A stretch of DNA of 50,615 bases from Actinomycetota bacterium (GCA_039029715.1 JBCCFN010000003.1:1-50615), one strand, 5' to 3'. Shown: positions 1-50,615, counted from the first letter of the stretch. Notes: generated by a model from the sequence alone, not told the origin. Numbers and translations are program-made.

Positions 1-28
1 CCCGCTCGACCTGCTACGGTCCGGGTGG

Positions 29-60
29 GCCCGTTCGGCGCCGCTCGGCACCGAATGGGC
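29..60 (+). promoter_or_regulatory. Stem-loop in the putative 5' leader of the MBOAT gene, just after a candidate -10 (TACGGT 15-20)
   Basis: GCCCGTTCGGCGCCG (29-43) pairs with CGGCACCGAATGGGC (46-60), with one G-U pair and one mismatch. Function is unknown; it could also be a terminator of an upstream gene outside the window. Confidence 0.4.
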
Positions 61-110
61 GGTAGGCGACGTAGGTTTGTCGGCGACGGCGGACGAGAGG
101 CTGTGGACCC

Positions 111-1517
111 GTGGTCTTCAACTCGATCGAGTTCGGTGTCTTTCTCCTCGTCGTCCTCGGGCTGTACTGGGCGCTGCCCCATCGAGCCCAGAATAGTCTG
201 CTCCTCGCCGCCTCCTACTTCTTCTATGGATGGTGGGACTGGCGGTTCCTCGGTCTCCTGGCCTTCAGCACCGTCGTCGACTACCTGGTCGGCCAGGGCC
301 TCGGCCAGACGACAGACGATGGCCGGCGGAAGCGACTACTGACCGTCAGCATCCTCACAAACCTCGGGGTGCTCGGCGTCTTCAAGTACCTGGGTTTCTT
401 CGCCGACTCACTCGATCGGGCGCTCGAGGGCGTCGGCCTGTCACCGCTGGCCCCGACCGTGGCCATCGTCCTGCCGGTCGGTATCAGCTTCTACACCTTC
501 CAGTCGATGAGCTACACGATCGACGTGTACCGCGGTCGGCTTGCCCCGGTCCGGGACCCGCTCGACTTCGCCCTCTACGTCTCGTTCTTCCCCCAGCTTG
601 TTGCCGGACCGATCGAACGGGCGACCAGCCTGCTACCCCAGATCAGCCACCGACGACGGCGCCCCGACCGGGAGGCGCTCGCCGAGGGAGCGCTGCTGAT
701 CGTGATCGGCCTGGTCAAGAAGGTCGTCGTCGCCGACGTGGCCGCCGGCCTGGTGAACTCGACCTTCGATCGCTCGGCCGACGCCGGAGGGCTCGAGCTA
801 CTGGTTGCGGTCTACGCCTTCGCCATCCAGATCTACGGGGACTTCTCCGGCTACAGCGACATCGCCCGTGGCTCCGCCAAGCTCCTCGGTATCGAGCTGA
901 TGGTCAACTTCCGCCAGCCGTACCTGGCCACCACGGTCACCGACTTCTGGCGGCGCTGGCACATTTCGCTGTCGACCTGGCTTCGGGACTACTTGTACAT
1001 CCCGCTCGGCGGCAACCGGCGCGAGCCACGGCGAACCTACCTCAACCTGATGACGGTGATGCTGCTCGGCGGACTGTGGCACGGGTCGGCGTGGACGTTC
1101 GTGGCCTGGGGCCTGTTGCACGGTGCCTATCTGGCCGGCGAACGCCGGCTCGGCATCGGTGAACCGGAACCGCTGCGGTCCGGCAGCGGGATCCTGGGGC
1201 TGTTTGCGACGTTCCACCTGGTCGGGTTGGCCTGGATCTTCTTCCGGGCCGACGGGTTCGGCCAGGCGATGGACGTCCTCGTCGGCATCGCAACGATGCG
1301 GGCCGGGCCGGTACCGGTCGTCGCCGTCATCAACGTCCTGGTCGGGCTCGGCGGCATCATTGCGGTACTCGACCTGGCCCAGTACCTCCGGAACGACGAG
1401 ACCGGCATCCGCCGGCTGCACCCGGCGTTCCAGGGGGCATTCGTCGGTGTGGCGGTCGGTCTGATCATCCTGACCAGCGGGGGCGAGGGAGAGCCGTTTG
1501 TCTACTTCCAGTTCTGA
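111..1517 (+). CDS. MBOAT family O-acyltransferase (AlgI/DltB/PatA-like)
   Basis: 468 aa polytopic membrane protein with LPVGISFYTFQ, FFPQLVAGPIER, YGDFSGYSD, FWRRWHISLS, GGLWHG and a C-terminal FVYFQF. GTG start with GAGAGG upstream. Confidence 0.95.
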   Translation: MVFNSIEFGVFLLVVLGLYWALPHRAQNSLLLAASYFFYGWWDWRFLGLLAFSTVVDYLVGQGLGQTTDDGRRKRLLTVSILTNLGVLGVFKYLGFFADSLDRALEGVGLSPLAPTVAIVLPVGISFYTFQSMSYTIDVYRGRLAPVRDPLDFALYVSFFPQLVAGPIERATSLLPQISHRRRRPDREALAEGALLIVIGLVKKVVVADVAAGLVNSTFDRSADAGGLELLVAVYAFAIQIYGDFSGYSDIARGSAKLLGIELMVNFRQPYLATTVTDFWRRWHISLSTWLRDYLYIPLGGNRREPRRTYLNLMTVMLLGGLWHGSAWTFVAWGLLHGAYLAGERRLGIGEPEPLRSGSGILGLFATFHLVGLAWIFFRADGFGQAMDVLVGIATMRAGPVPVVAVINVLVGLGGIIAVLDLAQYLRNDETGIRRLHPAFQGAFVGVAVGLIILTSGGEGEPFVYFQF

Positions 1518-2502
1518 CCGGGCCACCCCGAGCCGACGGACCCTCGTGTGGTTCCTGGCCGGGCTGGTCGGCGCACTCGGACTGCTCGAGGTCGCAGCGG
1601 CGATCGTCGGACCGGGCGCGACCGGGCAGGCCGTGATCGAGCACCACGGCTCGAACCTGGCAGACCTCGGACCCGAGGCGGCGGTCGGTGTGGTGTTTCT
1701 CGGCGACTCGTCGGTCGGGGCCGACGTCGATCCGTCGATGGTGAGCGAGCGGACCGGACGGGATGCCTACGGGCTGTGGCTCCCCGATGCCTCGCCATCG
1801 GTGATCGGTCCGCTGCTCACCGAGTTCTTCGGGGCCGATGCCACAACCGAGACCGTGGTCATCGGCCTCACCGCCCGGATGTTCAACGAGACGACGGCCA
1901 TCCGCCGGCTCGAGCGGCTCGACGCCGCCAGGGCGTCGTTGACCTGGCGGGCCCGGGCCGAGCCGGGACTGCTGACCCGGGCGGAACGGCGGGCCGGTCA
2001 GGTCTCCTCCCTGTTCCGGTACCGCGCCGGCCTCCGCCAGCCGTCAGACTGGATCAACGGGGCCCGCTCCGGGGGCCGGTTGGAGCTCCACCGGGACGGC
2101 CAGATCACCTTCTTCGAGAACGAGTCGATCGACGACATCCGCAGCGGGTACGAGTCGGGCGAACGCAATGCGCTGGCCGACTACCGGGTCAGCGACCGGG
2201 AGCTGGAGGTGCTGCTGGCCCTGATCGACGAGCTGACCTCGGACGGGATCGACGTCCACGTCGCCCTCCTGCCGACCCATGACCCCATCTATGACCCCTT
2301 CTTCCCGACCGCAGACACCGATGACCGGTTTCGGGTCCGACTCCGGTCGGAGCTGACGGCCACCGAGGTCGACGTGCCGATCGTCGACCTGACCGGCCTC
2401 GGCGATCAGCCGGACCTGTTCGCCGACGGCAACCACCTCAACCGGCGCGGCGCGGACGCCGCCACCGAGTTGCTGATCCGGCATCTCGACGGTGGGGGCT
2501 GA
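1498..2502 (+). CDS. Membrane-anchored SGNH-like acyltransferase/hydrolase partner (AlgJ/DltD/PatB-like)
   Basis: N-terminal TM helix, GDSS nucleophile motif, DGNH (DxxH) near the C-terminus; overlaps the 3' end of the MBOAT gene. Confidence 0.75.
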   Translation: MSTSSSDRATPSRRTLVWFLAGLVGALGLLEVAAAIVGPGATGQAVIEHHGSNLADLGPEAAVGVVFLGDSSVGADVDPSMVSERTGRDAYGLWLPDASPSVIGPLLTEFFGADATTETVVIGLTARMFNETTAIRRLERLDAARASLTWRARAEPGLLTRAERRAGQVSSLFRYRAGLRQPSDWINGARSGGRLELHRDGQITFFENESIDDIRSGYESGERNALADYRVSDRELEVLLALIDELTSDGIDVHVALLPTHDPIYDPFFPTADTDDRFRVRLRSELTATEVDVPIVDLTGLGDQPDLFADGNHLNRRGADAATELLIRHLDGGG

Positions 2503-2567
2503 GGGCTAGCGGCCACCGGCTCGAGTCGCATCGGTTCAGAGGCGAGGAGTTCGGTCCACCCAGTGGT

Positions 2568-3467
2568 TCAGGGCGTCAGGCTCTCGATGGCCCGCCGCGG
2601 CTGAACCAGCAGGCTCGGGAGCCGGCGGAGCACCGCAGACCGGCTCCCGACGGCGGCATAGAGCAGCCGACGCTTCAGTGACTCCAGCGAGGTGAGGGCC
2701 AGCCCACGACGCAGGGTCCACGGGCCGATGCCGTTGACCTCGTCTGTGGCCACCAGCCGCAGCAGCGCCCGGTGGCGGGGCCCGAGGGTCGTGGCCGAGG
2801 CCGAAGTCGCCTGACTCCAGACCCGAAACGAGGCCACCGAGTGCTCGAGGCCGACGAAGGAGCCCATCGGGAGCAGCCTCGTCCACAGGTCGAGGTCCAT
2901 CAGCAGGCTCCACTCCTCGCGGAACCCGCCGACCTGCTCGAAGTGGTCCCGCCGGAACAACACCGCGGCCGGCCATCCGATCGTGTTGGTACCGGACGCA
3001 ACCAGGCGGCGGAGGACGTCTGGCCCGTCGTGGACCCCGACGATGCCGGCCAGGCCACGGTCGCAAAGCACCACGGTGCCGTCATCGTCGATCACGTCTC
3101 GCAGACCGGCGACCAGCGCCGCCCCGGGGGCCTGATCGATTGCGGCCAACTGTCTGGCCAGGCAGGACGGATCGATCAGGTCGTCCGCACACAGGAGCTT
3201 GACCAGCGGCGCGTCGGCGGCCGCAACCGCCCGGTTCCAGTTCTCGACCATCGACACGGTGCGTTCGTTGGTGACCAGCTTGATGCGGGGGTCGCCGTAG
3301 GAGCGGACGATCTCGGCGGTTCGATCGGCCGATGCGTTGTCGACGACGACCAGCTGCCAGTCCTGATGAGTCTGGGCCAGGACGCTCTCGACGGTTGCGG
3401 CGATGAACGGCTCGGCGTTGAGCGCGGGGACACAGACCGAGACCGTCGCCGCACCCCCGTTCACCAC
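2568..3467 (-). CDS. Glycosyltransferase family 2
   Basis: VSVCVPALN, VVDNASAD, ENWN and CADD (DXD-like) motifs. Start moved to GTG 3467, downstream of a GGAGGG SD. Confidence 0.9.
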   Translation of the reverse strand: MVNGGAATVSVCVPALNAEPFIAATVESVLAQTHQDWQLVVVDNASADRTAEIVRSYGDPRIKLVTNERTVSMVENWNRAVAAADAPLVKLLCADDLIDPSCLARQLAAIDQAPGAALVAGLRDVIDDDGTVVLCDRGLAGIVGVHDGPDVLRRLVASGTNTIGWPAAVLFRRDHFEQVGGFREEWSLLMDLDLWTRLLPMGSFVGLEHSVASFRVWSQATSASATTLGPRHRALLRLVATDEVNGIGPWTLRRGLALTSLESLKRRLLYAAVGSRSAVLRRLPSLLVQPRRAIESLTP

Positions 3468-3597
3468 AGCACCACATCCCTCCGTGTCGGTCCTGCCGCA
3501 CCCGAGGACCCGTCGGGCTCGCCGATCAGTACAGCATGCCCCAGATCCGTTTCCTCCCATGACGGGCAAATCCGCTCGGCGGTGCGGGGCCGCCGAC

Positions 3598-5256
3598 CTA
3601 CCGACCGGGCCGGAGCAGCTCTCGGAGCCGCTCGGCAGAATCCGGCCTGGCGAAGAGGAATCCCTGGAGCTGATCGACACCGAGCTCGGTCAGGATTCGG
3701 GCCTGCTCGGTGGTCTCCACGCCCTCGGCGACGACCGACATGCCGACGCTCTTGGCCAGGGCGACGATGGCGGAGACGATCTTGCGGTCGACCTCGTCGT
3801 CAGCGATCCCCTCGACGAAAAGCCGGTCGATCTTGAGGGTCGAGACCATGGCCAGCTTCTTCAGCTGGCTGAGCGACGCCTGACTGGTCCCGAAGTCGTC
3901 GATGGCCAAACGGACCCCGAGCAGATCGAGCTGGCGGAGCACGACCAGCGAGCGATCCAGCCGCTCCATGATCAGTTCCTCGGTGATCTCGAGCTCCAGC
4001 TGACGAGGCAACAGCCCGGTGTTGGCCAGGACCCTGGTCACGGTGTCGATCAGGTTGAGGTCCATCAGCTGCCGCTCTGCGATGTTGACCGCCATCGAGA
4101 CCGGTCGACCGAACTCTTCGCTCCACCGGACCGCCTGACGGCAGGCCTCGGACAGGACCAGCTCACCGAGCTCGACCACGAGCAACGACTCCGCCGCGAC
4201 CGGAAGGAACGCCGATGGCAGGATCACGCCCCGGCGAGGGTGATTCCACCGGACCAACGCCTCGAATCGGCTCGGCTCGGTGTCGCCCCGATCGACGATC
4301 GGCTGGTAGTGGACCTCGATCTCGCCGTTCCGGATCCCCCACCGCAGCTCCTGCTCGAGCTCAAGCCGAGCGACTGCCTCGGCCCGCAGCTCTGCGTCGA
4401 AGACGGCGGCTCGCCCGCCCCCCTCCCCCTTGGCCTGGTACATGGCGGCATCGGCGTCGCGGAGCAGCTCCTCGGCGGTGGCCCCGACGGGGCCGATCAC
4501 CGAAGCGATCCCGATACTCCCGGACACGACCTGGGTCGAGCCGTCGGCCAGCACGGTCGGCTGATCGAGCGAGTCGTTGATTCGACCGGCCAGGATCTCC
4601 AGGTCTCGGACGGTCGGGAGGCTCGACGAGACGATGACGAACTCGTCCCCGCCGAACCGGCCGACCGAGTCGGTCGATCGAACCAGCGTGGCCAGGCGAT
4701 TGGCAACCACCCGCAGCACCTCGTCCCCGGCCTGATGACCGAGCGAATCGTTGATCACCTTGAGCCGATCGAGGTCGCAGAACAGGACCCCGAGCAGATC
4801 GTTTGGCCGCAGCTCGGCCAACCGTCGCTCGATGTCTGCGGTCAGGCCCTTCCGGTTGATCAAGCCCGTCAGCTCGTCGATGTGGGTCTCCCGCCGGATC
4901 CGGTCGACGTAGTGTCTGGTCACGACGTGGTCGCGGATGCTCCGGGAGAGCACGAGCACCGCCCCGCTGAGCAGCAGCCCCGACACCAGCGCAACCGACG
5001 AGCCGAGGTGGCCCTGTCCGGTTGACGACTCAAGGGTCCGCAGGCTTCGCCAGACGAAGCCAGACAGCAGGAGGGTGATGACCGCCAGGGGCGCCAGCGG
5101 GACCCGTTCCAGCACGATCCGGACCGGGTCGGCGCTCGGTGCGGCCGGTCCACCGACGGTTGGCGGCCCGGGGGCGACGATGGTCAGCGGCCCCCGCTCG
5201 GCCGGCACGACCGTGACACCGGACGGCGATTCACTGGCGTGCCGTGAGTGGACCAC
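3598..5256 (-). CDS. Membrane-bound diguanylate cyclase/phosphodiesterase (2 TM-GGDEF-EAL)
   Basis: Intact GGDEF with an RxxD I-site (RSTD) five residues upstream; EAL (FEALVRW), DDFGT, AEGVE and QGF motifs. Start uncertain; GTG 5256 chosen because it sits 6 nt after the sigma-28-like -10. Confidence 0.9.
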   Translation of the reverse strand: MVHSRHASESPSGVTVVPAERGPLTIVAPGPPTVGGPAAPSADPVRIVLERVPLAPLAVITLLLSGFVWRSLRTLESSTGQGHLGSSVALVSGLLLSGAVLVLSRSIRDHVVTRHYVDRIRRETHIDELTGLINRKGLTADIERRLAELRPNDLLGVLFCDLDRLKVINDSLGHQAGDEVLRVVANRLATLVRSTDSVGRFGGDEFVIVSSSLPTVRDLEILAGRINDSLDQPTVLADGSTQVVSGSIGIASVIGPVGATAEELLRDADAAMYQAKGEGGGRAAVFDAELRAEAVARLELEQELRWGIRNGEIEVHYQPIVDRGDTEPSRFEALVRWNHPRRGVILPSAFLPVAAESLLVVELGELVLSEACRQAVRWSEEFGRPVSMAVNIAERQLMDLNLIDTVTRVLANTGLLPRQLELEITEELIMERLDRSLVVLRQLDLLGVRLAIDDFGTSQASLSQLKKLAMVSTLKIDRLFVEGIADDEVDRKIVSAIVALAKSVGMSVVAEGVETTEQARILTELGVDQLQGFLFARPDSAERLRELLRPGR

Positions 5257-5262
5257 GCCTGC

Positions 5263-5289
5263 CCATCGGCCAGCCGGACCGGGAGTTGA
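5263..5289 (-). promoter_or_regulatory. Sigma-28 (FliA/WhiG)-like promoter of the GGDEF-EAL gene
   Basis: Minus strand reads TCAA-ctcccggtccggctg(15)-GCCGATGG, then 6 nt to GTG; resembles TAAA-N15-GCCGATAA. Confidence 0.55.
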
Positions 5290-5341
5290 CCACTCCGTGA
5301 AATCGGGCACCGGTCCGGTCGACGTTGCCGACCGAGTACAC

Positions 5342-5563
5342 CTAGGGGCCGGTGCTCGGTCGGATGTCGAACGCCTCCCAGCGCCCGGGGCCGCCGGGAC
5401 CGAGCCGAAAACGGACCGGGGCACCGGTCTCGATCCGCCTGGTTCCGTCTGCGATCGTGGTGCAGTGGAACGTCCACCGGGCGCCGGTGTCGTCGATCAC
5501 CTGGCCAAGACCGACCTCGGCATCGAAGCTGTCGACCCGGCCGTGGCGCTCGGCGACGATCAT
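5342..5563 (-). CDS. Small cold-shock/OB-fold domain protein
   Basis: 73 aa from ATG 5563; GRVDSFD...GLGQV...FHCTTI...GAPVRF matches a divergent CSD pattern. Confidence 0.7.
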   Translation of the reverse strand: MIVAERHGRVDSFDAEVGLGQVIDDTGARWTFHCTTIADGTRRIETGAPVRFRLGPGGPGRWEAFDIRPSTGP

Positions 5564-5570
5564 CGGCCGA

Positions 5571-6449
5571 TCAGGGGACGATCTTGGCCAGCGGCAACTC
5601 GATGATGTCCGAGGCGCCGGCGTCGCGGAGGTCCGGGATGAGGATGTTGATGTCCGACTTCGGCACCACGGTCTCGACTGCGAAGCCGGCACCACCGTGG
5701 AGCTCATTGACCGTCGGGGCCTTCATGGCCGGCAGCAGGCTGATGACCTTGTCCAGGGCGACCGCATCCTCGACGTTCAGCTTGACCAGCACCTTGGTCC
5801 TGGCGTCGAGCGCGCCGAGCAGCAGGGTCCGGAGCTGCTCCATGGCGTGGCGCTTGTCCGGATCGGCGTGGGAGGCCGGATTGGCAACCACCTCGGTGTA
5901 GCTGCTCATGATCGTGTCGATGATCCGCAGCCCGGCGGCTCGGAGGGCCCGACCGGTCTCGGTGATGTCGACCGCGACGTCGACGATGTCCGGGACCTTG
6001 GCCTCGGTGGCGCCGTAGGAGAGCCGGATGTCTGCCTCGACGCCGCGGTCGGCGAAGAACCGCCGGGTCAGGTTCGGGTACTCGGTGGAGACCTTCACCC
6101 CGGACGCCAGCTCAGACACCTCCTGGATCGGCGAGTCCTCGGGGACGGCGACCACGATCCGAACCGGGTTTGCCGTGGCCTTCGAGTACTTCAGCTCACC
6201 GAGGGAGACCACGTCACTGCTGGTTTCCTCGACCCAGTCCCGGCCCGTGATCCCGAGGTCGAACAGCCCGTCCGCCACGTAGGTCGGGATCTCCTGCGGA
6301 CGCAGGATCCGAACCCCGAGGACGCGGGGGTCGCGGATGGTGGCCTTGTAGTCGACGGCGGAGCTGCGCTTGACCGGCAGGTCGGCCGCCTCGAACAGCT
6401 CCAGGGTTGCCTTCTCCAGGGACCCCTTCGGCAAGACGAGATTCAGCAT
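5571..6449 (-). CDS. hisG: ATP phosphoribosyltransferase (long form)
   Basis: PKGSL, RPQEIP, DLGITGRDW, SYGATE and DITETGRAL motifs; C-terminal regulatory domain. Confidence 0.95.
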   Translation of the reverse strand: MLNLVLPKGSLEKATLELFEAADLPVKRSSAVDYKATIRDPRVLGVRILRPQEIPTYVADGLFDLGITGRDWVEETSSDVVSLGELKYSKATANPVRIVVAVPEDSPIQEVSELASGVKVSTEYPNLTRRFFADRGVEADIRLSYGATEAKVPDIVDVAVDITETGRALRAAGLRIIDTIMSSYTEVVANPASHADPDKRHAMEQLRTLLLGALDARTKVLVKLNVEDAVALDKVISLLPAMKAPTVNELHGGAGFAVETVVPKSDINILIPDLRDAGASDIIELPLAKIVP

Positions 6450-6511
6450 GCTTCCACGCTAGTGGCCGAGCAGCGGAATCCAGTCGGACACCGGTCACGC
6501 CCCGGCGACCG

Positions 6512-7798
6512 CTACTGGGCCGCAGCCGAGCCCTCGTCGAGGTCGAGCAGGTGCCCCATCCGCTGCTGTTTCGCCCGCAGGTAGGCGATGTTGTGAGCGT
6601 TCGGCTTGGTGTGGATCGGGACCCGATCGGTGATCTCGAGCCCGAACCCGTCCAGCCCGCCGAACTTGGACGGGTTGTTCGTCATCAACCGCATCGTGGT
6701 CACCCCGAGGTCGACCAGCATCTGGGCCCCGATGCCGTACTCCCGGCTGTCGGCCGGAAGGCCCTGTTGGAGGTTGGCGTCAACCGTGTCGAGACCCTGC
6801 TGTTGCAGCTCGTAGGCCCGGATCTTGTGGCCGAGACCGATTCCTCGGCCCTCGTGGCCACGAAGGTAGACGACCACCCCCTCGCCGGCCTCGGCGATCA
6901 TCTGCAGCGCCAGGTCCAGCTGGGGGCCACAGTCGCAGCGGAGCGATCCGAAGATGTCGCCGGTCAGGCACTCGCTGTGGACCCGGACCAGCACGTCCTC
7001 GCTCCCGGCGGGATCGCCCCTGACGAAGGCCACGTGCTCCTGGCCGTCGAGGACCGACTCGTACACGACCGACTGGAAGTCGCCGTGTGCGGTCGGGATC
7101 GTGGCCTCGGCCATCCGGACGACCAGCTTCTCGGTCCGTCGCCGATAGCGAACCAGGTCGGCGATCGAGATGAACACCAGGTCGTGTTCGGCGCAGAATT
7201 CGATCAGGTCCGGGACCCGGGCCATCGAGCCGTCCGGCTTCACGATCTCGCACAGCACGCCGGCCGGCCGCAACCCGGCCAGCTCGCACAGGTCGACGGC
7301 GGCCTCGGTGTGGCCGGCCCGCTTCAGCACGCCGCCGGGCCGGGCCCGGAGGGGGAAGATGTGGCCGGGCCGGGCGAAGTCGGCGGCCGAGGTGGTCGGA
7401 TCGCTGAGGGCTCGGATCGACAGGGCCCGGTCCTCGGCCGAGATCCCGGTGGTGGTCCCGTGGCGATAGTCGACGGTGACGGTGAACGCGGTCCGCATCG
7501 CTTCGGTGTTCTGGGCGACCATCAGCGGGAGGTCGAGCTGTTCGGCCCGCTCGTCCGAGATCGACGTGCAGATCACGCCGGAGGAGTGGTTGACGATGAA
7601 GGCGATCCGCTCCGCAGTCGCGAACTCGGCGGCCATGATCAGGTCACCTTCGTTCTCCCGGTCCTCGTCGTCGACAACGACGACCATCTCACCACGGCCG
7701 ATGGCGGCAATCGCCTCCTCGACCGTGTCGAACGGGCTGTCGCCGGCATCGCCGCCGGCGGTCTCATCGTGTCCGTTGGTTCCCATCGATCCACTCAT
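6512..7798 (-). CDS. ribBA: Bifunctional DHBP synthase / GTP cyclohydrolase II
   Basis: [32 protein letters not shown] and EGRGIGL motifs; ATGA overlap with ribE. Confidence 0.96.
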
Positions 7799-8382
7799 TC
7801 GCTTTCCTGGCCGAGGTGGCCGGCAAGCAGCCGCTCGGCGTACTTGGCCATCACATCGACCTCGATGTTGACCCGATCACCGGGGCCCTTGGTCCCCAAG
7901 GTCGTGACCTCTGCGGTGTGGGGGATCACGGCCACGGTGAACCCGTCGATCGCTGGATCGACCACGGTCAGGCTGATCCCGTCGACGGTGACCGAGCCCT
8001 TCTCCACCAGGTAGCGGTGCAGGGGCTCCGGGATCCGGACCTTCAGGTCGGGGGCCGGTGCAACGATCTCGCCGACTGCGTCGACGTGGCCCTGGACCAG
8101 GTGGCCGCCGAGGCGGTCGGCGAGGCGGACCGGGCGTTCCAGGTTGACCGGATCCCCATCGGCCAGGTCGCCGAGCTGGGTCCGGGCGTAGGACTCCTCG
8201 GTGACATCTGCGGCGAACCAGCCGTCGTCGAGGCTCCACTCGACCACGGTGAGGCAGCACCCGTTGACCGCGATCGAGGCGCCGAGCTCCACATCTTCGA
8301 GCACCCGCTTGCAGTTGAGCATCAAACGCTCACCGTCGCGGGATCGAACCGATCCGAGTTCTTCGACTATCCCTGTGAACAC
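7795..8382 (-). CDS. ribE: Riboflavin synthase
   Basis: [11 protein letters not shown]-terminus, [23 protein letters not shown]. Confidence 0.96.
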
Positions 8383-8475
8383 ACTCGACCTCGTCCATCG
8401 GTACCGGGCGCCGGAGCGGACACCCCGGGACCGACCGGTCGACCGATCCCGACCTCCCAGGGTAAGACGTCATCG

Positions 8476-8489
8476 TTGATTCAGGTCAA
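8476..8489. promoter_or_regulatory. Inverted repeat resembling an FNR-type operator (TTGAT-N4-GTCAA) upstream of ribE
   Basis: TTGATTCAGGTCAA matches TTGAT-N4-ATCAA at 9 of 10 positions, in an AT-richer part of the ribD-ribE gap. Confidence 0.35.
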
Positions 8490-8519
8490 ACCCCGTGGAT
8501 CGTGTGGTCATCGTCCATG

Positions 8520-9581
8520 TCACCCACCGTGTCCCCGGTGCGCCGGATCGATCGTGAGATCGAGACGAAGATCGCCGCCCAGTGGCGTGATCGCCTCGAT
8601 CCGACCCCGGGGCATCTCACCGATCGTGGCCGCTCCCCGGCCGGCGAACAGCGGTCGGCCGGCCTCGCCGCCCATCAGCGCCGGCGCCAGATAGACCACG
8701 TAGTGGTCGACGAGCCCCTCGTGGTGGAACCGACCGGCGACGGTGGCGCCGCCCTCGACCATCAGCTGGACCACCCCGCGCCGACCGAGCTCGTCCAGCA
8801 CCTCCGGCAGCGGCCCGGAGTACTCGAGGCAGGGGTGGATGGCGGCCTCCGGCGGAGCGGTCCCCAACACCACCCGAAGCGGTTCCCTGACCGGCTGACC
8901 ATCCGGAGCGATCACTCCTCGGACCGTCAGCCGCGGGTCGTCGTCACGGACGGTCCCGGCACCGACCAGGATGGCGTCCGACTCGGCCCGGAGCCGGTGG
9001 GCATCGGCTCGAGCCGCCTCGCCGGTGATCCACTGGCTTGTCCCGTCCGGTGCCGCGGTCCGGCCGTCGAGCGTGGCCGCCAGCTTCAGCACCACGTAGG
9101 GCCGGCCGGTCCGACGGTGGTGGAGGTACGGGGCGAGCTGGCGCTCGACCGCCTCGGCCCCTGGACCGACCGTGACCTCGATCCCGGCCTCCTCCAGGAT
9201 GGCAACGCCCCGGCCGGACACGTTGGGATCCGGGTCGAGGACGGCGACAACTACCCGGGCCACGCCTCCACCGACGATGGCCGTGGCGCAGGGGCCGGTC
9301 CGCCCCCGGTGGGCGCAGGGCTCGAGCGTGGTGTAGAGGGTGGCCCCGGCCGCCCGGTCCCCGGCCAGTCGGAGCGCCACCCGTTCGGCATGCTCCCCGC
9401 CCGGTCGCCTGGTCGACCCGGGAAACGAGACCCCGTCAGGCGTGACCACCAGCGCACCGACCCACGGGTTCGGCGGGGCCAGCAGCCTGGCGTGGTCGGC
9501 GGCGGCGATGGCCCGGGCCATGAGCGCCTCATCGTCCGGGCGGTGGTCGTCTGCGACCACCGAGGCGGCGGTCGAGGTCAA
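8520..9581 (-). CDS. ribD: Bifunctional pyrimidine deaminase/reductase
   Basis: PNPWVG, HAE, TLEPCAHRGRTGPC, SQWITG, DDPRLTVR and VEGG motifs. TTG 9581 overlaps the mog stop (TTGA). Confidence 0.93.
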   Translation of the reverse strand: MTSTAASVVADDHRPDDEALMARAIAAADHARLLAPPNPWVGALVVTPDGVSFPGSTRRPGGEHAERVALRLAGDRAAGATLYTTLEPCAHRGRTGPCATAIVGGGVARVVVAVLDPDPNVSGRGVAILEEAGIEVTVGPGAEAVERQLAPYLHHRRTGRPYVVLKLAATLDGRTAAPDGTSQWITGEAARADAHRLRAESDAILVGAGTVRDDDPRLTVRGVIAPDGQPVREPLRVVLGTAPPEAAIHPCLEYSGPLPEVLDELGRRGVVQLMVEGGATVAGRFHHEGLVDHYVVYLAPALMGGEAGRPLFAGRGAATIGEMPRGRIEAITPLGGDLRLDLTIDPAHRGHGG

Positions 9582-10084
9582 TGGGGCCGCTCGCCGGCGA
9601 GCAGGACGATCGCATGGGGTACGACGTCGAGCACCGCCTCGAGCGTCTCCACCGCCCCGTTCGTCGATCCAGGGGTGTTCAGGATCAGGGCTTGACCCCT
9701 GGTCCCGGCGATGGCCCGACTGAGCCGACCGAGGCCCTGGTCGTTGCACAGCCGCATCGCCTCGGCCAGGCCCGGCGCCTCCCGCTCGATCGCCTCCCTG
9801 GTCCCCTCCGGGGTCAGGTCCCGGGGGCCGAAGCCGGTGCCGCCGGTGGTGACGATCAGACCGCAGAAGCCATCGGCCAGGTCGATCAGGGTGTCACGGA
9901 CCGAGGCGACCCCGTCCTCGATCTGGCGACGCTCGACCACCGCCCAGCCGGCCTCGACCAGGCGGGCCTCGACCGCATCGCCGGAGCGATCCTCCCTGGT
10001 GCCGGCGATCACGCCGTCCGAGGCCGTCACGACCTTGGCCTCGAGGGCGATGGTTGGTCCGTCTGCTGCCTCGCTATGAGCCAT
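9578..10084 (-). CDS. mog: Molybdopterin adenylyltransferase (MogA/MoaB family)
   Basis: SD...REDRSG, TTGGTGFGPRDLTPE, LSRAIAG and NTPGS motifs. Confidence 0.9.
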   Translation of the reverse strand: MAHSEAADGPTIALEAKVVTASDGVIAGTREDRSGDAVEARLVEAGWAVVERRQIEDGVASVRDTLIDLADGFCGLIVTTGGTGFGPRDLTPEGTREAIEREAPGLAEAMRLCNDQGLGRLSRAIAGTRGQALILNTPGSTNGAVETLEAVLDVVPHAIVLLAGERPH

Positions 10085-10190
10085 GGCCCCAGTGTGCCGC
10101 TCCGACGAGGCGTTCGGGCGATGGTTCCAAGTAGCCTGTGGTCTGCTTCGAGGTCAGCCTCTGCCGCCAACGACACCCGGAACCATCGCC

Positions 10191-11321
10191 ATGAACCATG
10201 ACGAACTACGCCCGGAGACCAGAGCCATCCGGGCCGGACGCCCGGACCGCCCCGGCGCTCCCCTGAACACGCCGATCGTCACCGCATCGACGTACCACCT
10301 CGGCGGCGATCGAGAGTACAGCCGCGGCGACGGGACCGAGACGGTCGACGCCTTCGAGGCGGCGGTCGGCGAGCTGGAGGGCGGCTGGTCGGTGGCGTTC
10401 TCGTCCGGCATGGCCGCGGTCTCCGCCGTCCTGGACCAGCTTCCCCAGGAGGCCAGGATCGCCGCACCGTCCGACTGCTACCAGGGCGTCGCCATGATCC
10501 TGGACGAGCGGGCCGCCAGCGCCGGCTGGAAGGTCGAGCGGATCCGGACCGATGACACCGACAGCTGGCTCTCGGTCATCGGCGCCCGCCCGGACCTGGT
10601 GTGGCTCGAGTCCCCGTCGAACCCGATGCTGACCGTCGGTGACGTCCCGGCGATCTGCGCCGCCGCCGAGCGGGCCGGGGTCGCCACCGCGGTTGACAGT
10701 ACGTTCGCCACCCCGCTGCTCCAACGCCCGCTCGATCAGGGGGCGACCTACTCGATCCACAGCGCGACCAAGTTCATCGGTGGCCACTCCGATCTGATCG
10801 GCGGCGTCGTCTCCACCGCCGACCCCGCGGCCAGGGACGGCCTGCGGCGCCGGCAGCTCCTCGGCGGGGCGGTGATCGGTGGCATGGAGGCGTTCCTCGC
10901 CCTCCGGGGCCTCAGGACGCTCCCGGTTCGGCTGGCCCGGGCCCAGGCCAGTGCGGCCGACCTCGCGCTCCGGTTGTCGAACCACCGGGCGGTCACCGCC
11001 GTGCACTACCCCGGCCTGACCACCGACCCCGGCTACCCGGTTGCCAAGCGGTCGCTCGCCGGCCCCGGGGCGGTGCTGTCATTCCAGACCCTCGGCCAGC
11101 CGGACGACGTCGACCGGGCACTGGGCGAGCTGACGGTCGTGGCTCCCGCCACCAGCCTCGGCGGCGTGGAGTCCACGATCGAGCGCCGGGCCAGGTTGGC
11201 CGGGCAGGCTCACGTCCCGGCCACGCTGCTTCGTCTCAGCGTCGGCTGCGAGCACGTCGAGGACCTGTGGGCCGATCTCGGCGAGATGCTGGCCAAGCTG
11301 GAGGGGCTCACCACCCGGTGA
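10191..11321 (+). CDS. PLP-dependent Cys/Met metabolism enzyme (cystathionine gamma-synthase/lyase family)
   Basis: FSSGMAA, ESPSNP, DSTFATP, HSATKFIGGHSD (PLP lysine), SLGGVES and RLSVGCE motifs; start at ATG 10191. Confidence 0.9.
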   Translation: MNHDELRPETRAIRAGRPDRPGAPLNTPIVTASTYHLGGDREYSRGDGTETVDAFEAAVGELEGGWSVAFSSGMAAVSAVLDQLPQEARIAAPSDCYQGVAMILDERAASAGWKVERIRTDDTDSWLSVIGARPDLVWLESPSNPMLTVGDVPAICAAAERAGVATAVDSTFATPLLQRPLDQGATYSIHSATKFIGGHSDLIGGVVSTADPAARDGLRRRQLLGGAVIGGMEAFLALRGLRTLPVRLARAQASAADLALRLSNHRAVTAVHYPGLTTDPGYPVAKRSLAGPGAVLSFQTLGQPDDVDRALGELTVVAPATSLGGVESTIERRARLAGQAHVPATLLRLSVGCEHVEDLWADLGEMLAKLEGLTTR

Positions 11322-11341
11322 GCTGACCCGAACCCCTTCCC

Positions 11342-11370
11342 TTTACGCCGGGCGGCTCGTCCTCTACCGT
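11342..11370 (+). promoter_or_regulatory. Housekeeping sigma promoter of serA-serC-DUF1015
   Basis: TTTACG-N17-TACCGT; GGAGA SD precedes the serA ATG. Confidence 0.55.
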
Positions 11371-11437
11371 TGCCGGCGGACACCGTTCACCTCGATTCCC
11401 GCCACCGGCCGGCATCGGGCTTGACTCTGGGAGACAA

Positions 11438-12640
11438 ATGAAGATCCTCTACGCCGATTCGATCGACGAATCCGGGCTGGGCCCGCTCCGGAACGCCGGC
11501 CACGAGTGCGTCCTCCGGCCAGAGCTGACCGCAGACACCCTGTCCGATGTGATCGGCGGATTCGATGTCCTGGTCGTCCGCAGTACCAAGGTCACCGGCG
11601 CAACGATCGCCGCCGCCGATCGGCTGGGGCTGATCGTTCGGGCCGGCGCTGGGACCGACAACATCGACCGGGACGCCGCCTCCGACCGCGGCATCTTCGT
11701 CTGCAACGTGCCCGGTCGCAATGCGATCGCCGTTGCCGAGCTGACGATCGGGCTGCTGCTTGCCATCGACCGCCGCATCGCAGACAACGTGACCGAGCTC
11801 CGGGCCGGCAGTTGGAACAAGAAGGAGTACACGGCCGCCGACGGGGTCTACGGCAAGCGGATCGGCATCGTCGGGCTCGGCGACATCGGGCTGGCGGTTG
11901 CCGAGCGGGCAAAGGCCCTCGGCCTGTCGGTCGCCGCGGTCCGCAAGTCTGACCGTCGACCGCAGGTTCAGGCCACAATTCGCAGCATCGGTATCCGAAT
12001 GGTCGACGACCTCCAGACCCTGTTGGCCGAGTCGGACGTCATCAGCATCCACGTGCCGAAGTCCGACGGGACGGTCGGACTCGTCGACGCCGACTTCCTG
12101 GCCGCCATGGGCCAAGGCTCGATCCTGCTCAACACCTCTCGAGGCGACGTGGTTGACGAGGCGGCCCTACTCGCCGCCCTCGACGCCGGGTCCATCCGGG
12201 CCGGCCTCGACGTCTGGCCCGGGGAGCCGGGCTCCGGGACCGGGTCGTTCGAGTCGGCCCTGGCCGCCCATCCGGCCGTCGTCGGGACCCACCACATCGG
12301 CGCCTCGACCGCCCAGGCCCAGCGGTCGGTGGCCGATGGCGCCACCGAGGTCATCCAGTCCTACGTGGTCGGCGATCCGATCAACTGCGTCAACCTCCGG
12401 CTGCAGCCGGAGGGCGCATCCTGCCTGACGATCCGTCACCTCGACCGGGTCGGCGTGCTGGCCAGCGTGTTCGCCGTGCTGCGGGCGAACGGCCTCAACG
12501 TCCAGCAGATGCAGAACCAGGTGTTCAGCGGCGGCCAGGCGGCGGTGGCGACGATCAACATCAACGCCGAACCGTCCCAGACCACGATCGACGCCATCGG
12601 CGACATCGACGAGGTGTTCAACGTCGTCGTCACCGGCTGA
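11438..12640 (+). CDS. serA: D-3-phosphoglycerate dehydrogenase with ACT domain
   Basis: RAGAGTDNID, GIVGLGDIG, NTSRG, THHIGAST and a C-terminal ACT domain; adjacent to serC. Confidence 0.88.
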   Translation: MKILYADSIDESGLGPLRNAGHECVLRPELTADTLSDVIGGFDVLVVRSTKVTGATIAAADRLGLIVRAGAGTDNIDRDAASDRGIFVCNVPGRNAIAVAELTIGLLLAIDRRIADNVTELRAGSWNKKEYTAADGVYGKRIGIVGLGDIGLAVAERAKALGLSVAAVRKSDRRPQVQATIRSIGIRMVDDLQTLLAESDVISIHVPKSDGTVGLVDADFLAAMGQGSILLNTSRGDVVDEAALLAALDAGSIRAGLDVWPGEPGSGTGSFESALAAHPAVVGTHHIGASTAQAQRSVADGATEVIQSYVVGDPINCVNLRLQPEGASCLTIRHLDRVGVLASVFAVLRANGLNVQQMQNQVFSGGQAAVATININAEPSQTTIDAIGDIDEVFNVVVTG

Positions 12641-12669
12641 CCGAGCCCCGAACCGGAAGGAAACCCGTC

Positions 12670-13755
12670 ATGGACCGAGTCCACAATTTCAGCGCCGGCC
12701 CCTGCACCCTGCCCGCCTCCGTGATCGGGGAGCTGGCCGACGAGCTCCCGAACTTCGAGGACACCGGCATGTCACTGGTCGAGATGAGCCACCGGGACGC
12801 CGGCTACGACCGGATCCACCGGGAGACCCTCGACCTGTTGCGGTCCCTGTGCGCGGTGCCGGACGACATGTCGATCCTGCTCCTGCAGGGGGGTGCGACC
12901 CTGCAGTTCGCCATGGTCCCACTCAACCTCCTCGGCACCGACCAGGGGCGGGCCGGTCATGTCGTGACCGGCAGCTGGGCCAAGAAGGCCCTGGCCGATG
13001 CGGCCAAGATCGGTGGGACCTACACCGCCTGGTCCGGGGCCGAGGACGGCTTCGTCCGGATGCCGACCGCCGCCGAACTGACGGTCGAGGCCGACACCCG
13101 CTACGTCCACGTGACCTCCAACGAGACGATCGGCGGCATCCGGATCCCCGAGTTCTACGACCTCGACGTCCCCCAGGTGGCGGACATGTCATCCGACTAC
13201 CTGACCAGACCGATCCCGTGGGAGCGGTTCGACCTGGTCTACGGCGGGGCCCAGAAGAACATCGGCCCGGCCGGTCTGACCGTGGTGTTCATCCGGAACT
13301 CGGTGCTGGAGGCGCTGCCGGACGACATCCCGGCCTACCTCCACTACCGGACCCACGCGGACGCCGACAGCCTGGCCAACACCCCGCCGGTGTTCTCGAT
13401 CTGGGCCACCGGCAAGGTGCTGCGGTGGATCGAGTCGAACGGCGTCATCCCGGCGATGGAGGCCAGTGCGGCCGAGCGATCGGCGATGGTCTACGACCTG
13501 ATCGACGACAGTGACGGGTTCTACCGCTGCCCGGTCGACGTCGGCTCCCGGTCCCACACCAACGTGGTGTTCCGACTCCGGAACGAGGAGCTGGAGCAGC
13601 CGTTCCTGGCCGAAGCGGCAACCCAGGGACTGGTCAGCCTCAAGGGCCACCGCTCGGTCGGCGGCATCAGGGCCAGCATCTACAACGCGCTCCCGACCGA
13701 GAGCGTGACCGCACTGACCCGATTCATGGGCGACTTCGCCGCAGGCAACACCTGA
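12670..13755 (+). CDS. serC: Phosphoserine aminotransferase
   Basis: NFSAGP, EMSHR, NETIGG, DMSS, GAQKN, NTPP and GHRSVGGIRASIYN motifs. Confidence 0.96.
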   Translation: MDRVHNFSAGPCTLPASVIGELADELPNFEDTGMSLVEMSHRDAGYDRIHRETLDLLRSLCAVPDDMSILLLQGGATLQFAMVPLNLLGTDQGRAGHVVTGSWAKKALADAAKIGGTYTAWSGAEDGFVRMPTAAELTVEADTRYVHVTSNETIGGIRIPEFYDLDVPQVADMSSDYLTRPIPWERFDLVYGGAQKNIGPAGLTVVFIRNSVLEALPDDIPAYLHYRTHADADSLANTPPVFSIWATGKVLRWIESNGVIPAMEASAAERSAMVYDLIDDSDGFYRCPVDVGSRSHTNVVFRLRNEELEQPFLAEAATQGLVSLKGHRSVGGIRASIYNALPTESVTALTRFMGDFAAGNT

Positions 13756-14999
13756 TGGGCGCCGTCCACCCGGTGCGATTGCGGTTCGTAACCCCGGCGT
13801 GGCAGGGCGAGGTGCCCTCCCCACCCCACGATGCGCTCAGCCCGGAGGCCAGACGACGGCACCTGGCGGCCAACCCACGGTCCTACCTCGGCGTGACCAG
13901 AGCCCCGGAGGACGGCCCGATGGCCGGACCGGATGCCGCCGCCGAGGCGCTCCGAGCCGGCCGGGCAACCCTGATCGAACTGCTGGCCGACGGCGTCTTC
14001 GGGGCCGAGGAAGGCCCTGGATACTTCATCTACCGGTTGGAGAACGGCGGGCACCGCCAGGCCGGACTGGTCTGCACGGTCGACACCGCCGCCTACGACG
14101 ACGGCACGGTGCGGATCCACGAGCGCATCAACCGCAGCCGGGCCGCCCACCTGGCATCCCATCTCCGAATCGTCGGGGCCCAGTCGTCACCGATCGCCCT
14201 GGCCTACCGAGGAGCGGAGGTGGTCACCGAGCTGATCGCCGACGCCACGACCCGGGAGGACCCCTTCGTTGAGATCGACGACGATGACGGGCTGCGGCAG
14301 TCGCTGTGGCGGCTGGAGGCCGACGATGTCCCGGCCATCGCCACCGCACTGTCCGACCATCCGCTGTACCTGATCGACGGCCATCACCGGGCGGCCGCAG
14401 CCTCCGCCGACCTGGCAGCCAACGGGCCTCACCCGATCGGGGACCATCGCATCCTCTCGGTGCTGTTCCCCTACGAGGAGCTGCGAAACCTGGCCTTCCA
14501 CCGCCTGCTGACCGGGATCGACACCACGACCCTGGCGGCCGGGCTTGCCGAGCGCTTCCCGACCAGATCGGCGGCCGGGCCAGCTGCGGTCGTCGACCGG
14601 GCCGACACCGAGCTGGCGGTGGCGCTGCCGGGATCGGGTGGCGGCACCGATTGGCTCCTGGTCGACATCCCGTTCGACGACCCGGCCCCTCGGGCCCTGG
14701 CCAACATCGACCCGATCCGGTTGGCAACCCACCTGCTCGGGCCGACACTCGATCTGGTCGAGGGTGACGACGACCCCCGCCTCGAGTATCGGCCAGGCGA
14801 GGCAGACGTCGATGCGGTGCGGGATCTGGCGGTTAGAGCGGATCAGGCCCTGTTCCTGATGCGTCCGGTCCCGCTGACCACGCTGATGGAGTGCTCAGAC
14901 GCCGGTCAGGTCATGCCGCCGAAGTCGACCTACTTCCAACCGAAGGTCCGCTCCGGGCTCTTCGTCCGGCTGATCGACCCGGCACTGACCGGGGCCTGA
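13755..14999 (+). CDS. DUF1015 family protein (ParB/Srx-like fold)
   Basis: SPPHD, IHE, IDGHHR, AFHR and MPPKSTYFQPK motifs; TGATG coupling to serC. Confidence 0.88.
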   Translation: MGAVHPVRLRFVTPAWQGEVPSPPHDALSPEARRRHLAANPRSYLGVTRAPEDGPMAGPDAAAEALRAGRATLIELLADGVFGAEEGPGYFIYRLENGGHRQAGLVCTVDTAAYDDGTVRIHERINRSRAAHLASHLRIVGAQSSPIALAYRGAEVVTELIADATTREDPFVEIDDDDGLRQSLWRLEADDVPAIATALSDHPLYLIDGHHRAAAASADLAANGPHPIGDHRILSVLFPYEELRNLAFHRLLTGIDTTTLAAGLAERFPTRSAAGPAAVVDRADTELAVALPGSGGGTDWLLVDIPFDDPAPRALANIDPIRLATHLLGPTLDLVEGDDDPRLEYRPGEADVDAVRDLAVRADQALFLMRPVPLTTLMECSDAGQVMPPKSTYFQPKVRSGLFVRLIDPALTGA

Positions 15000-15019
15000 C
15001 CTCACGGTCCTGGCGACCG

Positions 15020-16267
15020 TCAGGCGGTCGGTCGCTGCAGTCGGGCCAGCATCATCCCGTCCGACCCGTCGTCGGTCGGCAGCAGCAGGCCGATGCCGGC
15101 CTCATCGATCCACGGGCCGTCCGGCACCGGGAGTGACGTGACCTCCGGCCGGCGGCGCCGGACCGCGGCGATGACGTCCGCCCCCTCGGTGTCGCCGAAG
15201 GTGCAGACGCTGTAGGTCAGGGTGCCGCCGGGCCGAAGCAATCGCAGGCCGGCCAGCACGAGCTCGACCTGGAGCTCGGCGAGCCGAGCCGGCGCCTCCG
15301 GTTCGATCCGCCACCGGGCGTCCGGGCGCCGCCGGAGGCTGCCGAACCCCGAGCACGGCGCATCGACCAGCACCCGGTCGGCCGAACCGTCCGCCAGCGG
15401 CGGCCGTCGGCCGTCGGCCACCAGCGGTACGACCCGGCTGCCGAGCCGCTCGACGTTGGCCACCACCAGGCCGACCCGGCTGGCTCGGCGGTCCCCGGCG
15501 ATCACGGTCGCACCGGTGGCGGCCAGCCCGGTGGCCTTGCCCCCGGGGGCGGCGCAGAGGTCGACCACCATCTCACCGGGGCCGGCCTCGACGGCGGCCA
15601 CCACCCGCTGGGATGCGGCATCCTGCACGTAGCCGTCGTCTCGGACCGTCGTCTGGGCCGGCTGGTTCATGGCCTCGAGGGCGGCGATGGCCCGATCGGC
15701 ACCGAGCGACTCGGTGACCGAGGCGACCAGCCAGTCCGGGTAGCTGAGCCTGGTCGCAACGTCCGGGTACTCGACCGGGGCCTCGGCGACCCGCCGCAGC
15801 ACGGCGTTCACCATCTTCCGGCCGCCGCCGGTGACCGCCCCGACCGTGGCTGCGACCGCGGCATGGGGTGGCGTCCGGAGGAAGGCCAGCTGGTAGGCCC
15901 CGATGCGAAGGGCGGCCCGAACCTGATCGTCGGTGTCACCGAGCACGAACCGATCGACGAGATGGTCGCAGGCCCGCAGCATCCTGGTGGTCCCGTAGAC
16001 CAGCTGGGTCACGAATCGGCGATCCTCGCCAGACAGCTCAGACCGGGCAAGCAGCTCCGGGAGCATCAGGTTGGCGTAGGCCCCGCCGCTTGCGATCCGC
16101 TTGAGCGCCTCGATGGCCAGCCGCCGGGTGGCAACCCCATCCACCGTCGCCCCGGCCGACGAGTTGCGGTTCGGCGCACCGGGTGCGGCACCGCCCCGGC
16201 CACGGCCCCCGCTGCGGCTGCGGGACTGCGGTCGCCGGGACCGGCCCCGCTCAGCGGAGCCGCTCAC
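15020..16267 (-). CDS. rsmB: 16S rRNA m5C methyltransferase RsmB/Sun (NusB-like plus MTase domains)
   Basis: DLCAAPGGK, DAPCSG and YSVCT motifs; N-terminal NusB-like domain; follows fmt. Start uncertain. Confidence 0.9.
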   Translation of the reverse strand: MSGSAERGRSRRPQSRSRSGGRGRGGAAPGAPNRNSSAGATVDGVATRRLAIEALKRIASGGAYANLMLPELLARSELSGEDRRFVTQLVYGTTRMLRACDHLVDRFVLGDTDDQVRAALRIGAYQLAFLRTPPHAAVAATVGAVTGGGRKMVNAVLRRVAEAPVEYPDVATRLSYPDWLVASVTESLGADRAIAALEAMNQPAQTTVRDDGYVQDAASQRVVAAVEAGPGEMVVDLCAAPGGKATGLAATGATVIAGDRRASRVGLVVANVERLGSRVVPLVADGRRPPLADGSADRVLVDAPCSGFGSLRRRPDARWRIEPEAPARLAELQVELVLAGLRLLRPGGTLTYSVCTFGDTEGADVIAAVRRRRPEVTSLPVPDGPWIDEAGIGLLLPTDDGSDGMMLARLQRPTA

Positions 16268-17150
16268 CGGGCTCCGGGCGAATGCCGTTGATCCAATCGG
16301 CGGCAGACATCGATCGCTTCCCCTCCGGCTTGACCGTCACCAGCTCCAGGCGGCCGTCCGGGGTGGCGACCGCGGTGCCGTCGAGGAGCCCCGGTGGACC
16401 GTCGCCGTCTACGACCCTGGCGGCCTCGATCCCCACTCGGCGATCCCGGAATTCCGCCCAGGCCCGGCCGACCCGGATCGTCCGGTGGGCCTCGACGGCC
16501 GGCCGCTCGAAGTCCAACCGAGCCTCGCTCCGATCGAGCTTGGCGGCGTAGGTGACCTCGCCGACCTGAGGCTCGGCCGGGCCGAGCCCGGCGCGGAGCG
16601 AGCGGACGAGCAGGTCGGCACCTCGATCGGCCAGCCGGGCCCGGAGCTCGACTGCGGACTCCTCGGGCCCGATGTCCAGCGTCTCGGTGGCATAGACCCC
16701 GCCCTCGTCCAGTCCCTCGCTGACCGCCATCAGGCAGACGCCGGTTCGGGTGTCACCGGCCAGGATGGCCCGCTCGACCGGGGCCGCACCCCGCCATCGG
16801 GGCAACAGCGAGAAGTGGACGTTGACCATGGGAATCCGGGCCAGGAGCGAGACCGGGATGATACGGCCGTAGGCAACCACGACGCCGAGGTCGACCGCCC
16901 GGTCATCGAGCTCAGCCAGGTCTTCCAGGCGATCGGTCGCCGGGAGGCCGAGCTCATTGGCCGCCTCCTTGACCGGAGATGGCTGCACCGCCCCGCCCCG
17001 CCCACGACGCTTGTCCGCCCTGGTCACCACGATCGGCACCTCGAAACCGGCCTCGACCAGGGCCCGCAGCGATACCGCAGCAACCGCCGGTGTCCCGAGG
17101 AAGGCCAGCCGGCGGATGTCGCTGGGAGGATCCGCCAGCGCATCGGTCAT
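16251..17150 (-). CDS. fmt: Methionyl-tRNA formyltransferase
   Basis: FLGTP, VVAYG, NVHFSLLPRWRGAAP and LDEG motifs. Confidence 0.96.
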   Translation of the reverse strand: MTDALADPPSDIRRLAFLGTPAVAAVSLRALVEAGFEVPIVVTRADKRRGRGGAVQPSPVKEAANELGLPATDRLEDLAELDDRAVDLGVVVAYGRIIPVSLLARIPMVNVHFSLLPRWRGAAPVERAILAGDTRTGVCLMAVSEGLDEGGVYATETLDIGPEESAVELRARLADRGADLLVRSLRAGLGPAEPQVGEVTYAAKLDRSEARLDFERPAVEAHRTIRVGRAWAEFRDRRVGIEAARVVDGDGPPGLLDGTAVATPDGRLELVTVKPEGKRSMSAADWINGIRPEPGERLR

Positions 17151-17716
17151 GGCAGCGTCAGGCCCCCGCCGACGGACTGTTCCGACTCCCTGGCCGGGGC
17201 GTCTGCGTACTGCTCCCGGAGGGTCCGGAGCGCCTGCTTGCGCCGGTCGTCGTCCAGATGGTCGATCATCAACACGCCATCGAGGTGGTCGACCTCGTGC
17301 TGGAACAGCCGGGACAGCAGCTCGTCTGCCTCGATCGAGATCTCGTTGCCTTCCAGGTCATAGCCGGTGAAGTGGATCTCCTTCGGCCGGACGATCTCCC
17401 AGAACATGCCGGGAATCGAGAGGCAGCCCTCTTCGTAGACCCACTCCCCACGGGACTCCGAGATGACCGGATTGATGACGGCGCCCGGGCCGTCACCGAT
17501 GTCGTAGACGAAGAGCCGACGCTGGACACCGACCTGGGGCGCAGCCAGCCCGATGCCGGGCTCGGCATAGAGGGTCTCCAACATGTCGTCGACCAGCTTG
17601 ACCAGCTTGCCGTCGACCTCGGTCACCTCCTGCGCCACCTTCCGGAGCACCGGATCGCCGAACAGCCGTACCTGGTACGGAGCGGGGCGTGGCTCTTCGG
17701 GCGGCGTGGATCCCAT
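17147..17716 (-). CDS. def: Peptide deformylase
   Basis: GIGLAAPQVG, EGCLS and QHEVDHLDG motifs. Confidence 0.97.
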   Translation of the reverse strand: MGSTPPEEPRPAPYQVRLFGDPVLRKVAQEVTEVDGKLVKLVDDMLETLYAEPGIGLAAPQVGVQRRLFVYDIGDGPGAVINPVISESRGEWVYEEGCLSIPGMFWEIVRPKEIHFTGYDLEGNEISIEADELLSRLFQHEVDHLDGVLMIDHLDDDRRKQALRTLREQYADAPARESEQSVGGGLTLP

Positions 17717-17789
17717 GACCCAAATCTATCGGCAGCAGTTGTGGATCGACGAGCCGCAAACCCGCAGACGACTGGCTACCGTCGGGTCG

Positions 17790-18425
17790 GTGAGCGGCCA
17801 GGGGCCGGGCCCCCACTACTTCGATCCCGATCCATCAACGGCGTCCGATCCGGGCTCGGTCTCGCTCGTGCTGCCGGACCTGACGCTCGACCTGGCGACC
17901 GACGCCGGGGTCTTCGGCCGCCAGCGGGTCGACGCCGGGACCAAGCTGCTGCTGCTCGACGGTCCGGCCGCCGACCCGACGGCCCGGACCCTCGTCGATC
18001 TCGGCGCCGGCTACGGGCCGATCACGGTGGCGCTGGCCACCCGCCACCCGACTGCGGTCGTCTGGGCGGTCGAGATCAACGCCCGGGCCCGGGAGCTCTG
18101 CCAGGCGAACGCAGACGCCGCAGGCCTGTCGAACGTCCGGGTGGTTGCCCCTGACGAGGCCCCGGAGGATCTGGTCATCGACCGGCTGTGGTCGAATCCC
18201 CCGATCCGGATCGGCAAGCGGGCTCTCCACCAGCTTCTGATGACCTGGCTCGGCCGTCTCGGGTCGGACGGCACCGCCCATCTGGTCGTGCAACGACACC
18301 TGGGGGCCGACAGCCTGCAGCGGTGGCTGAGCGACAACGGCTGGCCGACCGGACGGCGGAGCTCCAAGGCCGGCTATCGGCTGCTCGACGTTCGCCGGGC
18401 CCACGCGGATCGGGAGACGCCGTGA
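17790..18425 (+). CDS. Class I SAM methyltransferase, RsmC/MTS-like
   Basis: HYF, GVFG...DAGT, DLGAGYG and SNPPIRIGK motifs. GTG 17790 lies 7 nt after TACCGT. Confidence 0.88.
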   Translation: MSGQGPGPHYFDPDPSTASDPGSVSLVLPDLTLDLATDAGVFGRQRVDAGTKLLLLDGPAADPTARTLVDLGAGYGPITVALATRHPTAVVWAVEINARARELCQANADAAGLSNVRVVAPDEAPEDLVIDRLWSNPPIRIGKRALHQLLMTWLGRLGSDGTAHLVVQRHLGADSLQRWLSDNGWPTGRRSSKAGYRLLDVRRAHADRETP

Positions 18426-18967
18426 CCGACGATCGACCGCTCGGCCCGACCGAGCTGAAGCGGCTCCACCGCGATTGGCGCCGCAAGGGCGATGTCCGGC
18501 TGGCCATGATCCTCGACGGGGTGCAGAACCCCTACAACCTCGGCTCGATCCTGCGGACTGCGGCCGCCTACCGGGTCGAGACGATCTGGCAGGTCCCACC
18601 GATCGTGCCGGTCGGTCACCCCAAGGTGGCGAAGACGGCGCTCGGCTGCGAGCGTCTGGTCACCACCACCGAGGTGGCAACGATCGACGAGGCGCTCTCG
18701 GCCGCCGCCGGGGCCGGCTTCCAGACCGTTGCGGTCGAGTTGACCGGAGCGGCCCGGCCGTTGTTCACCATCGACCTCGCTCGGCCGACCTGCCTGGTCG
18801 TCGGCCACGAGGAGCGGGGCGTCCATCGAGAAACGTTGGCTGCGGTCGACCACGTCGGGTTCCTCCCTCAGCTCGGCAAGGTCGGTTCGCTGAATGTGGC
18901 CCAGGCGGCGACGGCGGCGATCTGGGAGGTCGCCCGCCAGCACTGGGCCGGCGGCCTTACCGACTGA
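18422..18967 (+). CDS. TrmH/SpoU family RNA methyltransferase
   Basis: QNPYNLGSILRT, GHEERG and SLNVA SPOUT motifs; GTGA overlap with the upstream gene. Confidence 0.9.
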   Translation: MTDDRPLGPTELKRLHRDWRRKGDVRLAMILDGVQNPYNLGSILRTAAAYRVETIWQVPPIVPVGHPKVAKTALGCERLVTTTEVATIDEALSAAAGAGFQTVAVELTGAARPLFTIDLARPTCLVVGHEERGVHRETLAAVDHVGFLPQLGKVGSLNVAQAATAAIWEVARQHWAGGLTD

Positions 18968-18974
18968 CGCCGGC

Positions 18975-20873
18975 TCAGGCCCGGGGTGGGTCGACGGCGA
19001 TACGGACCCGTTCCTTCGGCCGGTCGGTGCGGGCCAGGACGTCTGCCAGGGCGCCGTGGTTGGGAGCTCGGACCAGATACCGCCCGTCCTGGCGGGGCCC
19101 GAGCACCGAGACCGCCGCCCCGATCTGACCGGTCGGCGCTGCGGTGGCCTCGTGCGCTGCTGTGGTATGCGCTGCTGCGGCCCGGTCCCCACCCGGCTCC
19201 TCGGCTGCGGCCCGGATGGCCGCAGTGAACTCGGCCGCTCCGGCGCCGCCGACCTCGGCCAGGGCTGCGGTCGGAGGAAATCCCAGCGCGGCCCGCAACG
19301 AGCGTTCCTCCTCGACCATCCGGCCGGGATCTGCGGTGAGGGCGGCCCGCAGCGCCCGGTGATCCGGCGACCGGGTCTGGACGACCAGCCGCCCGCCTGG
19401 CCGGCGGCCGCCGATGATCCTGGCCGCCCGGACCAGGAGCCAGAGGGCCTGTTCCGCCGCCCGGTACCGGGGGGCATGGAGCTCCTGGTCGAAGTCGAGG
19501 AACACGACCACATCGGGGTCGATACCTCGGTGGAGGGCGGCCTCGGTCCCGAGCACGAGCCCGCCCCCGTCCGGGCCAGACTCGCCGGCCGTGACCTCGG
19601 TAACCGGCCGACCGACCAGGGCCGCCAACTCCTCGGCCGCTCTGGTCACCCCGAGCCGGAGCCGCTTGAGCGTGGTCCCGGTGCAGACGGCGCACACCAG
19701 CGGGCGGCTCTCACCGGTGCCGGGGTGGACCAGCCGCCGGCCGCCGGTTGCCTCGTCTTCGACCTCCTGCATCAGGAAGGCGCCGTTCTCCGTCCGGACC
19801 AACTCGCCACAGGACGCGCACGCCAGCATCGGCGCCCGACCCTTCCGGTTGAGGACCGCCACTGCGGTTGGCGCGTCCCGGAGCAGCTCGGCGACCCGGG
19901 GGGAGAACAGTCCGGACCGTCCCGGCTCCTCGTCACGGCGATCGACGATCTCGACCGCCGGCCAGCCCCGCCGCTGCTCGGCCCGGGGGGCCCGAATCAC
20001 CCGATCGGCCAACGCAAGCGCGGCCAGCGATGGAGCCGGGCTGACCAGCACGCAGGGGACCCCGGCTCGGCGAGCCCGTTCGACCGCGACGTCCCTGGCA
20101 TGCCAGGTCGGTACCCGCTCCTCCTGGAGCGACTCGTCGTGCTCGTCGAGGACCACCACCGCGTCCAGCGGTGCGGTCGGGGCCCAGACCGCTGACCTCG
20201 ACCCGACGACGACCCCGCCGCCAGGACCGCCGGCCCAGCCGGTCGGCTGATGGTGGACCCGACAGCCGGCCCGAGCCAACCGGCTACCGACCCGCTTGGC
20301 CGGACCGACGCCGGGGACGACGACCAGGGCGTTTCCGAGCGCAGCGGCCCCGAGGGCGAACCGGAACTGGTCACCGGCCGGGCCGACCTCGACCACGGCC
20401 ACCCCCGGGCCGTTCAACGCCTCGGCCACCAGCGGGTCATCGTCGACGGTCACCCGCCGCGGTGGCCGCGGGGCGGCCACCGCCGGGACCATGGTCGGCG
20501 GCGACGCCGTCTTCAGGATGGTGGTGAGCCGGCCGGCCCACCGGTGGGCCGCCCACCGGGCCAGGTCGACCACCTCCGGTGGCGGGCCGACCGACGAGAG
20601 TTTCGTGATGGCCCGGAGGCTGACCCCCGACGGGGGTTCGACATCGATCTCGACCACCCAGGCCGCCACCCGGCGACCATGGAGATCGACCCGGACCAGC
20701 GAGCCGACCGCCACCCGGTCGGCCCAGCGGGCCGGCACGAGGTAATCGAACGCCTTGTCGAGCCCGGACACGTCAGGCAGGACCCGGACGATCCGCTCAC
20801 CGGGGCCGACGGCCACCGGTTCCGGCGGGCGCCGTCCGACCTCGGGGTCGGCGAACAGGCGGGGTTCCGACAC
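18975..20873 (-). CDS. priA: Primosomal protein N' (helicase-degenerate PriA)
   Basis: 3'BD-like N-terminus (FDYLVP), GSRSAVWAP, DEHDES, WHARDVA, SPAPS, LNRKG and VQT motifs; follows metK. Confidence 0.88.
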   Translation of the reverse strand: MSEPRLFADPEVGRRPPEPVAVGPGERIVRVLPDVSGLDKAFDYLVPARWADRVAVGSLVRVDLHGRRVAAWVVEIDVEPPSGVSLRAITKLSSVGPPPEVVDLARWAAHRWAGRLTTILKTASPPTMVPAVAAPRPPRRVTVDDDPLVAEALNGPGVAVVEVGPAGDQFRFALGAAALGNALVVVPGVGPAKRVGSRLARAGCRVHHQPTGWAGGPGGGVVVGSRSAVWAPTAPLDAVVVLDEHDESLQEERVPTWHARDVAVERARRAGVPCVLVSPAPSLAALALADRVIRAPRAEQRRGWPAVEIVDRRDEEPGRSGLFSPRVAELLRDAPTAVAVLNRKGRAPMLACASCGELVRTENGAFLMQEVEDEATGGRRLVHPGTGESRPLVCAVCTGTTLKRLRLGVTRAAEELAALVGRPVTEVTAGESGPDGGGLVLGTEAALHRGIDPDVVVFLDFDQELHAPRYRAAEQALWLLVRAARIIGGRRPGGRLVVQTRSPDHRALRAALTADPGRMVEEERSLRAALGFPPTAALAEVGGAGAAEFTAAIRAAAEEPGGDRAAAAHTTAAHEATAAPTGQIGAAVSVLGPRQDGRYLVRAPNHGALADVLARTDRPKERVRIAVDPPRA

Positions 20874-20908
20874 CGGTGCCGAACTCCCCGCCCCGTCCGC
20901 GTCGGCTG

Positions 20909-22108
20909 CTACAGCCCCAGCTCGGCCCTGAGGGCGTCGGCCCGGTCGGTGGCCTCCCAGGTGAAGGAGTCACCGGCCTCCCGGCCGAAGTGCCCGTAGG
21001 CGGCGGTCCTGGCGTAGATCGGCCGCCGGAGCCGGAGGTCGTCCAGGATGGCGCCGGGGCGGAGATCGAACACGGTCCGGACCGCATCCTCGATCTTCTC
21101 CGGGGCCACGGTCTCGGTCCCGAACGTCTCGACCATGATCGAGACCGGGTGGGCGACACCGATTGCGTAGGCGACCTGGACCTCGCAACGATCCGCGGCG
21201 CCGGCGGCAACCAGGTTCTTGGCCACCCAGCGGGTGGCGTAGGCGGCGGACCGGTCGACCTTTGACGGGTCCTTGCCGGAGAACGCACCGCCACCGTGGC
21301 GGGCCGCGCCGCCGTAGGTGTCGACGATGATCTTGCGGCCGGTGAGGCCGGCATCGCCGACCGGACCGCCGATGACGAACCGACCGGTCGGGTTGACCAG
21401 CACCTGGTAGTCGTCACCTGCGAACTGCTCGGGGATGACGGGCCGGATCACGGGCTCGATCAGGTCCGGCCGGATCATGGTGTCCCGGTCGATGCCGTCG
21501 TCGTGCTGGGTCGAGACCAGGACCGTCCGCAACCGGACCGGCTTGCCGTCTTCGTAGTCGAAGGTGACCTGGGTCTTGGCGTCCGGGCGCAGGTACGGGA
21601 TGGTGCCGGCCCGGCGGACCTCGGCGTGACGCTCGGCCATGCGGTGGGCCAGGTGGATCGGCAACGGCATGAGCACGTCTGTCTCGTTGCAGGCGTAGCC
21701 GAACATCATGCCCTGGTCGCCGGCGCCCTGCTCGTCGTAGGCGTCGCCGGTGCTGGTGCCGCTACGGAGCTCCTCGGACTTGTCGACGCCCTGGGCGATG
21801 TCCGCCGACTGCTCGTCGATGGCCACCATGACCCCACAGGTCTTGCCGTCGAAGCCGTAGGTCTCGGTGTCGTAGCCGATGTTGGTGATCGTCTTGCGGA
21901 CCACGGCCGGGATGTCGACGTAGGCGGTGGTCGAGATCTCACCGGCAACGATGGCCAGGCCGGTGGTCACCATGGTCTCGCAGGCGACCCGGCTGTGGGG
22001 GTCCTGGTCGAGCAGCGCATCGAGGATGGCGTCCGAGATCTGGTCCGCCATCTTGTCCGGATGTCCCTCGGTCACCGATTCGGAGGTGAAGGTGAAGTTT
22101 TTGGTCAC
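20909..22108 (-). CDS. metK: S-adenosylmethionine synthetase
   Basis: [16 protein letters not shown] and GGGAFSGKD motifs. Confidence 0.98.
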
Positions 22109-23310
22109 GGTTCTGTGCTTTCGGTGCCGGGCAATCGGGCGGCGGCGGCATCCAACACCGCTCCGGCGATCGCTGTCTTGTCGGTCAACGGGATCTCCTC
22201 CACCGAACCGTCAGACCCGAGGATCGTGACCGCATTGGTGTCGTGGGCGAACCCCACGCCTGGCGCCGACACATCGTTGGCCACCAGGAGATCGGCGCCC
22301 TTGCGTCGGAGCTTGCCCTCTGCGTTTTCCCTCACGTCGTTGGTTTCGGCGGCGAAGCCGACGAGCACCTGGCCCGGCGGCTTCTCCGACCCCAATCGGG
22401 CCAGAATATCCACCGTTTGCTCTAGAAGGACGGAAGGTGGGCCATCGGCCTTCTTGATCTTCTGAGTCGATACACCCACGGGTCGGAAGTCCGCAACGGC
22501 GGCCGCCATGATCACGATGTCCGCCGTCGGCGAGCGGCCGGTGACCGCATCGAGCATCTCGGCTGCGGTGTCGACCTCGATCCGGGTGATGCCTGGCGAC
22601 GAGGGGCGAGCGGTCGTCGTCACCAACGTCACCGCAGCACCTCGGGCGGCCGCCACCTCGGCCAGTGCGTGGCCCTGCTTGCCGGAGGACCGGTTGGCGA
22701 TGAACCGCACCGGATCGATCGGCTCCCGGGTACCCCCGGCGGTGACCAGCACCGAGCGGCCGGCGAGTGGCCGGTCGGCGAAGAGCCCGACGATGGCGTC
22801 GACCACGGTTGCAGGGTCGGCAAGGCGGCCTTTGCCGATGTCGCCACCGGCCAGGCGACCCTCCTCCGGAGGGACGATCACCACCCCCCGCTCACGCAGG
22901 ACCGCGATGTTGTCCTCGACTGCGGGGTGTTCCCACATCTCGGTGTGCATGGCCGGACACACGACCACCGGTGCCGCGGTTGCGATCAGGGTGGCGGAGA
23001 GGAGGTCGTCCGATCGGCCGGTCCGGAGATCGGCAATGATTCGGGCGGTGGCGGGGCAGACCACGACGGCGTCCGCACCCTGCCCCAGCTTGGTGTGGGG
23101 AATGGGGTCCCGGTCATGCCAGAGGCTGGTCTTGACCGGCTCCGATGCGAGTGCGGTGAACGTGGTCGGGCCGACCATGTGGTGGGCCGCCTCGGTCAGG
23201 ATCGGGGTGACGTGCGCCCCGAGATCGACGAGACGCCGGCAGACCTCGATGGCCTTGTAGGCGGCGATCCCCCCGGAGACCCCGAGGACGATCCGCTTCC
23301 CGTCGAGCAA
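22105..23310 (-). CDS. coaBC: Bifunctional phosphopantothenoylcysteine decarboxylase/synthase
   Basis: [44 protein letters not shown] and GFAAET motifs. Confidence 0.96.
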
Positions 23311-23320
23311 GACGAGCCGA

Positions 23321-23605
23321 TCAGGCGGCGCTGTCGTCGTCTGGGTCCGCCGCCTCGGCCTCCGGCCGGACCGGCACGATCTTGTCCGCAGCGATCTCTT
23401 CGAAGGCGATGGACAGCGGCTTGCGGGCCACCGAGGTCACCTGCGGCGGGACCATGGCCCCGAGCCCCTCACCGAGCTGGCCGAAATAGGCGTTGATCTG
23501 CCGGGCCCGGATGCTGGCCAGCGTGCAGAGCCCGAACTTGGAGTCCGTCCGATCGAGCAGCTCCTCGATCTGGGGGGTCATCATCGTGTCGTACTGATCG
23601 GCCAT
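23321..23605 (-). CDS. rpoZ: RNA polymerase omega subunit
   Basis: SKF.L...RARQIN and KPLSIAFEEI motifs; GGAGGT SD; gmk-rpoZ-coaBC synteny. A housekeeping -10 (TACACT) also lies just upstream. Confidence 0.95.
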   Translation of the reverse strand: MADQYDTMMTPQIEELLDRTDSKFGLCTLASIRARQINAYFGQLGEGLGAMVPPQVTSVARKPLSIAFEEIAADKIVPVRPEAEAADPDDDSAA

Positions 23606-23662
23606 GGCGGCGTACCTCCGGGGTCGAAGTGTACCGGAAACCGGTCTGGCAACCGTGCCTCC

Positions 23663-23689
23663 CCATCGGCCGACGGGCCGGTTCGATGA
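23663..23689 (-). promoter_or_regulatory. Sigma-28-like promoter upstream of rpoZ
   Basis: Minus strand reads TCAT-cgaaccggcccgtcg(15)-GCCGATGG in the gmk-rpoZ gap. Confidence 0.4.
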
Positions 23690-23716
23690 CCAGCGCGGCC
23701 GATCGGCCGGCAGGGA

Positions 23717-24286
23717 TCAGAGGCCGTTTCGGCCCCGACCGGCCCGGGCCTTCTCTATCGTGGCCCACATCGCCTCGACCGTCTCGTCGATGTCGAAGTT
23801 GGTGATGACCGTTGCCCCGAGTTCGAGGCCGGCATCGGCCTCCTCGGCCGCCTTGGCCAGCCGCTGTTCGACCTTGTGGGGTGGATCGCCCCGGCGCCTG
23901 AGCCGCGTCTCCTGCTCACCGGCGTCCGGGGCCTGCAGGAAGATGAGCAGCGCCTCCGGGTCCTTGTCTATGACCTGACGGGCCCCCTGGACGTCGATCT
24001 CCAGGATGACGTCACGGCCGTCGGTCTCGCCAAGGGTCGGGGTGCCGTAGTAGTTGCCGAGGAACTCGGCGTACTCCAGGAACCCGTCCTCCTCGATCCG
24101 GGCCTCGAAGGCATCCCGGGTCACGAAGATGTAGGCCTCGTCCGACTCCCCCGGGCGCTGCTCCCTGGTGGTCCAGGAGCGGCTCAGCCAGAGTTCGGGG
24201 TAGCGCTCGATCAGTACGTCGACGACGGTGCTCTTCCCGACACCGCCGGGGCCGGACACCACGACCAGAAGTGGTGAGTAGCTCAG
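23717..24286 (-). CDS. gmk: Guanylate kinase (probable CTG start)
   Basis: SGPGGVGKST, SWTTR.QRPGE, YYGT and LEIDVQG motifs. In-frame CTG 24286 overlaps the mihF stop and has GGAGG 7 nt upstream. Confidence 0.93.
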   Translation of the reverse strand: MSYSPLLVVVSGPGGVGKSTVVDVLIERYPELWLSRSWTTREQRPGESDEAYIFVTRDAFEARIEEDGFLEYAEFLGNYYGTPTLGETDGRDVILEIDVQGARQVIDKDPEALLIFLQAPDAGEQETRLRRRGDPPHKVEQRLAKAAEEADAGLELGATVITNFDIDETVEAMWATIEKARAGRGRNGL

Positions 24287-24597
24287 GAGAATGCCTCCAG
24301 GAGTGCGCTCCGCTGTTGCGGGCCGAGGCCGGACAACCGGCGGGACTCGGCGATCTTCAGTTCCTCCATGGTCCGCCGGGCGGTCACCTTGCCGACGCCG
24401 GGGAGGGACTCCAACACCGCCAGGACCTTGATCTTGGCGATGACCGGGTCGGAGTCGGCCCGATCGAGGAGCTCCGGGAGGGTGATCGAACCCATTTTCA
24501 GGCGGTTCTTGACATCTGAGCGAACGCGGCGGGCCTCCGCCGCCTTCTCGAGCGCCGCCTGGCGCTGTTCCGGCGTCAACTGCGGGGGGCTAGGCAT
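24283..24597 (-). CDS. mihF: Actinobacterial integration host factor (mIHF/sIHF)
   Basis: LTPEQRQAALEKAAEARR, LESLPGVGK and ESRRLSGLG motifs; pyrF-mihF-gmk synteny. Confidence 0.95.
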   Translation of the reverse strand: MPSPPQLTPEQRQAALEKAAEARRVRSDVKNRLKMGSITLPELLDRADSDPVIAKIKVLAVLESLPGVGKVTARRTMEELKIAESRRLSGLGPQQRSALLEAFS

Positions 24598-24630
24598 GCC
24601 CGCACCGTATCCGTTGCTCGAGATCCACCA

Positions 24631-25347
24631 CTAACCAAGCGCTCCCAGGAGTTCGGCGGCCGCTGCTGGTGGATCGTCGGCCAGGGTGACGGCCCGCCCG
24701 ATGACCAGCAGGTCCGCCCCCTCGGCCAGCGCCTCGGCCGGCGTGACCGGCATCGGCTGGTCGTGCTGCTCGGCACCGGCGGCCCGAATGCCGGGAACGA
24801 CCCGCATCGTCCGCGGCGACAGTTCGCGGGCGTCCTTGAGGTGGATGCCGGAGCAGACGATCCCACCACAACCGGCCTCGACCGCCAGCCGCAGCCGGTT
24901 GGGGACGATGTGGTCCGGGTAGTCGGCATCAGAGGTGAGGACGGTGATGGCCACCGCCACCGGATCATCGAGGCCGGCGTTTCGGGCCCCGGCGTTGAGT
25001 CCGTCGACCCCGGCCTTGAGCATGTCGGCGCCGCCCTGAGCGTGCATCGTCAGGTACTTGGCTCCGAGGGCACCGGCCACGCTCGCCGCCTTCGACACCG
25101 TGGTCGGGATGTCGTGGAGCTTCAGGTCGAGGAACACGTCGAACCCGTTGTCGAGCATGGTGCCGACCGCGTCCGGGCCGGCCGCGGTGTAGAGCTCCAG
25201 GCCCACTTTTGCCACCCCGAACCAGGGCGACAGCTGCCGGGCCAACCGCACGGCCTCGACGAGATCGTCGACGTCGAGTGCGAGTGCCATCTTCGATCGA
25301 AGCTCCGGCGACAGGCCCGACTGGGCCGCTTCGACTGTCTCTGTCAC
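24631..25347 (-). CDS. pyrF: Orotidine-5'-phosphate decarboxylase
   Basis: LALD, KVG, DLKLHDIPTT, PGIR and VIGR motifs. Confidence 0.95.
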   Translation of the reverse strand: MTETVEAAQSGLSPELRSKMALALDVDDLVEAVRLARQLSPWFGVAKVGLELYTAAGPDAVGTMLDNGFDVFLDLKLHDIPTTVSKAASVAGALGAKYLTMHAQGGADMLKAGVDGLNAGARNAGLDDPVAVAITVLTSDADYPDHIVPNRLRLAVEAGCGGIVCSGIHLKDARELSPRTMRVVPGIRAAGAEQHDQPMPVTPAEALAEGADLLVIGRAVTLADDPPAAAAELLGALG

Positions 25348-25386
25348 GGATGCTCTCCTCTGTCGTGGTGGTTGCTCGACGAGCGA

Positions 25387-26322
25387 TCAGATCCGGGCCG
25401 TACCGACCAGGTCATCGAATCGGGATACCCCTTGATTAGCACACCACCGGCGTAGATCGGTGCCTACCCGGCCAACGGTTCGAGGATCGGCGAAGGACGC
25501 AGTCCCGATCTGGACCGCGTCGGCCCCGACCCGGGCGAACTCGACCACATCCTCGGCCGTTGCGATCCCACCGACCCCGATGATCGGCAGGTCGGGGTTG
25601 GCGGCCCGGACGTCGGCCACGGCCCGAACGGCAAGCGGTCGGATGGCGGGACCGGACACGCCGCCCCGGCCGGCCCCGATGCGGGCCGCCCCCGTGACCG
25701 GGTCGACGGCCAGCCCGAAGTAGGTGTTGACCAGGGTCACCGCTTCCGCCCCGGCGTCGGCTGCTGCGCCGGCGATCGATGGCAGCTCGGGACCGACGTT
25801 CGGGCTCAGCTTGGCCCATCGGGGCCGATTGCAACCCTCGGTGGCGGCGATTACCTCTCCGGTCATCTCGGCCGAATGGGCGAACATGGCGTTGCCGGCC
25901 TCGGTGTTCGGACACGAGATGTTGACCTCGACCGCAATCACCTCCGGCGGCGCATCTGCCAGGGCCTTGGCCGCCAGGCGGTAGTCGTCGACCGTTCGGC
26001 CCCAGATCGATGCGACGACCCGAGCCCCCGCAGCCCGCAGCGCCGGCAGATCGGTGGCCAACCAGGCCTCGATCCCCGGCCCCTGGAGCCCGACCGAGTT
26101 GATCATCCCGGCCGGGGTCTGGTGGACCCGGACCGGTGCGTTGCCGTCCCATGGATAGTGGGCCAAGGACTTGACAACCACCGCCCCGAGGGCGGACAGA
26201 TCGACGTAGGCGCCGAGCTCGGTGCCGTGACCGGCCGTCCCTGCTGCGGTCATCACCGGTGACGGCAGCGTCACCGATCCGATCGTCGCGGTCAGGTCGA
26301 CGGCGCCTCGCCGCATCACCAC
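25387..26322 (-). CDS. pyrD: Dihydroorotate dehydrogenase, class 1 catalytic subunit
   Basis: [25 protein letters not shown] and GVGGI motifs. The start may be 26322, 26319 or 26316. Confidence 0.93.
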
Positions 26323-29300
26323 CCCCCGGATCCCGCTTCGGTCTCGGTGACCAGGCCGGCATGGATCGACTGCAGCGACCGGACCCGGAGATCCTGCCGG
26401 GCGAGATCGGCCAACCCGAGCGCAGTTGCTCTCGCTGCCGCCACCGTGGTCAGCAGCGCCACCCCGTTCTGGCCGGCGGACGACCGGATGTAGGCGCCGT
26501 CGGCCCGGGGGCCGCGGCCACGGGGCGTGTTGATGACCATGCTCAGCTCGCCGGCTTCCAGCAGGTCGACCGCATTCGGCCCGTCCTCGTCCAGCCGGTC
26601 GAGCACCCGCTCGACCTCGAGCCCATCCGCCCGGAGCCTGGCCGCGGTCCCGGCGGTCGCGGCCAACCGGAACCCGAGCGAGGCGAGCTGGGCCGCCACG
26701 TCTGCCCCGGCGTCCTTGTCTCGGTCCGCCAGCGACAGGAACACCATCGATCCCGGCGCCGGCAGGCCCATCCCGGCCCCCATCTGGCTCTTGACGAATG
26801 CCAGCCCGGGGGTCAGGTCGATCCCCATCACCTCGCCAGTCGAGCGCATCTCCGGCCCGAGCAGCGCGTCGGTGCCCGGCAGCCGGTTGAACGGCAGCAC
26901 CGCTTCCTTGACCGCCCAGGTCCCGGTGACCGGTTCCGGGGCCAACAGCCCTTCGGCCTCCAGTTCGTCGAGGGTCGCACCGGTCATGACCCGGGCCGCC
27001 ACCTTGGCAAGCGGGCGGCCGGTCGCCTTGGCAACGAACGGGACCGTCCGTGACGCCCGGGGGTTGGCCTCGATGACGAAGACCTCGCCGTCCTTGACGG
27101 CGTACTGGACGTTGAGCAGGCCGACGACGGCCAGCTCCTCGGCCAGCCGGATCGAGTACTCCGACAGTGTGGCGACGGTCGCCGGGTCCAGGGTCGGCGG
27201 CGGGAGGACGCAGGCCGAATCCCCCGAGTGGACCCCGGCCTCCTCGACGTGCTCCATGACCCCGCCGATGATGGTCCGACCGGTCCGGTCACGGACCGAG
27301 TCGACGTCGACCTCGATCGCCGACTCCAGGAACCGGTCGATCAGGACCGGCCGCTCGGCGGACAATCCGCCCTCCCGGCCGAGGGTGCCGGATGCGCCAA
27401 GGGCCTTCATGGCCGAGGCCAGGTCCTCGTCGCCGTAGACCAGCTCCATCGCCCGCCCGCCGAGGACGTAGCTCGGCCGGACCAGCGCCGGGTAGCCGAC
27501 CTCGGCCGCAACCCTGACCGCCCCTTCGACCGTGGTGGCGGTACCACCGGGTGGCTGGGGGATGTCGAGCCGCCGGCAGACCTCGGCCCACTGGTCCCGG
27601 TCCTCGGCGGCATCGATCGACGAGGGCGACGTTCCGAGCACGAGCTCCGGCGGCAACCGGTCGGCCAGCTTCAGCGGGGTCTGTCCTCCGAGGGACACGA
27701 CGATGCCGGCCAGCGTGCCACCCCGGCCCCGCTCGGCCTCGACGATGTTCATCACGTCCTCGAAGGTCACCGGCTCGAAGTACAGCCGGTCCGAGGTGTC
27801 GTAGTCGGTGGAGACGGTCTCCGGGTTGCAGTTGATCATCACCGTCTCGTAGCCGGCGTCACGGAGGGCGAAGCTGGCATGGACGCAGCAGTAGTCGAAC
27901 TCGATGCCCTGACCGATCCGGTTCGGACCGGAGCCGAGGATGATCACGGTGTCCCGGTCCGCCGGCGTGATCTCGTTCTCGTCCTCGTAGGTCGAGTAGT
28001 GGTACGGCGTGCTGGCCTCGAACTCCGCAGCACAGGTGTCGACCGTCTTGAACGTGACGGTCACCCCGTGGCCGATCCTGGCCGCCCGGACCGCGTCCTC
28101 ATCGGCCGGCTCGCCGTCGACTCGGAGCAGGTAGGCCAGCTGGTCGTCGCTGAAGCCGAGCTGCTTGGCCCGGCGCCACTCGGCTCGGGTCAGCGAGTCG
28201 AGCGCTCGACCTTCCAACGCCTGGCGCTCCTCGACGATCACCGACATCTGATCGAGGAACCACGGGTCGATCCAGGTCAGCTCATACAACCGCTCGATCG
28301 AGACACCGGCTCGGAGCGCCGCCTCGACCTGGAAGATCCGGTCCGGGGTTGCCACCTGGACCGCGGCCTCCAACGCCTCGAGGTTCATCTCGTTGAACCG
28401 CTGCTCGACGCTGCTGCCGTTGAGCCCGGTCTGGCCGAGCTCCAGCGAACGACATGCCTTCTGCAACGACTCCGGGAACGTCCGACCGATGGCCATGACC
28501 TCACCGACCGACTGCATCGACGTGCCGAGCACCCCGGTGGTGCCGGGGAACTTCTCGAACGCCCACCGGGGGATCTTGGTCACCACGTAGTCGATGACCG
28601 GTTCGAACGAGGATGGGGTCTTGGCCGTGATGTCGTTCGGGATCTCGTCCAGGGTGTAGCCGACCGCCAGCTTGGCTGCGATCTTGGCGATCGGGAAGCC
28701 GGTGGCCTTTGACGCAAGGGCCGAGGACCGGCTGACCCTCGGGTTCATCTCGATCACGACCTGCCGCCCGGTCTCGGGCTCGACGGCGAACTGGACATTT
28801 GACCCGCCGGTCTCCACCCCGACCCGCCGGAGACAGGCGAACGCAGCGTCCCGCATCCGCTGATACTCGACATCACTGAGGGTCTGGATCGGGGCGACCG
28901 TGATCGACTCGCCGGTGTGGACCCCCATCGGATCGAGGTTCTCGATCGAGCAGATGATGACCTGGTTGTCCTGGTTGTCCCGCATCACCTCCAGCTCGAA
29001 CTCCTTCCAGCCGGCGATCGACTCCTCGATCAGGATCTCGCTGATCGGGCTGGCGGCCAGACCGTTCGAGGCGACCGAGGCGAACTCCTCCATGGTGTGG
29101 GCGATGCCGGTCCCCTTGCCGCCGAGGATGTAGGCCGGCCGGATGATCACCGGGAGGCCGATGTCACCGATGATCCGGTCCGCCTCCTCCATCGAGTGGG
29201 CGACCCCGCTTCTCGGCACCTCCAGGCCGATCTCGACCATGGCGTCCTTGAACCGCTGCCGGTCCTCGGCGGTGGCGATGGCCTCGGCGTCTGCGCCGAT

Positions 29301-29645
29301 CAGCTCGACCCCGTGCTGTCCCAGTACCCCGGCCTCGACCAGCTCCATCGCCAGGTTGAGGGCGGTCTGGCCGCCGAGCGTCGGCAGCACGGCGTCCGGC
29401 TGCTCGGCCTCGATGATCCGACTCAGCACCTCGAGGGTCAGCGGTTCGATGTAGGTCGCATCGGCGAAGTCCGGATCGGTCATGATCGTCGCCGGATTGG
29501 AGTTGGCCAGGACCACCCGGTAGCCGTCCTCCCGCAGTACCCGGCAGGCCTGGGTACCGGAGTAGTCGAACTCGCAGGCCTGGCCGATCACGATCGGGCC
29601 GGAACCGATGACGAGAATGGTCTGCAGGTCGTTCCGTCTCGGCAT
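26316..29645 (-). CDS. carB: Carbamoyl-phosphate synthase large subunit
   Basis: [17 protein letters not shown], two ATP-grasp halves, [10 protein letters not shown] and a C-terminal MGS domain. Confidence 0.98.
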
Positions 29646-29646
29646 G

Positions 29647-30870
29647 TCAGACCTCCCCCGCCTCGTCGGCGGTCATGCGGTCGGTCGCCGGGGCGATGCC
29701 GACCCCAAGCCGCTCGGCGAATCGTTCGAACAGGTGGGCGGCGTCGTGGGGACCGGGCGACGCCTCCGGATGGTGCTGGACGCTGAACGCCGAGGCTGCG
29801 CCGTCCGCAACCGTGACCTCCATGCCCTGGCAGACCCCGTCGTTCAGGTTGATGTGGGTCACCTCGGCCAGGCCGGCGAGCGAGGCCGGATCGACCGCGA
29901 AGTTGTGGTTCTGGCTGGTGATCTCCACCCCGCCGGTCGTCTCGTCCCGGACCGGATGGTTGGCCCCGTGGTGGCCGAACGGCAGCTTCACGATCCGGGC
30001 CCCGATGGCCAGGCTGAGGATCTGGTGGCCGAGGCAGATCCCGAAGATCGGGACCTTCCCCAGCAGCTCCCGGACCGTTGCCACCGCATACGGCACCTCG
30101 GTGGGGTCACCGGGACCGTTCGACAGGAAGACCCCGTCCGGGTTGCGGGCCAGGACGTCTGCCGCCGTGGTCGAGGCCGGCACGACCTCGACATCGCCGA
30201 TGCGGCTCAGATGATCGAGGATCCGCCGCTTGATCCCGAAGTCGAAGGCCACGATCTACGGGGACGGCCCGGGCCCGGGGACGACGTGGGCGACCCGGTA
30301 CGGCACCTCGGTGGTGACCTCGGCAACCAGATCGATCCCGTCGGTGCCCGACTCTGCGGCCGCAGCGGCGGTGATCGTCGCCAGGTCGAACCCGCCCGGC
30401 CCCTCGACCGGTCCGAACGCCCCGGGCATCGCCCCGTGGTCCCGGATGATCCTGGTCAGGCGGCGGGTGTCCAGCCCGGCGATCCCGGCCATGCCAGTCG
30501 CCAGCAGGAACCCCTGGAGCGACTCCTCGGCCCGCCAGTTGGAGTGGCGGCGGGCCAGATCCCGGACGATGACCCCGCGGGCGAACGTGGTCCGGGACTC
30601 CGAGTCACCGGGGGTGGCCCCGTAGTTCCCGATGTGGGGGTAGGTGAACGTGATGATCTGACCGGCGTAGGACGGGTCGGTCAGGATCTCCTGGTAGCCG
30701 GTCAGGGCCGTGTTGAACACGACCTCGCCGGAGGCCGGGGTCTGGGGCACGGCGCCGATGTGCTCGCCCTCGAAGACCGAGCCGTCAGCCAGGACCAGTG
30801 CCGCGGCCGCCGGGGCAGGTCCGCCGTCTGCGACCCCGGCCGTGCCGGCGTCGATCGTCCGGCCGCTCAT
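29647..30870 (-). pseudogene. carA: Carbamoyl-phosphate synthase small subunit interrupted by an in-frame TAG at 30256-30258 (nonsense allele, split gene or sequencing error)
   Basis: ATG 30870 overlaps the pyrC stop. The N-domain (GEVVFNT, TDPSY) and GATase domain (DFGIK, SNGPGDP, GICLGHQ, HPE) are in the same frame, joined by ...CCG TAG ATC GTG GCC TTC GAC. Confidence 0.8.
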
Positions 30871-32165
30871 CGGACCGCCATCCCGTCGATCACCACCGGT
30901 TCGCCTTGATACATGGTGTGTCTCACCTTCCCTCTGACCTCCCGGCCGTGGAATGGGGTGTTGGAACTGCGGCTCGCCTGCTGCGCTCGATCGATCGTCC
31001 ACACGTGGTCGAGGTCGACGACGGCCAGATTGGCCGGTCGGCCGACCTCGATCGGACCGCCGTGGCGGTCAGACAAGCCGGCGATGCGGGCCGGCGAGGT
31101 GGACAGCAGCGTCACCAGGTCGGCCAGCGGCAGGTCGAGCTCGGTGTTGGCAAGCGCGAAGGCGGACTCGAGGCCGAGCACGCCGGGGGGCGCCTTATCG
31201 AAGGGCAGCTCCTTCGAGTCCGGCGTGTGGGGGGCGTGGTCGGTTGCGATGGCATCGATGGTCCCATCACGCAGGCCGTTCCGGATCGCTTCGACATCCC
31301 CTGCGGTCCGCAGCGGCGGGTAGACCTTGAACACCGGGTCGTAAGACGCACACGCCGCGTCGGTCAGGCTGAAGTGGTGGGGCGTGGCCTCGGCGGTGAC
31401 CGGATGCCCCTCGGCCTTGGCCGCCCGAACCAGGGCCACGCTGCCGGCCGTCGACAGATGCTGGAGGTGGACCCGGACGCCGGTCAGGCGGGACAGGGCG
31501 ATGTCACGGGCAACCATCAGCTCCTCGGCCTCGGCCGGCTGGCCGGCCAGCCCCAGGCGTGACGACCAGGCCCCTTCGTGCATGACGCCACCCTGGGACA
31601 GGGCGGTGACCTCGCAATGCTGGGACAGGACGACCGGGCCACCCTCGTCGGTCACCATCGACCCGGCGTACTCCAGGGCCCGGCGCATCATCTGGGCGTC
31701 CTGGACCCCGGTCCCGTCGTCGGTGAACATCCGGACGCCGAGGTCGACCAGCTCCCCGATCGGCGACAGCGTCTGGCCGGCCTGCCCGACCGTGATGGCG
31801 GCCGATGGCTTGACCTCGCAGAGGGCGCCCCGGGCGTGGTCGAGTACCTCGCTGACCACCGCGGCGGAGTCCATGCAGGGGGTCGTGTTCGGCATGGCGA
31901 CCACAGCGGTGAATCCACCGAGGGCGGCGGCCCGACTCCCGGAGGCCACCGTCTCGGCCGCCTCGTTGCCCGGCTGTCGCAGCTGGGCATGGAGATCGAC
32001 GAAGCCGGGGACGACGTGGCAGCCCTCGGCATCGAGGGTCCGGTCGGCCTGGGCGCCGTCACCGATGGTGGTGATCCGACCGGTGGCGTCATCGACGACG
32101 ACATCGGTTCGCCGCTCGCCGGATGCGTCGAGCACGATCCCGCCGGTGATGGCGATCCTGGTCAT
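30867..32165 (-). CDS. pyrC: Dihydroorotase (type I), with a substituted metal ligand
   Basis: GGFT...MPNT, FTDDG, HCE and TDHAPH motifs, but DLHAQLR replaces HxH. ATG 32165 overlaps the pyrB stop. Confidence 0.9.
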   Translation of the reverse strand: MTRIAITGGIVLDASGERRTDVVVDDATGRITTIGDGAQADRTLDAEGCHVVPGFVDLHAQLRQPGNEAAETVASGSRAAALGGFTAVVAMPNTTPCMDSAAVVSEVLDHARGALCEVKPSAAITVGQAGQTLSPIGELVDLGVRMFTDDGTGVQDAQMMRRALEYAGSMVTDEGGPVVLSQHCEVTALSQGGVMHEGAWSSRLGLAGQPAEAEELMVARDIALSRLTGVRVHLQHLSTAGSVALVRAAKAEGHPVTAEATPHHFSLTDAACASYDPVFKVYPPLRTAGDVEAIRNGLRDGTIDAIATDHAPHTPDSKELPFDKAPPGVLGLESAFALANTELDLPLADLVTLLSTSPARIAGLSDRHGGPIEVGRPANLAVVDLDHVWTIDRAQQASRSSNTPFHGREVRGKVRHTMYQGEPVVIDGMAVR

Positions 32166-33157
32166 CCGACCTGCCCCTCCCCGGTGTCGCCGGCACCATC
32201 CGATGCCGCCTCGGCCTCCGCCGCGGCCGCAGCGATCGATGCTGCCGCCGCGTCCGGCCCAAGCAGGCGGAACAGGACCGCCATCCGGACCGGGACGCCG
32301 GCACTCACCTGGTCGAGGACCACGCATCGGGGGTCGCCAGCCACCTCGGGGTCGATCTCGACCCCCCGGTTCATCGGTCCGGGGTGCATGATCAGGGCGT
32401 CCGACCGCAGCCGTTCCGCCCGTGACCGGGTCAGGCCGTAGCGGGCCCGATACTCCCGAATCGATGGGAACAGGCCCTGGCTGAGCCGCTCCTGTTGGAT
32501 CCGGAGCAGGTAGACCGCATCCAGATCCGGCAGCACGGCGTCGAGATCCGGCTCGATCTTGACCGGCCAGCCGTCGAGGCTCGGGGGGAGCAGGGTCCGA
32601 GGGCCGATCAGGACGACCTCGGCCCCCAGCTTGGTGAACGCCTCGACGTTCGACCGGGCGACCCGAGAGTGCTGGATGTCGCCACAGATGGCGACTTTGC
32701 GACCGTCGAGCGAGCCGAACCGCTCCAGCATGGTGTAGCTGTCGAGCAGGGCCTGGGTCGGGTGTTGGTGCCAGCCGTCGCCGGCGTTGATGACCGAGGC
32801 GTCCGTCCAGGCTGCGATCCGATGCGGTGCCCCGGAGCTGGCGTGACGGACGATGACGGCATCGACGCCCATGGCGGCGATCGTCTCGACCGTGTCCCGG
32901 AGCGACTCCCCCTTGTTGGTCGAGGAGGACGAGGCCGAGAAGTTCACCACGTCTGCCGACAGCCGCCGAGCGGCCAGGTCGAAACTGGTGCGGGTCCGGG
33001 TCGAGTCCTCGAAGAAGGCCAGCACGACCGTCTTGCCCCGAAGGGCCGGGACCTTCGGGATCGGCCGACGTTGGACCTCGGCGAAGGACGCCGCGAGGTC
33101 GAGGATCTGCTCCAACTCACCCCGATCGAGCTCACCGATACCGAGCAGATGCTTCAT
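32162..33157 (-). CDS. pyrB: Aspartate carbamoyltransferase catalytic subunit
   Basis: FEDSTRT, KGESL.DT, HPTQALLD and MHPGP motifs. Confidence 0.97.
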   Translation of the reverse strand: MKHLLGIGELDRGELEQILDLAASFAEVQRRPIPKVPALRGKTVVLAFFEDSTRTRTSFDLAARRLSADVVNFSASSSSTNKGESLRDTVETIAAMGVDAVIVRHASSGAPHRIAAWTDASVINAGDGWHQHPTQALLDSYTMLERFGSLDGRKVAICGDIQHSRVARSNVEAFTKLGAEVVLIGPRTLLPPSLDGWPVKIEPDLDAVLPDLDAVYLLRIQQERLSQGLFPSIREYRARYGLTRSRAERLRSDALIMHPGPMNRGVEIDPEVAGDPRCVVLDQVSAGVPVRMAVLFRLLGPDAAAASIAAAAAEAEAASDGAGDTGEGQVG

Positions 33158-33720
33158 CGGGCAACCTCCCCCAGTTCGACCTGTTCGAGCGTGGCATTGA
33201 CCGCCTCGTTCCGCCTGGTCGGCAGGTTCTTTCCGATGTAGTCGGGCCGGATCGGGAGCTCCCGGTGGCCCCGGTCGACCATCACTGCCAGCTGGATGGC
33301 CCGAGGTCGGCCCTGGTCCATCAGGGCGTCCAGGGCGGCCCGGATCGTCCGGCCGGTGAACAACACGTCGTCGACCAGGACCACGACCTTGCGGTCGAGG
33401 TCGAAGTCGATCTCGGTCACCGCCTCCGGCAGGACCGGCCGGAGGCTGATGTCGTCCCGGTAGAAGGCGACGTCGAGTTTGCCGACCGGGACCTCGGTCT
33501 CCTCGATCTCGAGCAGCGCAGCGGCGATGGCGTCTGCGAACGGGACCCCGCCGGTCTGGAGTCCGATCAGGACGACCTCGTCGAGGCCCTTGTTGCGCTC
33601 GATGATCTCATGGGCCATGCGCCGAACGGCCCGGCTGACCGCCGGGGCGTCGAGGACCACGCTCTTCGATATGAAAACACCCCCGTACGGGGGCGTGCGT
33701 CGACGTTCGCGTTCAGCCAA
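33154..33720 (-). CDS. pyrR: Pyrimidine operon regulator / uracil phosphoribosyltransferase
   Basis: RMAHEIIE, FYRDD, VDDVLFTGRT and DRGHRELPIRPD motifs. Start placed at TTG 33720 (AAGGA 7 nt upstream); GTG 33660 is the alternative. Confidence 0.93.
   Translation of the reverse strand: MAERERRRTPPYGGVFISKSVVLDAPAVSRAVRRMAHEIIERNKGLDEVVLIGLQTGGVPFADAIAAALLEIEETEVPVGKLDVAFYRDDISLRPVLPEAVTEIDFDLDRKVVVLVDDVLFTGRTIRAALDALMDQGRPRAIQLAVMVDRGHRELPIRPDYIGKNLPTRRNEAVNATLEQVELGEVAR
33674..33696 (-). terminator. Terminator-like hairpin with a short U run near the start of pyrR
   Basis: Minus strand reads ACGCCCCC-GTAC-GGGGGTGT-TTT. Confidence 0.55.
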
Positions 33721-33725
33721 GGGCC

Positions 33726-33782
33726 AATCCTTCCGTCCGAGCCTCTCTGGACCCGCTTCACGGATTTCCGACTGCGATGCTA
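33726..33782 (-). promoter_or_regulatory. PyrR-binding RNA element and promoter -10
   Basis: GGGTCCAGAGAGGCT (33754-33740) matches the PyrR loop consensus ARUCCNGNGAGGYU. Flanking AATCC/GGATT and TCCGT/ACGGA arms can pair. -10 TAGCAT at 33782-33777. Confidence 0.85.
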
Positions 33783-33836
33783 GCGACACCGGGCCCGGCG
33801 CGCGCCGACCAGGGCGCGATTACCCGGGGTCGGTCG

Positions 33837-34694
33837 TCACTCGCCCCGGAAGACGGGGGCTCGCTTCTCGACGAATGCCGCCGCCGCCTCCCGGTGATCG
33901 GCGGTCGACATCGATCGGGCCATCGCCACCGCCTCGGCGTCCAGCGCTTCGGCCAGTCCGGCGGTCTCGGCCCGGTTGATGTTCTCCTTCATGTACCGGA
34001 GGGCGATCGGGGCCCGGGCGGCCACCGTCGTGCACCAGTCCAGGGCGGCCTGATCGAACCCCTCGTCCGGGAGGACCGCATTGACCATGCCGAGCCGCAG
34101 CGCCTCCGCGGCATCGATCCGGGGGGACAGGAAGTACAGCTCCTTGGCCTTCGCCGAACCGAGCAGCCTGGTCAGGAACCAGCTGCCGCCGAAGTCGCCG
34201 GAGCCACCGACGCCGGAGAACGCCGTGACCAGCACCGCCCGCTCGGCGGCGATGCGGAGGTCCGCGGCCAGGGCAATCGACAGGCCGGCACCGGCGGCCG
34301 GACCGGGGAGGGCGGCGACGACGGGCTGGGGCAGCTGGCGGAGCGCAAGCGAGACCTGCCGCTGCCGTTCCCGGAGGTCGGCGATCCGCTCATCGAGCGG
34401 CTGGGCCGTTCGCCCACCGGCCACCGCGGTATTGCGCTCGTTCATGGCCTTGACGTCGCCTCCGGCGCAGAACGCACCTCCGGCCCCGGTCAGCATCAGG
34501 ACCCGTATCCGGGGATCCCGGGCCACCGCCGGCAGCGCAGTGGTGAAGCCCCGGTAGATGCCGGCCGACAGGGCGTTCCGGCGATCGGGCCGGTTGAAGG
34601 TCAGCACGCCGACGTGGCCGACCCGTTGGCCGAGCAGCTCGTCGGTCCCGGTCTCGATCGGGCTCGGCTCGGTCCGCTGGTCCTCGTCGCTCAT
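33837..34694 (-). CDS. Enoyl-CoA hydratase/isomerase (crotonase) family protein
   Basis: FNRPDRRNAL, AFCAGGDV and GAGLSIALAADLRIA motifs. ATG 34694 lies 6 nt after TACGCT. Confidence 0.92.
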   Translation of the reverse strand: MSDEDQRTEPSPIETGTDELLGQRVGHVGVLTFNRPDRRNALSAGIYRGFTTALPAVARDPRIRVLMLTGAGGAFCAGGDVKAMNERNTAVAGGRTAQPLDERIADLRERQRQVSLALRQLPQPVVAALPGPAAGAGLSIALAADLRIAAERAVLVTAFSGVGGSGDFGGSWFLTRLLGSAKAKELYFLSPRIDAAEALRLGMVNAVLPDEGFDQAALDWCTTVAARAPIALRYMKENINRAETAGLAEALDAEAVAMARSMSTADHREAAAAFVEKRAPVFRGE

Positions 34695-34737
34695 GCCCGA
34701 AGCGTAGGGAAGTGGCCGGGCCCGGTCGAGCCGACGC

Positions 34738-35820
34738 TCAGCGGCCGAGATCGCCGACCGTCGCCTCGGTGGCCCGGAACGCCAGGCGGATCGGATCGAT
34801 CGGCAGCCCGTTGCGTCGCCCCGGCCGGTCGGCCATGGCGGTGACGGTGTAGGCGAAGGTCGTCTCAACGCCGTCGACGACGACACCGGCGACCTGGATC
34901 CGATAGTCGAGGTCCGAGTCGGCATCGGTCCGGCCCGGGAGCGAGCCCTCCACCGGCTCCCACACGATGATCGGCGCCGGCACGTACCCCTGCTGGCTCA
35001 GCCGGGCCACGACCTCGAGCTCGACGGTGCGGCCGCCACTCGTCATCGTGACCTCGGCATCCTCGAAGTCGGCGCCGGCGAGCCCGAACGACCAGCGGGG
35101 GTGGATCAGCTCGGCCGGCACGTAGCCCCGGGGCGGCCAGGCCACGAAGCCGGCGTCCTCCCGGACCGGAGGGTTGTCGTCGAACACGCCCTCGTCGAAC
35201 ACCCACAGCGCATTGGCCGGGTAGGCCTGGTCGGTGCCGGCGACGTGACCGACACCGATCTCGGTGGTCGGCGGATGGAGGATCGTGTTGCGGTGGCCGA
35301 CATCACGGTTCCGGTCGCCCGGATCTTCGATGTAGCCATCGATGGCGGCCGGCCCGGTCCGGCCGAGATAGAGGTTGCTGTTGGCGGCAGCGGCGATCGC
35401 ATCGTCACTCAGGCACAGGAAGCTGTCGTCCGGGGTGTGGCTGAGGCGTCCGGTTGCGCTCATCGAGAGGGCGCCGGCCTGGGCCCGGGCCGAGTACTCC
35501 CGGTTGAGCGTGACCCCCGTTGGCACACCGGCCATGGCCCGGTAGAAGTTGACCCGCCGGACGGTTGCCAACGCCAGGTCCTCGGAGCTGCCACCGGGAT
35601 CGCAACCGTCGTAGGCCCCGGTCCAGTCCATGTCCGGCACCGTCCTGGCGAACTCCTCGGCATAGGCGATGGCCACCGCCTCACGGTTCGAGGTGTCGAT
35701 CCACGGCTCGACCACCGTGCCGGCCTGGGACGGCGTGCCGCCGACCAGGGAGACGACGGTCAGCGCGAAGACGGTGGCGGCCAGGGCGAGGCGTGACCGG
35801 AGGCGGCGGGGCACCGCCAT
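34738..35820 (-). CDS. Secreted CAP (SCP/PR-1) domain protein
   Basis: Signal peptide, VNFYRAMAG, LSH, SNL and GHRNTIL CAP motifs. The true start may be GTG 35814. Confidence 0.8.
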   Translation of the reverse strand: MAVPRRLRSRLALAATVFALTVVSLVGGTPSQAGTVVEPWIDTSNREAVAIAYAEEFARTVPDMDWTGAYDGCDPGGSSEDLALATVRRVNFYRAMAGVPTGVTLNREYSARAQAGALSMSATGRLSHTPDDSFLCLSDDAIAAAANSNLYLGRTGPAAIDGYIEDPGDRNRDVGHRNTILHPPTTEIGVGHVAGTDQAYPANALWVFDEGVFDDNPPVREDAGFVAWPPRGYVPAELIHPRWSFGLAGADFEDAEVTMTSGGRTVELEVVARLSQQGYVPAPIIVWEPVEGSLPGRTDADSDLDYRIQVAGVVVDGVETTFAYTVTAMADRPGRRNGLPIDPIRLAFRATEATVGDLGR

Positions 35821-35848
35821 CCATCGGCATCACCACCGCCCGATGTGA
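35821..35848 (-). promoter_or_regulatory. Sigma-28-like promoter candidate of the CAP gene
   Basis: TCAC-N16-GCCGATGG, then exactly 6 nt to in-frame GTG 35814; same -10-to-start geometry as the GGDEF-EAL gene. Confidence 0.35.
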
Positions 35849-35861
35849 GGACGGGGGTCGA

Positions 35862-36281
35862 TCAGCCCGGGCCGGGCCGTACCTCCTCAGCGATCGACGA
35901 GAGCAGACCGTTCACGAACCGGCTCGACTCCTCGGTTGAGTATCGGCCGGCAAGCTCGACCGCCTCGGCAAGCACGACCCCGGTCGGGGTGTCGTGGTCG
36001 ATCAGCTCGGCAACCGCCAGTCGCATCACCACCACGTCGAGCACCGCCATCCGGGACAGCGACCACCGGGTGGACGTCGACTCGATCAACTCCTCGGCCC
36101 GGGCCCGATGGGTCTCGGCGCTTCGAAGGAGGTCGACGACGAACGGATCGGGCGGCAGGGTCTGGGCCTCGAGCAGTGCGTCGACGGCCAGGCGACGGAC
36201 CTCGGCCTCGTAGGCCAGCTCCACCGCCCGCTCTCGGGCCTCCCGCCGCGACCGGGTCTGCTCGCTCACGGCCGAGACCAC
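35862..36281 (-). CDS. nusB: Transcription antitermination factor NusB
   Basis: RREARERA, WSLSRM..LD and EAVELA...S..FVNGLL motifs; follows efp. Confidence 0.93.
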   Translation of the reverse strand: MVSAVSEQTRSRREARERAVELAYEAEVRRLAVDALLEAQTLPPDPFVVDLLRSAETHRARAEELIESTSTRWSLSRMAVLDVVVMRLAVAELIDHDTPTGVVLAEAVELAGRYSTEESSRFVNGLLSSIAEEVRPGPG

Positions 36282-36308
36282 CGGCCGCCAGGCCGGTGCC
36301 GAGGACCC

Positions 36309-36872
36309 TCAGGCCCGGGTCTGGTATTCACCGGTCCTGGTGTCGACCTTGACCCGGTCGCCTGGTTCGACGAACAGTGGCACCTGGATGACCAGCCCGG
36401 TCTCCAACGTCGCCGGCTTGCGGGCCCCCGAGACCCGGTCCCCCTGTACGCCCGGCTCGGTCTCGGTAATCGCCAACTCGACCGAGGCCGGCAGGTCGGT
36501 TCCGATGATCTCGTCGCCGTACATCAGGAACGTCACCGAGGTGCCCTCGGTGACGTAGTTCCCGGCCTCCCCCATCGACTCGGACGGGACCGTCGACTGC
36601 TCGAAGGTCTCGTTGTCCATGACGGCGTAGCCGTCGCCGTCCCGGTAGAGGTACTGCTGGTCCCGCTTCTCGATGAAGGCGCTCTCGACCTTCTCACCGG
36701 CCCGGAAGGTCCGGTCGACCACCGACCCGGTCCGAACGTTTCGCAGGGTGGTCCGGACGAAGGCGCCGCCCTTGCCCGGCTTCACGTGCTGGAACTCCTG
36801 GAGCTGGAACAGCCCGTCGGACAGTTCCATGTGCATGCCGTTCTTGAAATCGCTGGTGCTGATGGTTGCCAT
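36309..36872 (-). CDS. efp: Elongation factor P
   Basis: HVKPGKGGAFVR, QYLY, PGVQGD, KPATLETG and VPLFV motifs. Confidence 0.97.
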   Translation of the reverse strand: MATISTSDFKNGMHMELSDGLFQLQEFQHVKPGKGGAFVRTTLRNVRTGSVVDRTFRAGEKVESAFIEKRDQQYLYRDGDGYAVMDNETFEQSTVPSESMGEAGNYVTEGTSVTFLMYGDEIIGTDLPASVELAITETEPGVQGDRVSGARKPATLETGLVIQVPLFVEPGDRVKVDTRTGEYQTRA

Positions 36873-36912
36873 GAGTCGGTGCCTGCTTCTGTTTCGACGT
36901 GCCGGATCCCGG

Positions 36913-38022
36913 TCACCGGCAGGCGACGTTTGGATCCTTCGGGCTGTGGGTCAGGGTCTCGCAGCCGGAGTCCGTCACCACCACCGAGTCCTCGACGCGG
37001 ATCCCGCCGAGGTCCGGCAGGTACGCACCGGGCTCGACGGTGACCACATAGCCCGTGCGGAGGATACCGGTCGCCCGGGTCGACAAGATGGGGTTCTCAT
37101 GAATCTCCAGGCCGATCCCATGACCGGTCCCGTGGATGAACGCCTCGGCCAGGCCATGGTCGGCCAGCCGGTCCCGGCAGGCCCGGTCGATCTCCCGCTC
37201 CGCAACGCCGTCGGCCACCGCCGCCACCCCGGCGGCCTGGGCATCGGCGACGGCCTCATAGATCTCCCGCTGCCTGGCATCCGCGGCCCCGATCAGGAAG
37301 CTCCGGGTCATGTCCGAGCCGTAGCCGTCGACCGACGCCCCGAAGTCGATCACCACCATGTCGCCATCGGCGATGACCCGGTCGCTCGGCCTGGCATGGG
37401 GCTTTGCACTGTTCGGCCCCGCGGCAACGATCGTGGGGAAGCTCGGTCCGTCCGCTCCCCCGTCGACCATGGCCCGATCCAGCCGGGTCGCCACCTCGGC
37501 CTCGGTCAACCCGGTCCCCAGCTCGCCGATCACCTCGGCCAATGCGGCGTCCGCGATGGCGGCGGCCGCCCGGAGCCGGTCGATCTCGCCGGCGTCCTTG
37601 ACCCGGCGCTCGGTCTCGACCAGTTGCTCGGTTGCAATGAGCGCCCGGCCGTCGAGCCATCGCTCGAACCGGCGGACCTCGGCCCACGTGACGTGCTCGG
37701 ACTCGAGCCCGACCGAGTCGGCCCCGGCCACCGCCGCCACCACCGGGGCTTCCGGCTCCCTGGTGATCGCCACCTCGGCCTCGACCGAGGCCGCAGCCAG
37801 CTGCTCCCGCACCTGGGTCTGGTATCGCTGGTCGGTCACCAGAGCCAGGCGGTCCGGTCCGATCACGATCAGCCCGGCCGAGCCGGTGAAGCCGGTCAAC
37901 CACCGGATGTTGACCGCCTTGGTCACCACCAGTGCATCGCAGCCGACACCGACCATGGCCGACCGAACGCGGCGGAGCCGTTCGTTTCGATCCATCGGCG
38001 CCAGCGGCCGATCCGGGCTCAC
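36913..38022 (-). CDS. Xaa-Pro aminopeptidase (M24B, PepP/PepQ-like)
   Basis: Creatinase-N domain, DFG...[22 protein letters not shown] and GIRVED motifs. Confidence 0.93.
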
Positions 38023-39578
38023 GGCGTCACCGACACCATCGCCGCCTCCAAGACGGCCCGATCGTCGACCCGGACCGGTTCCACCCCGTCCGGGCCGTCA
38101 AGCACGAAGGTGATCCCGTCGATCGCCTTCTTGTCCCGGGAGAACAGGTCGATCAGCATCCCGTGGTCCATCCCGGCGGGGATGGTCCCGTCCAGGCCGT
38201 AGGCGGCCACGACCCGACGATGCTCGTCGACCCGAGCGGCGTCGATCCGGCCAAGCCGCCGACCGAGCTCGGCCGCATAGATCAGGCCGATCCCGACCGC
38301 CTCGCCGTGTCGGAGGTCGTAGCCCCCGGCGGTCTCGAGTGCATGGGCCAGCGTGTGGCCGTAGTTCAGGATGGCCCGACGACCGCCCTCACGCTCGTCC
38401 CCGGCGACCACATCGGCCTTGATCCGGACCGAGCGGGCCACCCGCTCGACCAGCTCCACCTCATCGAGGCGGCCGCCGCCGAGGAAGTGGTACTTGGCGA
38501 GCTCCCCCATGCCGCTTCGGAACTCCCGCGGCGACAGCGTGGCCAGGGTGTCGACATCGCACACCACGGCCGCCGGCTGCCAGAACGCCCCGACCAGGTT
38601 CTTGCCCTCGGGGAGATTCACGCCGGTCTTGCCGCCGATGGCGGCATCGATCTGCCCCAACAGGGTGGTCGACACGTGCACCACCGGGATGCCCCGGTGG
38701 TAGCTGGCGGCGACGAAGCCGGCCAGGTCTGACACCACCCCACCCCCGACCGAGACCACGCAGTCGGCCCGGGTCATGCCCCAGGCAGCGAACTGGGAGG
38801 CCAGGGAGCCGACGACATCCAGCCGTTTCGCAGCCTCGCCGTCCTCGACGGTGAACACCCGCTGCTCCCGGCCGCTGTCGACCTCGACCCCGATCCCCGG
38901 TTGGGTCACGATGGCGACCCGGGACGCCCGATCGGGGACCAGGTCTGGTAGGTGCCCAAGCACGCCTCGACCGACCACCACCGGGTAGGTCCGGCCGTCG
39001 GCGAGGGCCACCTCCTCGACCCGGGGCGCGGCGTCTCGACCGGGGAAGGTTGCGACTCCATCGACGATGGCCGCCGCAACCTCGGCCGCGGTACGACCGG
39101 CGGTCTGGATGATCAGGTCCGCTGCGGCGGTGTAGTGGACCAACCGGTCCCGTCGCAGCGTGCGAAGACGAGCGCCGGCCGCCTCGGCTCCCCCGGTGCC
39201 GTCACCGGCCAGCAGCGGACGGCCGGTGGCCGCCCCGAGCCGGGCCGACAGCTCGTCGTCCGGCGCATCGAGCCAGACCGTTACCGCCCGGTCTGCCAGC
39301 AGCGCTCGATTCTCCGGCCGCACCACCAGACCGCCACCACCATCGACGATCACGTCGGGCTCGGCTTCGAGGGCCCGGGCGAGCAACCGGTGTTCGAGCT
39401 CCCGGAACCGCCCCTCACCGTCGGTGGCGAACAGCTCGGGGATCGATCGGCCGGCCTCGGCTTCGATCGCAGCGTCCAGTCCCACCACCGGGCGGCCGGT
39501 GGCGCGGCCACGCTGCTCGGCAGCAGACGACTTCCCGGCGCCGGGGAGGCCGATGAGAACCAGAGGAGTAGTCATCAC
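38019..39578 (-). CDS. aroKB: Fused shikimate kinase / 3-dehydroquinate synthase
   Basis: AroK: GLPGAGKS, GE..FRELE, GGG, RPLL. AroB: GGGVVSD, DAAIGGKTG, KNLVG, NYGHT, HGEAV. One continuous 519-codon frame. Confidence 0.9.
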   Translation of the reverse strand: MMTTPLVLIGLPGAGKSSAAEQRGRATGRPVVGLDAAIEAEAGRSIPELFATDGEGRFRELEHRLLARALEAEPDVIVDGGGGLVVRPENRALLADRAVTVWLDAPDDELSARLGAATGRPLLAGDGTGGAEAAGARLRTLRRDRLVHYTAAADLIIQTAGRTAAEVAAAIVDGVATFPGRDAAPRVEEVALADGRTYPVVVGRGVLGHLPDLVPDRASRVAIVTQPGIGVEVDSGREQRVFTVEDGEAAKRLDVVGSLASQFAAWGMTRADCVVSVGGGVVSDLAGFVAASYHRGIPVVHVSTTLLGQIDAAIGGKTGVNLPEGKNLVGAFWQPAAVVCDVDTLATLSPREFRSGMGELAKYHFLGGGRLDEVELVERVARSVRIKADVVAGDEREGGRRAILNYGHTLAHALETAGGYDLRHGEAVGIGLIYAAELGRRLGRIDAARVDEHRRVVAAYGLDGTIPAGMDHGMLIDLFSRDKKAIDGITFVLDGPDGVEPVRVDDRAVLEAAMVSVTP

Positions 39579-39618
39579 CTCGATCGTACCGGCGGTGTGA
39601 ACCGCCGGATCGGTGGCG

Positions 39619-40398
39619 CTAGAGCCGAACGGTGTCGATCACGGCGCCGGAGACGACGACGACGGCCAGGGTTGCGGTTGCCAGGGCTGGACCGAACGGG
39701 ATCTCGGCCCGCCCTCGTCGCCGGATCAGGTTGTAGACGATCCCGCCGACCGCCCCGCCGACCAGGGCGATCAGGATGGTGATGAGGACCAGTCGGGTCG
39801 TGTCGACCAGGCCCGGCTGGAGCCAGCCGATGAACAAGCCGAGGGTCATGGAGAGCTTCACGTCCCCCCGACCCATCCCCTGCTCGTGGGCCAGGTGGGC
39901 CAGCCCGATGAAGCCGGTGAAGACCGCAGCACCGACCAGGGCCGAGGTGATCCCGGCCGCATAGTCCCGCTGCCCGGAGACCACCAGGACGACGAACAAC
40001 CCGGCGAGGAAGGCGGGCCAGGTGATGATGTTCGGCAACAGGTGGGTCTCGGCGTCGATGGCGGACAGCACGATCAGGATCGCAGCGAGCCCCAGGTAGG
40101 GGATCAGCAGCCAGCCGGAGCCGAACCGCAATCCCATCATGGCGAACACCAGGGCGGTGGCACCATCGACCAGCGGGTAGCGAAGACCCTTGTGGGCCCC
40201 GCACGACCAGCAGCGGTCGAACCACGAGCGGACCGGGATGAGTGATCGCCGTCCGATGGCGGCGCTGCAGGTGGTGCAGCGGTGGGTCGGCCGGAGCGGC
40301 AGCCGCTCGACGGTGCGGTCGACCAGGATGCCGAGCACCGGGCCGATGACGAGCCCGAGAGCCAGCAGGCCCACGGACATCGCAATCGACCCGGTCAT
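39619..40398 (-). CDS. pilD: Type IV prepilin peptidase (A24)
   Basis: CxxC...CxxC, ID...LP and GMGRGDVKL aspartate motifs, IPFGP; multiple TM helices. Confidence 0.88.
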   Translation of the reverse strand: MTGSIAMSVGLLALGLVIGPVLGILVDRTVERLPLRPTHRCTTCSAAIGRRSLIPVRSWFDRCWSCGAHKGLRYPLVDGATALVFAMMGLRFGSGWLLIPYLGLAAILIVLSAIDAETHLLPNIITWPAFLAGLFVVLVVSGQRDYAAGITSALVGAAVFTGFIGLAHLAHEQGMGRGDVKLSMTLGLFIGWLQPGLVDTTRLVLITILIALVGGAVGGIVYNLIRRRGRAEIPFGPALATATLAVVVVSGAVIDTVRL

Positions 40399-40401
40399 CG
40401 G

Positions 40402-41448
40402 TCAGTCGTCGTTCTTGCGGTAGCGGGCGAGCAGCCCACCGCTCTTTGCCGTCTCGGAGTCGTCGACCAGTGCGGACAGGTCGTCGACCGAGGCGCCGAA
40501 GTCCGAGATCTCGGCCGGCGACGGCGGGGTGTCGGGGGTGCCGGCGGAATCGTCCTCGCTCAGCTCGGCCGCGGTCGGGGCCGGCGGCATCGGCGGCCGG
40601 TCGGTTGCGGACTCGGCGGTGGTCGCCTCGGTCTCGGCCGGGGCGGTCGTCGGCTCGGGCTCGGCGGTGGCGGCGGCGCCCTCGGACATGGCCTCGATCG
40701 ACAGCAGACCTGCGGACAGCGAGTCGTCGGTGAGCGCACCCATCAGGGCGGCGTCGCCGAGCTCGGTGGCGGCCGGCATGCCGGGGGCGGCAGCGATCGG
40801 ATCCGGCTCGCCGGCGGGACCGGTCGGCATCTCGAATGCGGGTGTTGACTCGGTCGCGGTCGGGCTGAGCGACTCCGAGGCCCGGGCCATGGATGCGATC
40901 CCAGTGGTCGGCTCGGACACGCTCACCAGCTGGCGTTCGGCAAGCAGCTTGATCTGGCGGCTGCCCTCGACCTCGCCCAGTTCCAGTGCCTGGCAGACCT
41001 GGGAGGCCGGGCAGCCGGAGGCGACGACGGTCAGGACCGCCCACTCGGCGCGATTGATGCTGACCTCGTCCGCCGGGAGATCGGCCGACGGGGCGACGTG
41101 GTGGTCGAGGCTCGGGACGACGGCCTCGATCTGACGCCAGTCGGCCAGCCGGTTCTCGGCCGCGGCCAGGACCTTGGCCACGATCTGGGGGCTGTCCCCC
41201 TCGCCGACCTCGCGGTTGGTGAAGGTGAACGTCCCGTCGCCGTACCGCAGGAGCTCGAACATCACGTCCTCGACCTCGGTGCCGTTGGCGGTGTGGCTCG
41301 CCGTGCCGTCGACCAGACGCCCCTCGTTGAACATCAACGAGCCGGTGCCCCGGTCGCCGCTGATCTCGAGCTGACCGGTCTTGTTGGTGCTGGACAGCAG
41401 TCCGAGTACCTCGTCGAGCGCAAAGTTTTCAAGCGAACCTTGCAGCAT
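40402..41448 (-). CDS. DUF4388 / PATAN-domain protein with a long acidic, low-complexity tail
   Basis: MLQGSLENFALDEVLGLLS...KTG.L...G.F.F N-terminus, wHTH-like middle, disordered P/A/E/T-rich C-terminus; AGGAGG SD. Confidence 0.8.
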   Translation of the reverse strand: MLQGSLENFALDEVLGLLSSTNKTGQLEISGDRGTGSLMFNEGRLVDGTASHTANGTEVEDVMFELLRYGDGTFTFTNREVGEGDSPQIVAKVLAAAENRLADWRQIEAVVPSLDHHVAPSADLPADEVSINRAEWAVLTVVASGCPASQVCQALELGEVEGSRQIKLLAERQLVSVSEPTTGIASMARASESLSPTATESTPAFEMPTGPAGEPDPIAAAPGMPAATELGDAALMGALTDDSLSAGLLSIEAMSEGAAATAEPEPTTAPAETEATTAESATDRPPMPPAPTAAELSEDDSAGTPDTPPSPAEISDFGASVDDLSALVDDSETAKSGGLLARYRKNDD

Positions 41449-41503
41449 CCTGCAACCTCCTGTCGCCGCCCGACGACCGGACGGGTGTCTCTGTACCCAG
41501 TCC

Positions 41504-41530
41504 TCTTCGGAAGATTGCGACAGGAGTTGA
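41504..41530 (-). promoter_or_regulatory. Sigma-28-like promoter of DUF4388-pilD
   Basis: TCAA-ctcctgtcgcaatct(15)-TCCGAAGA; shares TCAACTCC with the GGDEF-EAL promoter. Confidence 0.5.
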
Positions 41531-41541
41531 GGCCGGCCGGG

Positions 41542-42375
41542 TCAGGCCGAACCGTCGACCGCAGCGGCCATGGCCGCCACCGGCGCCTCCAGCCCGGTCC
41601 AGTGCCCGAAGGCCAGGGCGGCCTGGTGGACCAGCATCCCGACGCCATCCGCAGTGGCCGCGCCGCGCTGACCGGCGGCGGCGAGCAGCGGAGTCACCCG
41701 GGGCTGGTAGACGATATCGACCACCCGCTGGCCGTCGTGGAGCCCCTCGATCGGGACGGGGATGCCCCCAGGGTCTGGACCGCCCGCCATCCCGACCGCG
41801 GTGGTGTTGACGATCACGTCGGCCGCTGCGGTGGCCTCGGCGTCGCCATAGGCCCCGACGACGGCCTGCGGCGCCAGGGCAGCGGCCCCCTCGGCCTTCT
41901 CCGGGGTCCGGTTCATGACCGTGATCCCGGCCGCTCCGGCCCGGCCAACCGCCTCGATGACCGACCGGGCGGCGCCGCCGGCGCCGACGACCAGAACGTT
42001 GGCGCCCTCGAGTCCGGCGCCGAGGTCGGCCTCGAAGGCCCGGACGAAGCCATCACCGTCTGTCGAGTCGCCGACGATGCGATCACCGTTGCGGAACAGG
42101 CAGTTGGCAACGCCGAGCCGGTCGGCGGCCGGGGTCAGGGCGTCCGCGGCCTCGGCGACCACCGCCTTGTGGGGCATCGTGACCGAGAGCCCGTCGATGC
42201 CGAAGGTCCGCATCGCCTCGACCGCTCGGGCCCCATCACCGGCCGGGACCGGCAGTGCCAGGTAGACCCAGTCCAGGCCGAGGGCGGCGAAACCGGCGTT
42301 GTGGATCGCCGGCGACAGCGAGTGTCTGACCGGGTCGCCGATGACGGCGGCCAGCCTGGTCCGGCCGGAGATCAA
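41542..42375 (-). CDS. aroE: Shikimate dehydrogenase
   Basis: HSLSPAIHN, SVTMPHK, TDG.G, GAGGAA, NRT and GMLVHQ motifs. Confidence 0.95.
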   Translation of the reverse strand: MISGRTRLAAVIGDPVRHSLSPAIHNAGFAALGLDWVYLALPVPAGDGARAVEAMRTFGIDGLSVTMPHKAVVAEAADALTPAADRLGVANCLFRNGDRIVGDSTDGDGFVRAFEADLGAGLEGANVLVVGAGGAARSVIEAVGRAGAAGITVMNRTPEKAEGAAALAPQAVVGAYGDAEATAAADVIVNTTAVGMAGGPDPGGIPVPIEGLHDGQRVVDIVYQPRVTPLLAAAGQRGAATADGVGMLVHQAALAFGHWTGLEAPVAAMAAAVDGSA

Positions 42376-43538
42376 CTGTCCAGCAGGCCCAGCTCCCGGG
42401 CCACCGCCACGTTCTCGTTGTGTTCCTCGAGGGTGTTCGCGAAGGCGTGGCTGCCGTCTGGGTCGATCAGCACGTAGTACAGCCAGTCCCCCGGGGTCGG
42501 GTTCATGGCCGCATCGAGCGAGGCCCGACCCGGGGCGGCGATCGGCGTCGGGGGGAGGCCCCGGCTCTCCGGGTGGCGGGTGTTGTACGGACCCGGGGTG
42601 TCGATGTCCGACTGGAAGATCGGTTCGCCCCGGATCCCCTTGCCGTAGATCAGGGTGGCGTCGATCCCGAGGGATTGATTCTCGGCCAGGCGATTGTGGA
42701 TCACCCTGGCGATGCGGGGCCGATCCTCATCGGTCTTGGCCTCGGCCTCGACCAGCGAGGCAATGATGATCACCTCGTATGCCGACAGACCGTGGCGCTG
42801 CTCGGCCGCCCCGTAGCCGAGCTGCCCGGTCACCGCCGCGAACTCGTTGCTCATCTTGGCCAGGACCTCGAGCGGCTCGATGTCTGCCTCGATGAAGTAC
42901 TTGGCCGGGAACAGCAGGCCCTCCCAGCTCTCGTTGCCGACCGGCCGGTACCGCGGCTCGAGCTGCCCGGAGTCGAGGGCGGCCTGGAGCTCGGTTGCGG
43001 TGACCCCGGGAATCTGGTTTGCGGTCCGCTCCAGGATCTCGGTCAGCCACAACCCCTCGGGGATCAGGAACTCGCCGTACTCGATCTGAGCCGGTCCACC
43101 GTTGAGCACGGCGATGGCCTCGTCGGCGGACATGTTCTCCTGCATCGTGTACTGGCCGGCCTGGAAATTGGAGAAGTCCTTGTACTCGGCGTAGTAGCGG
43201 AAGAAGGTGCTGTTCGGGATGACCTCGTTCGATTCGAGCAGCGATGCCAGATCCCCGGTGGTGGCCCCGGCCGGGACGTCGATCACCACCTCGGCCCCGG
43301 GCTCCCCCTCAGGGTCGAGCTGGGCTGCGAACCAGTTGCGGGCCCCGGTGTAGATGACCCAGCCGATGCCGAGCAGGATGGCGACGGCCAACACCGCCCG
43401 CAGGACCCGCAGCCCCGAGGGGCGGGACGTCACGAACTGGGCCTCGTCCTCCCAGATCAGGTCCTCGGTCCCGCCGAGCGGGTCCCCGGGGTGGGGGCCG
43501 ACCGGCTCCCGGTTGTCCTGCTCGTCGAGAAAAGTCAC
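42372..43538 (-). CDS. mltG: Endolytic transglycosylase MltG
   Basis: TM anchor, IPEG, EGLLFP, ASLVEAE, PYNT and GLPPTPI motifs. Confidence 0.95.
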   Translation of the reverse strand: MTFLDEQDNREPVGPHPGDPLGGTEDLIWEDEAQFVTSRPSGLRVLRAVLAVAILLGIGWVIYTGARNWFAAQLDPEGEPGAEVVIDVPAGATTGDLASLLESNEVIPNSTFFRYYAEYKDFSNFQAGQYTMQENMSADEAIAVLNGGPAQIEYGEFLIPEGLWLTEILERTANQIPGVTATELQAALDSGQLEPRYRPVGNESWEGLLFPAKYFIEADIEPLEVLAKMSNEFAAVTGQLGYGAAEQRHGLSAYEVIIIASLVEAEAKTDEDRPRIARVIHNRLAENQSLGIDATLIYGKGIRGEPIFQSDIDTPGPYNTRHPESRGLPPTPIAAPGRASLDAAMNPTPGDWLYYVLIDPDGSHAFANTLEEHNENVAVARELGLLDS

Positions 43539-43611
43539 GGGGTAGATGGTAGTGCGACCGGCGGCCGGTCAGGGGGCGACCCCGACCTCGATCTGGACGA
43601 GGGGGCCTCGA

Positions 43612-44073
43612 TCACGACCCGGCGGTCCGGTCGAGCCAATCCTGGAGGATGACCGCCGCCGCCACCTGGTCGACCACCTCGGTTCGGCGACGACCGCGGA
43701 CCCCCTGGGCCCGCAGCGCATCGTCTGCCGAGACGGTCGTCAGCCGCTCATCATGGGTCGTGACCGGGATACCGAGGCGACGACCGAGGGCCCGGAGCTC
43801 AGACCGAACGGTCCGGACCGCAGGGCCCTCGCCACCATCGAGTCCGAGAGGTAGCCCGACCACGGCGAGCACCGCCCCGGTCTCACCGACGATGTCTGCA
43901 AGCTCAGCATGCTCCACCGGTCGATCCCCGACCCGCTTCACGGTCCGGAACGGCGTGGCGACGGTCCGGCCGGCGTCGCACACGGCAACCCCGATCCGTC
44001 TCGACCCGAGATCGAGCCCGATCACCCGTCCGGTGGCTGGCCAGGATGCCGGCTCGGCCGGCTCCCCGCTCAG
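43612..44073 (-). CDS. ruvX: Holliday junction resolvase-like RuvX/YqgF (start at CTG 44073 or GTG 44025)
   Basis: GLDLGSRRIGVA, VGLP, DERLTT and DQVAA..ILQ motifs; alaS-ruvX-mltG synteny. Confidence 0.9.
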   Translation of the reverse strand: MSGEPAEPASWPATGRVIGLDLGSRRIGVAVCDAGRTVATPFRTVKRVGDRPVEHAELADIVGETGAVLAVVGLPLGLDGGEGPAVRTVRSELRALGRRLGIPVTTHDERLTTVSADDALRAQGVRGRRRTEVVDQVAAAVILQDWLDRTAGS

Positions 44074-46667
44074 GAGTCCAGGCCGGCGGCCTGCCGGGCC
44101 AGGTCGAGGGCGGCGTCGATGCCGTCCGGATCCTTGCCGCCGGCCATCGCCAGGTCCGGGCCCTTGCCACCACCACCCTTGATGGCCTTGGCACCCTCGG
44201 CGATCAGTGCCCCGGCTTCGGCCTGGCCGGTCCCGGGGACGACGGCCGCCACCAGTGCAGCACCACCGCCATCCGGGGCGCCGCCCAGAACCACGGCGTC
44301 GACGTCTTCCCGGTCCCGAAGGGCGACCGCCAGGTCCTTGAGCGCGTCCCGGGACAACCCGTCGATCCTGGCGATCACGACCCGGTTCACCGCACCGGCG
44401 GCCAGATCACCGGCCTGGCTGACCGCCAACTGCCCCTGCAGAGCCTTGACCTGGGCCCGTAGCTCCGCCATCTCGTCCAGCCGCTTGCTCAGACCGTCGA
44501 CCATGTCGCCCCGCGGGACGTTGAGGAGGCCGGCGGCCCGGTCGACGGTCGCCTGCTCGGCCCGGAGCAGCTCGATGGCCCGGACCCCGGTGACCGCCTC
44601 GACCCGGCGGAGGTTCGACCCGATCGAACTCTCGCTCACGATCTTCATCAGCCCGATATCGCCGAGGGCGCCGACGTGGGTCCCACCGCAGAACTCCATG
44701 GTCGGACCGGCGATCATGACCCGGACCAGGTCGCCGTACTTGTCGCCGAAGAAGGCGATCGCTCCGAGCGCCTCGGCCTCGGCCTTCGTCATCTCCGGAT
44801 GGTCGGTGGTCGTGTTCTCCAGAATCATGGCGTTGACCCGATCCTCTATCTCGCTCAGCTCCTCCGGGGTCACCGGATCGAAGTGGCTGAAGTCGAACCG
44901 GAGCCGGTCCGGGCCGACGTAGGAGCCCTGCTGCTTCACGTGATCGCCGAGGACCGCCCGCAGCGCATGGTGGAGCAGGTGGGTCCCGGTGTGGTTCCGC
45001 CGGATGGCGTCACGCCGGTCGACGTCGACCGAGATCCCGGCCAGCTGGCCGGGCAGGATCTCACCATCGGTCAGGTCGATCACGTGGCGGTGGACGCCAG
45101 GGACGGCGTAGACCGTGTCCAGGATCCGGGCGGTGCCGGTGTCGGTGACGATCTGGCCGGTGTCACCGATCTGACCGCCGGCCTCAGCGTAGGCCGGGGT
45201 GCGATTGGTGAACACCGACACGGTGTCCGTCCCGATGCCGGTCACGAGCAGAATGTCTGCCTCGACGTCTGTCAGCGTCTGGCCGAGCGACTCCCGGCCG
45301 ATGAAGTCGGTCTGGTTCCCGGCCTCGACGATGGCCTGGATCTGGTCGATGTCGACCGCCTGGACCAGGTTCTTGCGGGCTTCCTTGGCCCTGGTCCGCT
45401 GCTCGGCCATGTCGGCGTCGAAGCCGGCCCGGTCGACCGAGAAGCCCCGCTCGGCCACGACCTCGGCGGTCACCTCGAACGGGAAGCCGTAGGTGTCGTG
45501 GAGCAGGAACGCCACCGAGCCGGGCAGCTCGCCGCCGGGTTCCAGACCGGCCAGGTGCTCGTCCAGGATGGTCGACCCGGAGGCCAGGGTCCGCCGGAAC
45601 TGGGTCTCCTCCCGCTCCACCACCCGACGGATCAGATCATGGGTGGTCACCAGTTGCGGGTAGTCGGGGCCCATGATCTCAACCACGGTGTCGACCAGTC
45701 GGCCGGTCACCTGGTCCTCGACCCCGAGCAGGTAGGCGAACCGGATGGCCCGGCGCATGATTCGCCGAAGCACGAAGCCCCGGTCCTCGTTCGACGGGAA
45801 CACCCCGTCGCTGATCAGGAACGCCATGGTCCTGGCGTGCTCGGCCAGGACCCGGAGGGCCAGATCTGAGTTCTCGTCCTGGCCGAGGGTGTAGCCGGTG
45901 ATCTCTTCGGCCGCCTCGATCAGGCGGGCCATCTCGTCGATCTCGAACACCGAGTCCTTGCCCTGGAGGACCATCAGGACCCGCTCCAGGCCGGCCCCGG
46001 TGTCGATCGACGGCTTCGGCAGGGGGGTCGAGGTGCCGTCCTCGTCGGTCTCGAACTGCATGAACACGAGGTTCCAGATCTCGATGTAGCGGTCCTCGCC
46101 GCCGTGCTCTGGGCCGCCGGCCTCGCCGAACTCCGGCCCCATGTCGTAGAAGATCTCCGAGCACGGTCCATTGGGCCCGGTGTCAGCCATCCGCCACCAG
46201 TTGTCCTCATCCAGCCGCTGGATCCGCTCCTTCGGCACCCCGACCTTCTCGTGCCAGATGGCGGCGGCCTCGTCGTCGCTGAGATGGACAGTGACCCACA
46301 GCCGGTCCGGGTCGAGGCCGAAGACCTCGGTCACCAGCTCCCAGGCCATGGGGATAGCGTCTTCCTTGAAGTAGTCGCCGAAGCTGAAGTTCCCCATCAT
46401 CTCGAAGAACGTGAGGTGGCGGGTGGTGCGCCCGACCTCGTCCAGGTCGTTGTGCTTGCCACCGGCCCGGACGCACTTCTGGACCGTGACGGCCCGCTGG
46501 TGTTCCGGCTTCTCCTCGCCGAGGAAGTACGGCTTGAACGGGACCATGCCCGAGTTGACGAACAGCAGCGACTTGTCGTGGGGGATCAGGCTGGCCGACG
46601 GGATCCGGAGATGATCCCGGTCCACGAAGAAGTCGGTAAACACCTTGCGCAGTTCGTTGGCCTTCAC
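44070..46667 (-). CDS. alaS: Alanine--tRNA ligase
   Basis: QKCVR, RHLTFFEMMGNFSFGDYFK, IDTGAGLER, HxxxH and CGGTH editing motifs, GGGGK. Confidence 0.98.
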   Translation of the reverse strand: MKANELRKVFTDFFVDRDHLRIPSASLIPHDKSLLFVNSGMVPFKPYFLGEEKPEHQRAVTVQKCVRAGGKHNDLDEVGRTTRHLTFFEMMGNFSFGDYFKEDAIPMAWELVTEVFGLDPDRLWVTVHLSDDEAAAIWHEKVGVPKERIQRLDEDNWWRMADTGPNGPCSEIFYDMGPEFGEAGGPEHGGEDRYIEIWNLVFMQFETDEDGTSTPLPKPSIDTGAGLERVLMVLQGKDSVFEIDEMARLIEAAEEITGYTLGQDENSDLALRVLAEHARTMAFLISDGVFPSNEDRGFVLRRIMRRAIRFAYLLGVEDQVTGRLVDTVVEIMGPDYPQLVTTHDLIRRVVEREETQFRRTLASGSTILDEHLAGLEPGGELPGSVAFLLHDTYGFPFEVTAEVVAERGFSVDRAGFDADMAEQRTRAKEARKNLVQAVDIDQIQAIVEAGNQTDFIGRESLGQTLTDVEADILLVTGIGTDTVSVFTNRTPAYAEAGGQIGDTGQIVTDTGTARILDTVYAVPGVHRHVIDLTDGEILPGQLAGISVDVDRRDAIRRNHTGTHLLHHALRAVLGDHVKQQGSYVGPDRLRFDFSHFDPVTPEELSEIEDRVNAMILENTTTDHPEMTKAEAEALGAIAFFGDKYGDLVRVMIAGPTMEFCGGTHVGALGDIGLMKIVSESSIGSNLRRVEAVTGVRAIELLRAEQATVDRAAGLLNVPRGDMVDGLSKRLDEMAELRAQVKALQGQLAVSQAGDLAAGAVNRVVIARIDGLSRDALKDLAVALRDREDVDAVVLGGAPDGGGAALVAAVVPGTGQAEAGALIAEGAKAIKGGGGKGPDLAMAGGKDPDGIDAALDLARQAAGLDS

Positions 46668-46768
46668 GGCATCAGACTATCGGGACGGCCCGATCCGGGA
46701 GACGAATACCGCCCGAGTCGTAATCAAGGCCCGCCGCCCCACAGGCGACGGCAACGATCCGCCTGATT

Positions 46769-47338
46769 TCAGCGGTCCCAGGGCCGAGACGCCGGGCGGT
46801 AGCTCCGCTGGACCCGAGCCACGCCGGCGCTGCGGCGGCGGCGCTCGGCCCGCCACCGACCCCGCCGGGTTGCCGGACGGACGGTCGGCAGCTCGTCCTC
46901 TGCGTCCGCCCGTCGGTCACGGCGGAGATCGAGCAGGGTGTCATCGGCCGCGGTCGGACCGTCTGTCGCCTCCAGGTACCGGGAGGTCAGCTGGCGCCTG
47001 GCGATCTCGACCTCCCGGCCGACGTCGTCCCCGAGGTTGCGGATTCGGGCCACACCGTCGTTGACCCGGCGGGTGCCCTCGACCCCGACCCGACCGACCG
47101 TCCTGGTCCCGACCGCGACCCGGCGGGCGGTCCGCCCGGCGACCACGGCCGAGCCGCCGGCCCACATCGCACCGTCTGGCACGACCTCCAGCGCCCGTCG
47201 AACCGGCTGGGGTAGCCGCTCCTCCAGGTCGGCGGCCGCCTGTTCGACCTGACGGGCCGTCGTCTTTCGCACCAGGAACCGAACCGCAGCACCGGCGGCC
47301 ACCCACCGGAGCCGACGGAGCCGGAACAGCCGCATCAT
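46769..47338 (-). CDS. Hypothetical Arg-rich, probably membrane-associated protein
   Basis: ATGA coupling to the upstream gene, GC-type codon usage, fills the DUF948-alaS gap; no motif recognised. Confidence 0.65.
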   Translation of the reverse strand: MMRLFRLRRLRWVAAGAAVRFLVRKTTARQVEQAAADLEERLPQPVRRALEVVPDGAMWAGGSAVVAGRTARRVAVGTRTVGRVGVEGTRRVNDGVARIRNLGDDVGREVEIARRQLTSRYLEATDGPTAADDTLLDLRRDRRADAEDELPTVRPATRRGRWRAERRRRSAGVARVQRSYRPASRPWDR

Positions 47339-47760
47339 CGGCCGGCCTTCAGCTCCCCGACAACCGTGTCGGCATCGATCTCTGACTTTGCGCCGTTTCG
47401 CCGCCGCCGGCCGAACAGCCAGGACCGAGCAACCTTGCCGGTCCCCGAGGCGACGGCAAGCGTCCGGATCATCGGGTCCTGGACCGCCTCATGGGTCCGC
47501 CTGGTCGTCTCGCTGATCACGGTGGTGGCGTGGTCGGCCCGATCGAGGACGATGTCGACCTTGTCCAGCTCGGCGTCTGCGTCTGCGATCAGCTGGCGGA
47601 GCTCCCGGAAGGCGGAGATCCCCTCGTCCCGGAGCTGGTGGGCGGTGTCCTCGAGCTTGGCCAGGGTGTTGTTCAGGTTGTTGACCGCGGTGATGAGGAA
47701 GACCGCCGTCGCCACCACGGCGATGGCGGTGATGATGGCGGCGAACTCGGTGATGCTCAT
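47335..47760 (-). CDS. DUF948-like membrane protein (TM plus coiled coil)
   Basis: N-terminal TM helix then a heptad-rich helix; usual position between rarA and alaS; ATGA overlap with rarA. Confidence 0.7.
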   Translation of the reverse strand: MSITEFAAIITAIAVVATAVFLITAVNNLNNTLAKLEDTAHQLRDEGISAFRELRQLIADADAELDKVDIVLDRADHATTVISETTRRTHEAVQDPMIRTLAVASGTGKVARSWLFGRRRRNGAKSEIDADTVVGELKAGR

Positions 47761-49076
47761 TCGTCGCCTCCGGGCCCCTGGTCGATCTCGGTCATGCGTT
47801 GGGCGATCCGACGCTCCTCGCCGTGCTCGGTCGGGACGTAGTATCGACGTCCCCGCACCTCCTCCGGCGCATACTCCTGGGGAACGTGGCCCCCCGGGTA
47901 GTCATGAGGATAGCGGTAGCCGTCGCCGTGGCCGAGGCTGGCCGCCCCCCGATAGGACGCATCCCGTAGGTGCATGGGCACCTCGCCGGCTGGCAGCTCC
48001 TGGACGTCCCGCATCGCCCGGTTGAGCCCGGCGTAGGCCGCATTGGACTTCTGGGCGGTCGCCAGATGGACGGTGGCATGGGCCAAGTTGATCCTGGCCT
48101 CGGGTAGACCCACGTAGTCGACGGCTGCGGCTGCGGCGGTGGCGACCAGGATGGCGGTATGGTCTGCCATCCCGATGTCCTCGGATGCGTGGACCACCAG
48201 CCGTCGAGCGATGAACCGGGGGTCCTCCCCTGCGGTCAGCATCCGGGCCAACCAGTAGAGGGCGGCGTCTGGGTCGCTTCCCCGAATGCTCTTGATGAAG
48301 GCCGAGATGACGTCGTAGTGCTCGTCCCGACCGTAGCGGAGGGCCTTGAGATCGGTTGCCGCCTCGGCATCGGCCAGCACCACCCTCGGTCGCCCATCGT
48401 CCTCCCTGGCTGCGGCCAGGGCCACCGCGACCTCGAGGGTGGTCAGGACCTGCCGACCATCGCCGGCGGCCCGGGCCGCAAGGTAGGCGATGGCGTCGTC
48501 ATCCGCAGTCGCTCCCTCGGCGTCGAGGCCTCGCCGGATCAGCTCGGCCAGGTCGTCCTCGTCCAGTGGTTGCAGCCGAAACAGGGTCGACCGGCTCCGG
48601 AGCGGGGCGTTGACTTCGAAGAACGGGTTCTCGGTGGTCGCCCCGATCAGGACCAGGACCCCGGACTCCACCGCCGGCAGCAGCGCATCCTGCTGAGCCT
48701 TGTTGAACCGGTGGACCTCGTCGAGGAACAGGATCGTGCCCCGGCCATGGGCACCAAGGCGCTCCTCGGCGGTGGCAATAACTTCCCGAACGTCTTTCAC
48801 CGAGGCGTTGACGGCCGATAGCTGAACGAACTCCTTCGACGATGCGGTGGCCACCAGCCGGGCCAGCGTCGTCTTACCCGTCCCGGCCGGCCCCCAGAAG
48901 ATGACAGACGACAAGCGATCAGTCTCGACCAATCGACGCAGCGGTCCGTCCTCACCGAGCAGGTGGGTCTGGCCGACGACGTCGTCGAGCCGCTGGGGGC
49001 GGAGCCTGCTGGCCAGCGGGGATCGAGCTTCGAGCCGTTCCCTCGCCGCCGCCGCGAACAGGTCGTCCTGGGCCAC
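47757..49076 (-). CDS. rarA: Replication-associated recombination protein A (RarA/MgsA)
   Basis: [45 protein letters not shown] and VPMHLRDA motifs. GTG 49076 with AAGGAG SD and -10 TACGGT (49108-49103). Confidence 0.95.
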
Positions 49077-49109
49077 CGGTGCACTCCTTCCAAGTGGAGC
49101 CGACCGTAT

Positions 49110-49763
49110 ATGGAGTGGCCGCCGATGACGCTGTTCTGGTCGATTTTCTATCTGTGGCTCGTCCTCACCATCCTGCTGATCACCCTGCTGTACCTCCGCT
49201 ACCAGGAGGGTCGACGGACACCGTCCGATCGGGACGACGATCTGTTGTTGCCGCCGGCGGACCCGGTGGGCCTCGCACCGGCGGATCAGCTGATCGAGGT
49301 CGACGAGCTCGATGACGTCGACGACGTCGACCAGGTCGAACCAGTGTCCGAGCCGGAACCCGGTGAACCATCGGCTACGCCGGCATCGCCGGCCACGGTC
49401 GCGCAACCACCGGGCATCCTCGACCTGCTGGACGGGATCGAGCTCCCGCACGACCTCACGCCTCTCACCGGCCGAATCGAGCACGGCGACCGCCACCTCA
49501 TCCTGGTGTCGTCCGGCGCCGACCCGGCGGAGGTCGGCCCCGCATTCGCCGACCGGTTGGCGGACCAGGGCTTCGAGATCGAACCCGACGGCTTCGACCA
49601 GGCGGTTGCCCGTCGGAGCGACGACGTCCTCACCATGCGGATCAGCCCCGAAGCGGGAACGGTCAACGACGCCGGCCGGCCCCGCTATCCGGGTGCCGGC
49701 GACGACGACGTCGTGATCGAACTCTGGACCGGGAACGGCGCCCCACCACCGCTGGCCGACTGA
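49110..49763 (+). CDS. Hypothetical membrane-anchored protein with an acidic linker
   Basis: Strong N-terminal TM helix, D/E/P-rich linker, globular C-terminus; start at ATG 49110 or 49125. Confidence 0.7.
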   Translation: MEWPPMTLFWSIFYLWLVLTILLITLLYLRYQEGRRTPSDRDDDLLLPPADPVGLAPADQLIEVDELDDVDDVDQVEPVSEPEPGEPSATPASPATVAQPPGILDLLDGIELPHDLTPLTGRIEHGDRHLILVSSGADPAEVGPAFADRLADQGFEIEPDGFDQAVARRSDDVLTMRISPEAGTVNDAGRPRYPGAGDDDVVIELWTGNGAPPPLAD

Positions 49764-49789
49764 CTACAGAGCGCAGTCGACGGGCCCGA

Positions 49790-50615
49790 TCAGTCGACCG
49801 GGGGCGGGAGGACCCGGATGCCGAGCTCGTCGAGCTGGGCGTCCTCGACCTCGGCCGGAGCGCCGGTCATCGGGTCGAGGCCTGACTGGGGCTTCGGGAA
49901 GGCGATGACCTCCCGGATGTTCTCCTCGCCGGCCAGGATGGCGGCCAGCCGGTCGATGCCGTAGGCGAACCCACCGTGGGGCGGCGCCCCGTACTTGAAC
50001 GGGTTGAGGAAAAACCCGAATCGACTCTCGGCCTCGGCCTCGTCGATACCGAGCAGCGAGAACACCCGCTGCTGGAGTTGATGGTCGTGAATCCGGATGC
50101 TGCCGGAGCCGAGCTCCCAGCCGTTGAGGACCAGATCGTAGGCCCAGGCCCGGACCGCCATCGGGTCCGACTCCAGCTTCGGGATGTCCTCCGGGTGAGG
50201 GTGGCAGAACGGGTGGTGGCCGGTCTTCGGGATGCCGGTGGCCTCGTCGACCCCGACGAACAGCGGGAAGTCGACGACCCACAGATACTTGTACGGCCCC
50301 TCGGACACCGGCGGCCGACCGAGCCGGTTCCGGAGCTCGCCCAACACCTCACAGGTGGTGTGCCACTGGTCTGCGATCAGCAACAGGAGGTCGCCGGGCT
50401 CGGCTGCGGTCCGCTCAACCAGCATCTTCTGCTCCGTCTCGGACAAGAACTTGGCCACCGGCGAATCCAACGAGAGGTCATCGCCGACCTTCATCCAGAC
50501 CATGCCCTTGGCCCCGAACGACTTGGCGTCGTCGGTCAGGCCGTCCAGCTTGTTGCGGCCCCAGTCGGCCGCTGCGCCCTTCGCGTTGATGCCCTTGATC
50601 GACTCGGCGGACGAG
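49790..50615 (-). CDS. aspS: Aspartate--tRNA ligase, 3' part (5' end outside the window)
   Basis: WVVDFPLF, HHPF, YDLVLNG.ELG.GSIRIH, GAPPHGG, GIDR and VIAFPK motifs; the frame is open to the window edge. Confidence 0.96.
   Translation of the reverse strand, partial: SSAESIKGINAKGAAADWGRNKLDGLTDDAKSFGAKGMVWMKVGDDLSLDSPVAKFLSETEQKMLVERTAAEPGDLLLLIADQWHTTCEVLGELRNRLGRPPVSEGPYKYLWVVDFPLFVGVDEATGIPKTGHHPFCHPHPEDIPKLESDPMAVRAWAYDLVLNGWELGSGSIRIHDHQLQQRVFSLLGIDEAEAESRFGFFLNPFKYGAPPHGGFAYGIDRLAAILAGEENIREVIAFPKPQSGLDPMTGAPAEVEDAQLDELGIRVLPPPVD

Follow-up and report, generated by a model that had tools for sequence, protein, structure and literature searches.

The classical FliA/SigD regulon of late flagellar and chemotaxis genes is read from promoters of the form TAAA-N15-GCCGATAA. 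The promoters analysed here, from an uncultured Actinomycetota bacterium, resemble it in promoter geometry and in having MCP, motor-switch and cheY-type targets, but differ in a -10 tail of GG rather than AA (in a 70% GC genome), in the many c-di-GMP enzymes among the targets, in flagellin promoters that lack the main form, and in that no FlgM was found in this 77.6% complete genome. With the Streptomyces WhiG-RsiG sporulation switch (PDB 6pfj, 6pfv) the genome shares an orthologous sigma factor (E 5.6e-89), the anti-sigma factor (E 2.3e-13) and the same whiG neighbourhood, although the targets here are not sporulation genes.

Another parallel is the unicellular Rubrobacter radiotolerans, in which the (RsiG)2-(c-di-GMP)2-WhiG regulon has sigma-28-type promoters before pilus and DGC/PDE genes (PMC8325347). 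WhiG and RsiG are likewise both encoded here; unlike in R. radiotolerans, RsiG is of the twin-motif type, flagella and two further sigma-28 paralogs are encoded, the -35 element is mostly TCA and not TAA, and no pil cluster but Tad genes and a PATAN-prepilin-peptidase operon provide the link to pili. For Actinomycetota at large, a preprint gives two consensus forms, T(A/C)AA-N16-GCCGA and CTCA-N16-17-GCCGA, with an invariant CGA core, and predicts WhiG1/WhiG2 regulons in which c-di-GMP metabolism is the most widespread function, next to chemotaxis, flagellar and type IV pilus genes (bioRxiv 10.64898/2026.01.14.699351). Both forms and the target classes match those found here; the sites here are backed by a spacing control and ortholog footprinting, whereas the preprint regulons were predicted by pattern matching alone. 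Acidimicrobiia, leaderless starts, prepilin peptidase and PATAN did not turn up in a search of the preprint's main text. The explanation that we favour, and hold to be quite probable, is that three of four predicted sites, those upstream of a GGDEF-EAL gene, a CAP gene and a DUF4388-pilD operon, work as promoters read by a sigma-28-family factor within a genome-wide regulon, with WhiG as the likeliest reader, and that the fourth, upstream of rpoZ, stands apart.

Four sigma-28-like sites in the window

The window is the whole stretch of 50,615 nt that was analysed (Actinomycetota bacterium, GCA_039029715.1 JBCCFN010000003.1:1-50615; contig C3), with genes called by a home-made caller. The relevant features are given below, with promoter scores from a matrix trained without this contig.

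3598..5256, minus: GGDEF-EAL protein, 552 aa from GTG (Pfam, NCBIfam, translation)
5254..5256, minus: GTG start, predicted +1 of a leaderless mRNA, 9 nt after GCCGA
5263..5289, minus: predicted sigma-28/WhiG-type promoter of the GGDEF-EAL gene, TCAA-N15-GCCGATGG (5289-5263), TCAA at 5289-5286 as -35 and GCCGATGG at 5270-5263 as -10; score 20.6
23321..23605, minus: rpoZ (Pfam PF01192)
23628..23633, minus: TACACT, a TANNNT element of the housekeeping -10 type, with the rpoZ ATG 28 nt downstream
23663..23689, minus: sigma-28-like match upstream of rpoZ, TCAT-N15-GCCGATGG (23689-23663); score 17.1; not conserved
34738..35814, minus: secreted CAP-domain protein (Pfam PF00188, translation)
35812..35814, minus: GTG start of the CAP gene, predicted leaderless +1, 9 nt after GCCGA
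35821..35848, minus: predicted sigma-28/WhiG-type promoter of the CAP gene, TCAC-N16-GCCGATGG (35848-35821), with the preceding base CTCAC-N16-GCCGATGG; score 17.1
39619..40398, minus: prepilin peptidase (A24 plus A24_N, Pfam), 3 nt downstream of DUF4388
40402..41448, minus: DUF4388 (PATAN-type) protein, 348 aa (Pfam PF14332, E 6e-14, translation)
41449..41497, minus: predicted 5' UTR (about 50-60 nt from a predicted transcription start) that includes the ribosome-binding site AGGAGG
41504..41530, minus: predicted sigma-28/WhiG-type promoter of the DUF4388-pilD operon, TCAA-N15-TCCGAAGA (41530-41504), with CTCAACTCC ... TCCGAAGA; score 16.2

Direct reading of the DNA returned the four minus-strand sites exactly as the original prediction had placed them, together with the 8-mer that it had described as common to the GGDEF-EAL and DUF4388-pilD sites (TCAACTCC) and the in-frame GTG codons 6 nt past the octamer at the GGDEF-EAL and CAP genes (5256-5254 and 35814-35812). 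All four sites are intergenic, on the strand of the gene and less than 200 bp upstream of the start codon; GCCGA and the start codon are separated by 9 nt for GGDEF-EAL, 58 nt for DUF4388, 60 nt for rpoZ and 9 nt for CAP. Pfam searches of the downstream genes gave GGDEF plus EAL, DUF4388 followed by the A24 prepilin peptidase, CAP and RpoZ. By the -35/-10 rule of the preprint, the CAP site is CTCA-N17-GCCGA, and CTCA-N16-TCCGA at DUF4388 departs from it by a single mismatch, which is permitted; the GGDEF-EAL site has TCAA with N15, the published spacing minus one base, or equivalently GTCA-N16-GCCGA, and the rpoZ site (GTCA / TCAT) does not satisfy the exact -35 rule.

Base composition gives some ground for regarding the window sites as chance matches of a GC-rich motif that have no promoter function, given that the window contains 15 copies of GCCGATGG and that GCCGA is common in this 70% GC DNA. 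Non-coding DNA makes up 6.4% of window bases and holds four of the nine loose-pattern matches (P=0.0016), and at a matrix score of at least 16 about 0.03 matches would be expected by chance in this contig, which has 25 upstream regions; four were observed.

A promoter class across the genome

The genome scan covered 3148 upstream regions, with wrong spacings as the control. The untrained pattern TCA-Nk-GCCGA matched 44 times with k=16 and 31 times with k=17, as against 8-24 (about 15) at 16 other spacings, and CTCA-Nk-GCCGA gave 24 and 13 as against 0-7. The excess over chance thus depends on spacing and peaks only at k=16/17, as expected of sigma-28 promoters. With the held-out matrix, 68 regions scored at least 15 (7.5 expected), 60 at least 16 (4.25 at wrong spacings) and 47 at least 17 (1.5 expected). 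Because the matrix was seeded from the pattern of the original prediction itself, this search had no means of arriving at another motif. The sharp spacing peak and the matrix excess mark the motif as a real promoter class. The GGDEF-EAL, DUF4388-pilD and CAP sites, of local consensus cTCAac-N15/16-GCCGATgg, all score above 16, where 60 matches stand against an expectation of 4.25, which speaks against a chance origin, and the GGDEF-EAL promoter ranks seventh among all upstream regions.

The leaderless geometry noted at two window genes proved to be a feature of the class at large. At 21 of the 68 sites GCCGA is followed, 9-10 nt on, by an in-frame ATG or GTG, compared with 9 of 438 wrong-spacer controls, and because of this position the predicted transcription starts imply leaderless mRNAs for about one third of the class, the GGDEF-EAL and CAP genes included. 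In this third of the class, transcription would begin 6-7 nt past the -10 octamer, at the start codon itself, while the DUF4388-pilD transcript would have a leader that is about 55 nt long and contains a Shine-Dalgarno site.

Among the 60 target genes scanned were eight with GGDEF and/or EAL domains, two HD_5 and six MCP genes, as well as FliM, one REC-only (cheY-like) protein, DUF4388, Tad and WhiB. GGDEF genes are enriched (8 of 15 are targets, 0.32 expected, P=1.8e-10), as are chemoreceptors (5 of 11, 0.24 expected, P=1.7e-6). The motif stands upstream of a Tad pilus gene and of both DUF4388 genes, the second and only other one being on contig C190. The genome is flagellated; its two high-GC flagellin genes have no TCA form within 260 nt, and one has only TAA-N16-GCCGA at -126. 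The proposal of a c-di-GMP/pilus regulon embedded in a housekeeping region therefore stands in its first part, in that a sigma-28/WhiG-type regulon exists, made up mainly of genes for c-di-GMP enzymes and chemoreceptors and of flagellar or Tad genes, and falls in its second, since the motif predicts roughly 55-60 promoters across the genome and nothing ties the regulon to this region in particular.

Conservation of the individual sites

The comparison set consisted of 25 genus-level genomes of uncultured Acidimicrobiales. Ortholog alignment supported the motif at three of the four window loci, with variable spacers and with wrong-spacer controls of 2.25-4.0. Downstream of hisG, T[CA]A-N16-GCCGA is present at 18/18 GGDEF-EAL loci, followed by a GTG at a distance of 9 nt in 4/18 and of 10 nt in 10/18; the protein has a membrane N-terminus, an RxxD site and intact GGDEF and EAL motifs. 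Upstream of the CAP gene, T[CTA]A-N16/17-G[CT]CGAT[AG]G was found at 24/25 loci (4.0 at wrong spacers) and the GTG at 9 nt is kept in all 23 relatives with sequence available. The CAP ortholog, which encodes a signal peptide followed by the CAP domain, lies downstream of nusB in 24/25 genomes. An additional ATG (35820) abuts the CAP octamer in this genome alone and is absent from the relatives.

At DUF4388, CT[CT]AA.TC-N-[GT]CCGAA is present at 22/23 loci as against 2.25 at wrong spacers, and the 105 nt upstream of the ATG contain no TANNNT conserved among the genus loci. The 5' UTR has blocks conserved among relatives and gave no match in an Rfam search. The DUF4388 protein ends in an acidic, low-complexity tail, and pilD follows its gene in 17 of 23 related loci; the two genes are likely on one transcript.

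The proposed membership of rpoZ did not survive this comparison. A relaxed motif was found at just 6/22 loci (3.25 at wrong spacers), in the closest relative (G008) TGG replaces TCA, and TA.[AG][CG]T is present in 19/19 loci with the rpoZ start located, in 15 of them as exactly TATACT. The non-conserved motif and the conserved TATACT-type -10 argue against the site as the main promoter of rpoZ; most likely it is a non-functional or minor match, with rpoZ predicted to be served by the conserved promoter. A chance match therefore suits this site. For the other three, retention of the motif in 18/18, 22/23 and 24/25 relatives across variable spacers, and the fixed start-codon distance, leave a chance origin highly improbable. 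On this comparative evidence, the GGDEF-EAL, DUF4388-pilD and CAP sites would be genuine, conserved sigma-28/WhiG-type promoters and the rpoZ site is probably unused.

Candidate sigma factors and proposed control

The sigma and anti-sigma genes that the original prediction called for were in part found: a WhiG ortholog and an RsiG homolog are encoded, and no FlgM homolog was detected in the available assembly. The WhiG ortholog (contig C62) scores 350.5 bits with NF004935 (cut-off 343), matches PDB 6pfj_A, and lies in a Streptomyces-like neighbourhood, dprA-whiG-M23-rpsB-tsf-pyrH-frr. The RsiG homolog (C74) aligns full length with 6pfj_T (residues 18-189) and with Rubrobacter RsiG at E 1.2e-4 (7lq4); of its two c-di-GMP motifs, E(X)3S(X)2R(X)3Q(X)3D, the first is intact and the second reads E..S..R...H...D, with H for the conserved Q. 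There are three sigma-28-family paralogs (C62, C39 and C25), and because of this WhiG-RsiG is only the best inference as reader of the window promoters.

One alternative is that the paralog in the flagellar cluster (C25, beside flhA, flgN and flgK) reads them, in an ordinary late-flagellar/chemotaxis regulon without RsiG/c-di-GMP gating. The genome is indeed flagellated, and the motif occurs at MCP, fliM and cheY-like genes. Moreover, CTCA goes with a non-T at -10 position 6 in 16/18 sites (P=0.02), and the DUF4388 promoter, CTCA-N16-[GT]CCGAA, resembles the CTCA/GCCGAACT form of flagellar WhiG1, although the preprint describes the two query forms as overlapping and inseparable (bioRxiv 10.64898/2026.01.14.699351). 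The 1.2 Mb scanned of the non-flagellated, closed genome G007 showed no peak in the raw spacing scan and had just five sites with a matrix score of at least 16 (1.0 expected), about a third of the site density; the bulk of the large regulon therefore goes together with flagella and chemotaxis and might be under the flagellar sigma factor. Against this alternative, the C25 protein falls below the FliA/WhiG cut-off (163.5 vs 189.6), and genomes in which no FlhA was found still have the three window promoters. FlhA was found in just 16/25 genus genomes, and in the nine others the motif is present at DUF4388 in 8/9, at CAP in 8/9 and at GGDEF-EAL in 4/4 examined (including G007), with only two sigma-28-like genes in eight of the nine. 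This persistence argues against the flagellar sigma factor as the sole predicted reader, and we consider the alternative unlikely.

The third paralog (C39) might read the promoters instead, with WhiG-RsiG controlling something else. It belongs to the FliA/WhiG subfamily (195 bits, above the TIGR02479 cut-off), WhiG and FliA are the closest relatives with a solved structure, and its type is present in 25/25 genus genomes, as is WhiG (RsiG, 23/25); a weak match (13.8) lies upstream of the C39 gene itself. Its identity to WhiG is only 36-39%, however, and the documented specificity that matches the motif is that of WhiG (PMC8325347; bioRxiv 10.64898/2026.01.14.699351). In addition, whiG itself has CTCAC-N15-[GTA]CCGA at about 112-118 nt upstream in 25/25 genomes. 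We regard a C39-type reader as slightly less probable still than the flagellar one. The motif upstream of whiG fits autoregulation, as has been reported for WhiG of some species (bioRxiv 10.64898/2026.01.14.699351); another regulator could explain the conservation, because the conserved stretch extends well beyond the motif.

With the WhiG ortholog as the likeliest reader, the RsiG homolog would, as in the homologous systems of Streptomyces and Rubrobacter, sequester WhiG at high c-di-GMP, and the regulon genes would be switched on as c-di-GMP falls. The WhiG-dependent GGDEF/EAL enzymes may in turn feed back on the c-di-GMP signal, and in members with flagella, this genome among them, the paralog from the flagellar cluster may read these promoters as well.

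Promoter motif and start-codon geometry in the source genome

The window spans the whole of the 50.6-kb contig C3 from an assembly of 5.28 Mb in 501 contigs (about 70% GC; 77.6% complete and about 5% contaminated), and the relatives of its source genome (G000) are uncultured Acidimicrobiales MAGs. Nearly all of its genes are encoded on the minus strand, in a housekeeping run (alaS, mltG, aroE, aroK-aroB, pepQ, efp, nusB, pyrR to pyrF, gmk, rpoZ, coaBC, metK, priA, fmt, rib genes and hisG). Scattered within this run are genes for a GGDEF-EAL protein and a CAP-domain protein, and a DUF4388 (PATAN-type) gene with a prepilin peptidase gene 3 nt downstream of it. The four sigma-28-like sites of the original prediction, upstream of these genes and of rpoZ, were re-read and match exactly, including the shared TCAACTCC, and the in-frame GTGs at 5256 and 35814, 6 nt past the octamer (the -10 element containing GCCGA), are present as claimed.

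Genes were called with a home-made codon-usage model trained on G000 itself (4815 genes, 90.4% of the assembly), and the test set consisted of 3148 intergenic regions upstream of genes, each read in the direction of its gene; a motif count across the whole unannotated genome was dominated by codon periodicity and was left out as a test. In an untrained scan of these regions, TCA-Nk-GCCGA gave 44 matches at k=16 and 31 at k=17, as compared with 8-24 at the sixteen other spacings (8 to 25), and CTCA-Nk-GCCGA gave 24 and 13 matches, respectively, as compared with 0-7 elsewhere. A compact matrix of 8 + 9 positions was then used, seeded from the originally predicted pattern and trained with contig C3 held out; it replaced an earlier wide matrix with the window's own sites in training and long flanks, which had put the CAP site low (12.6). 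The compact matrix gave 68 matches at scores of at least 15, 60 at 16 and 47 at 17, against 7.5, 4.25 and 1.5 expected from wrong spacers, i.e., the same motif halves at other -35/-10 distances. The local consensus was c-TCA-a-[c/g]-t ... g-[G/A]CCGA-T-g-g, and the GCCGATGG of the original prediction is therefore this organism's version of GCCGATAA.

Sites in the window with their held-out matrix scores
5289-5263, minus strand: site upstream of the GGDEF-EAL gene, 20.6 (rank 7)
23689-23663, minus strand: site upstream of rpoZ, 17.1
35848-35821, minus strand: site upstream of the CAP gene, 17.1
41530-41504, minus strand: site upstream of the DUF4388 gene, 16.2

Four sites scoring at least 16 on this contig compare with about 0.6 predicted from the genome mean (60 in 5.28 Mb), a local excess of roughly six-fold for which no reason is apparent.

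An in-frame start codon was found 9 or 10 nt past GCCGA (6-7 nt past the octamer) at 21/68 sites against 9/438 wrong-spacer controls, so that the start-codon spacing originally noted at the GGDEF-EAL and CAP genes, both with GTG at 9 nt past GCCGA, proved to be a feature of the entire class. This is where, relative to the -10 element, a sigma-28 transcript would be expected to begin, and in actinobacteria the translation of mRNAs that start with AUG or GUG needs no leader. Across the genus, the CAP GTG lies exactly 9 nt past the core in 23/23 loci, an ATG at 35820 being found in this genome alone, while for GGDEF-EAL the distance to the start codon is 9 nt in 4/18 loci and 10 nt in 10/18. The predicted start codons of both genes are corrected by this sequence-based analysis. 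A literature search at the level of listed entries returned no paper on leaderless sigma-28 promoters, and the term ‘leaderless’ is absent from PMC8325347 and from the main text of bioRxiv 10.64898/2026.01.14.699351.

Two further features of the housekeeping run were noted, and Rfam gave no family at gathering score in the window. The carA gene carries an in-frame TAG at 30256-30258 (minus strand), exactly in its interdomain linker, which may reflect a split gene, a sequencing error or stop-codon read-through:
30256-31002, minus strand: CPSase small-chain domain of carA
29647-30252, minus strand: glutamine amidotransferase domain of carA
A single 519-aa ORF (38019-39578, minus strand) encodes both shikimate kinase and 3-dehydroquinate synthase as a fusion. 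In many actinobacteria a chorismate synthase gene usually lies between pilD and aroK, and the window has none between them.

Conservation of the sites across the genus

The housekeeping gene upstream of each target served as query to collect orthologous loci from another 24 genomes of the genus, the downstream ortholog was checked, and the relaxed pattern T[ACT]A-N16/17-[GTA][CT]CGA was counted against wrong spacers.

Loci with the relaxed pattern and wrong-spacer control; the genomes are related and hence not independent observations
hisG to GGDEF-EAL: 18/18 loci; control 2.5
aroE to DUF4388: 22/23 loci; control 2.25
nusB to CAP: 24/25 loci; control 4.0
gmk to rpoZ: 6/22 loci; control 3.25

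At the first three loci, the genomes differ in the sequence of the spacer but retain the -35 triplet, the spacing and the CCGA core; TAA or TTA also occurs as the -35 in relatives, in which the CAP -10 is GCCGATAG, nearer the textbook form, and no conserved TANNNT element was found upstream of DUF4388 in the genus loci. Together, the spacing peak, the 60 matches against 4.25 at scores of at least 16 and the conservation at these three loci bear out the predicted sigma-28/WhiG-type promoter class.

The comparison of orthologous loci did not uphold the fourth predicted target, rpoZ. A TATACT-type hexamer stands upstream of rpoZ in 19/19 loci with the start located (here TACACT, 23633-23628, minus strand), and only G000 and two other genomes of the genus (G009 and G010) have a complete sigma-28-like match. 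Because of these two results rpoZ was rejected as a regulon member, a decision that we consider likely to be right.

The leader that separates the ATG of DUF4388 from its promoter (55-70 nt; window 41449-41503 and the related loci L102-L124) has blocks conserved genus-wide, in one clade, e.g., ggtgtagtcatgctttcg ... gcgggcgcgatgaggaagga. This stretch, for which Rfam gave no family with E of at most 1, may be a regulatory leader.

Target genes and relation to known regulons

Pfam analysis of 60 genes downstream of sites, all outside the window, identified eight proteins with GGDEF and/or EAL domains, two with HD_5 (HD-GYP-like), six chemoreceptors, FliM, a single-domain receiver protein, the only other DUF4388 protein in the genome, a TadE/G-like protein, WhiB, a sortase, an M23 peptidase and others, with 12 genes lacking a family. 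A site scoring at least 15 was present at 8 of the 15 GGDEF genes with an upstream region (19 in the genome; 0.32 expected, P=1.8e-10), at 5 of the 11 such chemoreceptor genes (12 in the genome; 0.24 expected, P=1.7e-6) and at both DUF4388 genes of the genome. G000 is flagellated, having flhA, fliP, fliQ, fliM, fliN, motA, motB, flgK, flgN and four flagellin-type genes. One flagellin gene (C34:1-500) lies in DNA that is markedly AT-rich, unlike the remaining genome, and its contig may be contamination.

A broad type IV pilus regulon was considered and is unsupported. Four contigs carry T2SSE ATPases, and a relaxed match was found at only one, at the Tad/Flp cluster C183:440-6200 (cpaB, tadZ-like, tadA, tadB, tadC), where TAA-N16-GCCGA lies 18 nt upstream of cpaB, while the upstream regions of the ATPase operons on C161, C68 and C58 had no match. 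A TadG-like gene on contig C361 has a strong site with predicted leaderless geometry.

In Rubrobacter, 12 mapped promoters cover pil genes and DGC/PDE genes, and a twin-motif RsiG has been noted in Acidimicrobiales (PMC8325347); of the target classes in predicted WhiG1/WhiG2 regulons across Actinomycetota, c-di-GMP metabolism is found most widely (bioRxiv 10.64898/2026.01.14.699351). In its promoter forms and target classes, the regulon described here matches both the Rubrobacter regulon (PMC8325347) and the predicted WhiG1 and WhiG2 regulons (bioRxiv 10.64898/2026.01.14.699351). Ours is thus a known kind of regulon and not a new kind, and a well-supported new case of it: a sigma-28/WhiG regulon backed by statistical controls and phylogenetic footprinting in an uncultured genus of Acidimicrobiales, where the association of c-di-GMP enzymes with WhiG that has been reported also holds (8/15 GGDEF genes). 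By term search, Acidimicrobiia, leaderless starts, prepilin peptidase and PATAN are absent from the main text of the survey (bioRxiv 10.64898/2026.01.14.699351), to which our analysis adds as conserved targets the PATAN-prepilin-peptidase operon and the secreted CAP protein with its GTG fixed 9 nt past the -10 core.

Sigma factors and candidate readers of the promoters

G000 has three sigma-28-family genes. The gene on C62, in the context dprA-whiG-M23-rpsB-tsf-pyrH-frr, encodes the WhiG ortholog (WhiG equivalog model 350.5 bits, cut-off 343; S. venezuelae WhiG, 6pfj, E 5.6e-89), that on C25 lies between flhA and flgN-flgK and is under the family cut-off, and that on C39 just passed the FliA/WhiG subfamily model. 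A 197-aa protein encoded on C74 aligns over its full length to S. venezuelae RsiG (6pfj_T, E 2.3e-13), and also to Rubrobacter RsiG, with c-di-GMP motif 1 intact and H for Q in motif 2. A search of the 77.6%-complete genome for FlgM (PF04316), also named in the original prediction, was negative. Upstream of whiG itself, CTCAC-N15-[GTA]CCGA occurs at -109 to -118 in 25/25 genomes, which is consistent with autoregulation.

The WhiG ortholog is present in 25/25 genus genomes, RsiG in 23/25 and FlhA in 16/25; FlhA was not found in the other nine (completeness 88-96%), among them G007, a closed genome in one contig. Given that the motif is kept in the FlhA-less genomes at DUF4388 (8/9), CAP (8/9) and GGDEF-EAL (4/4 examined), the flagellar sigma is unlikely to be the only factor that reads these three promoters. 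For G007, the scan of raw spacings over the first 1.2 Mb gave no peak, and the matrix gave 5 sites there scoring at least 16 against 1.0 expected, a density about one third of that in G000; among them are the sites of a GGDEF-EAL gene with a predicted leaderless start and of an Exo_endo_phos gene, whose family is represented among the G000 targets as well. This sparseness argues that most of the large regulon travels with the motility genes, and it counts against a simple picture. A paralog of the C39 type, present in 25/25 genus genomes, is a further possible reader. A split of the sites into WhiG1-like and WhiG2-like showed a weak association (P=0.02, uncorrected), insufficient to assign sigmas, and pattern search alone is, according to the survey authors, unable to separate the regulons of two sigma paralogs (bioRxiv 10.64898/2026.01.14.699351). 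The flagellated and non-flagellated species of this one genus are a natural comparison that could separate them.

We tentatively propose, as a reading with somewhat less than an even chance, a promoter code common to a c-di-GMP-gated WhiG and the flagellar sigma, with a flagella-independent core and additions in flagellated species. The core would be kept in all genus members, would be read by WhiG under RsiG/c-di-GMP control and would comprise whiG itself, the hisG-linked GGDEF-EAL gene, PATAN-PilD, the leaderless secreted CAP protein and further DGC/PDEs, and in flagellated species chemoreceptors and motor genes would be put under the same code. If true, a self-referential loop between c-di-GMP and the sigma would enclose half of the cell's c-di-GMP enzymes, and leaderless mRNA would account for a third of the regulon.

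The region upstream of whiG (whiG at C62 9558-10334, minus strand; loci L267-L291) is conserved far past the sigma-28-like motif (CTCACtTTgTGTGG ... CCGACGGAGAGTGGG, 22/25 genomes), pointing to a site for a further regulator or to a structured leader.
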